Shown here in pieces: positions 1 through 64,000 of a stretch of DNA of 64,000 bases (position 1 is the first letter of the stretch; every line of letters starts with the position of its first letter). Below the pieces are notes generated by a model. That model was not told the origin of the DNA. It did no database searches and worked only from the letters and a program-made list of their open reading frames with translations. The DNA comes from Mustelus asterias (lineage: Eukaryota): assembly GCF_964213995.1 (NCBI RefSeq), contig NC_135828.1, positions 30,504,001-30,568,000 on the forward strand, read 5' to 3'. The translations under genes and the position numbers were made by a program.

Positions 1-562
1 TTAAACCAAGAAGATTGGAAAATAGATCATCAATTTAATTTGACAGTATAATTTTTAGCTGTGTGGAAATTGCCTGCCCAAGTTCCTACATTTCAACAGT
101 GATTGTTTTGTGATCACGGTTCACTAGCTTAACGATGCTTTGGGAATTCCTGAGATCCTGACAATCACAGTGGGAATTCTGTTCCCCTTTCTTAGAAGAT
201 GTAATTTTCTCTGTCCTCAGAATTACCTGTAAGAATCCGCTCTACCCTAAAACAACACACGGAATAAATCTCCCATTCAGATGGAATTGCCACTGCTTGC
301 GTGGTAATTTCTATTCAATGACCAAGCAAACAAAACTACTTTGATCGAATAATAAAAATTAGTAGGACAAATAAAGGCACTAATCTCATGGGTCCTGAGA
401 CTTCTGTTTACCACACCGATCTTATTGTGCTCATTATCTTACACATTAAATTGCAAATGCTACTTTTGCCAATATGTTTCCGATTTGTTTTTGAAAGTTA
501 GGATTGGACCTATATATTTCAGTCTTTGAAGAACTGCATTTCAGGCGGCAAGCACTCTACTA

Positions 563-990
563 CGTACAACAAAAACCTTCTCAGAACCAACCTGTTGCTG
601 TTGCTGATCACATTCAATCTGTGCGCCTCTGGTTAGCGATCTCACTACTCGGGATGGAAATTTCTACTTGTTGACTCTGTCAATCACCACGTGATTTGGA
701 AAATCTCCACTGAAACCTCTCACCAACTTCCCGGATTTGAGGAGACAAAATAATGGATATCTCCAGAATGTACGTATATGGCAGCCAGAAAGGAGCCTTG
801 CAGCAGGTATATCTGGACACCGCAATGCATAAGTTCTCATCCAAGTCATGCAACTTTCCGATAACGAACGACATCACCGTCCCTCCACTTTCGCAGGATT
901 AATTCCAGGAATTCCCTCCCGACAGGACTGTGGATGCACCTCCAACAAATGGGATTTATTAGTTCCAGAAGACTACTCGCCACCAGCTAC
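563..990 (+). pseudogene. Possible highly decayed V-segment relic (leader-like exon plus fragments of V framework)
   Basis: Hydrophobic leader-like frame (NLLLLLITFNLCAS, then G|GTTAG at ~631) with no ATG. Downstream fragments MYVYGSQKGALQQVY and TNGIY*F loosely resemble WYRQ and DxxxYYC. No convincing RSS. Confidence 0.25.
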
Positions 991-1178
991 GGAAGATCGT
1001 GAGGGACGGCCTAGCCAAGGAAGCCCACATCCCATGAACAAATTAACAGAGTAAATTTTGCCTCTGAAACTATTTCAATTTTCTACTTCAAGCTTGTACA
1101 TAATTCATTCTTACCTTTACATATCAGAAGTAACCTGTTTTGATAAACAAGGTAATATCCTGTTGAGTGCGGTTCCAA

Positions 1179-1188
1179 TGACATCACT
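1179..1188 (-). promoter_or_regulatory. TRBV promoter CRE-like decamer
   Basis: TGACATCACT (reverse complement AGTGATGTCA, the V-beta decamer consensus), starting 110 bp upstream of the leader ATG at 1289. Confidence 0.6.
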
Positions 1189-1288
1189 CCCGCACCAACC
1201 ATACAATGAAGTTCAGCAGCAAAAGGACTGCTAGTCCCAGAGCAGGGCAAAACTGGAAGTTTGAAATGACCATTGAAATACCAGCATC

Positions 1289-1334
1289 ATGGCATGGTCT
1301 GTTTATCTATGTCCACTGCAGTTGCTGCTACCAG
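1289..1334 (+). pseudogene. TRBV: Leader exon of TRBV pseudogene
   Basis: 46 nt, MAWSVYLCPLQLLLP + G|GTGAC phase-1 donor. Same length and GCATC-ATG context as the leader at 6711. Confidence 0.8.
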
Positions 1335-3057
1335 GTGACGGTTAATACTTATAGGGGAATTTACCTTCCAATTTAATGGTTATTGGCAACATCAGTGCAC
1401 ATTGCTGAACTGATATTTCTATCGGTGAGATCAGTTAGAGCATTGATTACTCTTTTGCCAAATAATATAAGTTTCTATTATGGAAATCGACGCAGTTACG
1501 TTCTATAACAGTAACTTGCATTAATACACGAAAGCAAAATATATGCAAGACAAATGTCGGACAGTTTGGGAGTAGACATAATTATAATGTTCCTTGGGAG
1601 CCTATGTGGGCACAGTTACAACCTCAGTAAGTCGAGTCAGGAAGTCTCTCTATATTTTTTTATGGCTCCAGTGCATCTCTCGCGAAACAGGGTTAGTAGC
1701 GTGGAATATGGAAACCCGGTAAGTTTTTGTATTCAACGGAAATATGCATTGATACCAAAAGCATCGACACATCGCCATTAATGTCAAGATATGGAGACAC
1801 TGTGTGTCCAGACCTTACCGTCCTCTTGCGTGCCTCATGGCGATGATCAGCTGAGACCTTGTGAGATTTAACAAAAACTTTCTCCCTACCCTTAATGTGC
1901 AAGTTCAAATTTGATCTGTTTCTCATGTTCCTCTGTGGCCACTGGTTGGATTGTTCCGGTCTCCCAGTGGGCGAAGCGATTGTCTATTATAGAGAGGAAG
2001 ACCGCAGAAATGTGCTTTTACCAGAATGACACCAGCGAGGCCTACAAATTCTGGTATCGGCAACGCAAAAGAGCAGGATTGCAGCTCATAGTCCCTCTCA
2101 GACCACACCTGAAGGCAGCTTCACTGATATAATTCAAGTTCAGTAAGAAGTTTAACAACACCAGGTTAAAGTCCAACAGGTTTATTTGGTAGCAAAAGCC
2201 ACACAAGCTTTCGAGGCTCTGAGCCCCTTCTTCAGGTGAGTGGGAATTCTGTTCACAAACAGAACTTATAAAGACACAGACTCAATTTACATGAATAATG
2301 GTTGGAATGCGAATACTTACAACTAATCCAGTCTTTAAGAAACAAAACAATGGGAGTGGAGAGAGCATCAAGACAGGCTAAAAAGATGTGTATTGTCTCC
2401 AGACAAGACAGCCAGTGAAACTCTGCAGGTCCACGCAACTGTGGGAGTTACAAATAGTGTGACATCAACCCAATATCCCGGTTGAGGCCGTCCTTGTGTG
2501 TGCGGAACTTGGCTATCAGTTTCTGCTCAGCGACTCTGCGCTGTCGTGTGTCGCGAAGGCCGCCTTGGAGAACGCTTACCCGAATATCAGAGGCCGAATG
2601 CCCGTGACCGCTGAAGTGCTCCCCAACAGGAAGAGAACAGTCTTGCCTGGTGATTGTCGAGCGGTGTTCATTCATCCGTTGTCGCAGCGTCTGCATAGTT
2701 TCCCCAATGTACCATGCCTCGGGACATCCTTTCTTGCAGCGTATCAGGTAGACAACGTTGGCCGAGTTGCAAGAGTATGTACCGTGTACCTGGTGGATGG
2801 TGTTCTCACGTGAGATGATGGCATCTGTGTCGATGATCCGGCACGTCTTGCAGAGGTTGCTGTGGCAGGGTTGTGTGGTGTCTTGGTCACTGTTCTCCTG
2901 AAGGCTGGGTAGTTTGCTGCGGACAATGGTCTGTTTGAGGTTGTGCGGTTGTTTGAAGGCAAGAAGTGGGGGTGTGGGGATGGCCTTGGCGAGATGTTCG
3001 TCTTCATCAATGACATGTTGAAGGCTCCGGAGGAGATGCCGTAGCTACGGCATCTCC

Positions 3058-4813
3058 AATATAAAGAGGGGATCTTATTGAAGCATTGAACCAATATTTC
3101 TCTTCGGTGTTCACGCAAGGGGACATGAATATAGCTGAGGAGGACACTGGGTTGCAAGGGAGTAGAATAGACAGTATTACAGTTGATAAGGAGGATGTGC
3201 AGGATATTCTGGAGGGTCTGAAAATAGATAAATCCCCTGGTCCGGATGGGATTTATCCAAGGATTCTCTGGGAGGCAAGAGAAGTGATTGCAGAGCCTCT
3301 GGCTCTGATCTTCAGGTCGTCGTTGGCCTCTGGTATAGTACCAGAAGATTGGAGGTTAGCGAATGTTGTCCCATTGTTTAAGAAGGGGAACAGAGACTTC
3401 CCCGGGAATTATAGACCGGTGAGTCTCACTTCTGTTGTCGGCAAGATGTTGGAAAAAATTATAAGGGATAGGATTTATAGTTATTTGGAGAGTAATGAAT
3501 TGATAGGTGATAGTCAGCATGGTTTTGTGGCAGGTAGGTCGTGCCTTACTAACCTTATTGAGTTTTTTGAGAAAGTGACCAAGGAGGTGGATGGGGGCAA
3601 GGCAGTGGACGTGGTATATATGGATTTTAGTAAGGCGTTTGATAAGGTTCACCATGGTAGGCTTCTGCAGAAAATGCAGATGTATGGGATTGGGGGTGAT
3701 CTAGGAAATTGGATCAGGAATTGGCTAGCGGATAGGAAACAGAGGGTGGTGGTTGATAGTAAATATTCATCATGGAGTGCGGTTACAAGTGGTGTACCTC
3801 AGGGATCTGTTTTGGGGCCACTGCTGTTTGTAATATTTATTAATGATCTGGATGAGGGTATAGTTGGGTGGATTAGCAAATTTGCTGATGACACCAAAGT
3901 CGGTGGTGTGGTAGACAGTGAGGAAGGGTGTCGTAGTTTGCAGGAAGACTTAGACAGGTTGCAAAGTTGGGCCGAGAGGTGGCGGATGGAGTTTAATGCG
4001 GAGAAGTGTGAGGTAATTCACTTTGGTAGGAATAACAGATGTGTTGAGTATAGGGCTAACGGGAGGACTTTGAATAGTGTGGAGGAGCAGAGGGATCTAG
4101 GTGTATGTGTGCATAGATCCCTGAAAGTTGGGAATCAAGTAGATAAGGTTGTTAAGAAGGCATATGGTGTCTTGGCGTTTATTGGTAGGGGGATTGAATT
4201 TAGGAGTCGTAGCGTTATGTTGCAACTGTACACAACTCTGGTGCGGCCGCACTTGGAGTACTGTGTGCAGTTCTGGTCCCCACATTACAGGAAGGATGTG
4301 GAGGCTTTGGAAAGGGTGCAGAGGAGGTTTACCAGGATGTTGCCTGGTATGGAGGGGAGATCCTATGAGGAGAGGCTGAGGGATTTGGGATTGTTTTCGC
4401 TGGAAAGGCGGCGGCTAAGAGGGGATCTTATTGAAACATATAAGATGATTAGAGGTTTAGATAGGGTGGATAGTGATAGCCTTTTTCCTCTGATGGAGAA
4501 ATCCAGCACGAGGGGGCATGGCTTTAAATTGAGGGGGGGTAGTTATAGAACCGATGTCAGGGGTAGGTTCTTTACCCAGAGGGTGGTGAGGGATTGGAAT
4601 GCCCTGCCAGCATCAGTAGTAAATGCGCCTAGTTTGGGGGCGTTTAAGAGATCCGTAGATAGGTTCATGGACGAAAAGAAATTGGTTTAGGTTGGAGGGT
4701 CACAGTTTTTTTTTTTTTATTTATTTATTTTTTTTAACTGGTCGGTGCAACATCGTGGGCCGAAGGGCCTGTTCTGCGCTGTAATGTTCTATGTTCTATG
4801 TTCTATGTTCTAT
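3058..4813 (+). mobile_element. 5'-truncated CR1-type LINE nested in the Penelope element
   Basis: Uninterrupted RT ORF, 3' GGGCCGAAGGGCC stem-loop and (TTCTATG)n tail. Confidence 0.92.
3086..4690 (+). CDS. CR1 LINE ORF2 reverse transcriptase (5'-truncated, open)
   Basis: KSPGPDG, NYRPVSLTS, QHGF, DFSKAFD, GVPQGSVLGP, FADD motifs; 534 aa with no stops. Confidence 0.9.
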   Translation: MNQYFSSVFTQGDMNIAEEDTGLQGSRIDSITVDKEDVQDILEGLKIDKSPGPDGIYPRILWEAREVIAEPLALIFRSSLASGIVPEDWRLANVVPLFKKGNRDFPGNYRPVSLTSVVGKMLEKIIRDRIYSYLESNELIGDSQHGFVAGRSCLTNLIEFFEKVTKEVDGGKAVDVVYMDFSKAFDKVHHGRLLQKMQMYGIGGDLGNWIRNWLADRKQRVVVDSKYSSWSAVTSGVPQGSVLGPLLFVIFINDLDEGIVGWISKFADDTKVGGVVDSEEGCRSLQEDLDRLQSWAERWRMEFNAEKCEVIHFGRNNRCVEYRANGRTLNSVEEQRDLGVCVHRSLKVGNQVDKVVKKAYGVLAFIGRGIEFRSRSVMLQLYTTLVRPHLEYCVQFWSPHYRKDVEALERVQRRFTRMLPGMEGRSYEERLRDLGLFSLERRRLRGDLIETYKMIRGLDRVDSDSLFPLMEKSSTRGHGFKLRGGSYRTDVRGRFFTQRVVRDWNALPASVVNAPSLGAFKRSVDRFMDEKKLV

Positions 4814-4980
4814 GACTTTAACCTGGTGTTGTTAAACGTCTTACTGTGTTTACCCCAGTCCAACGCCGGCATCTCCACATCATAATTCAAGTTAGCAGAA
4901 CCGAGTTCATGGATTGCAGTCTGAAAATACAACGCATGGAGCCGACTGGCACGGCTGTTTATTAATGCCCTGTTAGTGAC

Positions 4981-5019
4981 GACAATGGCTTTAACAGTTG
5001 CCGGACTGGGTCAATAACA
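4981..5019 (+). promoter_or_regulatory. Defective 23-RSS of the TRBV pseudogene
   Basis: GACAATG (essential CAC mutated), 23-bp spacer, TCAATAACA. Confidence 0.75.
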
Positions 5020-5317
5020 CCTCTCCATTGTTAAATTTGTTCCCGGTTTTGGGACAACATTTAGTGGATCACTGAATCCCACAGCATTCCAAGACTGCCC
5101 GAGTAACGAATCAAACGCCAGGGCGATATTCACTACTTTGCAATCAGTGGAAGTTTGCAGTCATGGCGAACGAATTATTCTGTTTTTCCCAGTTCTCTTT
5201 TTCAAAGCTGCTACCAGTTTGATCTCGCTTCTTCTCTGCCCGCAACGGACTCCGTATGTATCTTTTAAAAATATATTTCCAAAACTCTTCTCCGAATTGC
5301 TCTTCAATCTGCTTCCC

Positions 5318-5729
5318 ATGATGTGGAGATGCCGGCGTTGGACTGGGGTAAACACAGTAAGTAATCCCACGACACCAGGTTAAAGTCCAACAGGTTTATT
5401 TGGTAGCAAAAGCCACTAGCTTTCGGAGTGCTGCTCCTTCATCAGGTGAGTGAGATTTCAGTTCACAAACAGGGCATATAAAGACACAAACTCAATTTAC
5501 AAAATAATGGCTGGAATGCGAGTCTTTACAGGTAATCAAGTCTTAAAGGTACAGACACTCTGAGTGGAGAGAGGGTTAAGCACAGGTTAAAGAGATGTGT
5601 ATTGTCTCCAGCCAGGACAGTTAGTGAGATTTTGCAAGCCCAGGCAAGTCGCGGGGGTTACAGATAGTGTGACATGAACCGAAGATCCCGGTTGAGGCCG
5701 TCCTCATGTGTGCAGAACGTGGCTAACTA
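5318..5729 (-). mobile_element. Penelope-like element 3' fragment (related subfamily)
   Basis: Homologous to 2141-2520 and includes the terminal tail. TSD CAATCTGCTTCC at 5305-5316 and 5730-5741. Confidence 0.88.
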
Positions 5730-5889
5730 CAATCTGCTTCCACCAGCCCTTCAGGAAATCTGCTCCAGATCTTAAATGGTCAATTATTTAAAGAGGAAAG
5801 GTATCTTCAGCCGCCGGTCTGTTGCTCTTTTATGGATCTACTTTAATATTATCCCCTGTTGTCAATGGATTCTGTTTCTAAGCCTTACT

Positions 5890-6213
5890 AGAATCCATTC
5901 TGTGCAGAAGCAGGCCATTCGGCCGATCAAATCTGCATCGACTATCCGACAGAGCATTTTACCCGAACCCACCCACGCTCTAAACCGCTAATCTTTCTAA
6001 GCTACACAGTTTTGGACACGAAGGGACAATTTCGCATGGCCAATCGACCTTACTTGCACATCTCTGACTGTAGGAGGAAACCGTAGCACACAGAGGAAAC
6101 CCACGCAGATACGAGGAGAACGTGCAGACTCCGCACAGAATGGCGGAATTGAACCCGGGTCCCTGGCGTAGGGAGGCAGCAGTTGTGGGGCTGACCACTG
6201 TGGCACCGTGCCG
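5890..6213 (-). mobile_element. tRNA-derived SINE (diverged)
   Basis: Minus-strand head CGGCACGGTG..GGTTCAATTCC; homologous to 19999-20336. Confidence 0.75.
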
Positions 6214-6600
6214 ACCTTTCCTCTATCAAATACTCATTACATTTTCCAACGTATCTGCAGGATCCTCTTCTAGTTTTCTCTATTATAGGATATTCCTGTT
6301 TCGACATTCCTACTATTACTGCATCTAATGGGAAGTCAAGCTTGGTTACGCAAGTGACAAATCCTGAGAGGCCGAGTGGAAAACTGCAGCTCACTCCGAG
6401 AGAGGTTTGCTGTCCCTCCAGGTCATATACCTCTTCAGACACCACATTTTTGTCAGCCCTTCCTATCCTTGTGAGCATCCCACTGAGCTGCAACATTGTA
6501 CTACCACGCGCTGACTTCATTCACCCGGTATTCGCACACAAAAATGCGCCGTCTGTTTGGCTTCCAGGAAGAGAGGGGCGTTATATTTGCTGCTCTCAAA

Positions 6601-6610
6601 TGACGCAATT
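6601..6610. promoter_or_regulatory. CRE-like element upstream of the intact TRBV
   Basis: TGACGCAATT, starting 110 bp upstream of the ATG at 6711, the same offset as the decamer of the pseudogene. Confidence 0.5.
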
Positions 6611-6710
6611 TCCACTGTCTGGCCAAGATTGCGTCGCGGGGTACTATCATTGCACTTCATGGAAAAATAACGCAGTTGAAATGTTGACTGGACAGTTAAG
6701 TAGCTGCATC

Positions 6711-6756
6711 ATGCGTCGTACTCTTTTCATACACTTACTGTTGCTGCTGCTCCCAG
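6711..6756 (+). CDS. TRBV: TRBV leader exon
   Basis: MRRTLFIHLLLLLLP + G|GTTAG. Phase 1 splices in frame to the acceptor CTACAG|7165. Confidence 0.9.
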
Positions 6757-7164
6757 GTTAGCACCCAGCCTAGTATGACCCGTTGGGCCAATCTTAATCT
6801 CTTTTGACAATCTCGTTCTTGCTACTATAGGAATTATTGATTCAGTTAGAATGTTTCACAAATCTGTCGTTGCGTTAAGCTTAAGTTCTTCGGGTGGAAT
6901 ACCCGTTGTCTCATAGGCTGGAAAATAATTGCAGTTCCAGATTGCGAACGATACATGCAGCATTTTCTAAATGCAAAGTATTTGCTGATCTACTGTCAAA
7001 GAGCATGGAGGTGGGATTAATGAGAACGCTATTGTAAAAAGCTTGGACAGGCACAAACTGGCAAAGCGAGTGCAGTTTTCACCTTGAATTTGATGGAACT
7101 TCGGCTCTATTCTTACTTTAACATTTAATATTTGATCCTTTCTGTTCCTCATATTCCTCTACAG

Positions 7165-7466
7165 TTGGTTGCAGGAGCACTGTCGTCTCTCAGTGGCCGA
7201 CCCATTTGTCCCTTGAAAAGGAGAAGATTGCGGAGATGCACTGTTACCAGAACGATACCAGCGAGACCTACATGAACTGGTACCGTCAGAAGGTCGGAGC
7301 GGGTTTGCAACTGATAGTTGCCTCGGTTCTCGGCTCCAATGGCACGACTGAGGATGGTTTCTCAGAGAGGTTTCAAGCCACCAGACCCTCTGTTAAATCC
7401 TGCAGCCTGAAAATATTGAGCGTGGATCAGACCGATACTGCAGTTTATTACTGCGCTGCTAGTGGT
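7165..7466 (+). CDS. TRBV: T-cell receptor beta variable segment, V exon (intact)
   Basis: VSQWP..EMHCYQNDTSETYMNWYRQKVGAGLQLI..RF..SCSLKI..DTAVYYCAAS, with both canonical Cys and the Trp, followed directly by an RSS. Confidence 0.95.
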
Positions 7467-7505
7467 CACAGTGATCGAAAGGGGTGTAGGGCTGTATCAA
7501 AAACT
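7467..7505 (+). promoter_or_regulatory. 23-RSS of TRBV
   Basis: CACAGTG, 23-bp spacer, TCAAAAACT. Confidence 0.95.
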
Positions 7506-7799
7506 TCTTCATGACTTTGAGCTCTCGTATCGACGTTAGTTCGGACCCACAGGGGAACTAGTTCCACCAGGGGTAGGGCAGGGCGGCAGGCGGAGGAAAG
7601 GGGATGTGACCCTGTGCTCTTTGCAGGAACATAATCTACAATGGCGAACCACTTCCATGCCCCCCCATCCCCATTGCCACTCTGACACCCAACAGGCTCA
7701 TTGCTGTGGCAGTATATTACCCTTACCTGCATTTCCTAGCCCGGAGCGCTAGGTAGAGGATTTTCCAATGCGACTCACTTGAACAAAGACACACGAAAT

Positions 7800-8083
7800 T
7801 CGTGCAGTGCAGCAGAAGGCCATTCGCCCATCCTGTCTGCACGGACCCTGCGAAATGCACTCTTCCAAGCCCTCTCCCCTGTCCTGATCCAGTAACCCCG
7901 CGTATTGCTCATGACCAATCCACCTAACCTGCACATCTTTGGGGCTGTGACAGGAATCCGGAGCACTCGGAGGAAACCCACTCAGACACTGGGTGAACGT
8001 GCGACAGTGAACCAAACCGGCAATAAATCTCGGGTCCCTGGCGCTGTGAGGCAGCAGTGCTATACACTGTACCACCGTGATGC
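7800..8083 (-). mobile_element. tRNA-derived SINE (diverged)
   Basis: Homologous to the other SINE copies (GGCATCACGGTGGTACAGTG..CAGGGACCCGAG head on -). Confidence 0.7.
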
Positions 8084-8187
8084 CCTTGTTTCTGTCACTT
8101 GTATGACGAGAAGTCGCTCGTCTCTCCCTTACCGCCTGTTATTGGCGTCAAGGGAGCGTGTCAACTTGAGTGTTGATACTCAGCATT

Positions 8188-11100
8188 TAGAAACATAGAA
8201 ACATAGAAAAACTACAGCACAAAATAGGCCCTTCGGCCCCACAAGTTGTGCCGAACATATCCCTACCTTTTAGGCCTACCTATAACCCTCCACCTATTAA
8301 GTCCCATGTACTCATCCAGGAGTCTCTTAAAAGACCCTATTGAGTTTGCCTCCACCACCACTGACGGCAGCCGATTCCACTCGCCCACCACCCTCTGTGT
8401 GAAAACCTTCCCCCTAACATTTCCCCTGTACCTACCCCCCAGCACCTTAAACCTGTGTCCTCCCGTAGCAGCCATTTCCACCCTGGGAAAAAGCCTCTGA
8501 GAGTCCACCCGATCTACGCCTCTCAACATCTTATATACCTCTATTAGGTTTCCTCTCATCCTACGTCTCTCCAAGGAGAAAAGACCAAGCTCCCTCAGCC
8601 TATCCTCAGAAGGCATGCCACTCAATCCGGGCAACATCCTTGTAAATCTCCTCTACGCCCTTTCAAACTTTTCCACATCCTTCCTGCAATGAGGCGACCA
8701 GAACTGAGCACAGTACTCCAAGTGGGGTCTGACGAGGGTCTTATATAGCTGCACCATTATCCCCGGACTCCGAAACTCAATCCCCCGATTGATAAAGGCC
8801 AGCACACCATATGCCTTCTTAACCACCTCCTCCACCTGCGGGGCCGATTTTAGAGTCCTATGGACCCGGACCCCAAGGTCCTTCTGATCCTCTACATGAC
8901 TAAGAGACTTTCCCTTTATATTGTACTCCTTCATCCCATTTGGAGTAAGCGGAAAGTCTGCAGAGAGATTTGAATAGGCTGAGTGAATGGGCGAAGATCT
9001 GGCAGATGGAGTATAACGTTGGCAAATGCGAGGTTATTCACTTTGGAAGAAATAATCGCAAATTGGACTTTATTTAAATGGAAAAAATTACAACATGCTA
9101 CTGTGCAAAGGGACCTGGGGGTCCTTGTGCATGAGTCTCAAAAACTCAGTCTGCAAGTACAACAGGTGATCAAGAAGGCAAATGGGATGTTGGCATTTAT
9201 CGCGAGGGGGATAGAATATAAAAGCAGAGAAGTCTTGCTGCATCTGTACAAGGCATTGGTGAGGCCGCAGCTGGAATAGTGTGTGCAGTTTTGGTCCCCT
9301 TACCTGCGAAAGGATATATTGGCCTTGGAGGGAGTGCAGAGAAGGTTCAGCAGGTTGATACCGGAGATGAGGGGTGTATATTATGAGGAGCGATTGAGCA
9401 GATTAGGTTTGTACTCGTTGGAGTTGAGAAGGCTGAGGGGTGATCTTATAGAGGCATATAAGATGATGAAGGGGCTGAAAATGGTAGAAGTGGAGAGATT
9501 CTTTCCAATTAGAAAGGCAACCAGAACTGGAGGACACAGCCTCAAAATAAAGGGGGGTCAGTTTAGGACAGAGTTGAGGAGGAACTTCTTCTCTCAGAGG
9601 GTGATGAATCTCTGGAATCCTCTGCCCACTGAAGTGGTGGAGGCTACCTCGTTGAATATGTTTAAGTCACGGATAGATGGATTTCTGATCGGTAGGGGAA
9701 TTAAGGGTTATGGGGAGCAGGCGGGTAAGTGGAACTAATTTACTTCAGATCAGCCATGATCTTATTGAATGGCGGGGCAGGCTCGAAGGGCTGGATGGCC
9801 TACTCCTGCTCCTATTTCTTATGTTCTTATGTTCACCTGCTAAAATGGACCACTATGCATTTATCTGGGTTGAAGTCCATCTGCCACTTATCCGCCCAGT
9901 CGTGCATCCTATCTATGTCCCTCTGTAACTTCTGACATCCCTCCAGACTATCCACAACCCCACCAACCTTCGTGTCATCGGCAAACTTACCAACCCATCC
10001 CTGCACTTCCTCATCCAGGTCATTTATGAAAATGACAAACAGCAAGAGTCCCAGATCAGATCCCTGGGGCACACCACTGGTGACTGACCTCCATTTAGAA
10101 AAAGACCCGTCTATACCCACTCTCTGCCTCCTTTGGGCAAGCCCGTTCTGGATGAACAGGGCAGCAGCCACTTGGATCCCATGCCCTCGCACATTTTCTA
10201 GAAGCCTTGCTTGGGGGACCTTATCGAACGCCTTGCTAAAATCCATATAAACCACATCAACCACTTTCCCTTCGTCAATGTGTTTAGTCACATTATCGAA
10301 GTACTCCACCAGGCTCGTAACGCAAGATCTGCCTTTGACAAAGCCATGCTGAGTGTTCTTGAGCATACTAAACCTCTCTAAATGCTCATAAATCTTGTCC
10401 CTCAGGATCTTCCCCATCATCTTACCAACCACTGAGGTTAGACCCACCGGTCGGTAATTTCCTGGGCTATCCCCATTCCCCTTCTTGAAAATAGGAACCA
10501 CATCCGCAGTCCTCCAATCCTCCGGCACCTCTCCCGTGTCCATCGATGATGCAAAGATCATTGCCAGAGGCTCTGCAATCTCTTCCCTCGCCTCCCCCAG
10601 TAACCTGGGGTACATCCCATCCAGACCCGACGACTTATCTGTCGTAAGGCCATTCAAAGGTTCCAGCACAACCTCTTTCTTAAAGTCCACATACTCAGTC
10701 TTTTCAGTCCACCGCAAGCCCGCAGTACATCCACCCAGGTCCTTTTCCTCTGTGAAAACCGAGGCAAAATACTCATTAAGCACCTCTGCCATTTCTACTG
10801 GTTCCGTACAGACTTTTCCGCCTTCACCTTTTATAGGCCCTTTTCTTTCACGTGTCATCCTTTTACTTTTCACATATTTATAGAACGCCTTAGGGTTCTG
10901 CTTAATCCTACCTGCCAAGGCCTTCTCGTGACCCCTTCTGGCTCTCCTAATTTCCTTCTTTAGTTCCTTCCTACAAGCCGTATACTCATCGAGATCCCTA
11001 TCTTCACCAAACTCTCTGAACCTTTTGCACGCTTTCCTTTTCTATTCGACCAGATCCCGCACAGCTTTCGTGCACCATGGTTCCTTTAACCTACCAACAC

Positions 11101-13440
11101 CTCCCTGTCTGCTCGGAACATTGACCTGTAGAACTCTAGACAGACATTCTGTGAAAATCTGCCACCTCTCTTCAGTACATTTCCCCAAGAATACCTCCTT
11201 CCAATTTACTCCTCTAATTTGCTGCCTTATGTCTTCATATTTCTCCTTACTCCAAATAAATGCTTTCCTAGCTTGCCTGATCCTCTCTTTTTCTAATGCA
11301 AGCATAAAGGAGAGAGAGTTATAATCGCTTTCTTAGCTTGCCTGATCCTCTCTTTTTCCAATGCAAGCATAAAGGAGATAGAGTTATGATCGCTATCCCC
11401 AAGATGCTCTCCAACTGAGAGATCTGACACCTGTCCAGGTTCATTGGTCAGTATCAGATCAAGTACAGCCTCTCCTCTTTTAGGCTTGTCCACATGCTGT
11501 GTCTGGAAACCCTCCTGAACACACCCAACGAACTCCTCCACTTCCAATCCCCTTAACCTAGGGATATTCCACTCTATGTTTGGGAAATTAAAGTCTCCCA
11601 TCACAACTACTCTGCTATTCAGGTTCTATTCAGATGCTATTACTGCATCTCTCCAGGGTCTGTTTCCGTATCTGCCCTCCACCTCCCTGTTACTATTGGG
11701 CGGCCTATAGAAAACTCCCAGCAAAATGATGGACCCGTTCCCACTCCGAACTTCCACCCACAGAGACTCTGTAAACAATCCCTCCACAGCATACACCTTC
11801 TCTACAGCTGTGACACTATCCCTGATCAACAGTGCCACTCCACCCCCTCTCTTGCCTCCCTCCCTGTCCTTCCTGAAACATCTGAATCCCGGCACCTGGA
11901 GTATACAGTCCTAACCCTGAGACATCCAAGCCTCCGTAATGGCCACTACATCACACTTCCAGGCATCGCTCCATGCTCTGAGCTCATCCCCTTTATTCAC
12001 TATACTCCTGGCATTAAAGTAAACACATCTCAATCCTTTGGTCTGAGCTCTCCCCTTCTCTATCCCCCGTCCATCCTCCCTCATGCATTGTCTATAACCC
12101 TTCTCTGTTTGCGAGCTAACTTCCTCACTCCCTGTCTGCTCATCTCGATCCCCTCCTTTAAACTCTCCCCAGTAGCCTTAGCCAACCTTCCCGCCAGGAT
12201 ATTAGTCCCCCTGGGATTCAAGTGCCACCCGTTTTTTGTGTACAGGTCAGACCTGCACCTAAAGAGGTCCCAATGGTCCAGGAACCTGAATCCCTGCCCC
12301 TTGCACCAGTCCCTCAGCCACACATTCATCCTCCACCTCACACAATTCCGGCTCTCACCTTCCCGTGGCACAGGCAGCAATCCTGAGATTACTACCTTTG
12401 CTTTCCTCCTTCTCAGCTGTCTCCCTAATTCCCCATACTCTCTTTTCATGACCCCTTCCCCCTTCCTACCCACATCAGCGGTACCAATATGTACCGCTAC
12501 CTCTGGCTCCTCTCCCTCCCAGCTCAGGATCCCTGGGAGTCGACCAGCTACATCCTGGATCCCGGCACAAGGGAGGCAGACCACCATCCGAGACTCCCGT
12601 CTGCCTCCGCAAAAACGCCTGTCCGACCCCGTTACTGTCGAGTCCCCGATGAACACTGCCTTCCTCCACTTTTCCTTAGCCCTGTGAGTTACAGGGCTGG
12701 ACTCCACTCCGGAGACACGGCCACTGCTGCTTCCCCCAGGTGGGCTGTCCCCCCCAGCAGTACTCAGGCAGGAGTACTTGTTGTGTAGGGGCACATCCAC
12801 TGGGGTGCTCGCAATCCCCGAGCATTACCCTTCCTGACCGTCACCCACTTGGCCTCCTCCCGTGGCCCTGGTGTGACCACCTGATGATAGCTCTTGTCTA
12901 TCACCTCCTCATTCTCCCTTACCAGCCTAAGATCCTCGAGCTGTTGTTCCAGCTCCCTAACATGGTCCCTCAGGAACCGCAGCTCGACACACCCCTCACA
13001 GATGTGGATGTCTGGGAGGCCAGGTGTCTCCACGACCTCCCACATCCTACACTGGGAACAACACACTGACTTCACACTCGTATTTGAACCTTTTTACCAA
13101 GGTACCCAGAGAAATGTAAATAAGAATTAAAAACAATGAATTAAAAACTCACCCCTGCTCGCCCTTTCCCCCGAAGCCCTGTGAGCCAAAGCCCTTACAG
13201 CTCACACTCTGCTTCCCACTCACTATGCTGCCCGCACCCGACGCTGCCCGCTCTACAACCTTTTAAAACTCCCGCGCGTTTAAAAAGAAACTCTCAGCCC
13301 TTCCCAGGCCACCGCGCGGCCTACTTCCGGGTTAAAGGTTAAACTCGGGAATTAAAAAAAATAATTAATTAACAGAGAAACCCCTCAAAAAGTAAGGAAA
13401 AAAAATGATATCTCTTACTCACAGTACTCCTGCCACAATT
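8188..13440 (-). mobile_element. Near full-length CR1 LINE (5'UTR, ORF1, ORF2 APE+RT), frameshifted, interrupted at 8943-9834
   Basis: ORF1 fragments CxxC/HxCxxC (12764-13075) and SGNH esterase IGDS/HIGT/GWHLN (12081-12800). APE motifs GVALL, GDFNFP, SDH. RT fragments 9833-10918 and 8263-8934. (TTTCTATG)n tail at ~8188-8210. 5' boundary approximate. Confidence 0.9.
8943..9834 (+). mobile_element. CR1-type LINE 3' fragment nested in the opposite-strand LINE
   Basis: RT C-terminal ORFs 8983-9738 and a (TTCTTATG)n tail. Host sequence ATCCCATTTG|ACCTGC rejoins across it. Confidence 0.88.
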
Positions 13441-15679
13441 CGCTCCTCTCAGCCTTGCTCCAGACGAACAATGAGAAGAAACGTTTGCTCTATTCCCTCT
13501 CCATCGATTTTGTCAGACCTACTGAGTTTTTCCAGCATTTGTTATTGTTTTTGATTCCAGCATCGGCAGTATTTTGCCTTTGTCTTAATATTTTTCTTTC
13601 ATTGATCCACTCGCGGTGAGCCTAGTTTTTTCTATGGATGCTATATGAACGTTAAGTCTCGCAAGGTCCATGACGTTTACGGTTGGCGTTTGATCGTCAG
13701 TCGCTTGAACATAACCCTGCCATTGCATTTTCCAATAGAACATCTCAACATCTTATTTATTTTTGTCAGGTGCATTTTATCATCTGATTGCATCGATGAG
13801 ACAGGTGCACGTCGCCCACACAGTGCGGAGTCTACGCGGAGACAGCGAAAGATTAGACTGACCAGTGGGGCATAATGGTCCCGATGGACCCAGTTGCATC
13901 CAACGGCACACCAAGCGAGTAATGGATGGAACGTCCGTGAAGTGAAAGGAGGTGAGTGAAGCGCCTGATGTTCATGTGCACATTGCTGTTCGACCGGGGC
14001 TTGGGGTGAAAATAGAAAAAAAAACAACTTTATTATGCTTCTCTCAAGGGATCTGGATGTTGCTCTCTCGGCCAGTCTTCATTGTTAATCTTTAGTTATC
14101 ATTGAGAAGATAGTAGTGCGCTGTCGTTGGTGCTGATGTTCTCCCTGTGGTGTACGTACAGACGCAGTGATGTAAGGGAAGGAACTCCAGGATTGTTGTT
14201 GGACGTCAGTCCAAGTGGTGCACCCACAGTACTGTTCGGGTGGAAGTTCCACGATATTCAAACAGAAATAATGAAGGAGCAGTCACGTGGTTCTAAATCA
14301 GCATTTGTCTGTTTTAGTGAGGACTTTGCAGATGGTGATACACCTATGTTTATGCTGCAGTTGTTCTTCAAATGTAAAACACGAGTATTTGAATGTGCTG
14401 AGGAATAAGACTTGTAGACTGTTCACGCTGCTCACACTGCGCGTCATTGTTGTGGGGAGGGAATATTTAAGGGCATGGTTGTCTTGTCAATCAAGTGGGC
14501 TATTTTGTTCGGGATGGTGCAACACTTCTTACGTTCTGTTACATCGTCACTCACCCAGAGAAGTGGGGGGTGCTCCATCAGACTCCTGACTTGTGCCTTT
14601 CAGATTTTGGACAGGCTATGTGGAACCAAGTAGTCTGCTACATTTTGCAGAATGCAAAGTCTCGGACGTGCTATTATCTGCACCATTATTTAGGTGATTG
14701 ATACTGTTCAGTTCACGCCCATTTGTAACCACAGTTATTGTTCACAAGATATTGATAGTGGAAGATTCAACGATCGCAATGCCTTTGAATGTCGCCGGGA
14801 AATGGATGAATGCACTGTGTTGCAGATGGCCATTGCCTGGTACTTGTATGGCACGAATATCACCTGCCGCTTATTTGCAGAAGACTGAATGTTTCCCAGG
14901 GCTTGCTACATCTGGGCATGGAATACTTCATATCTGAGGAATGGCGAATTGTGCTGAACATTATGAAATCATCAGCTAGCGCTCCCAATTCTGACTTTCT
15001 GATAACGGAAATGTAACTGATGAAGCAGCTGAAAACGTTTTGCCGTGGACACTATCGACTAGAACTCCAAAATGTTGCCCAGAGACCAATATGTTTCCAT
15101 GGTGCTCGCTATTCTTTAGACGAATGGGGAATTTCCCCCAGATTCCCATTTAATCCAGTTTTGCTGGGGCAATTGATGTCACATTGTGTCAAAAGCTGCC
15201 TTGATATAACGGGTTGCCAGTCTTGCGGTGCCTCTTGAGTTTAGCTCATTTATCTGTTTTTTAGCCAAGGCTGTAAAGAGTTCATGTTTGAAGTGGCCTT
15301 GGAGGGAAACAAACCCAGCTCAATGAGCACGTCATTGCTGAATAAGTACCTGTTGATATCATTACCGAAGACCAATTCCACTATTAGCCAAACAAGCCAA
15401 AATACATCTACTGTCTTCAGCATAACGCTCCACGTATCACACCGACCTATTAGATACATGTTAGAAGACAAAATAAGTGTCGGGAACGCACCAATTTAAT
15501 ATCGATATTAATTAGCTCGATGGGGGAACTGCATGCATTGCAGCAGAATTGATGGTGGCACGAGAGAACTGAACTTCACGATACTAAATGTAATGCGACC
15601 AATGTGCTGCAATAAATGTAAATCACAAATCATATAAAAATCCGGATTAATCGCAGAAGATGTGTGAGAGGCTGAAAAA

Positions 15680-16800
15680 CAATCCTTTCACGGTTTTGGG
15701 ACATCTTCGAAAAGCCTAGGTATTCAATTCTACACAGATAGGACAGGAAGGTTAGATGACGCACAGTAATGTTTTTAGTATCATCCAGATCACTATTGCG
15801 CTCCTGAACAGAATAAATGTGGAACTGGTCCCTATCTACATCAATGAATCGGATGACGAAACCGAGTGCTTGGCAAGCACATTGGTTGGTGACGCAAGGA
15901 TAGGAAGGTAAACCTATTTGCGGATGACATAAATAATCTTCAAATGCTTTTTGACCAAATAAGCACGTGGATAATATTTGCCAGATTTACTATGAGGAGG
16001 AATAGTATGTGGTTTCGCAATTTGGATGAATAGAAGGGAACTATATTCTTTAAATAGAGGTATACTTCAAAACGCGGCAGAACAGTGGCTTTTGCGGTCG
16101 AATACATAATCAGAAGAATTAGCATGCAGTTACAGGAAATAATTAGGAATTCAAATATAATGTTCATCCTTATTGTGAGGGGTGGAGTATAAAAATAAGC
16201 AGGGTTTGTTACCATAGTACAGAACATTGGTGAAACTGTGCTTGGAGTACTATGTATAGCACCAATCTCCTCATTTGAGGATTGGTACACATAAATTGGA
16301 ATCAGTTTAGAGAATGTTCATCAGGCTGATCACAGGGATGAAGAGTTAGATTTATGAACGAAGGTTAAGTAGTTTCAGTCTCTACTCAGGATTTTAGAAT
16401 AATTGGCGATTACCTTATTGAAATGAAAGCGAATCAGAGGCAGCTGAGCACAATAGTTGCTGAGGCCTACTGGGGGTGGGGGGGGGGGATCTTGGGAGTT
16501 CTGGGAGAACTTTAACGAGGAAAAACAGTTTAAAGTAAGGGATCTTAGGCTGAGGTCGAACAGAAAGGGGGTATATTTTCTCAGATCGTCGTTAGTTTTG
16601 AAACTCTCTACCCAAGAGAGAAGTGCAGGTTAGGTCATGGAATAGTTTCAAGGTTGAGATGGATAGATTTTTCATCTATAAGGGCGGCAGACACTTGGGC
16701 TGAAGGCCACTATGAGAGCAACATTGTCTTACTGAATAGCGGCACAGTCTTGCGGAGGAAGAGAGGCTTATTTCTGCTCCGAAAAGTTCAGATTCCATGC
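15680..16800 (+). mobile_element. Old, highly decayed CR1-type LINE 3' fragment
   Basis: Recognisable remnants of the RT 3' end (e.g. TTGGAGTACTATGTATAG, TTCAAGGTTGAGATGGATAGATTTTT). Boundaries approximate. Confidence 0.55.
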
Positions 16801-19800
16801 CGTTACAATGACTTGGAACCAATGCGAAAACGTGCAAATAGTTGAAACTCTGGTTTGAAAAGGAAAGCGAAGTACGGAAAGATTGGCCTATTATTCAAAT
16901 TTCTCGGAATATTAGCAATTAAGTTATGAGCTCACAATGCCAATATTTGTCAACCACAAATATCACCATGCTCAAACATACTGCTGCTTTATGTCTGTTA
17001 CGCGTACTAATGCATTAACACAAACCTATACACCTTGTTTGAAGCAATAATATTTTGTACTGCGTTATATCATACGTCTTTGTGAAATTGAAGTACATTG
17101 CTTCCACCGTTCCCTCTCTATCTGCACGACATATTACCTCCTCAAATTAATTATATTAAAGTTTCAGGCACATGGAAACTTTCAATTGAAAATGGCATCT
17201 ATGTTCTAATGTTAGATCATGTTAGTAGGTTACTAATATGAAATCTAGCTGCGGTGATTTGATAACATTTGAAATCCTAACAGGGCAAGTTGGGAACTTA
17301 AATTCTGCACATTCAATAAATCCAAGAGAATAGCCAATTTTAGCAATGGCGTCCAGATTTCGGCTGGAAAAAAAAAATTGACATCATTGTCCTGTCGGGT
17401 ACGTAATCCGACGTCGTTATCTGGTCCGAAATACCATTGGATTCACAGCTGCAGCGAACTCGTTGAGACATAACTGTTCTCTTTAGTAGCCGGGTCCCAC
17501 CCTCCAATGGAACCGGAAATGCGCATTCAATACTGGACTTATGAATCACGCCCATGCCAATTGAATGAATGAAGTAAAATGTCAGGGAGATATTTGCATA
17601 GTGTTATTGGTAATCCAGAGATCCAGGGCAATGTTCCGGGGAGCTGGGGTCGAATCCCATTACAGCAGCTGTAAATTATTATTATTTTTTAAATATGGGT
17701 TGCCATTCACAAAAAAAACTTCTTCACTAATGTCCTTTCGAAAACGAAATCTGACAGAAATTTACATGTAGCCACCATATGGTTCACCCCTAGCTGCTCT
17801 CGTTCTGAAATGGCCGAGCAAGCCACTCAATCCAAGGGCATTTAGGGATGGGCAACAAATGCTGGACCAGCCAGCGACTTCCACATTCCATTAAGTAATG
17901 TTTAAAAGTAAAGCTGTCATTTTGAGCGCAATACAAGCTTGGGACGAGCGACGTGCCGAACAGCAAAGATCGCTGGATCTTTGAATCACTGAAGCCACCG
18001 AAACATGCTACAGATGAGACGTCCCAACTCATTCGTTATTTAGTGTCACGGTACCTTCCTTCAGCTCTTCCCCTTTTTCCGGTACCTTCCTCCGCTTTCC
18101 CCTTTTCAACGACATAAAGCCTTCCTTTCAAGAATAATATTCGACTCCAATCGGTAATTAATTCTCTTTGTACGGCACGGACGCTGCAACACCTATTCAC
18201 CATTTCCAGTCCTTCTGATTTATTTCCTTTTTTCATATTTCCTCCACCCGCTGCAATTTGCCTTTGGACTGCGACATTTGCATTTCGATGTCAATATATC
18301 TGTGATGAAACACTTCCTGAACAATGATGTTGCAATAACTTGCTTTTGCATACTTTCAGGTGCACTGTTAAATTCAGTCCTGCTGAGGTCTATGCATCTT
18401 AGATCCAGGACAAGTGGAGGTGCATGGAGGTTGCCTTTGCTGACATAGTATGGCCGTCTTTATACGAGACGACAAATCATACGCACAGCTTACAGACAAT
18501 TAATAGCACTGACTTAGTCATGTCTAAGGCATTGGTGCAGTGGTATTGTAACTAGTAATCCAGAGACCCAGGGTAATTCTCTGGAGATCTAGTTTAAAAT
18601 CTCACCATGGCTCATGGTGAAATTTGAATTCAATAGAAATCGGGAACTAACAGTCTACCGATTACCATGAAACTATTGCCGATTGTGATTAAGAAACATG
18701 TAATCCACTAATGTCCTTTAGGTAAGGAAATCCCGGATCTTTCCTTGGTCAGACACACGGAAATGAGATTTACTCTTGACGCCAGCGATGCCAACATCCT
18801 ATGAATGATTAATTTTAAAAAAGGCTTTGTTGCACGAGTTGGAAGTGCAGGCTCGCAGTCATGAGCATGAATACATTGTAGTTCCTTTGCCCACCAATGG
18901 GTGGGGGTGGGTGGGGTGGGGGGGGGGTGGAGGAAGGTTGAGGGGGCGGGGGGGGGGAGGGAGGAGTTTGGTGGGGGGAGGGGTGTCACAAAAGCTGCTT
19001 GAACATTTTTTCATTGAATCAGATTGACCAACTTTTACGGGTTTTTGAAGGCTTGCGTGAAAAAACGTCCGTTTATTTCAAACATATCATCAGCTTGAAG
19101 CCAATTCTACTTTGACCTCGGGTCGATATTGTAGCTCTACATAAAATGGAATATACTTTTGGAGTTATTGTGCGTTGCCGTTCAGAGAACATATCAGTCA
19201 GCTTGTGCATAGCCAGCTACCACGAACAACAATGTAAAAAAAGCTCAGCTGACCTGCTCGAGAGAATTAGGTTATGCCGCAGGATAGTGTGAGAATTCTC
19301 ACTCGCCTCTTTCAACTGTTGATTATGGGATCTATTCAGTGCATCTGGAAGAAGGGGCAGTGTTCACTCATTGCAAATCTTTTGACAGTCTAGTATGTCG
19401 TCACACTTAACTTACACAGTGTAGCACTAGTTCAGTCCGAAGTTTCCATCATTGCCGACCGCCTTCGATGCTACTCCTTTCACAATACAGCATTCGTAAA
19501 ATGCTAGCCCTCTGACAATGCAGCAGGGCATCGTCGCTGACCGAACTATTGTGTGAAACTCCCTCAGTGCTGAACGATCGCGAAACATGGCTTTCTGTCA
19601 ATTCTTCTCCTCCAATAGTGTAACACTCGTGTCTGCGTTTACGTGCTTCAAATACCGAATCATTCATTCTATTTAAACTGTTAAAATAATTACTCTCGAT
19701 CTCTTCTATTGAATGGTATAGAAGCATCCCTCTTCCGTGCTTTACCTTAGGTGCATATTGGTTTTTGAGGTCTACACTAGCCTCGCATATTTCGACTGTA

Positions 19801-19998
19801 TCTCAACCCTCAAAAATGTTCGTGCTTCTATCAACGCTCACGTCCCTCATAATAACATTATAAACAACAGATCCAAGTATTATTTTCTCCTTTACTTCTC
19901 TAACCAACCTCCCTGGAGACGGACTCATTATTTGCGCCTCACATCATCCCTTGCGGTCATGAGTTCCAATTTCTTCCCAGATCATAACTAAAAACGGA

Positions 19999-20336
19999 GG
20001 GTGGCACGGTAGCGCAGTGGTTAGCACTGCTGCTTCACAGCTCCAGAGTCCCGGGTTCGATTCCCGGCTCGGGTCACTGTCTGTGTGGAGTTTTCACATT
20101 CTCCTCGTGTCTGCGTGGGTTTCCTCCGGTTGCTCCGGTTTCCTCCCACAGTCCAAACATGTGCGGGTTCGGTTGATTGGCCAGGTTAAAAAAAAACAAT
20201 TGCCCCTTAGAATCCTGAGATGCGTAGGTTAGAGGGCTTAGCGGGTAAATATGTGCGGGGAGGGCCTGGGTGGGATTGTGGTCGGTGCAGACTCGATGGG
20301 CCGAATGGCCTCCTTCTGCACTGTAGGGATTCTATG
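19999..20336 (+). mobile_element. tRNA-derived SINE, well preserved
   Basis: Pol III A box (TAGCGCAGTGG), B box (GGTTCGATTCC) and a LINE-like 3' end GGGCCGAATGGCC..GATTCTATG. Confidence 0.88.
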
Positions 20337-21424
20337 AAAAACCTTTCTGCTAATTGCTTAAATAAATTAATGGTTACTTTCAGATATTAGTGACTGCTAA
20401 TTATAGACTCCCTCACCACTTCGCTACCTATAAACGTTACAATTTTACATAGCTCTGTCAAGTCAAAATTAGCCTCCCCCTTCACATAGAAAAGAATGCC
20501 AGGTTGTTCAATCACTGCCGATAAGTAAAACCTTTCCCTGTCTTTATATTATCATTGTTCCACCTGTCTGAAGTATTTTTGCAATTACTTTGTAAAAATT
20601 GTTAGAACTATGCACAGTACCCTGCAAGTGGAATCGCAAAACTTATATATATAATATAATCATATATTTATATATATATAAAATCTCCCATAGTTCCATT
20701 GCGTTCGTGATCTATTATAAAGTGCGTTGCATTCATATTTTATAACGTCATTGCACAGGGGGAAAAAAAAGACATTGCACTTACATCATGACTTTCAAAT
20801 CGGTGTCTTTGGAAAATACCTTGACGCCCCAGTCCTAATCCTTAAATCGCCGTCTGGCTTTATTGATAAACTCGTCTTTAAAGCTCCTCAGCTCGCACAG
20901 TCGCACGTTTAATTCAGTTGAAAGCCAACCACGGTAAATGAGAAGAAACTGATAGAGCTCGCAATGAAACACTGCTCTAACAGGTGTTCACCATTCGGGC
21001 TCGTTTGAAGAAAGATCAGTTAAATATATAAGAGCTTACGCATGTCACCATGGCATCTGGACAACCTGTACACCCTTTGCTTTGCAAGAATACAATAATC
21101 TGAGTGATAACTCAAGATGGTGAAAGGTGTAGGATGGCACAACCTACTGGGTGCGTTGTATTTCAGAAGTAACAGCTGATGCCTTTCACCCCACGGGCCT
21201 TGCCAAAAGGAGAATTCAAGTAATCAAGAGGCTATACGTCGATGCGCTGGGGGGCAGTGGGCGATACTACGGTGAGAAAGGAACGATACAGAATGTGAGA
21301 AAGAGCAACGGGGAGAGGAGAAGGTGGGGAAGATGGAACAAAATAAAGAAAGAATGGCAGAAAAATGTCAAGAAGAAAGCTGGAGAACAAAAAAAAGAAT
21401 AAAAGGAAATAAGTTAGCAACAAA

Positions 21425-22950
21425 NNNNNNNNNNNNNNNNNNNNNNNNNNNNNNNNNNNNNNNNNNNNNNNNNNNNNNNNNNNNNNNNNNNNNNNNNNNN
21501 NNNNNNNNNNNNNNNNNNNNNNNNNNNNNNNNNNNNNNNNNNNNNNNNNNNNNNNNNNNNNNNNNNNNNNNNNNNNNNNNNNNNNNNNNNNNNNNNNNNN
21601 NNNNNNNNNNNNNNNNNNNNNNNNNNNNNNNNNNNNNNNNNNNNNNNNNNNNNNNNNNNNNNNNNNNNNNNNNNNNNNNNNNNNNNNNNNNNNNNNNNNN
21701 NNNNNNNNNNNNNNNNNNNNNNNNNNNNNNNNNNNNNNNNNNNNNNNNNNGAGGGGGCGGAAGGGAGGGACGGAGGAAGGGAGAGAGGGAGAAAGGGAGG
21801 GAGGGAGGAAGGGAAGGAGGGAAGAAGGGAGAGAGGGAGTAAGAGGGGGAGNNNNNNNNNNNNNNNNNNNNNNNNNNNNNNNNNNNNNNNNNNNNNNNNN
21901 NNNNNNNNNNNNNNNNNNNNNNNNNNNNNNNNNNNNNNNNNNNNNNNNNNNNNNNNNNNNNNNNNNNNNNNNNNNNNNNNNNNNNNNNNNNNNNNNNNNN
22001 NNNNNNNNNNNNNNGGAAGGGCGGGAGGGAGGAAGGGGCGGCCGGGAGGGAGGAAGNNNNNNNNNNNNNNNNNNNNNNNNNNNNNNNNNNNNNNNNNNNN
22101 NNNNNNNNNNNNNNNNNNNNNNNNNNNNNNNNNNNNNNNNNNNNNNNNNNNNNNNNNNNNNNNNNNNNNNNNNNNNNNNNNNNNNNNNNNNNNNNNNNNN
22201 NNNNNNNNNNNNNNNNNNNNNNNNNNNNNNNNNNNNNNNNNNNNNNNNNNNNNNNNNNNNNNNNNNNNNNNNNNNNNNNNNNNNNNNNNNNNNNNNNNNN
22301 NNNNNNNNNNNNNNNNNNNNNNNNNNNNNNNNNNNNNNNNNNNNNNNNNNNNNNNNNNNNNNNNNNNNNNNNNNNNNNNNNNNNNNNNNNNNNNNNNNNN
22401 NNNNNNNNNNNNNNNNNNNNNNNNNNNNNNNNNNNNNNNNNNNNNNNNNNNNNNNNNNNNNNNNNNNNNNNNNNNNNNNNNNNNNNNNNNNNNNNNNNNN
22501 NNNNNNNNNNNNNNNNNNNNNNNNNNNNNNNNNNNNNNNNNNNNNNNNNNNNNNNNNNNNNNNNNNNNNNNNNNNNNNNNNNNNNNNNNNNNNNNNNNNN
22601 NNNNNNNNNNNNNNNNNNNNNNNNNNNNNNNNNNNNNNNNNNNNNNNNNNNNNNNNNNNNNNNNNNNNNNNNNNNNNNNNNNNNNNNNNNNNNNNNNNNN
22701 NNNNNNNNNNNNNNNNNNNNNNNNNNTGGAAGGCAGGAAGGAAGGGAGGTCAGCNNNNNNNNNNNNNNNNNNNNNNNNNNNNNNNNNNNNNNNNNNNNNN
22801 NNNNNNNNNNNNNNNNNNNNNNNNNNNNNNNNNNNNNNNNNNNNNNNNNNNNNNNNNNNNNNNNNNNNNNNNNNNNNNNNNNNNNNNNNNNNNNNNNNNN
22901 NNNNNNNNNNNNNNAGGAAGGGAGGAAGCAACGAAGGAAGGAAGGCATAT
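21425..22950. repeat. Assembly gaps within a GA-rich polypurine simple repeat
   Basis: N runs interspersed with GGAA/GGGA-type purine-rich islands. Confidence 0.85.
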
Positions 22951-23322
22951 AAAGATAAGGACGTTGTGAATTGTGGAAGTGTCGAACGATGTAATTGTAC
23001 TCCTATTCTTCTGTACCAGAATTGAGTGGGTTGTACGGTTCTCCTAGTTTTCCAGTGCAACGGCCTCGAGCGGACCTGATTGGAAGCTGGAAGTCGCTAA
23101 ATGACCTCTTCCTATTCCTACTTCACTCGCTCTGCTTGGTTCAATGGCCATTACCCATCCTTGCGCTCCAGGCTAAAGAAGCTTTTTTCATTGTCTTTCA
23201 AGACAGAATATGATTGTCCACTCACTGTGGTACAACCAACCTCCACCCATTCATCTTTTTTGGTATTACAAACAGAGTCCCTCAGAGCAGAGTTGTGAGG
23301 CGGAGCCTCGAAAACTTTGTGT

Positions 23323-23350
23323 TCTTTTTGTATGAGATGATATCACCGTG
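23323..23350 (+). promoter_or_regulatory. 5' 12-RSS of TRBD
   Basis: TCTTTTTGT, 12-bp spacer, CACCGTG. Confidence 0.92.
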
Positions 23351-23362
23351 GGACAGGGGGGA
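23351..23362 (+). CDS. TRBD: T-cell receptor beta diversity segment
   Basis: GGACAGGGGGGA, near the pan-vertebrate D-beta GGGACAGGGGGC. Open in three frames (GQGG / DRG / TGG) and flanked by 12- and 23-RSS. Confidence 0.95.
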
Positions 23363-23401
23363 CACTGTGATATAATCCAAAGCAGCCGCTGTACAAAAAC
23401 C
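23363..23401 (+). promoter_or_regulatory. 3' 23-RSS of TRBD
   Basis: CACTGTG, 23-bp spacer, ACAAAAACC (perfect nonamer). Confidence 0.95.
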
Positions 23402-23847
23402 TCTCAGGAGATGTGCTGCATATCAGTGGCAAAGGAACTAACGGCGTCAACATCACAGATGGACTGTTGAGTGATCTGTGTTATTTTCAACTTAATTTTC
23501 TACTGGAACCGTTTGCCCTTACAAGCAATGATTTCTTTCCTTAACAAAATAGTCATTCTTTGTATAATCTTTACCTGAATACTGGTTATTTCCCAACCGC
23601 AACTCATCCTGGGGCATACTCTCAATCAACAGCATAAGAAATTTCTCGGCCATTTTCAGTGAGATATACCATGACGAAATTTGACTATTTCTTCCTTTTT
23701 GTAGTGACCACTTTGTTATTAAAAAGGCCACTGGAGAAAATGTTCTTGGACATCCTGCTGCCCGGGCCTCTGCCACATACTTCTTGGACAGTCGAATATT
23801 TTGCAACACTTTCCGACGGGGTTGATGTAAAATGACCTGTTGACGTG

Positions 23848-23895
23848 CTGCAACAACAGCCTTCTTCGGGACTGGCACCAAACTCACCGTATTAG
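23848..23895 (+). CDS. TRBJ: TRBJ segment (J1)
   Basis: ATTAFFGTGTKLTVL + G|GTAAG. 12-RSS GGTTGATGT-12-TGACGTG at 23820-23847. Confidence 0.92.
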   Translation: MQQQPSSGLAPNSPY

Positions 23896-24501
23896 GTAAG
23901 AAAAATGAGGCTTTACCTGTGAACATATGTCCCACTATCAGTTTTCCAATCTGACTGTCGACCTGAACTGCTTCGAAACTCAGGCCGTCTGTTAGATGTG
24001 CATCAATATCGTGGAAATAACTGTTTGTCATACTGCGTGCCCTTGTGACCTTGGTGCATTTATCGAATTTTTGGCCACGCTGACCATTGTTTCTGGTGAA
24101 CGAAAGGGCGACCCGTGTTTCCTCATCAAGCGACACTAATTTATGGCATGTAAATTTAGCCTATTTGGAGGCCCTTTTCTGGTTACTTAATTTCAGAAAT
24201 GGACAAGGTACTGTGCTCGGAAGGTGCAACGTGTGATCAGTTTATAATCACGCTCACGCAAGATTGTTTAGCATTCAAAGTTTACAATGTGATTCACAGA
24301 TGTTGCCATTGCACTATTCAGGTAATAATGCAATCCATAGATTCACAGATTGAGATTGACCCATGCAGCGTCCATAGATTAGCATGCTAGCAAGAAGTTT
24401 AGACAAAGGCCCGTGTTGTCCATAACAGCCTCATTCAGATTGGGTGACAGTGTTTCGGACGAAAATCCTGACTTATTTTGAGACGGTGCAGTGTCACCGT
24501 G

Positions 24502-24549
24502 CTGCAGACGTGAACTACTTTGGTCAAGGCACCAAATTAACAATTCTGG
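24502..24549 (+). CDS. TRBJ: TRBJ segment (J2)
   Basis: ADVNYFGQGTKLTIL + G|GTGAG. 12-RSS TATTTTGAG-12-CACCGTG at 24474-24501. Confidence 0.93.
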
Positions 24550-25455
24550 GTGAGCCAATCTGTTCCCTCATCTTCTCAAATATTGTGTCGCACAGCAAAC
24601 TGATGAATAAGATGCTTTTTAAAACTTATTTTCCAATACTTGACATGGTTTGTAATGTTTTATCAGTAATTGCCTTAAACACTTCCAGTGGCAAAGGAGA
24701 GTTCTGGGCATGGTCATGGCTTAGGAGCGAACATAGTTGAATCAAACTTTGGCATGGAGTGAAAGATAGCAGTTTTTTTTCATAAGGCAACTCTCTATAT
24801 ATCGACCGTGTGTTAATCAAAATCTCTTAACATAGACGGTTAAAGTTGTGGAGGGATATTTGCCATTATATTAAGTATAAAAAGCTGATGAGGGATCGAT
24901 GGACTGGGTTCATATTGCCCAGCATATAGAACACGAACGAATAATAACATCAATGGTCTAAGGCAAATAATGGGACAGAGAAGGTAGATATAGGTAAACT
25001 AATTCCTCTTCTGGGGATATGACAGGATAATTTACATTGAAGCTAGGATATTCATACCCAATGACAGAAACTAACACCTCGTGTAATAGTGTGAAGAAAT
25101 TAAAACATCTCTCCCTGCACCCCCCACCCCCCTCGTTCCCAACCACCGCCTCCCATAGCTCCCCACCCACACCTCCCCTCTCTCCAATAAAAAACGAATC
25201 TCTAGGATGGTCAAATTAGAGTGTCCCACTCGATCTAGATAAAACTTTACCAGGTAGTGCGGTGAACGGCTGAAAAGCCAAGGCGAGTGAATTAAGTTGA
25301 GATGGGCGACATCAAACGGTCAAACGGCGGTTTGGCCACTGAGTTCTCCATGTTCAGAGAAGTTTCCAGGTCACAAAGCTATTCGGTTCTTTGGTAGAAT
25401 AGATGCCGCCTTCCTGATTTGCAGTTAAATTTAATGACAGCCTTTTATGGCTGTG

Positions 25456-25505
25456 TAACAACAGAGAAGCATACTTCGGAAGTGGGACGAAACTGGTCGT
25501 ATTGG
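25456..25505 (+). CDS. TRBJ: TRBJ segment (J3)
   Basis: NNREAYFGSGTKLVVL + G|GTAAG. Heptamer GGCTGTG at 25449-55; weak nonamer AATTTAATG. Confidence 0.92.
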
Positions 25506-26099
25506 GTAAGTGAAACCATTCCTAATATTGGAAAAAGTTAATAATGTAATGCAACTAAATGTTATAGCCCTGTTATACGTTGTCTGATTTTAAAAATAAC
25601 ATTACAAATTGTTACAGCCAATGTTTTGAGATAAAGTAGTAGAGAAGATAGATAGATGTAAAATATTTCCACGTTTGGAGGTATGACAGAACAATTTGCA
25701 TTCGAGCAAAGGCCGCGAAGGAGTAACATCAGAACTAAACACTTCGTCCAAGTGAGAGTGGACATCAGCAACTCTCTCTCTTTCTCTCTCACTGTCTCGC
25801 TTTCTCTGCTCTCCCTTCCCCGCTAAAAATGCGCTAATGTAGGGATGGTCATTGGAAACTTCGAACTCTATATAAATAACTCATTTCTTAGTAATGCCAT
25901 CAAGTGTTACAGAGCCAAGGCGAGCGGATGAAGTCAGGATGCGGAACAAGAACGATTTAGTGCTTCCAGTGACTATTTGGTCACCTCCTGATCGCATGTC
26001 CACACATATTTACTGGTTATTACAGTAGCAGATAGTGCTAGAGAACAGACATAATTTTCAGATAAGAGGGCAATTTTGTGATAGCCTCGTAACGCTGTG

Positions 26100-26149
26100 T
26101 ACCAACAGCCAAGCATACTTCGGAGCTGGGACCAAACTGGCCGTTGTAG
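26100..26149 (+). CDS. TRBJ: TRBJ segment (J4)
   Basis: TNSQAYFGAGTKLAVV + G|GTAAG. 12-RSS AATTTTGTG-12-CGCTGTG at 26072-26099. Confidence 0.93.
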
Positions 26150-27013
26150 GTAAGTGTATGCATTTCTAACACTGGGGAAAGTTTGCCCAAGTCATGAAAC
26201 CATGCGGACTAGGATATTGGAATTAAAATGTAGGAATTCTGTAAGTTTCCTCCGGCACTTCACATGATGCTACAAGCTCACCACTGCCGTATTAATTTCA
26301 CTGTGCTTGTGTGGGAGCAACATGGAGGGAATTTCAGAGAGGCAGAACAAGCAACAATGCCACTCCTGAGAGACTGACCAACTATTCTGTGAGAGCAGAA
26401 CAAAATGTAACTGGTGTAAAAGGGAAGAACAGTCAGCGCTTGTTCTCTACATGCTTTACCATACTTTATGTTATGGAAAACAACGTAGAAGCATTGTTAC
26501 AGGTTTTAGAAAACAAAAGATTGATACCAGACCAGAAATGAGAGGTTAGAACTACCAACGTAATGCTCGATCGACAGGGGAAAAAAAAGGTATGTTGACT
26601 GGTTCTGAAGTCCCAAACAAGGGTGGCGAGGGCGGGTGAGAATTTGTATTAACAACACAGTGAGGCTCTTTGTAAATTTTGGTGCAACCGATGGTCCCTC
26701 AACTGTTGCATCCCCCAAGATTTTGGTGAGAATCGGGTCTATTGTAATTCCATATTCTGAGATTGATTGACATTGTTAGGCGAGGCTGTGCAAGGATATG
26801 GTGAAAACGCAAGTTCATGGTGCTACGATGCAAATGTGCGATTAATTGATTAACTGTTGCAGCAATCTCAAAAACCTGAATGGTCTGGTCCTGTTGCCGT
26901 GTTTTGATGTTCCCTTTAGTCACAATAATCCTTTGCTTGCATTTTCTCCCTTGATGTAAAATAATGTGTGTCACTGGGGATCGGAGATTTTAATGCAGGC
27001 CTCTACCTATGTG

Positions 27014-27063
27014 CTCTGCTAATGCTTACTACTTCGGGTCTGGGACTGAGTTGACTGTTGTCG
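27014..27063 (+). CDS. TRBJ: TRBJ segment (J5)
   Basis: SANAYYFGSGTELTVV + G|GTAAG. 12-RSS GATTTTAAT-12-CTATGTG at 26986-27013. Confidence 0.9.
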
Positions 27064-29876
27064 GTAAGTTTGCTTATGGAGATCCATGAGAATGTAAACC
27101 TTTGGACTTATCGATATTATTTTGCCCATCTATCTACTTATTGATTGACTTATCTGTCTGTTCATGTACCTATGTAAATAGGTGGTTGCTTGCCAATGTT
27201 GTGTCCTGGTACTGCTGTTTGGTGAGGCGCGGCAGGGCTCAACCAACTGTTGCATTTTGCAGAAGGGTCTAGACTAAATGTTTTGAGTGAGTGACATTTT
27301 TATTCATGGGGAAGGGAGACCACGAAATCTATGAGAGCAGTAAAGAAATATAAATTAACATACCGAAACATAACTGAGGAACAAAGCTCAGTGGAGCATA
27401 CGGAAGAGTAGAGAGAAAAACAGATGTAGACGGACAGAGATAGAACCAAAATAACACAAAAATGCATGTAAAATTATTAACGGAGTTGTAGCAACGTTCA
27501 GGATAAAACAAAAATTAGAGGGGAGGTGCGGTGGGATAATGAGCCAAACACAGCGCACATTGATTCGACTGCACGGATTAACATTTGTGTAGAACATGCA
27601 TTTTATCTCAATGCTGTGAGAAACTGCGAGGAAATCAGTAAAAAAAAACCCAATTGTTCGAAATTCGTGGATTTAGTTTAGTAACGAACATAGTTTGAAC
27701 AATACGTTTTTCCTGATGGCCGATCAGATAATATGGGAATTGAAAGTTGCAGAACTGGAATGCCGATGTCTTCCGATAGGTCAAAGAACAAAGAGAACAA
27801 AGAACAATAATTTGGATAATTGGAACACTTTCTGGGGAAGGTGGCACCTGTACCAACAGGATAGGGTGCACCTGAACCAGAGGGGCACCAATATCCTGGG
27901 AGGGAAATTTGCTACAGCTCTTCGGGGGGGGGGCGGGGGGGGTTAAACTAATTTGTCAGGGGGATGGGAAAATGAGTTGTAGTCCGGAGGTCAGTGAGTG
28001 TAGTGAGGTACTGGGAAGGGTATCATGGTCAAAGGTGGGTACCAGCAGGCAAGAAGGTGGGTTGAAGTGTATCTACTTCAATGCAAGGAGCATCCAAAAT
28101 AAGGTAGGTGAACTTGGGGCGTGAATTGGCACTTGGGACTACGATGTTGTGGCCATTACGGAGACATGGGTAGAACAAGGACAGGAATGGTTGTTGAAAG
28201 TTCCGGGGTATAGATGTTTCAGTAAGTGTAGGGTAGCTGGTAAAAGAGGTGGAGGAGTGGCACTGTTAATCAAGGAGAGTGTAACGGCTGCAGAAAGGTA
28301 TTTCGAAGGGGATCTGCCAACAGAGGTAATATGGGCTGAGGTTAGGAATAGGAAAGGAGCGGTCACGTTGTTAGGAGTTTACTATAGGCCCCCAAATAGT
28401 AATAGAGATGTGGAGCAAGAAATTGCTAAGCAGATTATGGATAGGTGTGGAGGTCACAGGGTAGTTGTCATGGGGGACTTTAACTTTCCAAATATTGATT
28501 GAAGCCTTTATAGGTCGAATAGGTCGGACGGGGCAGTTTATGTGCAGTGTGTGCAGGAGGGGTTCCTGACACAATATGTGGATAAGCCGACAAGAGGTGG
28601 GGCCACATTGGATTTGGTAATGGGAAATTAACCGGGCCAAGTGTTGGATTTCATTGTGGGAGAGCACTTTGGAGATAGTGACCAAATTCGGTGTCTTTTG
28701 TTATTGCAATGGAGAGGGAGAGGGCCATGCGGCAGGGCATAGGTTACAATTGGGGGAGAGGTAATTATGATGCAATCAGGCGGGTATTAGGAAGCATAGG
28801 ATGGGAACAAAAATTGTCAGGGAAAGGCACTAATGAAAAGTGGAACTTTTTCAAGGAACAAATACTGCGTGTCCTTGATAGGTATGTCCCTGCCAGGCAG
28901 AGCGGAAGTGGCCGAGTGAGGGAACCATGGTTCACAAAAGAGGTGGAATGTCTTATCAAGAGGAAGAAGGAAGCGTATGTAAAGTTGAGTAAACGAGGTT
29001 CAGTTGGCTCGATGGAGGGTTACAAGTTATCAAGAAATGAGCTGAAAAAGGGGTTCAGGAGGGCTAGGACGGGGCATGAGAAGTCCTTGGCGGGTCGAAT
29101 CAAGGAAAACCCCAAGGCTTTTTACTCTTATGTGAGGAATAAAAGAATGACCAGGGTGAGGTTGGGGCTGGTCAAGGATGGCAGTGGGAATTTGTGCATG
29201 GAGTCAGAAGAGATCGGAGAGGTGATGAATGAATACTTTTCTTCGGTGTTCACCAAGGAGAGGGGCCATGTTTTTGAGGAAGTGAGGGTGTCACAGGCTG
29301 ATAGGCTGGAGGAAGTAGATGTTCGGAGGGAAGATGTACTAGCAATTTTGAATCAACTAAAAGTTGATAAGTCCCCTGGGCCTGATGTAATATATCCCAG
29401 GAGTGTTTGGGAGGCAAGGAATGAGATAGCAGAGCCTTTGGCATTGATCTTTGCGTCCTCACTGTCCACGGGGGTGGTGCCAGAGGACTGGAGAGTGGCG
29501 AATGTGGTTCCTCTGTTTAGGAAAGGGAATAGAAATGACCCTGGTAATCATAGGCCGGTTAGTCTTACTTCGGTGGTCGGTAAGTTGATGGAAAAGGTCC
29601 TCAGGGATAGGATTTACGACCATTTAGAAAGATGCAGCTTATTCCGAGATAGTCAGCACGGATTCGTGAAGGGCAAGTCTTGCCTCACAAATTTGATAGA
29701 ATTTTTTGAGGAGGTAACTCAGTATGTAGATGAAGGTAGTGCAGTTGATGTCATATATATGGATTTTAGTAAGGCGTTTGATAAAGTCCCCCATGGTCGG
29801 CTTATGAAGAAAGTAAGGATGTGTGGGATAGAGGGAAGTTTGGCCGATTGGATAGGTAACTGGCTATCTAACAGAA

Positions 29877-30122
29877 TAAGAAGTTTAACAACACCAGGTT
29901 AAGGTCCAACAGGTTTATTTGGTAGCAAAAGCCACACAAGCTTTCGAGGCTCTGAGCCCCTTCTTCAGGTGAGTGGGAATTCCCACTCACCTGAAGAAGG
30001 GGCTCAGAGCCTCGAAAGCTTGTGTGGCTTTTGCTACCAAATAAACCTGTTGGACTTTAACCTGGTGTTGTTAAACTTCTTACTGTGTTTACCCCAGTCC
30101 AACGCCGGCATCTCCACATCAT
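29877..30122 (+). mobile_element. Short palindromic Penelope insertion (inverted terminal repeat plus 40-nt tail)
   Basis: 103-bp arms 29877-29979 and 29980-30082 with no spacer. TSD ATCTAACAGAA at 29866-29876 and 30123-30133. Confidence 0.92.
29983..30027 (+). ncRNA. Minimal type-I hammerhead ribozyme-like motif in the Penelope terminal repeat
   Basis: CUGAAGA-A-stem II (GGGGCU/AGCCUC)-GAAA-GCU-U-GUG. Other copies at 2199-2243(-), 5413-5450(-), 29932-29976(-), 32974-33018(-) and 34847-34891(+). Confidence 0.7.
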
Positions 30123-31939
30123 ATCTAACAGAAGACAGAGGGTGGTGGTGGATGGAAAATTTTCGGACTGGAAACCGGTTACCACCGGAGTGCCACAGGG
30201 ATCAGTGCTTGGTCCTCTATTATTTGTAATTTTTATAAATGACTTGGATGAGGGGGCTGAAGGGTGGATCAGTAAATTTGCTGATGACACCAAGATTTGT
30301 GGAGTAGTGGATGAGGTGGAGGGCTGTTGTAGGCTGCAAAGAGATATAGATAGGATGCAGAGCTGGGCTGAAAAATGGCAAATGGAGTTTAACCCTGACA
30401 AATGCGAGGTGATTCATTTTGGTAGGACAAATTTAAATGTGGATTACAGGGTCAAAGGTAGGGTTCTGAAGAATGTGGAGGAACAGAGAGATCTTGGGCT
30501 TCATATCCATAGATCTCTGAAGGTTGCCACTCAAGTGGATAGAGCCGTGAAGAAGGCCTATAGTGTGTTAGCGTTCACGAACAGGGGGTTTGAGTTTAAG
30601 AGCCGTGGGGTTATGCTGCAACTGTACAGGACCTTGGTGAGACCACATTTGGTATATTATGTGCAGTTCTGGTCACCTCACTATAGGAAGGATGTGGAGA
30701 CACTGGAAAGAGTGCAAAGGAGATTTACCAGGATGCTGCCTGGTTTGGAGGGTAGGCCTTATGAGGAAAGGTTGAGGGAACTTGGGCTTTTCTCTTTGGA
30801 GCGGAGGAGGTTGAGAGGAGACTTGATAGAGGTTTGCAACATGATGAGGGGGATAGATAGAGTGAACGTTCAAAGACTGTTTCCTCGGGTGAATGGAGTG
30901 GTAACTAGGGGGCATAACTATAGGGTTCATGGTGGCAGATATAGGAAGAGTGTCCGAGGTAGGTTTTTTTACTGAGAGAGTGGTCGGGGTGTGGAATGGA
31001 CTGCCTGCAGTGATAGTGGAGTCAGAAACTTTCTGAACATTTACGAAGCTATTGGATAGGCACATGGAGTACTTCGGGATGATAGGGAGGAAATAGCTTG
31101 ATCTGGGTTTCAGACAAAGCTCGGCACAACATCGTGGGCCGAAGGGCCTGTTCTGTGCTGTACTGTTCTATGTTCTATGTTCTAACAGTACAGCACAGGA
31201 AAGAGGCCCTTCGGCCCTCCAAGTCTGTGCCGCTCATTGGTCCAAAGAGACCATTCGTTTGTATCCCTCCCACATGCCCAGACTGCTCATGTGACTATCC
31301 AGGTAAGTCTTAAACGATGCCAGCGTGTCTGCCTCCACTACCCTACTTGGCAGGTCATTCCAAGCCCCCACCACTCTCTGTGTAAAAAACGTCCCTCTGA
31401 TATTTGAGTTATACCTCGCCCCACTCACCTTGAGCCCGTGACCCCTCGTGATCGTCACTTCCGACCGGGGAAAAAGCTTCCCACTGTTCACCCTATCTAT
31501 ACCCTTCATAATCTTGTACACCTCTATTAGATCTCCCCTCATTCTCCGTCTTTCCAGGGAGAACAACCCCAGTTTACCCAATCTCTCCTCATAGCTAAGA
31601 CCAGGCAACATCCTGGTAAACCTTCTCTGTACTCTCTCTAAAGCCTCCATGTCCTTCTGGTAGTGTGGCGACCAGAACTGGACGCAGTACTCCAAATGTA
31701 GTCCAACCAGCGTTCTATACAGCTGCAACATCAGACTCCAGCTTTTATACTCTATACCCCATCCTATAAAGGCAAGCATACCATATGCCTTCTTCACCAC
31801 CTTCTCCACCTGTGCTGCCATCTTCAAGGATTTGTGGGCTTGCACACCTAAGTCCCTCTGTGTTTCTCTTGATGGCTCTGCCATTAATTGTATAACTCCT
31901 CCCAGCATTAGTTATTCCAAAATGCATCACTTCACATTT

Positions 31940-32604
31940 AGAACATAGAACATAGAAAAACTACAGCACAAACAGGCCCTTCGGCCCCACAAGTTGTGCC
32001 GAACATATCCCTACCTTCGAGGCCTACCTATAACCCTCCATCCTATTAAGTCCCATGTACTCATCCAGGAGTCTCTTAAAAGTCCCTATTGAGTTTGCCT
32101 CCACCACCACTGACGGCAGCCGATTCCACTCGCCCACCACCCTCTGTGTGAAAAACTTCCCCCTAACATTTCCCCTGTACCTGCCCCATAGCACCTTAAA
32201 CCTTGTCCTCTCGTAGCAGTCATTTCAACCCCGGGAAAAAGCCTCTGAGAGTCCACCCGATCTATGCCTCTCAACATCTTATATACCTCTATTATGTCTC
32301 CTCTCATCCTACGTTTCTCCAAGGAGAAAAGACCGAGCTCCCTCAGCCGATCCTCATAAGGCATGCCACTCAATCCAGGCAACATCCTTGTAAATCTCCT
32401 CTGCACCCTTTCAATCATTTCCACATCCTTCCTTTAATGGGGCGACCAGAACTGAGCACAATACTCCAAGTGGGGTCTGACGAGGGTCTTATATAGCTGC
32501 ATCATTATCCCCGGACTCCGAAACTCAATCCCTCGATTGATAAAGGCCAGCACACCATACGCCTTCTTAACCACCTCCTCCACCTGCAAGGCCGATTTTA
32601 GAGT
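31940..32604 (-). mobile_element. CR1 LINE 3' fragment (same family as 8188-13440), nested
   Basis: Very similar to 8190-8860, with its tail at 31940. Confidence 0.88.
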
Positions 32605-32880
32605 CCGGAGTAAATTCCATCTGCCATTTCTCCGCCCAATTTTCCAGACTATCTATATCCTGCTGTATTGTCCGACAATGTTCATCGCTATCCGCAAGTC
32701 CAGCCATCTTCGTGTCATCCGCAAACTTGCCGATAACACCAGTTACACCTTCTTCCAAATCATTTATATATATCACAAATAGCAGAGGTCCCAGTACAGA
32801 GCCCTGTGGAACATCGCTGGTCACAGACCTCCAGCCGGAAAAAGACCCTTCGACTGCTGCCGTCTGTCTCCTGTGGCCAA

Positions 32881-34945
32881 GATGTGGAGATGCCGGCGTT
32901 GGACTGGGGTAAACACAGTAAGAAGTTTAACAACACCAGGTTAAAGTCCAACAGGTTTATTTGGTAGCAAAAGCCACACAAGCTTTCGGAGCTCCAAGCC
33001 CCTTCTTCAGGTGAGTGGGAATTCTGTTCACAAACAGGACATATAAAGACACAGACTCAATTTACATGCATAATGGTTGGAATGCGAATACGTGTAGCTA
33101 ATCAAGTCTTTAAGATACAAACAACATGAGTGGAGAGAGCATCAAGACAGGCTAAAAAGATGTGTATTGTCTCCAGACAGGACAGCCAGTGAGACTCTGC
33201 AGGTTCAGGCAGGCTGTGGGGATTACAAATAGTGTGACATGAACCCAATATCCCGGTTGAGGCCGTCCTCGTGTGTGCGGAACTTAGCTATCAGTTTCTG
33301 CTCAGCGACTGTGCGCCATCGTGTGGCGTGAAGGCCGCTTGGAGAATGCTTGCCCGAATATCAGAGGCCTCCACTCAGAGGCTTCTCTGAGTGGAGGCCT
33401 GTGACTAGTGGTGTGCCGCAGGGATTGGTGTTGGGTCCATTGTTGTTTGTCATCTGTATCAATGATCTGGATGATAATGTGGTAAATTGGATCTGCAAGT
33501 TTGCTGATGATACAAAGATTGGAGGTGTAGTGGACAGTGAGGAAGGTTTTCAAAGCTTGCAGAGGGATTTGGACCAACTAGAAAAATGGGCTGTAAAATG
33601 GCAAATGGAATTTAACGCAGACAAGTGTGAGATATTGCACTTTGGAAGGACAAACCAAAGAAGAACGTACAGGGTAAATGGTAGGACTCTGAAGAGTGCA
33701 GTTGAACAGAGGGATCTGCGAATACAGGTGCAGAATTCCCTAAAAGTGACGTCACAGGTGGATAGGGTCGTAAAGAGTGCCTTTGGTACATTGGCCTTTA
33801 TAAATCGGAGTATCGAGTATAAAAGTTGGAGTGTTATGGTAAGGTTACATAAGGCATTGGTGAGGCCGAATTTGGTGTATTGTGTACAGTTTTGGTCACC
33901 TAGTTACAGGAAGGATGTAAATAAGATTGAAAGAGTGCAGAGAAAGTTCACAAGGATGTTGCCGGGACTTGAGAAGCTGAGTGACAGAAAGAGATTGAAT
34001 AGGTTGGGACTTTATTCCCTGGAGCGTAGAAGATTGAGGGGAGATTTGATAGAGGTGTATAAGATTTTGATGGGTATAGATAGAGTGAATGCAAGCAGGC
34101 TTTTTCCGCTGAGGCTAGGGGAGAAAAAAAACCAGAGGGCATGGGTTAAGGGTGAAAGGAGAAAAGTTTAAAGGGAATATTAGGGGGGGCTTCTTCACGC
34201 AGAGAGTGGTGGGAGTGTGGAATGAGCTGCCGGATAAAGTGGTAAATGCGGGGTCACTTTTAACATTTAAGAAAAACTTGGACGGGTTCATGGATGAGAG
34301 GGGTGTGGAGGGATATGTTCCAAGTGCAGGTCAGTGGGACTAGGCATAAAATGGTTCGGCACAGACAAGAAGGGCCAAAAGGCCTGTTTCTGAGCTGTAA
34401 TTTTCTATGGTTCTATGGTTCTATGGAATGCCCGTGACCGCTGAAGTGCACCCGAACAGGAAGTTGGGGAGCACTTCAGCATTCACGGGCATTCGGACTC
34501 TGATACTCGGGTAAGAGTTCTCCAAGGCGGCCTTCACGACAGTCGACGGCGCAGAGTCGCTGAGCAGGAACTGAGAGCCAAGTTCCGCACACATGAGGAC
34601 GGCCTCAACCGGGATAATGGGTTCATGTCACACTATTTGTAATACCCACAGCCTGCCTGGGCCTGCAGAGTTTCACTGGCTGTCCTGTCTGGAGACAATA
34701 CACATCTTTTTAGCCTGTCTTGATGCTCTCTCCACTCATGTTGTTTGTATCTTAAAGACTTGATTAGCTATAAGTATTCGCATTCCAACCATTATTCATG
34801 TAAATTGAGTCTGTGTCTTTATATGCCCTGTTTGTGAACAGAATTCCCACTCACCTGAAGAAGGGGCTTGGAGCTCCGAAAGCTTGTGTGGCTTTTGCTA
34901 CCTAATTAACTTGTTGGACTTTAACCTGGTGTTGTGAAACTTCTT
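32881..34945. mobile_element. Penelope-like element, long inverted structure (tail at left, inversion point ~34463)
   Basis: Left arm 32881-33369 plus 34426-34463; right arm 34464-34945 is its reverse complement. TSD CCTGTGGCCAA at 32870-32880 and 34946-34956. Confidence 0.9.
33370..34425 (+). mobile_element. CR1 LINE 3' fragment nested in the Penelope arm
   Basis: RT ORF 33350-34171 (GVPQG, FADD) and a (TTCTATGG)n tail. Host TCAGAGGCC|GAATGCCCG rejoins. Confidence 0.9.
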
Positions 34946-35408
34946 CCTGTGGCCAAGCCAGTTCTCTACCCATCTAGCCACCTCTCCTTGTATCCCATGA
35001 GCCTTAACCTTCTTAACCAACCTGCCATGAGGGACTTTGTCAAATCCCTTACTGAAATCCATATAGGCGACATCTCGGTCACATCCCCTCTTCAGTTCTC
35101 TGGAATTATATAGAGATACATCAGTTTCTCAAACAAAATTATAACCACATACCTTATGCCTAAATGGACTAATATTAACCGACTAGGGTATAGGAGGCTG
35201 AATAGCCTAGTCCATTTGCTGATGTTTCTGTGACGTTTCATCTTCGGCTTATTAGCAGGATTGGAGGTAGAACGTTTTTTTTTTAATCACGAAATTTTAA
35301 ATACAGTATTGTTGAGGGTTGAAAGTGCTGGGGCCAAATTGATAATGCTAGTTGCAACAGGACTTCAATCCGTCTTATGAGGTTTCCTTACAAGCGTCTC
35401 ACACTGTG

Positions 35409-35458
35409 TTCGGGGTATGAGTACTACTTCGGCAGCGGTACCAAGCTGATTGTTCTAG
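35409..35458 (+). CDS. TRBJ: TRBJ segment (J6)
   Basis: SGYEYYFGSGTKLIVL + G|GTGAG. 12-RSS GGTTTCCTT-12-CACTGTG at 35381-35408. Confidence 0.93.
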
Positions 35459-35768
35459 GTGAGTCCCAGAAATGTTATGCAATCTCTCGTCATGAATTTT
35501 GTGAAGCACGTTAACGTTTTTTGATAAGTTGTGGAAAGAGCTTTGTGCCTTTACACAATGCGTATTTTATCTGGACGTGAGAAGACAGACAAAGGTGTAT
35601 GAGTTTAAGACTCATTATTTCAGTAGGTCTAAGGCAACGCGTGGATAGAAAACGTGATGAAAGCTCATTTCGCATGCCATGGACCCGAACTGAACTTTTG
35701 CACTCATCTAAATATCCGAGAACGCTTTAGAGACCCCAGTAGTTTTGGCAGTCGTTTGAAATACTGTG

Positions 35769-35821
35769 CTCTGGAAGCTATGAATATTTCATTGGAGACG
35801 GGACCAAACTAACTCTGTTGG
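35769..35821 (+). CDS. TRBJ: TRBJ segment (J7), non-canonical IGDG motif
   Basis: SGSYEYFIGDGTKLTLL + G|GTGAG. 12-RSS AGTTTTGGC-12-TACTGTG at 35741-35768. Confidence 0.88.
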
Positions 35822-36200
35822 GTGAGTGGATTTTTAAAAATCCATTCACTTAATGCTCCCTCCGTCGTTTGCGTTCGCAAATGAAAAGAACGCGTTAGAA
35901 AATTAATCATCTTTTATTTTTCAAGTAAACATTTCCAGTACGCAATCCTAAAGTCAGACTTCTTTGAAAATATTTCAACGTGACATTACTGTGAAACACA
36001 ATGTTTTTTGTCTGTCTGTAATTTGTTTGCGAGATTTTACAAGCCGCGACGCCGGTATTCATTGCCCATCCACAATTGCACTTGAGGAGTGGCTGTTAGG
36101 GAGCTGCGTCTTTAGAATCTCCTCATTGATTCTCATTAGCTGTTACAGCTAAGTTTAAACTATGCCCACCTTGTTTTATCATCCTACTGTCCTCCTCATG

Positions 36201-38773
36201 TAGAAACATAGAAACATAGAAAACTATAGCACAAAACAAGCCCTTCGGCCCCCCAAGTTGTGCCGAACACATCCCTACCTTTTAGGCCGACCTATAACAC
36301 TCCATCCTATTAAGTCCCATGTACTCATCCAGGAGTCTCTTAAAATACCCTATTGAGTTTGCCTCCACCACCACTGACGGCAGCCGATTCCACTCGCCCA
36401 CCACCCTCTGTGTGAAAAAACGTCCCCCTAACATTTCCCCTGTACCTACCTACCCCCCAACACCTTAAACCTGTGTCCTCTCGTAGCAGCCATTTCCACC
36501 CTGGGAAAAAGCCACTGAGAGTCCACCCGATCTATGCCTCTCAACATCTTATCTACCTCTATTAGGGTTCCTCTCATCCCACGTCTCTCCAAGGAGAAAA
36601 GACCGAGCTCCCTCAGCCGATCCTCATAAGGCATGCCACTCAATCCAGGCAACATCCTTGTAAATCTCCTCTGCACCCTTTCAAAGTTTTCCACATCCTT
36701 CCTGTAATGAGGCGACCAGAACTGAGCATAGTACTCCAAGTGGGGTCTGACGAGGGTCCTATATAGGTGCATCATTATCCCCGGACTCCTAAACACAATC
36801 CCTCGATTGATAAAGGCCAGCACACCATACGCCTTCTTAACCACCTCCTCCACCTGCGGGGCCGATTTTAGAGTCCTATGGACCCGGACCCCAAGGTCCT
36901 TCTGATCCTCTACAGTACGAAGAGTCTTTCCCTTTATATTGTACACCTTCATCCCATTTGACCTGCCAAAATGGACCACTACGCATTTAGCTGGGTTGAA
37001 GTCCATCTGCCACTTCTCCGCCCAGTCTTGCATCCTATCTATGTCCCTCTGTAACTTCTCACATCCCTCTAGTCTATCCACAACCCCACCAACCTTCGGG
37101 TCATCGGCAAATTTACCAACCCATCCCTCCACTTCCTCATCCAGGTCATTTATGAAAATGACAAACAACAAGGGTCCCAGAACAGATCCCTGGGGCACAC
37201 CACTGGTGACCGACCTCCAATTAGAAAAAGACCCATCTATACACACTCTCTGCCTCCTTTGGGCAAGCCAGTTCTGGATCCACAGGGCAGCAGCCCCTTG
37301 GATCCCATGCCCTCTCGCTTTTTCTAGAAGCCTTGCATGGGGGACCTTATCGAACGCCTTGCTAAAATCCACATCTACCGCTTTCCCTTCGTCAATGTGT
37401 TTAAGTCACATATTCGAAGAACTCCACCAGGCTCGTAAGGCACAATCTGCCTTTGACAAAGCCATGCTGAGAATTCTTGAGCATACTAAACCTCTCTAAA
37501 TGCTCATAACTCTTGTCCCTCAGGATCTTCTCCATCAGCTGACCAACCACTGAGGTTAGACTCACCGGTCGTTAATTTCCTGCGCTATCCCTATTCCCCT
37601 TCTTGAAAATAGGAACCACATCCGCAATCCTCCAATCCTCCAGCACCTCTCCCGTCTCCATCGATGACCCAAAGATCATCGCCAGAGGCTCTGCAATCTC
37701 TTCCCTCGCCTCCCACAGTAACCTGGGGTAGATCCCATCCGGACCCGGCCACTTATCTATCTTGATGCCATTCAAAGATTCCAGCACAACCTCTTTGTTA
37801 AAGTCCACATACTCAATCTTTTCAGTCCACCGCAAGCCCACAGTACATCCACCCATGTCCTTCCCCTCTGTGAAAATCGAGGCAAAATGTTCATTAAGCA
37901 CCTCTGCCATTTCTACTGGTTCCGTACTGATTTTCCCGCCTTCACCTTTTATAGGCCCTATTCCTTCACGTCTCATCCTTTTACTCTTCACATGTTTATA
38001 CAACGCCTTAGGGTTTTCCTTAATTCTACTTGCCAAGGCCTTCTCGTGGTCCCTTCTGGCTCTCCTAATTTCCTTCTTTAGTCCCTTCCTACAAGCCGTA
38101 TACTCATCTAGATCCCTATCTTCGCCAAGCTCTCTGAACATTTTGTACGCTTTCCTTTTCTTCTCGACGAGGTCCCGCACAGATTTCGTGCACCACGGTT
38201 CCTTTAACATACCAACTCCTCCCTGTCCGCTCGGAACATTGTCCTGTAGAACCCTAGACAGACATTCCTTGAAAAACTGCCACCTCTCTTCAGTAGATTT
38301 CCCCGAGAATACCTCCTTCCAATTTACTCCTCTAATTTGCTGCCTTATGCCTTCATATTTCCCCTTTCTCCATATAAACGCTTTCCTAGCTTCCCTGATC
38401 CTCTCTTTTTCCAATGCAAGCATAAAGGAGATAGAGTTATGATCGCTCTCCCCAAGATGCTCTCCCACTGAGAGATCTGAACCCCGTCCAGGCTCATTGG
38501 TCAGTATCAGATCAAGTTCAGCCTCTCCTCTGGTAGGCTTGTCCACATGCTGTGTCAGGAAACCCTCCTGAACACACCTAACGAACTCCTCTCCATCCAA
38601 TCCCCTTACCCTCTGGATATTCCAATCTATGTTTGGGAAATTAAAATCTCTCATTACAACAACTCTTGCTATTATTGCAACTCTCCAGGATCTGTTTCTC
38701 TATCTGCTCCTCCACCTCCCTGTCACTATTGGGCGGCCTATAGAAAACTCCCAGCAAAGTGATCGACCCCTTT
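36201..38773 (-). mobile_element. 5'-truncated CR1 LINE (partial APE + RT), same family as 8188-13440
   Basis: ORFs 37572-38654 and 36446-37372; tail at ~36201-36222. Confidence 0.92.
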
Positions 38774-39200
38774 CCATGTACCTATCCTTGCAATCTTCGC
38801 AACCTCTGCAAACCTCCGTCATCCCTGTTTTTTATCACTTCAGAACTCTCCAGTTTCCATCAGGCCAGCCTTGACGGTATTGCCGAGAAACGCTTCACAT
38901 TCTCTCCTTAAATTGCTATTATTCCCTCATCTCCATTGTCTTGAACCTGTTTATGAATTATTTAAATCGGTGTTTCCCTATCTATTCTGATATACACTTT
39001 CTTATTTAACCTGTCATCCAATCTGAGCACTTTCACATTGAGGGATGTTGGAAACGCCGTCTAAATGCATTTGGTTGCCCCCCTTTTCAAAATAGAAATG
39101 AAGAGGATGCCAGTCCACTGTTTGAACACATCTCTATGAAGACGGAAAGCTTGTCATTTTTAGCGTATTGGTTGTTTTAACGCTGACCTGTACCATTGGG

Positions 39201-39253
39201 GTAAAATAACTACGACGTTACGTTCGGTGACGGGACCAAAGTGTCCGTTGTCG
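39201..39253 (+). pseudogene. TRBJ: TRBJ pseudogene (J8P)
   Basis: NNYDVTFGDGTKVSVV, but the donor reads G|TTTAC and the heptamer is CATTGGG (39194-39200). Nonamer TGTTTTAAC at a 12-bp spacer. Confidence 0.8.
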
Positions 39254-41525
39254 TTTACAAGTCAAATAATTGCATTCAAGTTGCAGCGTGTAACTTCCAA
39301 TGGAAGTTGGCGTGTTTAATTAACGGATTGGCTTAATGCCAGCCTATCCCGAAAAACGATTCATGTGTTTCCAGCTCAGAGCAACATGACTACTGTTAAA
39401 ACATTTCAATAATATTCGCTTGAATAGCCTGAAGCTGCAGATTTATTATTTCTTAACCGCATTGCGAGACGTCTTCCCAATCAACGTACTTAACAATATT
39501 ATTGTGAAGTCTCTCCCTGTCCCTGGTTAACACACATACACTAATCGGAATAACCTCGAACCACTCACTTTATGGAATTCCGTAAATCCGGCTATGTTGA
39601 GATTCACAGTTCCCCTATATTGTCACGAAATTGCGCTCGAAATTTCTAAAATTCTGAGTTGAAAACGGTGTATCAAGATAAACTGCGAAATCTGAGACCT
39701 CAGTGAACAATAAGGTCTAAAGTCCTTCAGCAAAGCAGGATTGGTGTTAACTTAGTGATGGCCAAGAAGCCGAAATATTCGGGTGGGAGCAAATACAGAA
39801 GAGGGTGAGGCAGAAAAAATAAAAGAGACAAAAACAAAAATATGGTCAACTGCAAATAAGTAAAGAATAACATTCTAAAAGTATTCCAGAACAATTTTCC
39901 TCCTACTCAATTTAATGTATCCGACTTACAATTGTTCAATTTATGGGCCAACGTTGTTGAAGGATGTTGCATTAAAAATCTTCACGTCTTTTCAAATGAA
40001 TTGTGTATTGTTAATTGTCAAGACTGAAACCATTGTGGCCGATGAACTTTAGTGTTTTGGATAAAACATTTGATAATCTATTATTTGTGTTCTCCAACTG
40101 GCAAATGCACTTCAGTATTTCAGTTCTTCGGCAACAAGACAACTTAATATGTCATTTGACATGTAAAAGTTTCGACATGACAATAAAAACAAGACTGTGT
40201 TACCTAGGGAAGGATGTAATGACAGCAAATCTTGATTGATGTTGGTTGTCAGCCACACCAATAGCAAAATTCATATCAAGTGTGCAAATATTAAATTGAT
40301 TGCAGGACCAAATTAAATTTCCAATTTTGCAATGGGAGTAAGTCTCTTTTAGGGAATCAATAATCCATTATATTTAGGTTAAGCGACTAAGCCCACGGTT
40401 TTGGGTTAGTAAATGGAATGGAGATAGTTGTTTATCGCCACCTTTGGTTATGTGATTAAATGGCGGGGAAAGTGAGGGAGGTGTATCTACGGCATGGTCA
40501 ACTTTGATTTTCGTGCCAAATGCAACTGAGAACTGTTGAGAGGCAGTCATATTGTTGTGGCTCTGAAGTCAGATCAGGTTCAGGCTAGGCCAGACAAGAA
40601 TGGAAGATTTCCTTTCCTAAGGGACAATAGTACACCAGATAATTTCTGTTTTACAACAATTACTGATGATATTGAGTTCAGTTCTATATTTCCCAGAAAA
40701 CGTTTTTGAATTAACTTAATTAAATGTAAATTGTACTAGATGACGTCTCGCAAGAGCGTTTTCTCGTTCTTGTGGATCACTAATCCTGTGACATTTCACA
40801 ATAATAATACTTCCCCTCAAAACGTGATGCTTTAGACTGTTGAATGTTCTGTTGCTTCATTCAAAAGTTGGCCCTTATTTGTGGCACTCTATTGCCATTG
40901 TAATGTGAATGCTGTGATGCAGCTTGTACTTTGTAAGATACTTGGAGGATATTTGATTATTTTAAACATGCAGAGAATGCAAAGAGTTATCTAACGCCAT
41001 GTGCTTCGATGATAAAACATATTTAGTGTTTGGTTTATATGTTTGTTTTTCAGTATCTGGGGTCTTTCCATACATTTATCATGGGGAGAAAAGGGGATGG
41101 AATTAAATCCACAATACAGCAGGCTGCAAGAAATTAGCACACTTTAAACTAATAATACGGCATCTGAGCAACAAAGGAAGAAGCTGATGCCACTTAAGAT
41201 TGTTCACTCAAATTAATTTGAAATACAGTTACTTTCATTTTATTTGCACAGTATTTAATTCCATTTATCCTAAACTCAGCAAATGCCACAGTGACACAGT
41301 TGCAATCTAACTGTTGTTTATGGAAAATTTAATAGTTCATAGTGTTCTAAGTGTCCCAGTAAAGATTTTATATTAGCCATACGTTATCTGTTTTCAAGTA
41401 GCTCAATATAAAAAGTAGCACTTTCGAATCAAAGCGAAACAATGTGGACAATCCTACCGAATCAGAGATTCTTAATATTGCAATCGTTAGACCCATCAAT
41501 ATTGATAGTGTTTTCTAAAACTGTG

Positions 41526-41581
41526 CTCCTGATCAGGTTTCCTCCTCAGCTTCGGGGATGATAAAACATTAACAATGATAG
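41526..41581 (+). pseudogene. TRBJ: Decayed TRBJ relic (J9P)
   Basis: AACTGTG heptamer followed by S*SGFLLSFGDDKTLTMI + G|AT. Correct J geometry, but with a stop codon and a dead donor. Confidence 0.45.
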
Positions 41582-41944
41582 ATATGCAAAATAATGCAAT
41601 TTAGTATCCCAATTGTTGATCTGAAAAATAAAAAAAATGTACCTCTGCCAAAGTAAATTCCAATAGGCAAAGTTCAGCAAATATTTGTTTTCTGTCTTTT
41701 AATGTGAACATGGGAGGCTGAGTGGCGGCCTGATTGAAGTTTAGAAAATTATGAGACACACGGGTCGAATCGATAGTCCGAGTATTTTTCCCAGTGTAAA
41801 AATGCCAATTACCAGGTGACATAGGTTTATGGTAAAAGAGGAATCATTTAAAGGAGATGCGAGAGGCATTTTTTTTGGAGTGTGGTAAGTGTGCTACCAA
41901 AGGAGGTGGTAGAAGCAACTTTTACGAGGCTTCTTAACAGATAC

Positions 41945-42277
41945 ATAGAAACATAGAAACCCTACAGTGCAGAAGGAGGCCATTCGGCCCATCGAGTCTG
42001 CACCGACCACAATCCCACCCAGGCCCTCCCCCCACATATTTTACCCGCTAATCCCTGTAACCTACGCATCCCACGACTCTAAGGGACAATTTTTAACCTG
42101 GCCAATCAACCTAACCCGCACACCTTTGGACTGTGGGAGGAAACCGGAGCACCCGGAGGAAACCCACGCAGACACGAGGAGAATGTGCAAACTCCACACA
42201 GACAGTGACCCGAGCCGGGAATCGAACCCGGGATCCTGGAGCTGTGAAGCAGCAGTGCTAACCACTGTGCTACCGTG
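41945..42277 (-). mobile_element. tRNA-derived SINE
   Basis: Reverse complement of the 19999-20336 family; sits inside a decayed LINE 3' end. Confidence 0.88.
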
Positions 42278-42729
42278 ATGAGGGAGAGAATAGAGGGATA
42301 TAGACCATGTAGAGGCAAAATATATTTACTTTAGGAAGGCGTCATATGTCAGTGCAATCATGGTGGGCCAAAGTGCCTGTTCCTGTGAATTACTGTTCTT
42401 TGTTTATGATTAAAATGACTTTGGAAGAAAGGATCATAGTAGACTTGATAACAGATGCAGATTGTTGTAAAACAAATGAAAGGAGCCGGCTCTTCAGGAC
42501 AACCTGACCCAGCAAAGCATAAGAGGAAACATAGGATTAGGAACTGCCACGTGACATGATGAGACTACCTCAGAATTTAGTTATATCATTGTTGATCTGA
42601 CCCTTCTCACATCATGCCGTCTTCAGTTCCATAATTCTTAAATACAACAACCCAACAAAGTGATTGAATGTAATAAATAATGATCATAACTCGTAAATGG
42701 CATACGTGGTAAGTATCATGAAACTAATG

Positions 42730-44065
42730 GCCGCACAAGGTTAGATCACATGGGATTAGAGGTAATTTATTGGCTTTGATCATTGACTGGCTGATGGACA
42801 GAAGACAGAGAGTCGGGATATTTTTTTTCGTTCTGGACGTCAAGGAGTAATTAGTGGGATGCCACAGGTTTCGGTCTTTGGGCCCCAGATATTTGCAATC
42901 TACATTAATGAGTTGGATACAGGGATAGAGGTCTCTAGAGCCAAATTGGCAGACGGTAGACAAAGTAAGTTGGGACAGTAATGAGGAAATACAAACCTTG
43001 CAAATGGATAAATATAGTTTAGGAGAGTGGGCCAGAATGTGGCAGATGGAGCTTAAAGTGGGTAAGTGTGAGGTCATGCATTTTGGGTGGCAAAATGGGA
43101 AAGTGACTTATTCTAAATGGGAAGAGACTTCGGGGTGCTCCGGGGCAGAGGGATCTGGGTATCCTCGTTCATGAGTCACAGAAAACTAGAATCCAGATTA
43201 AGCAGACAATAAAGAACGCGAATGGAATGTTGGCATTTTTAGCTAAAGAAATAGAATATAAATGTTAGGAAGTAATATAGCAACTATACAAGGCATTGGT
43301 GAGGCCGCACCTGGAGTATTGTGACAGTTTAGGTCCCCTTATTTGCGGAAATATCATAGAATCCCGACAGTGCAGAAAGAGGCCACTTGGCCCATCGAGT
43401 CTGCACCGACCACAATCCCACCCAGGTCCTACCCCCATAGTTACCCGCTAACCCACGCATCTCTGGACACTAAGGGGCAATTTTAGCATGGCCAATCAAC
43501 CTAACCCGCACATCTTTGGACTGTGGGAGGAAACTGGAGCACCCGGAGAAAACCTACGCAGACACGAGGAGAATGTGCAAACTCCACACAGACAGTGACC
43601 CAATCCAGGAACCGAACCCAGGTCCCTGGAGCTGTGAAGCAGCAGTGCGAACCACTGTGCTACCGTGCCGCCCTGTATGTAATGGCATTGGAGGCAGTTC
43701 AGAGGAGATTCACTCGATTGATTCCAGAGATGAGGGGTTTGTCGTATGAAGAAAGATTGAACAGTTTAGGCCTATACACTCTGGAATTTAGAAAAATGAG
43801 GGGTGATCAAATTGAGGTATGCAATATGATAAAAGGTATGGTTAAAGTAGACGTGGAGCAGATGCTTCCTCTTGTGGGACATTCTAGGACGAGAGGCCAT
43901 AGTCTTAGGATATAGGGTAGCAAATTTAAAACAGAGTTGAGGAGAATCTACTTCTCCCAAAAGGAAGTTAATCTGTGGAATTCGCTACCCCAAAGTGCGG
44001 TGGATGTTGGGACAGTGAGGAAATTTAAGGAGGAGTTAGACAGATGTTTAATTACTAAGGGGTTC
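42730..44065 (+). mobile_element. Decayed CR1 LINE RT fragment containing a SINE (43356-43673, -)
   Basis: RT remnants (ALEAVQRRFTRLIP..). The SINE is homologous to 41945-42277. Confidence 0.75.
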
Positions 44066-44069
44066 AAAG

Positions 44070-44780
44070 GTTATCTTTCAGATGTCTCAGAAAGGACAGA
44101 GAGGGAGGCAAAAGGGGGGGGGGGGAGTGGCACTGCTGATCAGAGATAGTGTCACAGCTGTAGAGAAGGTGGAAGCTGTGGAGGGATTGTCTACGGAGTC
44201 CCTGTGGGTGGAAGTTCGGAGCGGGAAGGGGTCGATAACTTTGCTGGGTATTTTCTACAGGCCGCCCAATAGTAACATGGATGTTGAGGAGCAGATAGGG
44301 AAACAGATCCTGGAGAGATGTAGGAATAACAGTGTTGTCGTGATGAGAGTCTTTAATTTCCCAAACATCGATTGGAATATCCCTAGGGTAAGAGGTTTGG
44401 ATGGGGAGGAGTTGGTTAGGTGTGTTCAGGAGGGTTTCCTGACACAGCATGTTCATAAGCCGACAAGAGGAGAGGCTCGATCTGGTACTGGCTAATGAGC
44501 CTGGTCAGGTGTCGGATCTCTCAGTGGGGGATCATCTTGGGGATAGTGTTCATAACTCTATCTCCTTTACGCTAGCATTGGAAAGAGATAGGATCAAGCA
44601 AGCTAGGAAAGTGTTTATCTGGATTAAGGGGGAATATGAAGCCATATTTGAAGGAGGCATTCTCGAGGAAAAGTCCTGAAGTAAGGTGGCAGATTTTCAA
44701 GGAATGTTTGTCTGGAGTTCTGCATGACAACGTTCCGATGAGACAGGGAGGTGTTGGTATGATACGGGAACCGTGGTGCC
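44070..44780 (+). mobile_element. CR1 ORF2 endonuclease (APE) internal fragment
   Basis: GGGVALLI..FYRPP..FNFPNIDW; homologous to 11050-11900. Confidence 0.85.
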
Positions 44781-45869
44781 TGTTTTACTCTATGCTTACC
44801 TTACACACCAATAAATAAGGGGCGTAAACAATGTCATTGTTACTGTACGACAAATTGGGCTTTTGAAATTGTTATAGTTTCCTGGTGGGTCTGTGGCATT
44901 GCGATTGCAGATATTAATTGTCATTCTGAATCTAACTCAAAATTAACAGTGTTCGCTAAGTAAAACAAGAAAAAGTCCCCCGTGTAAGCTTATGAGGCAA
45001 ATAAAACGTACATCGTTTGTTGCATATTTTATCAATGGCATTGCACTCCAACAGACAACACAAGGCAATATGTTTGACCTGTCTCCCTAGGCTTTCTACG
45101 TTTTCACTTACAATCAAATTATTTTAATGATAACGTTTATGTTTATTTCGCAAAACTTCTGATTAGTGTCTGAGAAATAAAAACAAAATATGATGAATGT
45201 AAACGGGAAATTGATCAAAATAGTGCCATTGACGAATGAATTCAGTTGGACGGGGAAATGGAGAGGATGAACATACGACTACTTTAAAAAGAGAAGAAAA
45301 TATTTAATCAGTATGATAGAAATCATTATTTATTTCGTTAAAGCAAAGATATTTAAACACTGCCTGATAGAAGACCTCCAGATACCCGAGGCAAGATATG
45401 ATTCAAGACACCAGGGGAAAATATAGGGACCCGCATTCAAATTGCACTAAGGCAGATGATGACATTTGAATTCAATAAATTATAAACTGATGGCCATAAA
45501 GTGATTGGCGATTATGACAAAAAGAACAAGACTTCAACTAAGTAATTTGGGAAGAAAATCTGCCACCGTCACCTGGTCTGCTCAACATGTGACTCAAAAT
45601 CCACAGCATTATTGTTGACAGAATACCTGCAATGCAGAAGGAAGCCATTCAGCCCATCGAGTTTGCACTGTCTCTCCAGCAGAGCACCTTACCCAGCTCC
45701 ATCTGTCGCCCTATCCCCATAACCCAAGTATTTATCCCGCTTATCAACCAAACCTATACATCTTAGAACACTGAGGGACACCTTATCATTGCCAATCGAT
45801 CTAACTTGACTGTGGAGGAAACTAGAGCCGCAGAATGAACCCAACGCAGACCCAAAGAGAATCAACAAC

Positions 45870-47830
45870 ACAAGAACGCAGGAAGCAGAGGTAGGGGTAG
45901 GCCATTCGGCTCTTCAATCCAGACCAGCCATTCAATGCAATCATGGCTGCTATATGCCAGCCTCAGTTCCTTTTCTGTGCAATTCCCCCACCGCCCTCTA
46001 TTCCTCAAACTATAAAATAGTTATATAATTCCACATTAAATACTTCTAATTATCCAGCCTTCACCATCCTTTCGGTTAGAGAATTCTAGAGATGCACGAC
46101 CCCCCGCAAGATGAACAAAAAATCAACAAACCTTAGTATTTAATGTCCGGCCTTCTATCTTGTAGCTATATTCCCTTGTTCGAACTTCTCCCACCAGTGA
46201 AAAATTCTCACCATCGATCCTGTCAATTTGATTAGTATCTTAAATGTTTGAAAAAAAGTCACCCTTCACACTTCTCAATTCCAAGGAATGCAGAGTTTAG
46301 TGTCTCGTGATCGGACAACCCTCTCATCCCAGAAATTAGCCCCGTGAATCTCCCCTGGACTGTCTCTAATGTTGTTATATTCTGTTTTAACTAAGGGACT
46401 TACACTGTATTCAGTGTTCCAGTTGAGGCCTTATTCTGTACAATTACAGCAAAACCTCTGCTTTGTAATTAATGCCACAATGCAGTTTGCCTTCTTAACT
46501 ACTTGTTGGAACTGCCTGCTAGCTTTATGTGATTCATGCAACAGGTCACTTAGATCCCTCTCTACTTCACGCACCAGCAGTCTCTCTCCAGTTAGATAAT
46601 AACAAGCCTTTTGATTCCTCCTGCCAAATTTCATGATCTCACATTTGCCCACATTAAACTCCATTCGCCAGGTTTCCGCCCAGATATCCAATCAATCTAT
46701 ATCCCATTGCAGAATCGCAATATCTTCATTACAACCTTCACTTCCACCTTTGATTTGATTTCATTTGATTTATTATTATCACATGCATTAACAGACAGTG
46801 AAAAGTATTGTTTCTTGTGCGCTATACAGATAAAACGTGGCGTTCATAGAAAAGGAACCAAGAAAGTGCAGAATGTAGTGCTACAGTCATAGTTAGGGTG
46901 TAGAAAAAGATCAACTTAATGCGAGGTAAGTCCATTCAATAGTCTGACAGCAGCAGGGAAGAAGCTGTTCTTGAGTCGGTTGGTCCATGACCTCAGACTT
47001 TTGTATCTTTTTCCCGAAGGAAGAAGGTGGAAGAGAGAATGTCCGGGGTGCGTGGGGTCCTTAGTTATGCTGGGTGCTTTGCCGAGGAAGTGAGAATTGT
47101 AGACAGAGTCAGTGGATGGGAGGCTGGTTTGCATGACGGACTGGGCTACATCCATAATCTTTTGTAGTTCCTATCATCGTATCATTGACAATTTTTAAAA
47201 GTTTACATTCTGTTCCTTCCTCCAGGCCACTACTGTAAATAGTGAACAATTGTGGGCCAAGAACTGATCCACTTATATTCCCTCCTGAATACAACACATT
47301 TATTCCAACTCTGTTTTCTATCTGACAACCAGTTTTCAATCATGCTGACACACTTGCTCCAATTCCATGGGTTTTACTTCATGCACCAGCCTCCTATGCG
47401 GCATCTGGTCAATGCCTTTTGGAAACCTATGTACACTGCCTTTACAGGTTCGCTTCTATCTATTTTCTCAGTGAGGTAATCAAAAATCCGAGCAAATTTG
47501 TCAAGCATGATTTACCTTTTATGAAACAATGTTGACCAGATTTGATGATATTCAGCTTACCAAACTGATTAGCGATTTCTTCTTTGATTATTGACTCCAA
47601 TATTTTGACAATAATAGATGTTAAAATAACTGACTGAGGTTTCCCTGCATTCTGCCTTACTCCCTTTTGTAACAATGGCGTCACTTTGTCTGTTTTCCAA
47701 TATTCTGGTACCCTTCTGGTAATTAGCAAGTCATGCAAAATTCATATTCATGCGTCCACTAACTCTGTATCTGCTTCCACGATAATTCCAGATATGCAGC
47801 TCATTGGGTCGTGGCAACTTGGCTGCCATT
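45870..47830 (-). mobile_element. Decayed CR1-type LINE, interrupted at ~46750-47160
   Basis: RT remnants in ORFs 46431-46691, 47109-47339 and 47460-47738. Boundaries approximate. Confidence 0.65.
46750..47160 (-). mobile_element. 3' end of a different LINE clade (Rex1/Babar-like)
   Basis: DPTHPGHSLFHLLPSGKRY..TNRLKNSFFPAAVRLLN C-terminal signature. Confidence 0.7.
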
Positions 47831-47959
47831 AACCCTTTGAGTTTTTCCAACATTGTAGTTTGTGCAAAATCCACAGACTGACATCTAAGGCTGGAATCAA
47901 ACACAGGACCCTTGTGCTTTGAAGCAGCAGTGGTAACAACTGTGCCACCGTGGTTAGTT

Positions 47960-48900
47960 CACGTTGGAGTACTGATAATTTATTCACTCGGATAGAGGGT
48001 TGGCTAACCAACAGAAATCAGAGAGTTGGGATAATACATCTTTTTCACGTTGGCAAGATGTAACGATTGGAGCCCCACAGTGTTCAGTCCCTAGGTAGCA
48101 ACTATTGACAATCTATTTTAATGACTTGGATGCAGGGATAGTAGGGACCTTAGCCACATTCACAGATGACACTATAATATGCGGGCTAGTAATTTATGAT
48201 TATGAAATAAGGAATTTCAAATTGATATGGATAGATGAAGTGAATGGGGCAAACATTAGCAGATGGAGGTCAGCGTAGATAAGTGTAAGATTACCCATTT
48301 CGGTCGAAATAATAAAAGAGCAAATTGTCATCCAAATTGAGATAAACTTTGGAGTGCTTCGGTGCAGTGGGATCTGGGCGGCCTCGTGCATATATCACAG
48401 AATGTTATTATGCACCTACAGCAGTTAGTCAGTGCGGAAAGTGGATTCTTCGCATTTATTGTTTAAGGAATAGAATATAAAATTCGTGAATAGTTGCTAC
48501 GACTGTACAAAGCATTAGTGAGACTGCACTTAGAAAGTTGTACAAGATGATAAGGAGAATTGACAAAATAGACTGGAGAGTATGTGTCCTCACGTGGGGC
48601 ATTCTAGAAGAAGAAGGCATCCCCTCAGGCTAAGGGCTACTAGATTAAAACAGAGATTAGGAGAAATTACTTCCCTCAGTGTGTTGTGAGTCTTTTGAAT
48701 ACACTACCCTCGTGTGGTAGATGCCGGGATTTGAGTTGTTTTAAGGATGAGATGGACAGATTTTTAATTAGTAAACGTTTAAAGGGTCATGGTGAACGGG
48801 AAAGAAAGTGAAGTTGAGGCCGAGATTAGATCGGCTATGGTCGTATTACATACTTGAGCAGGCTCGAGGGAATAAGTTGACTTCTCATGAACATTATAAG
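47960..48900 (+). mobile_element. Decayed CR1-type LINE RT/3' fragment
   Basis: Degenerate GVPQGS and FADD-region nucleotide similarity to the other copies. Confidence 0.6.
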
Positions 48901-49234
48901 TTTTTTTGAGTCTACTAAACGTCGCAAAATACAACGCCCAAACAATTTTTAAAAAACGGCCCAGCTTCTTTATTGGACAACTTTGCACGGCTAAGAGCTC
49001 TGTCAGCTGACTCCTCAAGGTACTCCTTATTCGAGAAAATATGTCTAGCCTGTCGCATCCCCCCTCTTTTAATAACCCCCTATTTGGTATGCAAATGTTT
49101 TAGCACACTGTTCCACTTTCTGTAAAACTTCTTTCATATTCTGGTCAAAGCCGAACTTCACAACATCCTCGATATGTCTTTATTATTTCATGGTACGTGG
49201 GCGTCGCTGGCAAAGACAGTATTTGTTGCCCATC

Positions 49235-50840
49235 CATAAGAACATAAGAACATAAGAACTAGGAGCAGGAGTAGGCCATCTGGCAACTCGAGCCTGCTCC
49301 GCCATTCATGAAGATCATGGCTGATCTTTTCGTGGACTCTGCTCCACTTACCCACCCGCTCAACATAACCCTTAATAACTTTACTGTTCAAAAAGTTATC
49401 TATCCTTGCCTTAAAAACATTCAATGAGGTTGCTTGAACTGCTTCACTGGGCAGGGAGTTCCACAGATTCACAACCCTTTGTGTGAAGAAGTTCCTCCTC
49501 AACTCAGTCCTAAATCTGCTCCCCCTTATTTTGAGGTCATGCCCCATAGTTCTAGTTTCACACGCCAGTGGAAACAACTTCGCTGCTTCTATCTTATCTA
49601 TTCCCTTAGAAATATTATATGTTTCTATAAGATCCCCCCTCATTCTTCTGAATTCCAATGAGTATAGCCCCAGTCTACTCAGTCTCTCCTCATCAGCCAA
49701 CCCTCTCAACTCAGGAATCAACTTCGTGAATCTCCTCTGCACCCGTTCCAGTGCCAGTATATCCTTTCTCAAGTAAGGACACCAAAACTGTGCACAGCTC
49801 TCCAGGTGTGGCCTCACCAGCACCTGATATAGCTGCAACATAACCTCGCTGTTTTTAAACTCCATCCCTCTTGCAATGAAGCACAACATTCAATTTGCCT
49901 TTTTAATTACTTGCTGCACCTGCAAACCAACTCCTTATGATTCTTGAACAAGGACACCCAAGTCCCTCTGCACAACAGCATGCTGCATTTTTTTACCATT
50001 TAAATAATAGTCCATTTTGCTGTTATTCCTACGACACACACTCACTTACACTATACCCCTTTGCAGACTTTCAGCGTCCTCTGCACATTTTGCTCTGCTA
50101 CTCATCTTAGTGTTATCTGCAAATTTTGACACACTACACTTGGTCCCCAACTCCAAATCATCTATGTAAATCGTAAACAATTGCAGTCCCATCACTGATT
50201 CCTGAGGCACACCACTAGCCACTGATTGCCAACCAGAAAAACTCCCATTTACCCCCACTCTTTATTTGCAGTTAGTTCACCAATCCTCTATCCATGCTAA
50301 TACATTACCCGTAACACCATGCACCTTTATCTTATGCTGCAGTCTTTGGTGCGGCACCTTGTCAAATGCCTTCTGGAAATGTAGATACACCATATCCACA
50401 GGTTCCCCTTTGAACTCTGCACATGTAATGTTCTCAAAGAATTCCACCAAATTAGTCAAACAGGATCTGCCCTTCATGAATCCATGCTGCGTCTTACCAA
50501 TGGGACAATTTTTATCCAGATGTCTCGCTATTGCTTCCTTGATGATAGATTCAAACTTTTTCCCTACTGTGGAAGTTAACCTAACTGGCCTATAGTTACC
50601 CGCCTTTTGTCTGCCTTCGTTTTTAAACAGTGGCGTCACATCTTCTATTTTCCAATCTGCAGGAACCACCCCAGAGACCAGCGAATTTTGTTAAATTACC
50701 ACTAGTGCATTGTTATTTCCCCCGCCATATCTTTTAGTACCCTGGGATGCATTCCATCAGGGCTAGGAGACTTGTCTACCTGTAGCCCCATTAACTTGTC
50801 CAACACTACCTCTTTCGTGATAATGATGGTTTCCCTCATT
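49235..50840 (-). mobile_element. CR1-type LINE RT fragment
   Basis: ORFs 50277-50669, 50046-50258 and 49188-49889; (TTCTTATG)n tail at ~49235-49260. Confidence 0.88.
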
Positions 50841-52974
50841 GCAATCCCTAATTGCCCTTAAAATTCTTAGTTTGTGACATCATTTTAGAGAGTACTTCTT
50901 GACTCTGGAATCACAAGCATGCCAGACAAGCTCAGGATGGTTGATTTTCTACTCACAACAGGAATCATCAACCTGATTGGTTTTAACAATAGACTGATTT
51001 CAGAGTTTGATTACAGAGCGATTGAGCAGTTTAGGACTATGTTCGCTTGAGGTTTGACATACTTGAGGTACAAAAGATTCTAAATTGGATTGATACATTC
51101 GACGTAGAGAGAATACTTCCTCTTGTACGGCGATCTGGAATGAGAGGCCATAGTTCTGGATTAGGAGTAGCAGATTTAAAACAAATATTATGAGATTCTT
51201 TTTTCTCTCAAAAAGTAGTGTGCCTGTGGATTTCATTACCCCAGAGTGCAGTAGATGCCGAGACTTTGAGCAAATCTAAGGAACAGATGGACAGGTGTTT
51301 TAAATTCGTAGTGGGTTGGAGGGTATGGGGAACGGGCAGAAAAGTGGGTGTGAGGCCGAGATAAGATCAACCATGATCGTATTCATTTGTGCAGCATGAT
51401 CGATGGATGACTTTCCTACTCCTGCTACTAATTGTTACCTTCTTAACAATCGATATTGCTTTCTTGGTGACCAGTACTGAAACATATTTTTTTAATTTTC
51501 AGTGTGAATAATTGGGTTTGAATTGCACCGGCTCTCATCGGATGATTCTAACCACTGTCCCCGTAATATGTAACTAGGCCTCTGGATTACAAATCCAGTG
51601 ACTCGACCATTTCACCACCAACTCTAACAAAGTGCGATATAACTAATATGCCAAGGAAGATTTATATGTTCTGATTGCTTTGTATACTTTTCTTTTATTA
51701 GTCAACTGTAGTGTCCATTATTTTGTGCATTGGAATGGATAGAAATGAATGTTGAAGTTGCAGGGAGCTATGAGTTCGTATTGCATTATAGCGCTAAATT
51801 CAATCTGAATCTGTAATTTCCCAAGATGGCTAAAAACCAAATCAAAGCCTTAAACATAATTTCGAAAGCAAACTCACAGAGAACAATTTTGACATTTATG
51901 CTCAAAGTGTAACAAACAATCTAGAATCACAGAATCTTACGTACTGGCAAAGCCATAAGACTATTGTGCCTGTCTTGGCTCATTGAAAGATATGTTCAAT
52001 TATCCCAGGCCTTTGTCCTTTCTTAATAATTCAACAGTCCTTTCCCTTCACTTGCATGTCCAAAAACGATGTAAAAAATCTTCGACATGTTTACTTGCAT
52101 CATACTCTCAGGCATTGCATTCCAGTTCATAGTAATTCAAAATCTAATATTCATTGATGAGATGTGGGTGCCGCCTGGCTGGACCATAATTTTTCATAAC
52201 ATAGTATGTAGGGGCATAATTAGGTCATTCAAGTCTGCTCTTCCATTCAATCATGGCTAATATGTCTCTCAGTCCCATTGACTCGCCTCTTTTCCGTAGC
52301 TTTTGATCCCCTTACCAATCAAGAACCTATCTATCTCTGTCTTAAATACACTTAATGACCTGGCCTGCACAGTCTTCTGTGGGAAGGAATGCCATAGAAT
52401 TACCATCATCTGCGTGTAGAAATTCGTCCTAAACTCGGTTCCAAATTTTCATCCCTTTATTCTGAGGCTGTGCCCTCGGATCCCAGTTTCGCCTACTAAT
52501 GGAAACATCTTTGGCACGTCCACTCTATCCAGGCCTTTCAGTTTTCTGTAAGTTTAAATGAAACTCTCCTCATCCTGCTGAACTCTATCGAGTTCAGATC
52601 CAGAGTCCTCAAAAGCGCCCCACATGTCAAGCTTTTAATTCCTGGGATCATTCTCGTGAACCTCCTCTCGAAACTCTCCGGGTTCAAATAATCCTTCCTT
52701 AGATATGGGGACCAAAATTGCTTAAAGTATTGCAAATGTGGTCTGACCAAAGCCTTTTGAAGCTTCAGCAGCACATCGTTGTTTTTGTCTTCTAGTCCTC
52801 TCCAAATGAATGCTAACATTGCATTTGACAACTCATTCTGCAAAGTAACCTTAAGAGAATCCTGAACTCGGGCTCCCAATACCGTTGCACTTCCGATTTC
52901 TGAATTCACTCCCTATTTTGAAAATAGTCTACACCTCCAAAATAACCTCACACTTTTCCAAGCATTATTCCAAC

Positions 52975-54372
52975 TCTGGATAACCCAGGAAATTATAGGC
53001 CGGTGAGCTTGACGTCCGTGGTAGGGAAGTTGTTGGAGAGGATTCTTAGAGACAGGATGTATGTGCATTTAGAACGGAACAATTTCATTAGTGACAGACA
53101 GCATGGTTTTGTAAGAGGGAGGTCGTGCCTTACAAATTTGGTGGAGTTTTTTGAGGAAGTGACAAAAACGGTTGATGAAGGAAGGGCCGTGGATGTCGTC
53201 TATATGGATTTCAGTAAGGCATTTGACAAAGTCCCACATGGCAGGTTGGTTAAGAAGGTTAAGGCTCATGGGATACAAGGAGAAGTGGCTCGATGGGTGG
53301 AGAACTGGCTTGGCCATAGGAGACAGAGGGTAGTGGTCGAAGGGTCTTTTTCCGGCTGGAGGTCTGTGACCAGTGGTGTTCCGCAGGGCTCTGTACTGGG
53401 ACCTCTGCTATTTGTGATATATATAAATGATTTGGAAGAAGGTGTAACTGGTGTAATCAGCAAGTTTGCGGATGACACAAAGATGGCTGGAATTGCGGAT
53501 AGCGAAGAGCATTGTCGGGCAATACAGCAGGATATAGATAGGCTGGAAAATTGGGCGGAGAGGTGGCAGATGGAATTTAATCCGGATAAATGCGAAGTGA
53601 TGCATTTTGGAAGAAATAATGTTGGGAGGAGTTATGCAATAAATGGCAGAGTCATCAGGAGTATAGAAACACAGAGGGACCTAGGTGTGCAAGTCCACAA
53701 ATCCTTGAAGGTGGCAACACAGGTGGAGAAGGTGGTGAAGAAGGCATATGGTATGCTTGCCTTTATAGGACGGGGTATAGAGTATAAAAGCTGGAGTCTG
53801 ATGATGCAGCTGTATAGAACGCTGGTTAGGCCGCATTTGGAGTACTGCATCCAGTTCTGGTCGCCGCACTACCAGAAGGACATGGAGGCATTGGAGAGAG
53901 TGCAGAGAAGGTTTACCAGGATGTTGCCTGGTATGGAGGGTCTTAGCTATGAGGAGAGATTGGGTAGACTGGGGTTGTTCTCCTTGGAAAGACGGAGAAT
54001 GAGGGGAGATCTAATAGAGGTATACAAGATTATGAAGGGTATAGATAGGGTGAACAGTGGGAAGCTTTTTCCCAGGTCGGAGGTGACGATCACGAGGGGT
54101 CACGGGCTCAAGCTGAGAGGGGCGAAGTATAACTCAGACATCAGAGGGACGTTTTTTACACAGAGGGTGTTGGGGGCCTGGAATGCGCTGCCAAGTAGGG
54201 TGGTGGAGGCAGGCACGCTGACATCGTTTAAGACTTACCTGGATAGTCACATGAGCAGCCTGGGAATGGAGGGATACAAACGATTGATCTAGTTGGACCA
54301 AGGAGCGGCACAGGCTTGGAGGGCCGAAGGCCTGTTTCCTGTGCTGTACTGTTCTTTGTTCTTTGTTCTTTG
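52975..54372 (+). mobile_element. Young 5'-truncated CR1 LINE with open RT ORF (53003-54292)
   Basis: 429-aa ORF with no stops (DFSKAFD, GVPQGSVLGP, FADD) and a (TTCTTTG)n tail. Confidence 0.92.
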
Positions 54373-55092
54373 AAGGGGGGGAGGTTTAACACAGATATTA
54401 GAAGGACATATTTCACACAGAGGGTCGTGGGGGCCTGGAATGTGTTGCCGGGCAAGGTGGTGGAGGCGGACACACTGGGAACGTTTAAGACTTATCTAGA
54501 CAGCTATATGACCGGAGTGGGAATGGAGGGATACAAAAGAGTGGTCTAGTTTGGACCAGGGAGCGGCGCGGGCTAATTGTTCCTTGTTTCTCGTTTCAAG
54601 GCTTCATTCTATGATCATCTTGCTGGTGCCAGTACAGAGCGAGACTGCGGATAGTTGGGAACCTGTCTCGGGGGCAGGGAATTCATATGGTGTTCATGGA
54701 AGTGGAAATGACTAGGGTTGGGAAGCATTTTCCGATCAGGGACATTGTGATCTCCTGGACTCGTTTCGATCGCCTCAGGGGGTCGGAGAGGAATTTCCCA
54801 GATTTTTTTTTTCCCCATATTGGCCCTGGGGTTTTTCACTCTGGGTTTTCGCCTCTCCCTGGGGATCACATGGTCTGGAATAGGGGGGTGGGGGTGAGTT
54901 AATAGGTTGTAATGAACAAAGCATCGTAGCTGTGAGGGACAGCTCGGTGGATAGGATATTGGTATGTAGATGGGCTGGAAAATTGGGCGGGGATCCTGGA
55001 TTCAGGATTCAATCCTGGACCGGGGAGCGGCGCGGGCTTGGAGGGCCGAAGGGCCTGTTCCTGTGCTGTATTGTTCTTTGTTCTTTGTTCTT
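54373..55092 (+). mobile_element. Second CR1 3' fragment with an extended 3'UTR, in tandem
   Basis: ORF2 C-terminus (FTQRVVGAWN..GYKRVV*), extra ~440 bp, then the same stem-loop and tail. Confidence 0.8.
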
Positions 55093-57901
55093 TTTGTTCC
55101 TACTTCTTTGCCCATTCTTCTAACCTGTCCCAGTCCTTCTGCAGCCTCCCCGCCTTCTCAATACAACTGTCCCTTCACATATCTTTGTGTCATCTGAAAA
55201 TATCGCCGGACTGCCATCAATTCGTTCATCTAGATCATTGATGTAGAGAGTGAAAGTTTGTGGTCCCAAAACTGACCCCTGCGAAACTCCACTAATCACC
55301 AGCTGCAATTTTGAACTGGACATTTTCATCTCCATCCTCTGCCTTCTACTAGGAAGCCAATCATCAACTCATGCTAGTATCATGTGCTCTTATCTTGCTA
55401 AGCAGCTTCCTGTGGGCACCTTTGCCAAATATCTTCAGAAATCGAAAGGCGTAACTTCCACTGGCTCTCTTTTGTCAAAACTGCTCGTTAACTCCTCAAA
55501 TATTCTGAAAGATTTGCCGGGCATGTCCTCGCCTTGATGAAACCATGCTGACTTTGCTTTATCTTACCTCGCACTTCCAAGTGTTTTGAAATCTCATCCT
55601 TAATATCGGACTCCAAAATCGTAGCAATGACCAAGGTCATACTAACCGGTCTGTAATTTCCCGTCTTTTGTCTCCCTCCCTTCATTAATAAGGGTGTTAT
55701 ATCAATGATTTTCCAGCTCTCTGGAACCATACCTGACTGCTGTGATTCCTGAAAGATCACACCAATGCCTCCACTATCTCTTCATCTATCTCCTTCAGAA
55801 CTCTGGTGTGTGGCCCATCTGGTCCGGGTTTTTTATCCACCTTCAGACCTTTCAGCTTCTTTAACAACTTCCCCTTAGTATTGGCTAACATACCCACTTC
55901 AGCCCCATGACTCTCTTTATTTTTTTGTGTGTTACTGGTGTCTTCCATCGTTAGGACTGATGATAGTTAGCTATTCAGTTCCTCGGCCATTAAGTTGTTC
56001 TCCATTATTACTTTTCCATAATCATTTTTCAGCAGTTCAATGTCCACTCTTGCCTCTCTCTTACCATTTATATTTAAGAAAGCTACTTGTGCAATATTAT
56101 TTTATATTATTGGCTACCTTACCCTTATATTTCATCTTCTTTCCCCTTATTTGTTTTTTTTAGTTGTCTCTATTGCATTTTAAAGGCTTCCCAATCCCGT
56201 CGTTTCCCACTAATCTACGCCACATTGTTTGTTTTCTCGCTTAAATTTATGCTGTCCCTAACTTCCCTCGTCAGCCATGGTTGCCTTAGTATGCTTCTTC
56301 TTCCTTGGGATGAAATTTTTCTGTGTCTCCCGAATTACTCCAAGAAACTCCTGCCATTGCTGCTCCACCATCGTACCTGTTAGGCTCCTCTCTCAATCAA
56401 CTGCGGCCAGCCCATCCCTCATGCCTCTGCAGCTAACTTTACTTAACTTTAATCCTATTAAATCTGATTTAAGTTTCTCACTCTCAAACTGCAGGGCGAA
56501 TTGTATCATATTATGGTCACTCCCTCCTAAGAGATCCTTCACCTGATGTTGCCTAATCATGCCCACCTCATTATACATCATCAAATCCAGAACTGCCTGT
56601 TCCCTAGTGGGTAATCCCGCAATCTGCTCAAAATAGGTATTTCGTAGATGTTCCACAAATTCCTTCCATTAGGGTCCACTACCAATTGCTGTCCATCCCT
56701 AATTTCCCTACATATCTGAAGGTATTTGCGAGTCCGCAAATCATCAAACACGTGTAACTTCATCAGTGATGAAGTTACACGTGTTTAACTCCACAAATAT
56801 ACCAAACCAAAACGACATTGGCATGATGAATCGAATATGCTGCCCATAAACTGAATTAGTCCATCATTATTTTATTACAATTTGGACTCTCTTTCATGAA
56901 CAAGGTAAGATCTGAGTCAATGAGCAATAGAATCAGTATAGTACAGAAACACGTCATTTGACCCCGACAGGACATGCACACTCTCTACAGTAAACCTGAG
57001 CAGTCAATTTGCCAGCACTGCTCCCTTAGCTCTCCAAGTTAAATTACTGTTGTTTATCCAATGACCTGTAAAACATATTGATCAATTGTACTTCCAACAC
57101 ACCTGCGAGCAGCAACTACTGAATAATTAACACACCCAATATGAAAAAAGCTATTCCTCATATCTTGTCTGTAATCCTTGTGAACGTCTTAAAACTGTGT
57201 CGCCTAACTTGTGTCAATTGCCCACAGGAGTAGTATTCCTTGGCCTGCCTTAGTCAACTGCCCATTTTCCTTGTAATCATCTATAAAATATCCCTGAACC
57301 GTCTTTCCTCCAGGGATAATAATTGTAAGTTCTCCAGTGCACAGTTGCTGGTGCAATTCCTCATTCCTGGTCCCCTGCAGAATCTTAAGATCCCTCATAT
57401 CCTTTCTAAATTGAGCTCATCAAAACCAAGTGCCAAAATCAATATATTGCCTCACTCCAGTTTTGTAAAGTTTCACAATAAATTCCTTATTACAAAGGGC
57501 ACTGAAATATCTAACAGTGTGATCTGTGCTTCAGACTATTAATGGATACTTCGGCTGGGAATTCAGATAAAATATTTCTAAAAGCCTGGGGAAATTCTAG
57601 TGCAGGAGACAAAGTACACTTCATTCAGTGAGAAAGAAAATATTCTGATTGGGAACTCTCAATATTTTTTTTTACTGATGCGTCCAAAGCATTCACAATT
57701 TGCACATTGATTCGACCTGACATTAGTAACTTATTTCATGAGGACCAAACAACAGTGAGGCCTATTTTCCAATTTCCGTAGTTTTAATGTTTCTGGCGAG
57801 GATTGAGGAATATGTATAAAACATATGCTGCTTTATGTATCATTCGATGTTCATTTTCACCCATGTCATTTCAATTATTCTTTTGGTTAATTCTCACACA
57901 G

Positions 57902-58246
57902 AACATGAGATTTTATCTCCAACAATTGCTCTATTTGCGCCTTCACCCGAAGAGATTAGAGATAAAAGGAAAGCAACAGTGGTTTGCACAATCACTGACT
58001 TCTACCCGGACAACATCAGGATCTTTTGGTTTGTCGATGGCAGGCCGAAGCCAGACAACGACACAAGGGTTCAGACAGACCTCACTTCCATCGCCGGACA
58101 CGAGAACAAATCCTTTAGCATTACCACTCGGCTAAGATTTGAGGACCAAGAATGGGCCCAGTCTAAGAACGTCGAGTGCAAAGTGGAACACTATGCGAAT
58201 GGATCCGATCCCACTCAATACAGTTCAACTTTAGCCATAAATGCTG
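57902..58246 (+). CDS. TRBC: TRBC exon 1 (Ig C1 domain)
   Basis: Acceptor CACACAG, phase 1 matching all J donors. EHEILSPTIALFAPSPEEIRDKRKATVVCTITDFYPDNIRIFWFVDG..FSITTRLRF..EW..VECKVEHY, with the C-beta PS.EEI..KAT.VC signature. Donor G|GTACGT. Confidence 0.95.
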
Positions 58247-58582
58247 GTACGTCCACGCAGGACGAATATACAATTTTAATGTAACTTCAATGAAAGCAAG
58301 AACTTGCTTCCAAATCGTGCCTGTGATCTAGCAATGAATAGCAGAGTAAATTCATCGGTAACTTTATCATTCATTAACAAATCATGCAACCTAATTATTG
58401 TACAAATATATATGATTACATAGACACTTACTAGAGAGCTGCCTTATCGAAAGCACGCAAGAAGACTTTCACAACATCTAATAATGCATTGCGAATTACA
58501 GCTATTATGATCTGCATTTACAACGCAATTTCGTAAGATATTCAGCTGCCAAAAGTTTGATTTTTTTTCTCATTTGTTTCAG

Positions 58583-58603
58583 AAATCTGCGGTGCTAGTA
58601 AAG
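58583..58603 (+). CDS. TRBC: TRBC exon 2 (hinge with interchain Cys)
   Basis: Polypyrimidine TTTCAG acceptor, EICGASK, G|GTGAG donor; 21 nt, phase 1/1. Confidence 0.9.
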
Positions 58604-59173
58604 GTGAGTCTCATACTCCTTCTGTCTGCTTCCAGTCGCCACATTTGAGCAGGACTGTCCAGTTCTTCATAGACAGCAGAGGCTATTCACAAGAACGGTT
58701 CCAGGGATGTAATTTTAGCTCAGAGGTTTGGTCGCTCCTGGGATCATAGGGACTTGAGTTGAGGTGTGATGGAGGTGTACAAGACTTGAACGCGGATTCA
58801 CGGGGGTAGTGCGGTGGGGAAGGCAGTCGGGGTTAGATGGTTTTTCAGAGAGTCAGTGCAGAAGCGATGAGCCAAATAGCCTCCTTCTGAACTTTTGGGA
58901 GTCTATGTTTCGATGAAACTCTCATTATCTCTCACAGAGCCCATAGGAACAGCCGTATGCAGCACCGCTAATCATACGTTGTTGGATAAAATGTGCTCCA
59001 GTGAATATCGCCAAAATTAATTCCTTGCGTCAAGGGGCGAATTATCTGTTTTCCCACTTCGAACCTAAATCTAAGCATCTGACGTGGAAATGTTTTCCAT
59101 TGGTAAATATTGGAATTTCTTACATTCAGAGAACTAAAATATCATTTTTTAATTCATTATATCCACTCCATAG

Positions 59174-59280
59174 AAGAGAAAATGCGAAGCATGGCGACAG
59201 CAAAATTGACATATCTTATTGTGTTCTGCAAAAGCATCCTGTATGCAATATTCGTCTCAATTTTTGCTTGGAAAGCTAAG
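59174..59280 (+). CDS. TRBC: TRBC exon 3 (connecting peptide and transmembrane)
   Basis: EEKMRSMATAKLTYLIVFCKSILYAIFVSIFAWKAK|GTAAG, with the intramembrane Lys flanked by the two conserved Tyr. Confidence 0.93.
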
Positions 59281-60358
59281 GTAAGCCTGAACTGTTTTAA
59301 ATTCTTAAATATAAACATTGTATAAAATCAATCAGACCCTTCAAGTGAACCTGTCGATAAACGTTGTTTTAAATGGTTGAATCAATACCTATATATGTAA
59401 CCCCATGTGATAGGTTTGCTCAAGCAAATATACATACCACGATAAGTGCCACTGTTGCCAGTGTGGTACATTCCTTTGGGAACTAACATCTGTTCACTCA
59501 AAGAATTACTCAGAAATGATAACATTGAACATTCCACCCTGCATCAAAATCAATATCATCATTCCAATAACTTTAGACTGACCAACTCCATGGAGACCAA
59601 TAATGTTTGGAACAAGGATTAGAACAACCCTTAGCAGAAAAAATGACCCATAATACCCCACGTTTTAAAGTCTTTACACTGAACAATTACTAATAAAACC
59701 CTACAGCTTAAAATAAATGTTTTGCAGTAAACTTAAACTTTCAGCTGCAAATATAAACGAATGTTTGACAATCTGTTACCAAATCCCCATCTCCACTGAG
59801 ACAGATTTCTGAAAGCAGAAAGTTCACAGTTGTTGACATCTTCCAATATGTTACCAACATTTAAGTTTTGATCCAGATATGTTTTCATCCCAGAACTATC
59901 TTTCCTGGTGACTATTATTCTGGGTATGCATTCCATGTAGGAAAGACGATCGCATTAGTTAAATCCACTGTACCTCGGACTTCAATCTGTTAAAGCGTTT
60001 CCTCCAGCATTTTTGTTGACTGAACAAGACTCAACATTTCATGAAGCACAGGAGCAAAGCTGGCTTCCTCGAACTCTTTGTGTCTGTTTTTGTCATAACT
60101 TTAGACAACACAGGCAAATACAATTGCATAGAGCCTGTGATTCTCATGGAATTTTCATGGAAACATGAAAGTTGATCTCAAGAAATATGTTCCTCTTCCG
60201 CCTATTGCGTGGCACCGTGAAACATATGAGTTATGAATATACGTGCAAATTTCTTTTAATATTCATTCATTGCAAATCGCTTTCATCTTAGCAATGCATG
60301 AAAAGTTTATAGAATCGCTGTTTACAACGCGATACATATAACGAGTCATAAACATAAT

Positions 60359-60703
60359 GGGCGGCACGGTGGCACAGTGGGCGGCGGACGGCACAGTAGT
60401 TAGCATTGTGCCTCACAGCGCCAGCGACTGGGGTTCATTTCCGGCCTCAGTTCACTGTCTATGCAGAAATTACACATTCTGCCCATGTCTGCGTGGATTT
60501 CCTCCCTGTGCTCTGGTTTCCTCCCACAGTCCAAAGATGTGCGGTTTAGGTTGATTGGACATGCTAAATTGACCCGAGTGTCAGGGAATTAACAGGGTAA
60601 ATATGTGGGGTTATGGGAATAGGGCGTGAGGTGATTGTGGTCGCTGCCGACTCGATGGGCAGAATGGCCTCGTTCTGCACTGCAGGAATTCTATGATTCT
60701 ATG
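60359..60703 (+). mobile_element. tRNA-derived SINE with a duplicated 5' head
   Basis: GGGCGGCACGGTGGCACAGT repeated imperfectly; (ATTCTATG)n tail. Confidence 0.8.
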
Positions 60704-62177
60704 AACATATTTCTGAGACTTTGGGAGACTCACGGTTCACTCATTGCTCACGGACTTCTGCGATGGTCCAGAAGACTTTTTACGTCTTAAAGAATTGGAG
60801 TTTTCTATTGAACTCTACCAATCACCGAGGCTTTCTTCCTGGCAGACTGAATAATAGATTGCAAGACGCATTTCAGTCAACGTTTATTGAAAGCTACACT
60901 TGCAAAACATAATAAATTTATGAACCAGAAGTTTAGTCCTAAAACGGACGGCTCACTATGCTAAACTCATGTTTCCGCTGTTCTTTCGATTTCTTACTTC
61001 TGCATTTATGTATCCAATTGATAACTGCTACTTGCCTCAACAACATCTCTACATGGAAGCATAAGAACTTGAGAAAAAATAGCCAGCTGTTCTAAATCCC
61101 ATTTCAACATTGTGGTCTCCGCTTTCCCTCCAAATAATGCTTCCCGCAGTGACCACCTTTCACTGATCCACTTCGTATCCAAAAATGAATTGATTTTGTG
61201 TGGAATATGCTCAAAGTCTGGACATCAAATATCTGCAGGAGGAGAACATTTCAGATATACAGAGACATTTGAGTGAATATATTTAACTTAGATCTGTCCT
61301 AATTAGCTGACCCTTGGTTGGCATGGTGGTACAGTGATTGGCACGGCTGCTGCACAGTGCCAGGGACCTGGGTTCAATACAGGCTTTGGGAGACTGCACA
61401 ATGTCCCCGTGTCTCCGGGTGTTCCAGTTTCTTCCCACTATCTGACGATGTGCAGGTTATTTTGAAAGGCTATGCTGAACTGTCCCTTAGTGTGACGGGG
61501 ATTAGCAATGTAAATGTGTGCAGTTCCGGGGATAGGTTTTCTATGATTCCGACACCATGACTGTAAACTCGAGTTAAGCACTTCCCAGCCAATTCAACCA
61601 CAGTTCAGTGAGCTACCGCTGAATAACTTTTTTTTAAATCACCTCTCAGTTATCTGAACTCCTGGGAATATGTGCGAATTGTATTTAATCCTGATGATAT
61701 TCTGTCGTCATATGTCATTATCCAGGATAAATTCTTTGCCAACCCCAGAATTCACTTTAATCCTTGGTGAGGTTAAGAGGCAGAACAACTCTTCACAGTA
61801 CTGCGGGTCTGGCCTCAAAAATACCCTGAGTACTTGCTGCAATCTGTAGTTACTCTTACAGTCCAATGCCCTCTGGAATGTCAGCTGCCAATGGCAATTG
61901 CTTGGTTCATGGGGGAGATGATGGCACAGTCGTAATTTCGCGCGGCACCTAATCAATTCACTCAGCTTAAGTTCCATCGCCATTCAAAGCACTTTCCAAG
62001 ATGCAATTGACTTAGGCCATGAAGAAATCTGGTATCAAAATATTGCATCAGTAATTGTGTCATGAAACATGTAAAATTGCCATTAAAAGTGGACATCCGT
62101 TTCAAGAAGAAAGATGTGCACGTGAGGTGGATTGGCCATGCTAAATTGCCCCATAGTGTCTGGGGGATTAAAGTGGC

Positions 62178-63046
62178 AGAACATAGAACAGTACAGCACA
62201 GAACAGGCCCTTCGGCCCACATTGTTGTGCCGAGCTTTGTCTGAAACCCAGATCAAGCTATTTCCTCCCTATCATCTCGAAGTACTCCATGTGCCTATCC
62301 AATAGCTTCTTAAATGTTCCTAAAGTTTCTGACTCCACTATCACTGCAGGCAGTCAATTCCACACCCCAAACACTCTCTGAGTAAAAAACCTACCTCGGA
62401 CATCCTTCCTATATCTCCCACCATGAACCCTATAGTTATGCGCCCTAGTTACCACTCCATTCACCCGAGGAAATAGTCTTTGAACATTCACTCTATCTAT
62501 TCCCCTCATCATCTTATAAACCTCTATCAAGTCACCTCTCAACCTCCTCCGATCCAAAGAGAAAAGCTCAAGTTCCCTCAACCTTTCCACATAAGACCTA
62601 CCCTCCAAACCAGGCAGCATCCTGGTAAATCTCCTTTGCACCCTTTCCAGTGTCTCCACATCCTTCTTATAGTGAGGTGACCAGAACTGCACACAATATT
62701 CCAAATGTGGTCTCACCAAGGTCCTGTACAGTTGCAGCATAACCCCACGGCTCTTAAACTCAAAGCACCTGTTAATGAACGCCAACACACTATAGGCCTT
62801 CTTCACGGCTCTATCCACTTGAGTGGCAACCTTCAGAGATCTGTGGATATGAACCCCAAGATCTCTCTGTTCCTCCACATTCTTCAGAACACTACCTTTG
62901 ACCCTGTAATCCACATTTAAATTTGTCCTACCAAAATGAATCACCTCGCATTTGTCAGGGTTAAACTCCATTTGCCATTTTTCAGCCCAGCTCTGTATCC
63001 TATCTATATCTCTTGGCAGCCTACAACAGCCATCCACCTCATCCAC
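62178..63046 (-). mobile_element. CR1 LINE 3' fragment inserted in a SINE remnant (62110-62175 and 63050-63150)
   Basis: ORF 62354-63046 is nearly the same as 30307-31184; SINE halves lie on both sides. Confidence 0.9.
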
Positions 63047-63644
63047 AATAAATGCATGTGGTTGCGGGGATAGGGCCTGGGTGGAATTGTTGTCATTGCA
63101 GGGTCAATGGACCGAGTAAACTACTTCTGCATTGCAGGTATTCTATTCTAGTCTAAAGATAGATGCTTACCTGGTCTGTGGCATATTTGACACCAGGCCC
63201 TCGCCCAGGCGTTGACTACTAATTGACCTCTGAAATAACCTAGCAAGCCATTCAGTTGTACCACCAAGGCATGCTCTAGGACAACTTGACATGGACAACA
63301 TCCTTTCTGGACACGCCGACATTACAGAATACCAAAAGCAAAAGCAAACAACAGGATACATTTCTGTGATAAATACAAAATGAAACCCAACTGCCTTTGA
63401 CTAAGAATTTGTCTGAGTCCCTAATCATATTTGGAAATGCATTGTGTATTTCTATTCTGCCAGCAAGATGGATGGTTTCAGGCTTCATCATGGTATGTTA
63501 AGTCTTGCCAAAGGTTTTGGTTGGTCCAATTAATTTGCCTTCGCTCTAGGTCCCTCTCAGGTCAATATTCCCCACTTTGCTTTTCATCACCAAGAAAAGT
63601 GAGCCCACCATATTAGGTCTGCATTTTATTTATTTATTTTTCAG

Positions 63645-64000
63645 TTAAATTTGGCTTAATAATCGGAGGTTTTTTTTCAAAACAGGAAGTAGGCCCAGGA
63701 GCAGCCTGGGGAGGTTTTTTGGAGGGTTTAAATGCAGGCCGCACTTTTGAGCGGGCAGCGTCTGGAGCGGGCAGTGGAGTGAGCAGGGAGCAGAGTGTGA
63801 GCTGTAAGGGCTTTGGCTCACAGGGCTTAGGCGAAGGCGAGGAAGGTTGTTTGTTTTTCTTCTGTTACACCCCCTTTTTTGTTTTATCTCCCAAAAACTA
63901 AACAGGACATGGCTGGTATGAGGGGGAGGCCAGTATACTGCATTCGGTGTGGGATGTGGGAGTTCCTGCAGACAACTTGCCTCCCGGAAGTCCATATCTG
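63645..64000 (+). mobile_element. 5'UTR and ORF1 start of a CR1 LINE running off the window
   Basis: GAGCAGAGTGTGAGCTGTAAGGGCTTTGGCTCACAGGGCTT is shared with 13170-13215 (-); CxxC-GMWE start of ORF1. Confidence 0.8.

What the first reader, a model, noticed from the sequence alone, without database searches (positions are those of the whole stretch)
1289..59280. Germline V-D-J-C organisation of an elasmobranch TRB locus, mostly invisible in the ORF track
Seen: V(23-RSS), (12)D(23), seven intact (12)J plus two relics, and C exons 1-3, all phase-compatible and on one strand. The last V is only ~16 kb from D, there is a single D-J-C unit, and retroelements stretch the last intact J-to-C distance to ~22 kb. 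Established: this RSS layout is the TRB layout. Inference: translocon organisation rather than the repeated mini-clusters of shark Ig loci.
Basis: partly seen in the sequence, partly recalled or inferred. Interest (0 to 1): 0.7.

Follow-up and report, generated by a model that had tools for sequence, protein, structure and literature searches.

The report
One of several shark TCR-beta loci
This is the 3' end of a shark T-cell receptor beta gene locus whose joining and constant pieces are seen spliced together in RNA-derived contigs, but it is only one of three full-sized copies on different chromosome-sized scaffolds, with a compact and very divergent copy lying backwards just beyond it, so shark T cells likely have to choose among several beta genes instead of the one locus of mice and people.

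Summary
Exon 4 lies 5 kb past the window. The D core, the C-region tree and PDB hits make it TRB. Public contigs show J4 spliced to C and all C joints; a V-D-J junction was not seen. Translocon holds locally (14 V hits upstream). A single D-J-C unit does not hold for the genome. Two more V-D-J8-C loci sit on other chromosome-scale scaffolds (C regions 58-60% identical; one is spliced too). An inverted 1D-1J-1C unit, 32% identical and shared with catsharks and whale shark, lies 35 kb downstream, with a likely dead copy elsewhere. Two D-J-C units in one bamboo shark locus and multi-chromosome TRB in salmonids are on record; ten literature searches found no multi-chromosome shark TRB, but the key 1990s and 2010 papers were not held. 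This scan noted the compact unit and the three loci earlier on another contig (e1-8850858); I reached the same result before looking.

The parts
1289..1334 (+). Leader exon of pseudogene V1
   Evidence: ATG to phase-1 GT donor
1942..2140 (+). V1 pseudogene, 5' half (acceptor lost); start approximate
   Evidence: 51% identity to V2; no AG at the homologous acceptor
2141..4882 (.). Insertion in V1: Penelope-like element (GIY-YIG ORF, minus strand) with a nested LINE RT ORF 3065-4690
   Evidence: 11-bp target-site duplication at 2130-2140 and 4883-4893; GIY-YIG E 7e-5; RVT_1 E 1.6e-36. 'Penelope-like' is inferred from the domain
4883..4977 (+). V1 pseudogene, 3' half with in-frame stop
   Evidence: tblastn to V2 positions 69-99; translation
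6711..6756 (+). Leader exon of intact V2
   Evidence: phase-1 donor, joins in frame to the V exon
7165..7466 (+). TRBV exon V2, intact
   Evidence: V-set E 2.5e-13; same V family as nurse, whale and horn shark TCR-beta V
7467..7505 (+). V2 23-RSS
   Evidence: CACAGTG-23-TCAAAAACT
23323..23350 (-). 5' 12-RSS of D
23351..23362 (+). TRBD, 12 nt, Gly-rich, open in 3 frames; one G shorter than the D of the C22 and C24 loci
23363..23401 (+). 3' 23-RSS of D, consensus nonamer
23848..23895 (+). J1 intact
   Evidence: RSS p 0.001, GT donor
24502..24549 (+). J2 intact (13-bp spacer, as in both paralogous loci)
25456..25505 (+). J3 intact coding part, weak nonamer
   Evidence: RSS p 0.14; J profile E 3.5e-11
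26100..26149 (+). J4 intact; found spliced to C exon 1
   Evidence: loose end before C in run X5 reads J4; coordinates
27014..27063 (+). J5 intact
27225..27286 (+). J6 relic or ORF (FAEG, donor kept, no good RSS near the core); start approximate
   Evidence: E 0.0054
27800..35000 (.). Block of LINE-type retroelements splitting the J cluster; ends approximate
   Evidence: 89% multi-copy; endonuclease and RVT_1 ORFs
35409..35458 (+). J7 intact
35769..35821 (+). J8 intact RSS and donor, Ile in place of J-Phe
39201..39253 (+). J9 relic (no CAC heptamer, no donor)
   Evidence: E 7e-5
40362..40410 (+).
   Evidence: J profile E 0.0015; sequence
57902..58246 (+). TRBC exon 1 (C1-set domain)
   Evidence: Pfam C1-set E 2.4e-18; covered end to end by spliced contigs
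58583..58603 (+). TRBC exon 2 (hinge with Cys)
   Evidence: GT..AG joints in 3 runs
59174..59280 (+). TRBC exon 3 (transmembrane with Lys); spliced to exon 4 at C69:30572950, 5 kb past the window

Best explanation
The window holds the last two V genes, one D, seven intact J and the constant exons of a transcribed and spliced shark T-cell receptor beta locus, one of three full-sized beta loci on different chromosome-scale scaffolds of this genome, and RAG likely rearranges it in thymocytes in the usual beta way. Inferred steps: D joins a J by deletion (D 23-RSS with J 12-RSS); a V then joins the DJ (V 23-RSS with D 12-RSS), by deletion for the upstream V genes and by inversion for V genes lying backwards beyond C; the transcript splices over 22-34 kb of retroelement-rich intron; the chain pairs with TCR-alpha through the hinge Cys and with CD3 through the transmembrane Lys. 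Shown: segments, RSS, phases, J4-C and C-exon splicing, and the extra loci. The extra loci likely arose by whole-locus duplication and transposition, not genome doubling. This lineage (A) split from the C22/C24 lineage before smooth-hounds and catsharks parted, C22 and C24 duplicated later, and a compact divergent 1D-1J-1C unit (B) lies inverted 35 kb downstream. Each T cell would then need exclusion across loci, not only across alleles.
For: Anatomy and chance control. The whole-chain model P0001 gives TCR beta in 59 of the 60 PDB rows shown. The C region groups with catshark orthologues (97/88, 98/90) and nurse shark TCR-beta cDNA (96/89, 95/89) in two trees. Spliced joints at both C introns appear in contigs of 3 of 4 runs laid (two studies; X4 and X5 are one sample); the fourth, X2, spans the stretch unspliced; the X5 loose ends read J4 and exon 4. 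Extra loci: C domains at 55% and 51% identity on C22 (76.7 Mb) and C24 (63.0 Mb), each with D, 8 J, 4 C exons and V arrays. Exactly 3 conventional TM exons were found (3 of 3 candidates), and 4 further D cassettes with 0 in the control. C22 and C24 are collinear over about 200 kb at about 81% identity, with no collinear run outside it. Partial contigs in X1, X4 and X5 carry the mismatch counts of the C22 C gene (6 and 8; C24 would give 8 and 10), and the 0.88 agreement of the two exon-4 loose ends fits window plus a paralogue. Unit B orthologues occur in two catsharks and whale shark.
Against: No V-D-J junction was seen: the X5 contig ends with J4, and the 528 letters 5' of C in the X4 contig were not displayed. 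The runs are assembled contigs and not on record as RNA. The C domain alone retrieves mostly multi-domain Ig heavy chains from PDB (1 TCR beta row of 60), and NCBI names the gene model 'immunoglobulin lambda-1 light chain-like'. Support for TRB against IgL and TRG in the C trees is moderate (84/93; 79/95) with few outgroups. The locus shows decay: 3 J relics, 5 of 14 V hits not intact, and 1 more lacks the first Cys. No expression data were obtained for C24 or unit B. Flanking genes were found only for C24 apart from one CUB exon on C22, so the direction of duplication is open.
Confidence: 0.85

Rival explanations
1. It is the single TRB translocon of the genome, as the first reader and reviews imply; the other hits are haplotigs or dead copies.
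For: A review states that cartilaginous fish TCR genes are in translocon arrangement as in mammals (PMC6795676, section 25). The C73 copy of unit B is 97-98% identical to C69, has no intact V and has an element inserted about 40 bp after the stop, so that one may be dead or an assembly duplicate.
Against: C22 and C24 C regions are 83% identical to each other and 58-60% to the window's. They lie on scaffolds of 76.7 and 63.0 Mb, keep open frames, 8 J each and 10 and 36 intact V hits, and C22 appears in spliced contigs. Other sharks also carry more than one C lineage.
Confidence: 0.05
2. Shark TRB is organised like shark Ig, in many repeated mini-clusters, and the window is one cluster.
For: Five D-J-C units in this genome. 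Horn shark has at least 5 gene models with near-identical C on 4 scaffolds. Unit B has 1 D, 1 J, 1 C and 3 V-like genes.
Against: Three units have 8-10 J and 14-49 V hits from several V families; Ig clusters have one V and one J (PMC6795676 passage). No further TRB-like C appeared among 150 of 351 scored candidates.
Confidence: 0.05
3. The window's locus is a decaying duplicate that gives only germline J-C transcripts, and C24 is the working locus.
For: Heavy retroelement load, 3 J relics, a D one base shorter than its paralogues, and no V-D-J junction seen.
Against: All four C exons are open and spliced in two studies. Orthologous C genes are kept in catsharks (72-73% identity) and the cloned nurse shark TCR-beta cDNAs belong to this lineage. 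9 of 14 V hits have an open frame and a good 23-RSS.
Confidence: 0.04
4. The locus is TRD/NAR-TCR or an Ig light chain locus, as the automated name says.
For: NCBI name; Ig-rich PDB list for the C domain alone; TRD shares the RSS layout (recalled).
Against: A D segment and a TM exon exclude a light chain; the D has the G-rich TRB core (consensus recalled, matched by the paralogues); nearest named relatives are shark TCR-beta; 59 of 60 PDB rows for the whole chain are TCR beta.
Confidence: 0.01

Closest known systems
Brown-banded bamboo shark TRB locus (Giorgetti et al. 2023, PMC10322711, Supplementary Table 3; part 1 of the table read)
   Same: Germline shark TRB with V genes on both strands and D-J7-C units; two units in opposite orientation; V to D distances of 9-40 kb
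   Different: There both units (35 V, 2 D, 14 J, 2 C) lie within 450 kb of one scaffold. Here three full units lie on three chromosome-scale scaffolds, and a divergent 1D-1J-1C unit is added, which that table does not list
Salmonid TRB loci (PMC10464911, passages read)
   Same: Several V(n)-D-J(k)-C loci, pairs in opposite orientation, on more than one chromosome; exclusion across loci raised there as an open question
   Different: Attributed to the salmonid genome duplication. Here C22/C24 homology stops at the locus edges and the C lineages differ far more (32-83% identity)
Squamate TRE / TCR-epsilon (PMC11754216, passages read)
   Same: Unit B has the same compact plan (few V, 1 D, 1 J, 1 C, 23/12-23/12 RSS) and is a divergent TRB derivative
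   Different: TRE is squamate-specific and lies at a separate site; unit B sits tail to tail with a conventional TRB unit in sharks. Orthology was not tested (no TRE sequence in my trees)
Nurse shark and horn shark TCR-beta cDNAs (P0005, P0006, P0019, P0022, P0007)
   Same: Same exon content, TM motif and tail; the nurse shark cDNAs fall in the window's C lineage
   Different: cDNA only. A 1990s report of several horn shark TCR-beta clusters is recalled, not read (not held)
Mammalian TRB translocon (recalled; mouse rows seen)
   Same: RSS layout, G-rich D core, four C exons, inverted V beyond C
   Different: One locus with tandem D-J-C units; trypsinogen, MOXD2 and EPHB6 neighbours (recalled) were not found near any of the shark loci

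Membership tests
TRB locus | V-23RSS, 12-D-23, 12-J on one strand | tested here: met
   shared with TRD (recalled), so not sufficient alone
TRB locus | Conserved G-rich D-beta core, open in all frames | tested here: met
   one 5' G shorter than C22/C24; reference consensus recalled
TRB locus | Four C exons: C1-set domain, hinge Cys, TM with Lys, short tail | tested here: met
   exon 4 lies outside the window
TRB locus | Chain closest to TCR-beta, not IgL or TRG | tested here: met
   59 of 60 PDB rows for the whole chain; named shark TCR-beta relatives; trees. The C domain alone is uninformative in PDB
TRB locus | J-C spliced transcripts | tested here: met
   J4-C, exon 1-2-3-4 joints in contigs; runs not on record as RNA
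TRB locus | Somatically rearranged V-D-J junctions using this D | tested here: inconclusive
   contigs stop or are not displayed 5' of J; the junction in the NCBI model P0001 matches a sawfish model and is not taken as evidence
TRB locus | Pairing with TCR-alpha and CD3 at the cell surface | not testable with these tools
   inferred from hinge Cys and TM Lys
Single-locus translocon (mammalian type) | Many V share one or a few D-J-C | tested here: met
   14 V hits upstream, none in the 96 kb beyond them
Single-locus translocon (mammalian type) | One locus per haploid genome | tested here: not met
   three full loci and two compact units
Single-locus translocon (mammalian type) | Trypsinogen, MOXD2, EPHB6 neighbours (recalled) | tested here: inconclusive
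   no hit near the loci: Eph 17 matches, DOMON 6, trypsin 150 of 378 candidates scored
Shark Ig-type mini-cluster | One V, few D, one J per C, repeated many times | tested here: not met
   10 J and 14 V hits for the window's C; only unit B comes near this plan
Squamate TRE-like extra chain (unit B, outside the window) | Compact V-D-J-C derived from TRB, intact and rearranged | tested here: inconclusive
   intact D, J, four C exons and 1 intact V exon of 3; V leader not located; no RNA laid on it

The most novel reading that the evidence does not exclude
Sharks run several independent TCR-beta loci on different chromosomes without a genome doubling, and have kept since at least the catshark-whale shark split a second, very divergent beta-type chain made from one D and one J. 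That chain would mark a narrow-repertoire T-cell lineage, a shark counterpart of squamate TCR-epsilon, and could borrow this window's V genes by inversion.
Probability: 0.3. Interest if true: 0.78.

Novelty: new variant of a known kind. Interest (0 to 1): 0.5.

Why it matters
The window alone is an ordinary TRB 3' end that automated annotation misnames as Ig lambda. The genome context matters more. Reviews treat shark TCR loci as mammal-like translocons in contrast to clustered shark Ig. Three dispersed full beta loci plus an old compact unit put shark TRB between the two plans. This raises a testable question on how one beta chain per T cell is chosen among six or more alleles. The C genes differ enough (32-83% identity) for locus-specific primers, so single-cell or 5'RACE tests are direct. 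Repertoire studies primed on one C would miss the other loci.

Tried and rejected
(1) X/Y idea for the C69/C73 shared block: rejected. Nramp exons map to C75 and C14, not C69, and no homeodomain cluster lies at the distal ends of C69 or C73 (150 of 400 candidates scored); X markers taken from passages. (2) Tetrapod synteny (Eph, DOMON, trypsin): nothing near the loci. (3) Pfam scans of flank ORFs: C69, only retroelement domains and one Myb/SANT domain (144 ORFs; 37 of the 113); C22, one CUB exon and one weak env-like hit among 136; the direction of duplication stays open. (4) A strict CTCF core pattern gave no hit in the window or within 200 bp behind any V. (5) The first D pattern was too narrow and found only the window's D, with 1 control match; the wider one found the other four. 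(6) PDB search with the C domains alone is dominated by multi-domain Ig chains. (7) No RNA holder is on record for the stretch; contig depth was not used to rank loci. (8) The NCBI model junction was not used as proof of rearrangement. (9) In the first C tree two Xenopus IgL rows were cut wrongly; the second tree replaced them, and the row I labelled IgL_P0042 turned out to be a teleost TRB. (10) The minus-strand RSS-like hit at 24771-24810 and the 213-codon ORF over J1 have no J or Pfam match and are taken as chance. (11) A word search of earlier findings gave nothing. (12) No structure or complex prediction was run; it would not change the reading.
Full report
What is in the window. The window is G000:C69:30504001-30568000, on a 31.6-Mb scaffold of a 3.68-Gb genome. 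A public gene model on a contig of the same length carries the window's C region and the label 'immunoglobulin lambda-1 light chain-like [Mustelus asterias]'. All segments are on the + strand: pseudogene V1 (leader 1289-1334; V exon split by a 2.7-kb insertion with an 11-bp target-site duplication, acceptor lost, one stop), intact V2 (6711-6756, 7165-7466, 23-RSS), a 12-nt D between a 12-RSS and a 23-RSS (23351-23362), seven J with CAC heptamer and phase-1 donor, and C exons 57902-58246, 58583-58603 and 59174-59280. J8 has Ile for the J-Phe and J3 a weak nonamer. J motifs with a phase-1 donor number 8 against a mean of 0.02 in 100 dinucleotide-matched random sequences. Exon 4 lies at C69:30572950, 5 kb past the window.

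Distances. V2 RSS to D RSS is 15.8 kb. J8 to C is 22.1 kb, against 7.3 and 10.8 kb in the two paralogous loci; D to J8 is 12.5 kb against 4.8 kb.

Identity. The RSS layout alone does not separate TRB from TRD (recalled). The D core, the four-exon C with hinge Cys and TM Lys, and homology do. The whole-chain model gives TCR beta in 59 of 60 PDB rows shown. The best named relatives are shark TCR-beta chains. In two trees the C region groups with catshark orthologues and nurse shark TCR-beta cDNA. Against this, the C domain alone retrieves mostly multi-domain Ig heavy chains, the automated name is Ig lambda, and outgroups were few.

Expression. Five runs hold the stretch, none on record as RNA. 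Four were laid on 57700-59500. Contigs of X1, X4 and X5 (two studies; X4 and X5 one sample) skip both C introns at the predicted GT..AG sites. X2 spans the stretch unspliced and may be this DNA's source. In X5 the loose end before C is J4 and the one after exon 3 is exon 4. No V-D-J junction was displayed, so rearrangement of this D is inferred.

The C domain finds itself, two domains at 55% and 51% on C22 and C24, and two at 34% and 33% on C69 and C73; the rest are 29-41%, and the five of them that I translated look Ig-like (150 of 351 candidates scored). I fetched 1.4 Mb around these sites. C22 (76.7 Mb) and C24 (63.0 Mb) each hold a 13-nt D with 12/23 RSS, eight J, four open C exons and V genes on both sides of C. 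V hits with an open frame and good 23-RSS: 10 of 18 on C22, 36 of 49 on C24, 9 of 14 upstream of the window's D; leaders were not checked and some hits are split genes. The TM exon finds exactly these three loci (3 of 3 candidates). A D-cassette pattern finds four sites besides the window's, with 0 in the control. C22 and C24 are collinear over about 200 kb at about 81% identity, with no collinear run outside it. Their C regions are 83% identical to each other and 58-60% to the window's. Partial contigs in X1, X4 and X5 show 6 and 8 mismatches over two window stretches, the counts of the C22 gene (C24: 8 and 10). In X5 the TM contig stops at the exon end, and the two exon-4 loose ends agree at 0.88, as window plus a paralogue would. 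So C22 is likely transcribed and spliced too.

Unit B. On the minus strand 35 kb past the window lies a unit with one 15-nt D, one J, four C exons and three V-like genes, one with an intact exon and RSS. Its C region is 32-37% identical to the other three and 71-73% to catshark proteins; whale shark has one at 56%. In the cloudy catshark the A and B models are consecutive on one contig. B forms its own clade (99/100) whose place among TRB is unresolved. C73 carries a 97-98% identical copy of B and its distal flank, without an intact V and with an element inserted about 40 bp after the stop; it may be a recent dead duplicate or an assembly duplicate. An X/Y reading was tested and rejected.

Other sharks. 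Whale shark has two conventional C lineages on different contigs, cloudy catshark two, and horn shark at least five models with near-identical C on four scaffolds. These are automated models from assemblies of mixed quality.

Mechanism. Shown: segments, signals, phases, splicing, extra loci. Inferred: D to J and V to DJ joining by RAG under the 12/23 rule; inversion for V genes beyond C and for any sharing between units A and B; pairing with TCR-alpha and CD3; origin of the extra loci by locus-sized duplication. C24 has exons of an ACTMAP-like gene, YIF1 and a phospholipase A2 on one side and a GPCR on the other; flanking genes of the other loci were not established.

Comparison with print. 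A review says cartilaginous fish TCR genes are in translocon arrangement (PMC6795676, section read). The bamboo shark TRB table lists two D-J7-C units in opposite orientation on one scaffold, and five units for bichir (PMC10322711, Supplementary Table 3, part 1 of 5 read). Salmonids have three or four loci on two chromosomes after genome duplication (PMC10464911, passages). Squamates have a compact TRB-derived TRE locus (PMC11754216, passages). Passages of PMC12227049, PMC5931798, PMC13433984 and 10.1101/685743 did not describe shark TRB germline layout. Ten searches listed no paper on multi-chromosome shark TRB or on unit B. Three look-ups for the 1994 and 2010 shark TCR papers failed, and I recall a 1990s suggestion of several horn shark TCR-beta clusters, so part of this may be in print.

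Verdict. The single-unit inference is wrong at genome level. The window is an ordinary TRB 3' end; the dispersed multi-locus layout with an old compact unit is a new variant of a known kind. Interest 0.5.

Noticed in passing
L015 / G000:C69:30593750-30607500 (minus strand, 26-40 kb past the window): Compact divergent TRB-type unit (1 D, 1 J, 4 C exons), tail to tail with the window's unit. The TM exon has no GT where the catshark models end it; a GT 6 bases further on or a nearby in-frame stop would be used.
   Followed up: partly
L074-L088 / G000:C73:7056912-7191635: About 135 kb collinear with C69:30593708-30718289 at about 98%, with many element indels, starting just past unit B's stop codon; recent duplicate or assembly duplicate.
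   Followed up: partly
L032-L051, L112-L131 / G000:C24:52.55-52.84 Mb: Largest TRB locus (49 V hits). A + strand V array is followed by mostly minus-strand V at 52.61-52.65 Mb with no D-J-C facing them; the layout recalls the bamboo shark locus with one inverted D-J-C unit missing (speculative).
   Followed up: partly
L112-L117, L130 / G000:C24:52.47-52.53 and 52.858 Mb: Flanking exons of an ACTMAP-like gene, YIF1, a phospholipase A2 and a single-exon rhodopsin-family GPCR; ACTMAP and YIF1B are on human 19q13 (recalled).
   Followed up: no
window 2141-4882: V1 was broken by a Penelope-like element (GIY-YIG) that itself holds a nested LINE; the same element family sits at the C73 breakpoint and many times in the region.
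   Followed up: partly
window 24474-24554 and 26073-26155; C22 and C24 J2: 13-bp RSS spacers: J2 has one in all three loci, and J4, which has one, is the J seen spliced to C.
   Followed up: partly
window 12081-12824 (minus strand): SGNH/GDSL esterase-like ORF upstream of a LINE ORF2, as in CR1-type ORF1 (family link recalled).
   Followed up: no
L104:1398-6232 / G000:C69:30395400-30400300: LTR retroelement with zinc knuckle, protease, RT, RNase H and integrase ORFs, 20 kb before the first V; observed only.
   Followed up: no
G000:C75:3.66-3.82 Mb: Two Nramp gene copies near a homeobox; C75 is a candidate for the X chromosome by the marker list.
   Followed up: no
P0001, P0014, P0016, P0021, P0025: Shark TCR-beta gene models are often named Ig lambda or kappa light chain-like by automated annotation.
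   Followed up: yes
P0007, P0008, P0011, P0013, P0075, P0076: Horn shark has several near-identical TRBC models on separate scaffolds, which suggests a recent multiplication of the locus.
   Followed up: partly

What the first reader, a model, noticed from the sequence alone, without database searches (positions are those of the whole stretch)
3032..4883. CR1 LINE inserted 13 bp from the apex of a Penelope palindrome, replacing most of one arm
Seen: a perfect 26-bp palindrome GGAGATGCCGTAG|CTACGGCATCTCC (3032-3057) marks the inversion point. The left arm is ~900 bp; of the right arm only 13 bp and the terminal 70 bp (4814-4883) remain, with the LINE between them and no LINE TSD. Inference: a spacer-less ~1.8-kb palindrome broke as a hairpin or cruciform and was patched by LINE cDNA (endonuclease-independent insertion), or only interrupted palindromes survive.
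Basis: partly seen in the sequence, partly recalled or inferred. Interest (0 to 1): 0.7.

Follow-up and report, generated by a model that had tools for sequence, protein, structure and literature searches.

The report
LINE insertion collapsed a Penelope palindrome
One jumping gene (CR1) sits inside a mirror-image copy of another (Penelope) where about 820 bases of one mirror arm are likely lost, and the loss likely happened while an ordinary CR1 insertion was being repaired, since sister mirror copies without a CR1 there survive intact in the same genome.

Summary
Real. A Penelope inverted insertion (12-bp target duplication) holds a 906-bp left arm, a spacer-less 26-bp apex, 21 nt of filler, a 1.74-kb 5'-truncated young CR1 and a 70-bp right-arm end. 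That refutes 'only interrupted palindromes survive'. Break-first, endonuclease-independent patching is less likely: the CR1 tail is intact and joins a nucleotide used by 7 other CR1 insertions, 5 collinear. CR1s do not crowd the apex (median 399 bp from the arm's inner end, n=40, against 320 expected). But losses over 20 bp are commoner when the CR1 5' end faces the apex (17 of 57 against 3 of 37, p=0.019, post hoc). Best reading: normal target-primed insertion, with hairpin-guided trimming of the upstream end and templated end-joining. Inner junctions were not checked in reads. The scan earlier noted fold-back Penelopes on other DNA; this configuration did not come up in two look-ups.

The parts
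2129..2140 (+). Left copy of the 12-bp Penelope target-site duplication
   Evidence: Identical to 4882-4893; the empty site reads CTG-16-CAG (2124-2126 and 4896-4898)
2141..3046 (-). Penelope left arm (906 bp), 3' part of the element with the GIY-YIG region, no tail
   Evidence: 4 differences in 904 to L010, 5 to L330; Pfam GIY-YIG 23.5 bits, cut-off 22.6
3032..3057 (.). Spacer-less 26-bp palindrome, apex between 3044 and 3045; 3047-3057 is the 11-nt fold-back stub
   Evidence: native continuation in siblings; same apex in an intact 1.97-kb palindrome
3058..3078 (+). Junction filler: 6 nt unassigned, then 15 nt copied from CR1-internal 4417-4431, running into a TGAA microhomology with the CR1 5' end
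   Evidence: 3064-3086 vs 4417-4439, 22 of 23
3079..4814 (+). 5'-truncated CR1-type LINE (RT region, 3' UTR, 4 x TTCTATG tail at 4787-4814; last G shared with Penelope)
   Evidence: Pfam RVT_1 E=1e-36; 1-2 substitutions in about 1,714 bp to five siblings; 6,057 genomic matches to a marker at its 5' end
4814..4883 (+). Penelope right-arm end (70 bp) with the ~36-nt tail
   Evidence: 98.6% to sibling ends; 33-bp inverted overlap with the left arm
4882..4893 (+). Right copy of the Penelope target-site duplication (first 2 nt shared with the tail)
   Evidence: junction spanned by an X15 contig
1930..4990 (+). Host: antigen-receptor V segment, likely a pseudogene, split by the composite; in-frame stop at 4963-4965
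   Evidence: 72-75% to paralogues at 7151-7510 and in L329; paralogue is Pfam V-set; stop shown

Best explanation
A young CR1 LINE likely inserted by ordinary endonuclease-primed reverse transcription 70 bp from the end of the right arm of a Penelope inverted repeat that was likely a spacer-less 1.8-kb palindrome, and the arm DNA between that nick and the apex was likely trimmed away while the CR1 5' end was being joined. Shown: the anatomy, the 12-bp Penelope duplication round both arms, the intact tail on a recurrent junction nucleotide, the filler copied from inside the CR1, and intact sister palindromes. Inferred: (1) the CR1 endonuclease nicked the bottom strand at 4814 and primed on the tail with 1 nt of microhomology; (2) resection of the upstream end exposed the top strand, which folded on the left arm and was clipped 13 nt past the tip, removing about 820 bp; (3) that 3' end copied 15-19 nt from the single-stranded CR1 cDNA 1.35 kb away, slipped to the cDNA end by TGAA microhomology and was sealed. 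Within this reading I put about two thirds on a symmetric precursor and one third on a natively short right arm with a smaller loss and a stub made by snap-back at the junction.
For: Tail intact, as in classical insertion and unlike the endonuclease-independent criteria of PMC1920257 (passages). Same tail-to-Penelope nucleotide at 7 other loci from several CR1 subfamilies; 5 of the 7 have collinear Penelope upstream with a short duplication or blunt join. CR1 enters Penelope in both orientations (55 and 77 loci). Of 57 insertions with the 5' end facing the arm's inner end, 10 lost >20 bp, 5 join the opposite arm and 2 have no Penelope upstream; facing the terminus 3 of 37 (p=0.019). Loss in 15 of 39 inverted copies vs 0 of 16 simple ones (2 of 18 in the worst case, p=0.06). 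L098, L101, L109, L110 are small near-symmetric versions with an 18-38-bp stub and 24-46-bp loss. Precursor: L330, L334-L336. Filler from flank or LINE and long truncations are documented for L2/CR1-type LINEs (PMC4245944, PMC2666801); resection from a break beside a palindrome exposes hairpins (review PMC8701086).
Against: The pre-insertion allele was not seen, so the size of the loss is not measured. L119, a 2,060-bp 98.9% palindrome with a 4-nt loop, took a CR1 84 bp from its end with no loss, and window 32881-34951 took one 38 bp from its apex with no loss: hairpin trimming is not the rule. The 17/57 vs 3/37 contrast is post hoc, junction positions were set by eye, set D offers only about 55 bp of Penelope on the 5' side, and the inverted-vs-simple test is partly circular. 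An intact tail may be less diagnostic for CR1 than for L1, because CR1/L2 enzymes are thought to need their own 3' end (PMC4245944 introduction). Sequence alone cannot order nick and break.
Confidence: 0.64

Rival explanations
1. One reading: the palindrome broke at its tip as a hairpin or cruciform, one side was resected about 820 bp, and CR1 reverse transcriptase primed on the free end without its endonuclease.
For: No CR1 duplication, large loss, filler at the 5' junction, breakpoint 13 bp from a likely native apex; centre deletions are the known fate of perfect palindromes in mice (PMC8701086 passages); L1 cDNA is found at fold-back junctions in human cells (PMC11702581 passages).
Against: Tail intact and 3' end complete; junction on a nucleotide shared by 8 of 55 insertions in a ~30-bp stretch; 4 of 4 other spacer-less long palindromes are unbroken; no pile-up of CR1 at apices.
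Confidence: 0.12
2. Two steps: CR1 inserted normally with a short duplication (as in L119); later the remaining 830-bp-arm palindrome broke at its centre and a one-sided deletion ran from the apex into the CR1, sealed by templated end-joining.
For: L119 is such an intermediate; the CR1 5' end is not a recurrent truncation point (first 100 of 6,057 matches all read on natively).
Against: Both elements are very young (no private substitution in 906, 68 and 1,622 covered positions), leaving little time for two rare events; older spacer-less palindromes have not collapsed; a template 1.35 kb from the junction fits single-stranded cDNA better than duplex DNA (inference).
Confidence: 0.12
3. Co-insertion: during Penelope integration the right-hand cDNA stopped or jumped after 70 nt onto a CR1 RNA, the left cDNA snapped back 11 nt, and the two were joined; nothing was deleted.
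For: Both families are of the youngest age class; right arms of 35-62 bp occur natively; capture of foreign sequence between Penelope repeats is reported (PMC3846280 passages); an earlier scan note (e1-9591105, not checked here) says Penelope joints take up templated patches.
Against: The same 3' junction is used by plain insertions with duplications; 0 of 57 loci showed a CR1 plus Penelope end bracketed by a Penelope duplication without a left arm (L096 and L108 inspected, no shared duplication seen); no near-identical CR1 within 10 kb upstream or 59 kb downstream to serve as DNA template (best long match 79%).
Confidence: 0.09
4. Assembly artefact at a palindrome.
For: No listed contig spans the inner junctions.
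Against: Both outer junctions are in run contigs; a 12-bp duplication, tail asymmetry and split V exon are coherent; like structures with their own duplications recur.
Confidence: 0.03

Closest known systems
L2/CR1-type LINE insertion with long target-site truncation and 5' extra nucleotides (PMC4245944 part 1 of 5 and passages; PMC2666801 passages)
   Same: Intact 3' tail with microhomology, 5' truncation, no duplication, loss of target DNA, filler copied from flank or LINE; most CR1 insertions here have 2-8-bp duplications, near the 3-5-bp peak reported.
   Different: Here the target is a palindrome, the loss appears to stop at its tip, and losses are biased to the apex-facing side; in those papers long truncations are tied to Ku70 loss, not to target structure.
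Inverted insertion of an endonuclease-bearing Penelope-like element with tail and duplication (PMC3846280, PMC8557442 passages; PMC11167929 parts 1-2 of 4)
   Same: Inverted 5'-truncated copy, 30-40-nt tail on one end only, ~12-bp duplication, palindromic junction, C-terminal GIY-YIG.
   Different: Arms here are coding-region long (0.9-1 kb) and spacer-less; one arm is replaced by a LINE.
Endonuclease-independent (non-classical) L1 insertion (PMC1920257 passages)
   Same: No duplication, target deletion, extra nucleotides.
   Different: That class requires 3' truncation, no tail and an atypical target; this CR1 has a full 3' end on a recurrent target.
Centre-break revision of perfect palindromes in mouse (as reviewed in PMC8701086, passages)
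   Same: One-sided loss ending near the symmetry axis.
   Different: Sister palindromes here persist unrevised to 6.6% arm divergence; the loss is tied to a LINE junction.

Membership tests
Penelope-like element (EN+) | C-terminal GIY-YIG endonuclease | tested here: met
   Pfam PF01541 just above cut-off in window 2610-3044 and in longer sibling L236
Penelope-like element (EN+) | Reverse transcriptase upstream of the endonuclease | tested here: met
   RVT_1 E=6.5e-10 directly upstream of the GIY-YIG frame in L236, one stop between; absent from the truncated window copy
Penelope-like element (EN+) | Inverted truncated copy, 30-40-nt tail on one end, target duplication | tested here: met
   Tail only on the right end; 12-bp duplication
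Penelope-like element (EN+) | Hammerhead ribozyme in the terminal repeat | tested here: inconclusive
   No Rfam match at E<=0.1 in 2000-5800; no custom model built
Penelope-like element (EN+) | Clade by RT phylogeny (Poseidon, Neptune, Nematis) | not tested
   No tree built
CR1-type LINE | ORF2 with AP-type endonuclease followed by RT | tested here: met
   Sibling L042 (98.8% identical): Exo_endo_phos E=3e-18 and RVT_1 E=5e-36 in one 964-aa frame; window copy has RT only
CR1-type LINE | 3' end in a short tandem repeat, short duplications | tested here: met
   4 x TTCTATG at 4787-4814; mostly 2-8-bp duplications at other insertions
CR1-type LINE | CR1 rather than L2 clade by phylogeny | not tested
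Endonuclease-independent LINE insertion (criteria of PMC1920257) | No target duplication | tested here: met
Endonuclease-independent LINE insertion (criteria of PMC1920257) | 3' truncation and no tail | tested here: not met
   Full 3' UTR and tail, as in siblings
Endonuclease-independent LINE insertion (criteria of PMC1920257) | Target unlike the endonuclease's usual sites | tested here: not met
   Same nucleotide used at 7 other loci, 5 collinear; the CR1 cleavage consensus itself was not derived
[quoted passage not shown] | Loss measured against the pre-insertion site | not testable with these tools
   No Penelope-only allele seen; about 820 bp is inferred from sister L330

The most novel reading that the evidence does not exclude
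Kilobase-scale spacer-less Penelope palindromes are long-lived in this germ line, and LINE insertion is a main trigger that collapses them: the single-stranded end exposed during target-primed insertion folds back and is clipped at the tip, so target structure, not only host repair genotype, sets the size of LINE target-site deletions. The genome would then hold a natural series (intact, CR1 with duplication, CR1 with apex-bounded loss) in which to test this.
Probability: 0.3. Interest if true: 0.55.

Novelty: new variant of a known kind. Interest (0 to 1): 0.34.

Why it matters
The locus is a dead double insertion in a likely V pseudogene and has no evident function. It matters as a record of repair: if the apex-facing bias holds genome-wide, palindromic targets steer LINE 5' joining into deletions, a link that three literature searches did not return (1, 0 and 5 papers listed, none on this by title or abstract). 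Separately, intact perfect 1.7-2-kb palindromes in a vertebrate assembly bear on how stable such DNA is outside mammals.

Tried and rejected
Shared chimeric family (one Penelope-CR1 donor re-copied): rejected, the 8 loci with the same 3' junction carry different CR1 subfamilies, lengths and flanks. Recurrent CR1 truncation point: two top siblings end at the same base, but the first 100 of 6,057 marker matches all read on natively, so this was BLAST ranking. Sister apex as proof of inheritance: weakened, a control 4-mer site has 3 such fold-backs, so a sister is expected by chance; what it shows is that such apices belong to full palindromes. CR1 copied from neighbouring DNA: no close copy nearby. 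Dating the two elements apart: no private substitution in either. Deeper anchors (about 430 and 570 bp from the end) gave 2 and 2 loci, not fetched. Pre-insertion allele: not seen among the listed joints of 4 runs (594 joints not shown; X1 and X2 have no depth on the unique flanks, so they say nothing about this locus). Rfam: nothing. PMC2912911 passages: no use. PDB search of the V paralogue returned antibody and T-cell-receptor chains and did not fix the locus type.

Full report
Observation. Three details were missed. A 12-bp duplication (2129-2140, 4882-4893) brackets the whole composite, so both arms belong to one Penelope integration, which split a V segment. The central 4-mer is native Penelope sequence, so the fold-back adds 11 nt. 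The collinear LINE starts at 3079; the 21 nt before it are filler, 15 of them copied from 1.35 kb inside the same LINE. The genome is 3.68 Gb; a shark is my inference from recalled repeat types, not from a call.

Identity and age. The arm carries a GIY-YIG match and a longer sibling has RT upstream. The LINE has RT, and a 98.8% identical sibling has an AP-type endonuclease and RT in one frame. Nearest siblings differ by 4 of 904 (Penelope) and 1-2 of about 1,714 (LINE) substitutions; neither has a private change. Both are of the youngest class and cannot be dated apart.

Was there a 1.8-kb palindrome? At first this looked unnecessary. In 80 stretches of 10 kb not chosen for content (79 at round coordinates, 1 beside the window), 14 inverted elements had an arm of 300 bp or more; by eye 2 were symmetric within 15 bp and 5 had a partner arm of 160 bp or less. 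Pairs of 626/57, 323/35 and 297/62 have no LINE. CR1 5' junctions also make fold-backs: 2 of 94 had arms of 19-20 bp, one of them in a simple Penelope with a normal duplication, and the window's second case has 16 bp. But a search for the apex alone found one other locus, L330, an uninterrupted palindrome with 981-bp perfect arms, its own duplication and 99.5% identity to this arm. A control 4-mer site gave 3 loci, all full symmetric 1.7-1.9-kb palindromes with arms 97.3, 97.3 and 93.4% alike and no LINE inside. Spacer-less apices of this depth are thus, in 4 of 4 other cases, native tips of full palindromes. A rough rate comparison puts the odds of a native apex here at about 2 to 1 (inference). 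The same result refutes the idea that only interrupted palindromes survive.

How did the CR1 get in? Its 3' end is complete with four tail repeats. The same tail-to-Penelope nucleotide occurs at 8 loci; of the 7 others, 5 have collinear Penelope upstream, 1 lost 46 bp and 1 could not be placed. CR1 tails join the Penelope end region at 55 loci in sense and 77 in antisense, at a few microhomology-rich positions. The endonuclease-independent class of PMC1920257 (passages) needs 3' truncation, no tail and an atypical target; two of its tested features fail here. Lack of a duplication, long truncations and filler are known for L2/CR1-type LINEs (PMC4245944 part 1 of 5 and passages; PMC2666801 passages).

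I collected CR1-in-Penelope junctions by tail-plus-anchor patterns. Set A: 44 of 55 loci fetched (left out: this locus, one without a Penelope-like junction, nine on small contigs); 3 set aside because the tail joins an antisense piece; 41 scored. Set B: 16 of 16. Set C: 27 of 31 held, 3 had no CR1, 24 used for distance, 17 had the 5' end in view. Set D: 20 of 77. Distance from insertion to the arm's inner end at the deep anchors (B and C, n=40, read by hand, some censored): median 399 bp against 320 for 40 unselected arms; 5 of 40 against 2 of 40 within 50 bp, p=0.43. There is no pile-up at the apex. What differs is the 5' junction (positions set by eye, then aligned). Facing the inner end (A and B, 57): 40 duplication, blunt or loss up to 20 bp; 10 loss over 20 bp; 5 joined to the opposite arm; 2 unplaced. 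Facing the terminus (C and D, 37): 34 and 3. Fisher p=0.019 counting unplaced as loss. Loss was in 15 of 39 inverted and 0 of 16 simple copies (2 of 18 if the unplaced are simple, p=0.06). Outer duplications of 8-14 bp were found by script in 12 of 15 loss loci checked. The contrast is post hoc and modest.

Mechanism. The simplest single event: a CR1 nick at a usual site in the right arm, reverse transcription from the tail, resection of the upstream end, folding of the exposed strand on the left arm, clipping just past the tip, a short copy from the single-stranded cDNA, and microhomology joining. The nick, fold and clip are inferred. Against generality: L119 (2,060 bp, 98.9%, 4-nt loop) took a CR1 84 bp from its end, and window 32881-34951 one 38 bp from its apex, both without loss. 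Break-first patching (0.12), later centre-break deletion (0.12) and co-insertion (0.09) remain open because no pre-CR1 allele was seen. Run X15 contigs span the outer junctions only; the inner junctions rest on the assembly.

Known and new. Inverted Penelope insertions with tail and palindromic junction are described (PMC3846280, PMC8557442 passages; PMC11167929 parts 1-2 of 4). Centre deletion of palindromes and hairpin exposure by resection are reviewed in PMC8701086 (passages); L1 cDNA at fold-back junctions in PMC11702581 (passages). Searches joining these themes listed 1, 0 and 5 papers, none on this by title or abstract; subscription journals are not covered, and no supplements were read. 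Verdict: real, mostly explained by known parts, with a possibly new bias; interest 0.34.

Noticed in passing
L330 (G000:C7:127497645-127500668), locus 497-2500: Uninterrupted Penelope palindrome with 981-bp perfect arms and no spacer, 12-bp duplication, a ~60-bp internal duplication mirrored in both arms.
   Followed up: partly
L334, L335, L336: Three more spacer-less 1.7-1.9-kb palindromes at one 4-mer apex, arms 97.3, 97.3 and 93.4% alike; L334 has a 65-bp duplication beside the apex in one arm. With 38 such 4-mer sites in 910 bp and 1-3 per site at two sites, tens of these may exist genome-wide (estimate).
   Followed up: partly
window 32881-34951: Near-symmetric Penelope palindrome (arms about 530/524 bp, 12-bp duplication) with an older CR1 38 bp from the apex, no arm loss, 16-bp fold-back of the CR1's own 5' end.
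   Followed up: partly
window 29877-30123: Small spacer-less Penelope palindrome (76-bp perfect arms, apex at a native 6-mer) inside an older CR1, 12-bp duplication.
   Followed up: partly
window 5318-5731: Simple, older Penelope copy (82% to the left arm) with an 11-bp duplication.
   Followed up: no
window 2124-2126 and 4896-4898: The empty Penelope site reads CTG-16-CAG, the symmetric target that earlier scan notes describe.
   Followed up: partly
window 7161-7505, 1930-4990; L329 6717-7061: Tandem antigen-receptor V segments; the one at 7161-7466 is open and followed by a heptamer, 23-bp spacer and nonamer-like signal (T-cell-receptor type is recalled, not tested).
   Followed up: partly
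L087, L102, L169, L232, L241, L243, L249: CR1 5' junctions carry fold-backs (9-20-bp arms) or short tandem copies of flank or LINE end.
   Followed up: partly
L004 (locus about 1154-1513 on the matched strand): A CR1 internal fragment ends directly in tail repeats without its 3' UTR, inside a Penelope end.
   Followed up: no
L115 1287-2162, L247 2593-3082 (matched strand): Near full-length CR1 copies begin with arrays of 50-51-bp tandem repeats.
   Followed up: no
L244, L253: SINE-like sequence (recalled type) at or next to the junction between Penelope arms.
   Followed up: no
runs X1-X5: Runs labelled as another organism or a hot-springs metagenome share about half the words; X1 and X2 when laid hold near-identical repeat pieces but no unique flank, suggesting carry-over DNA.
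   Followed up: no
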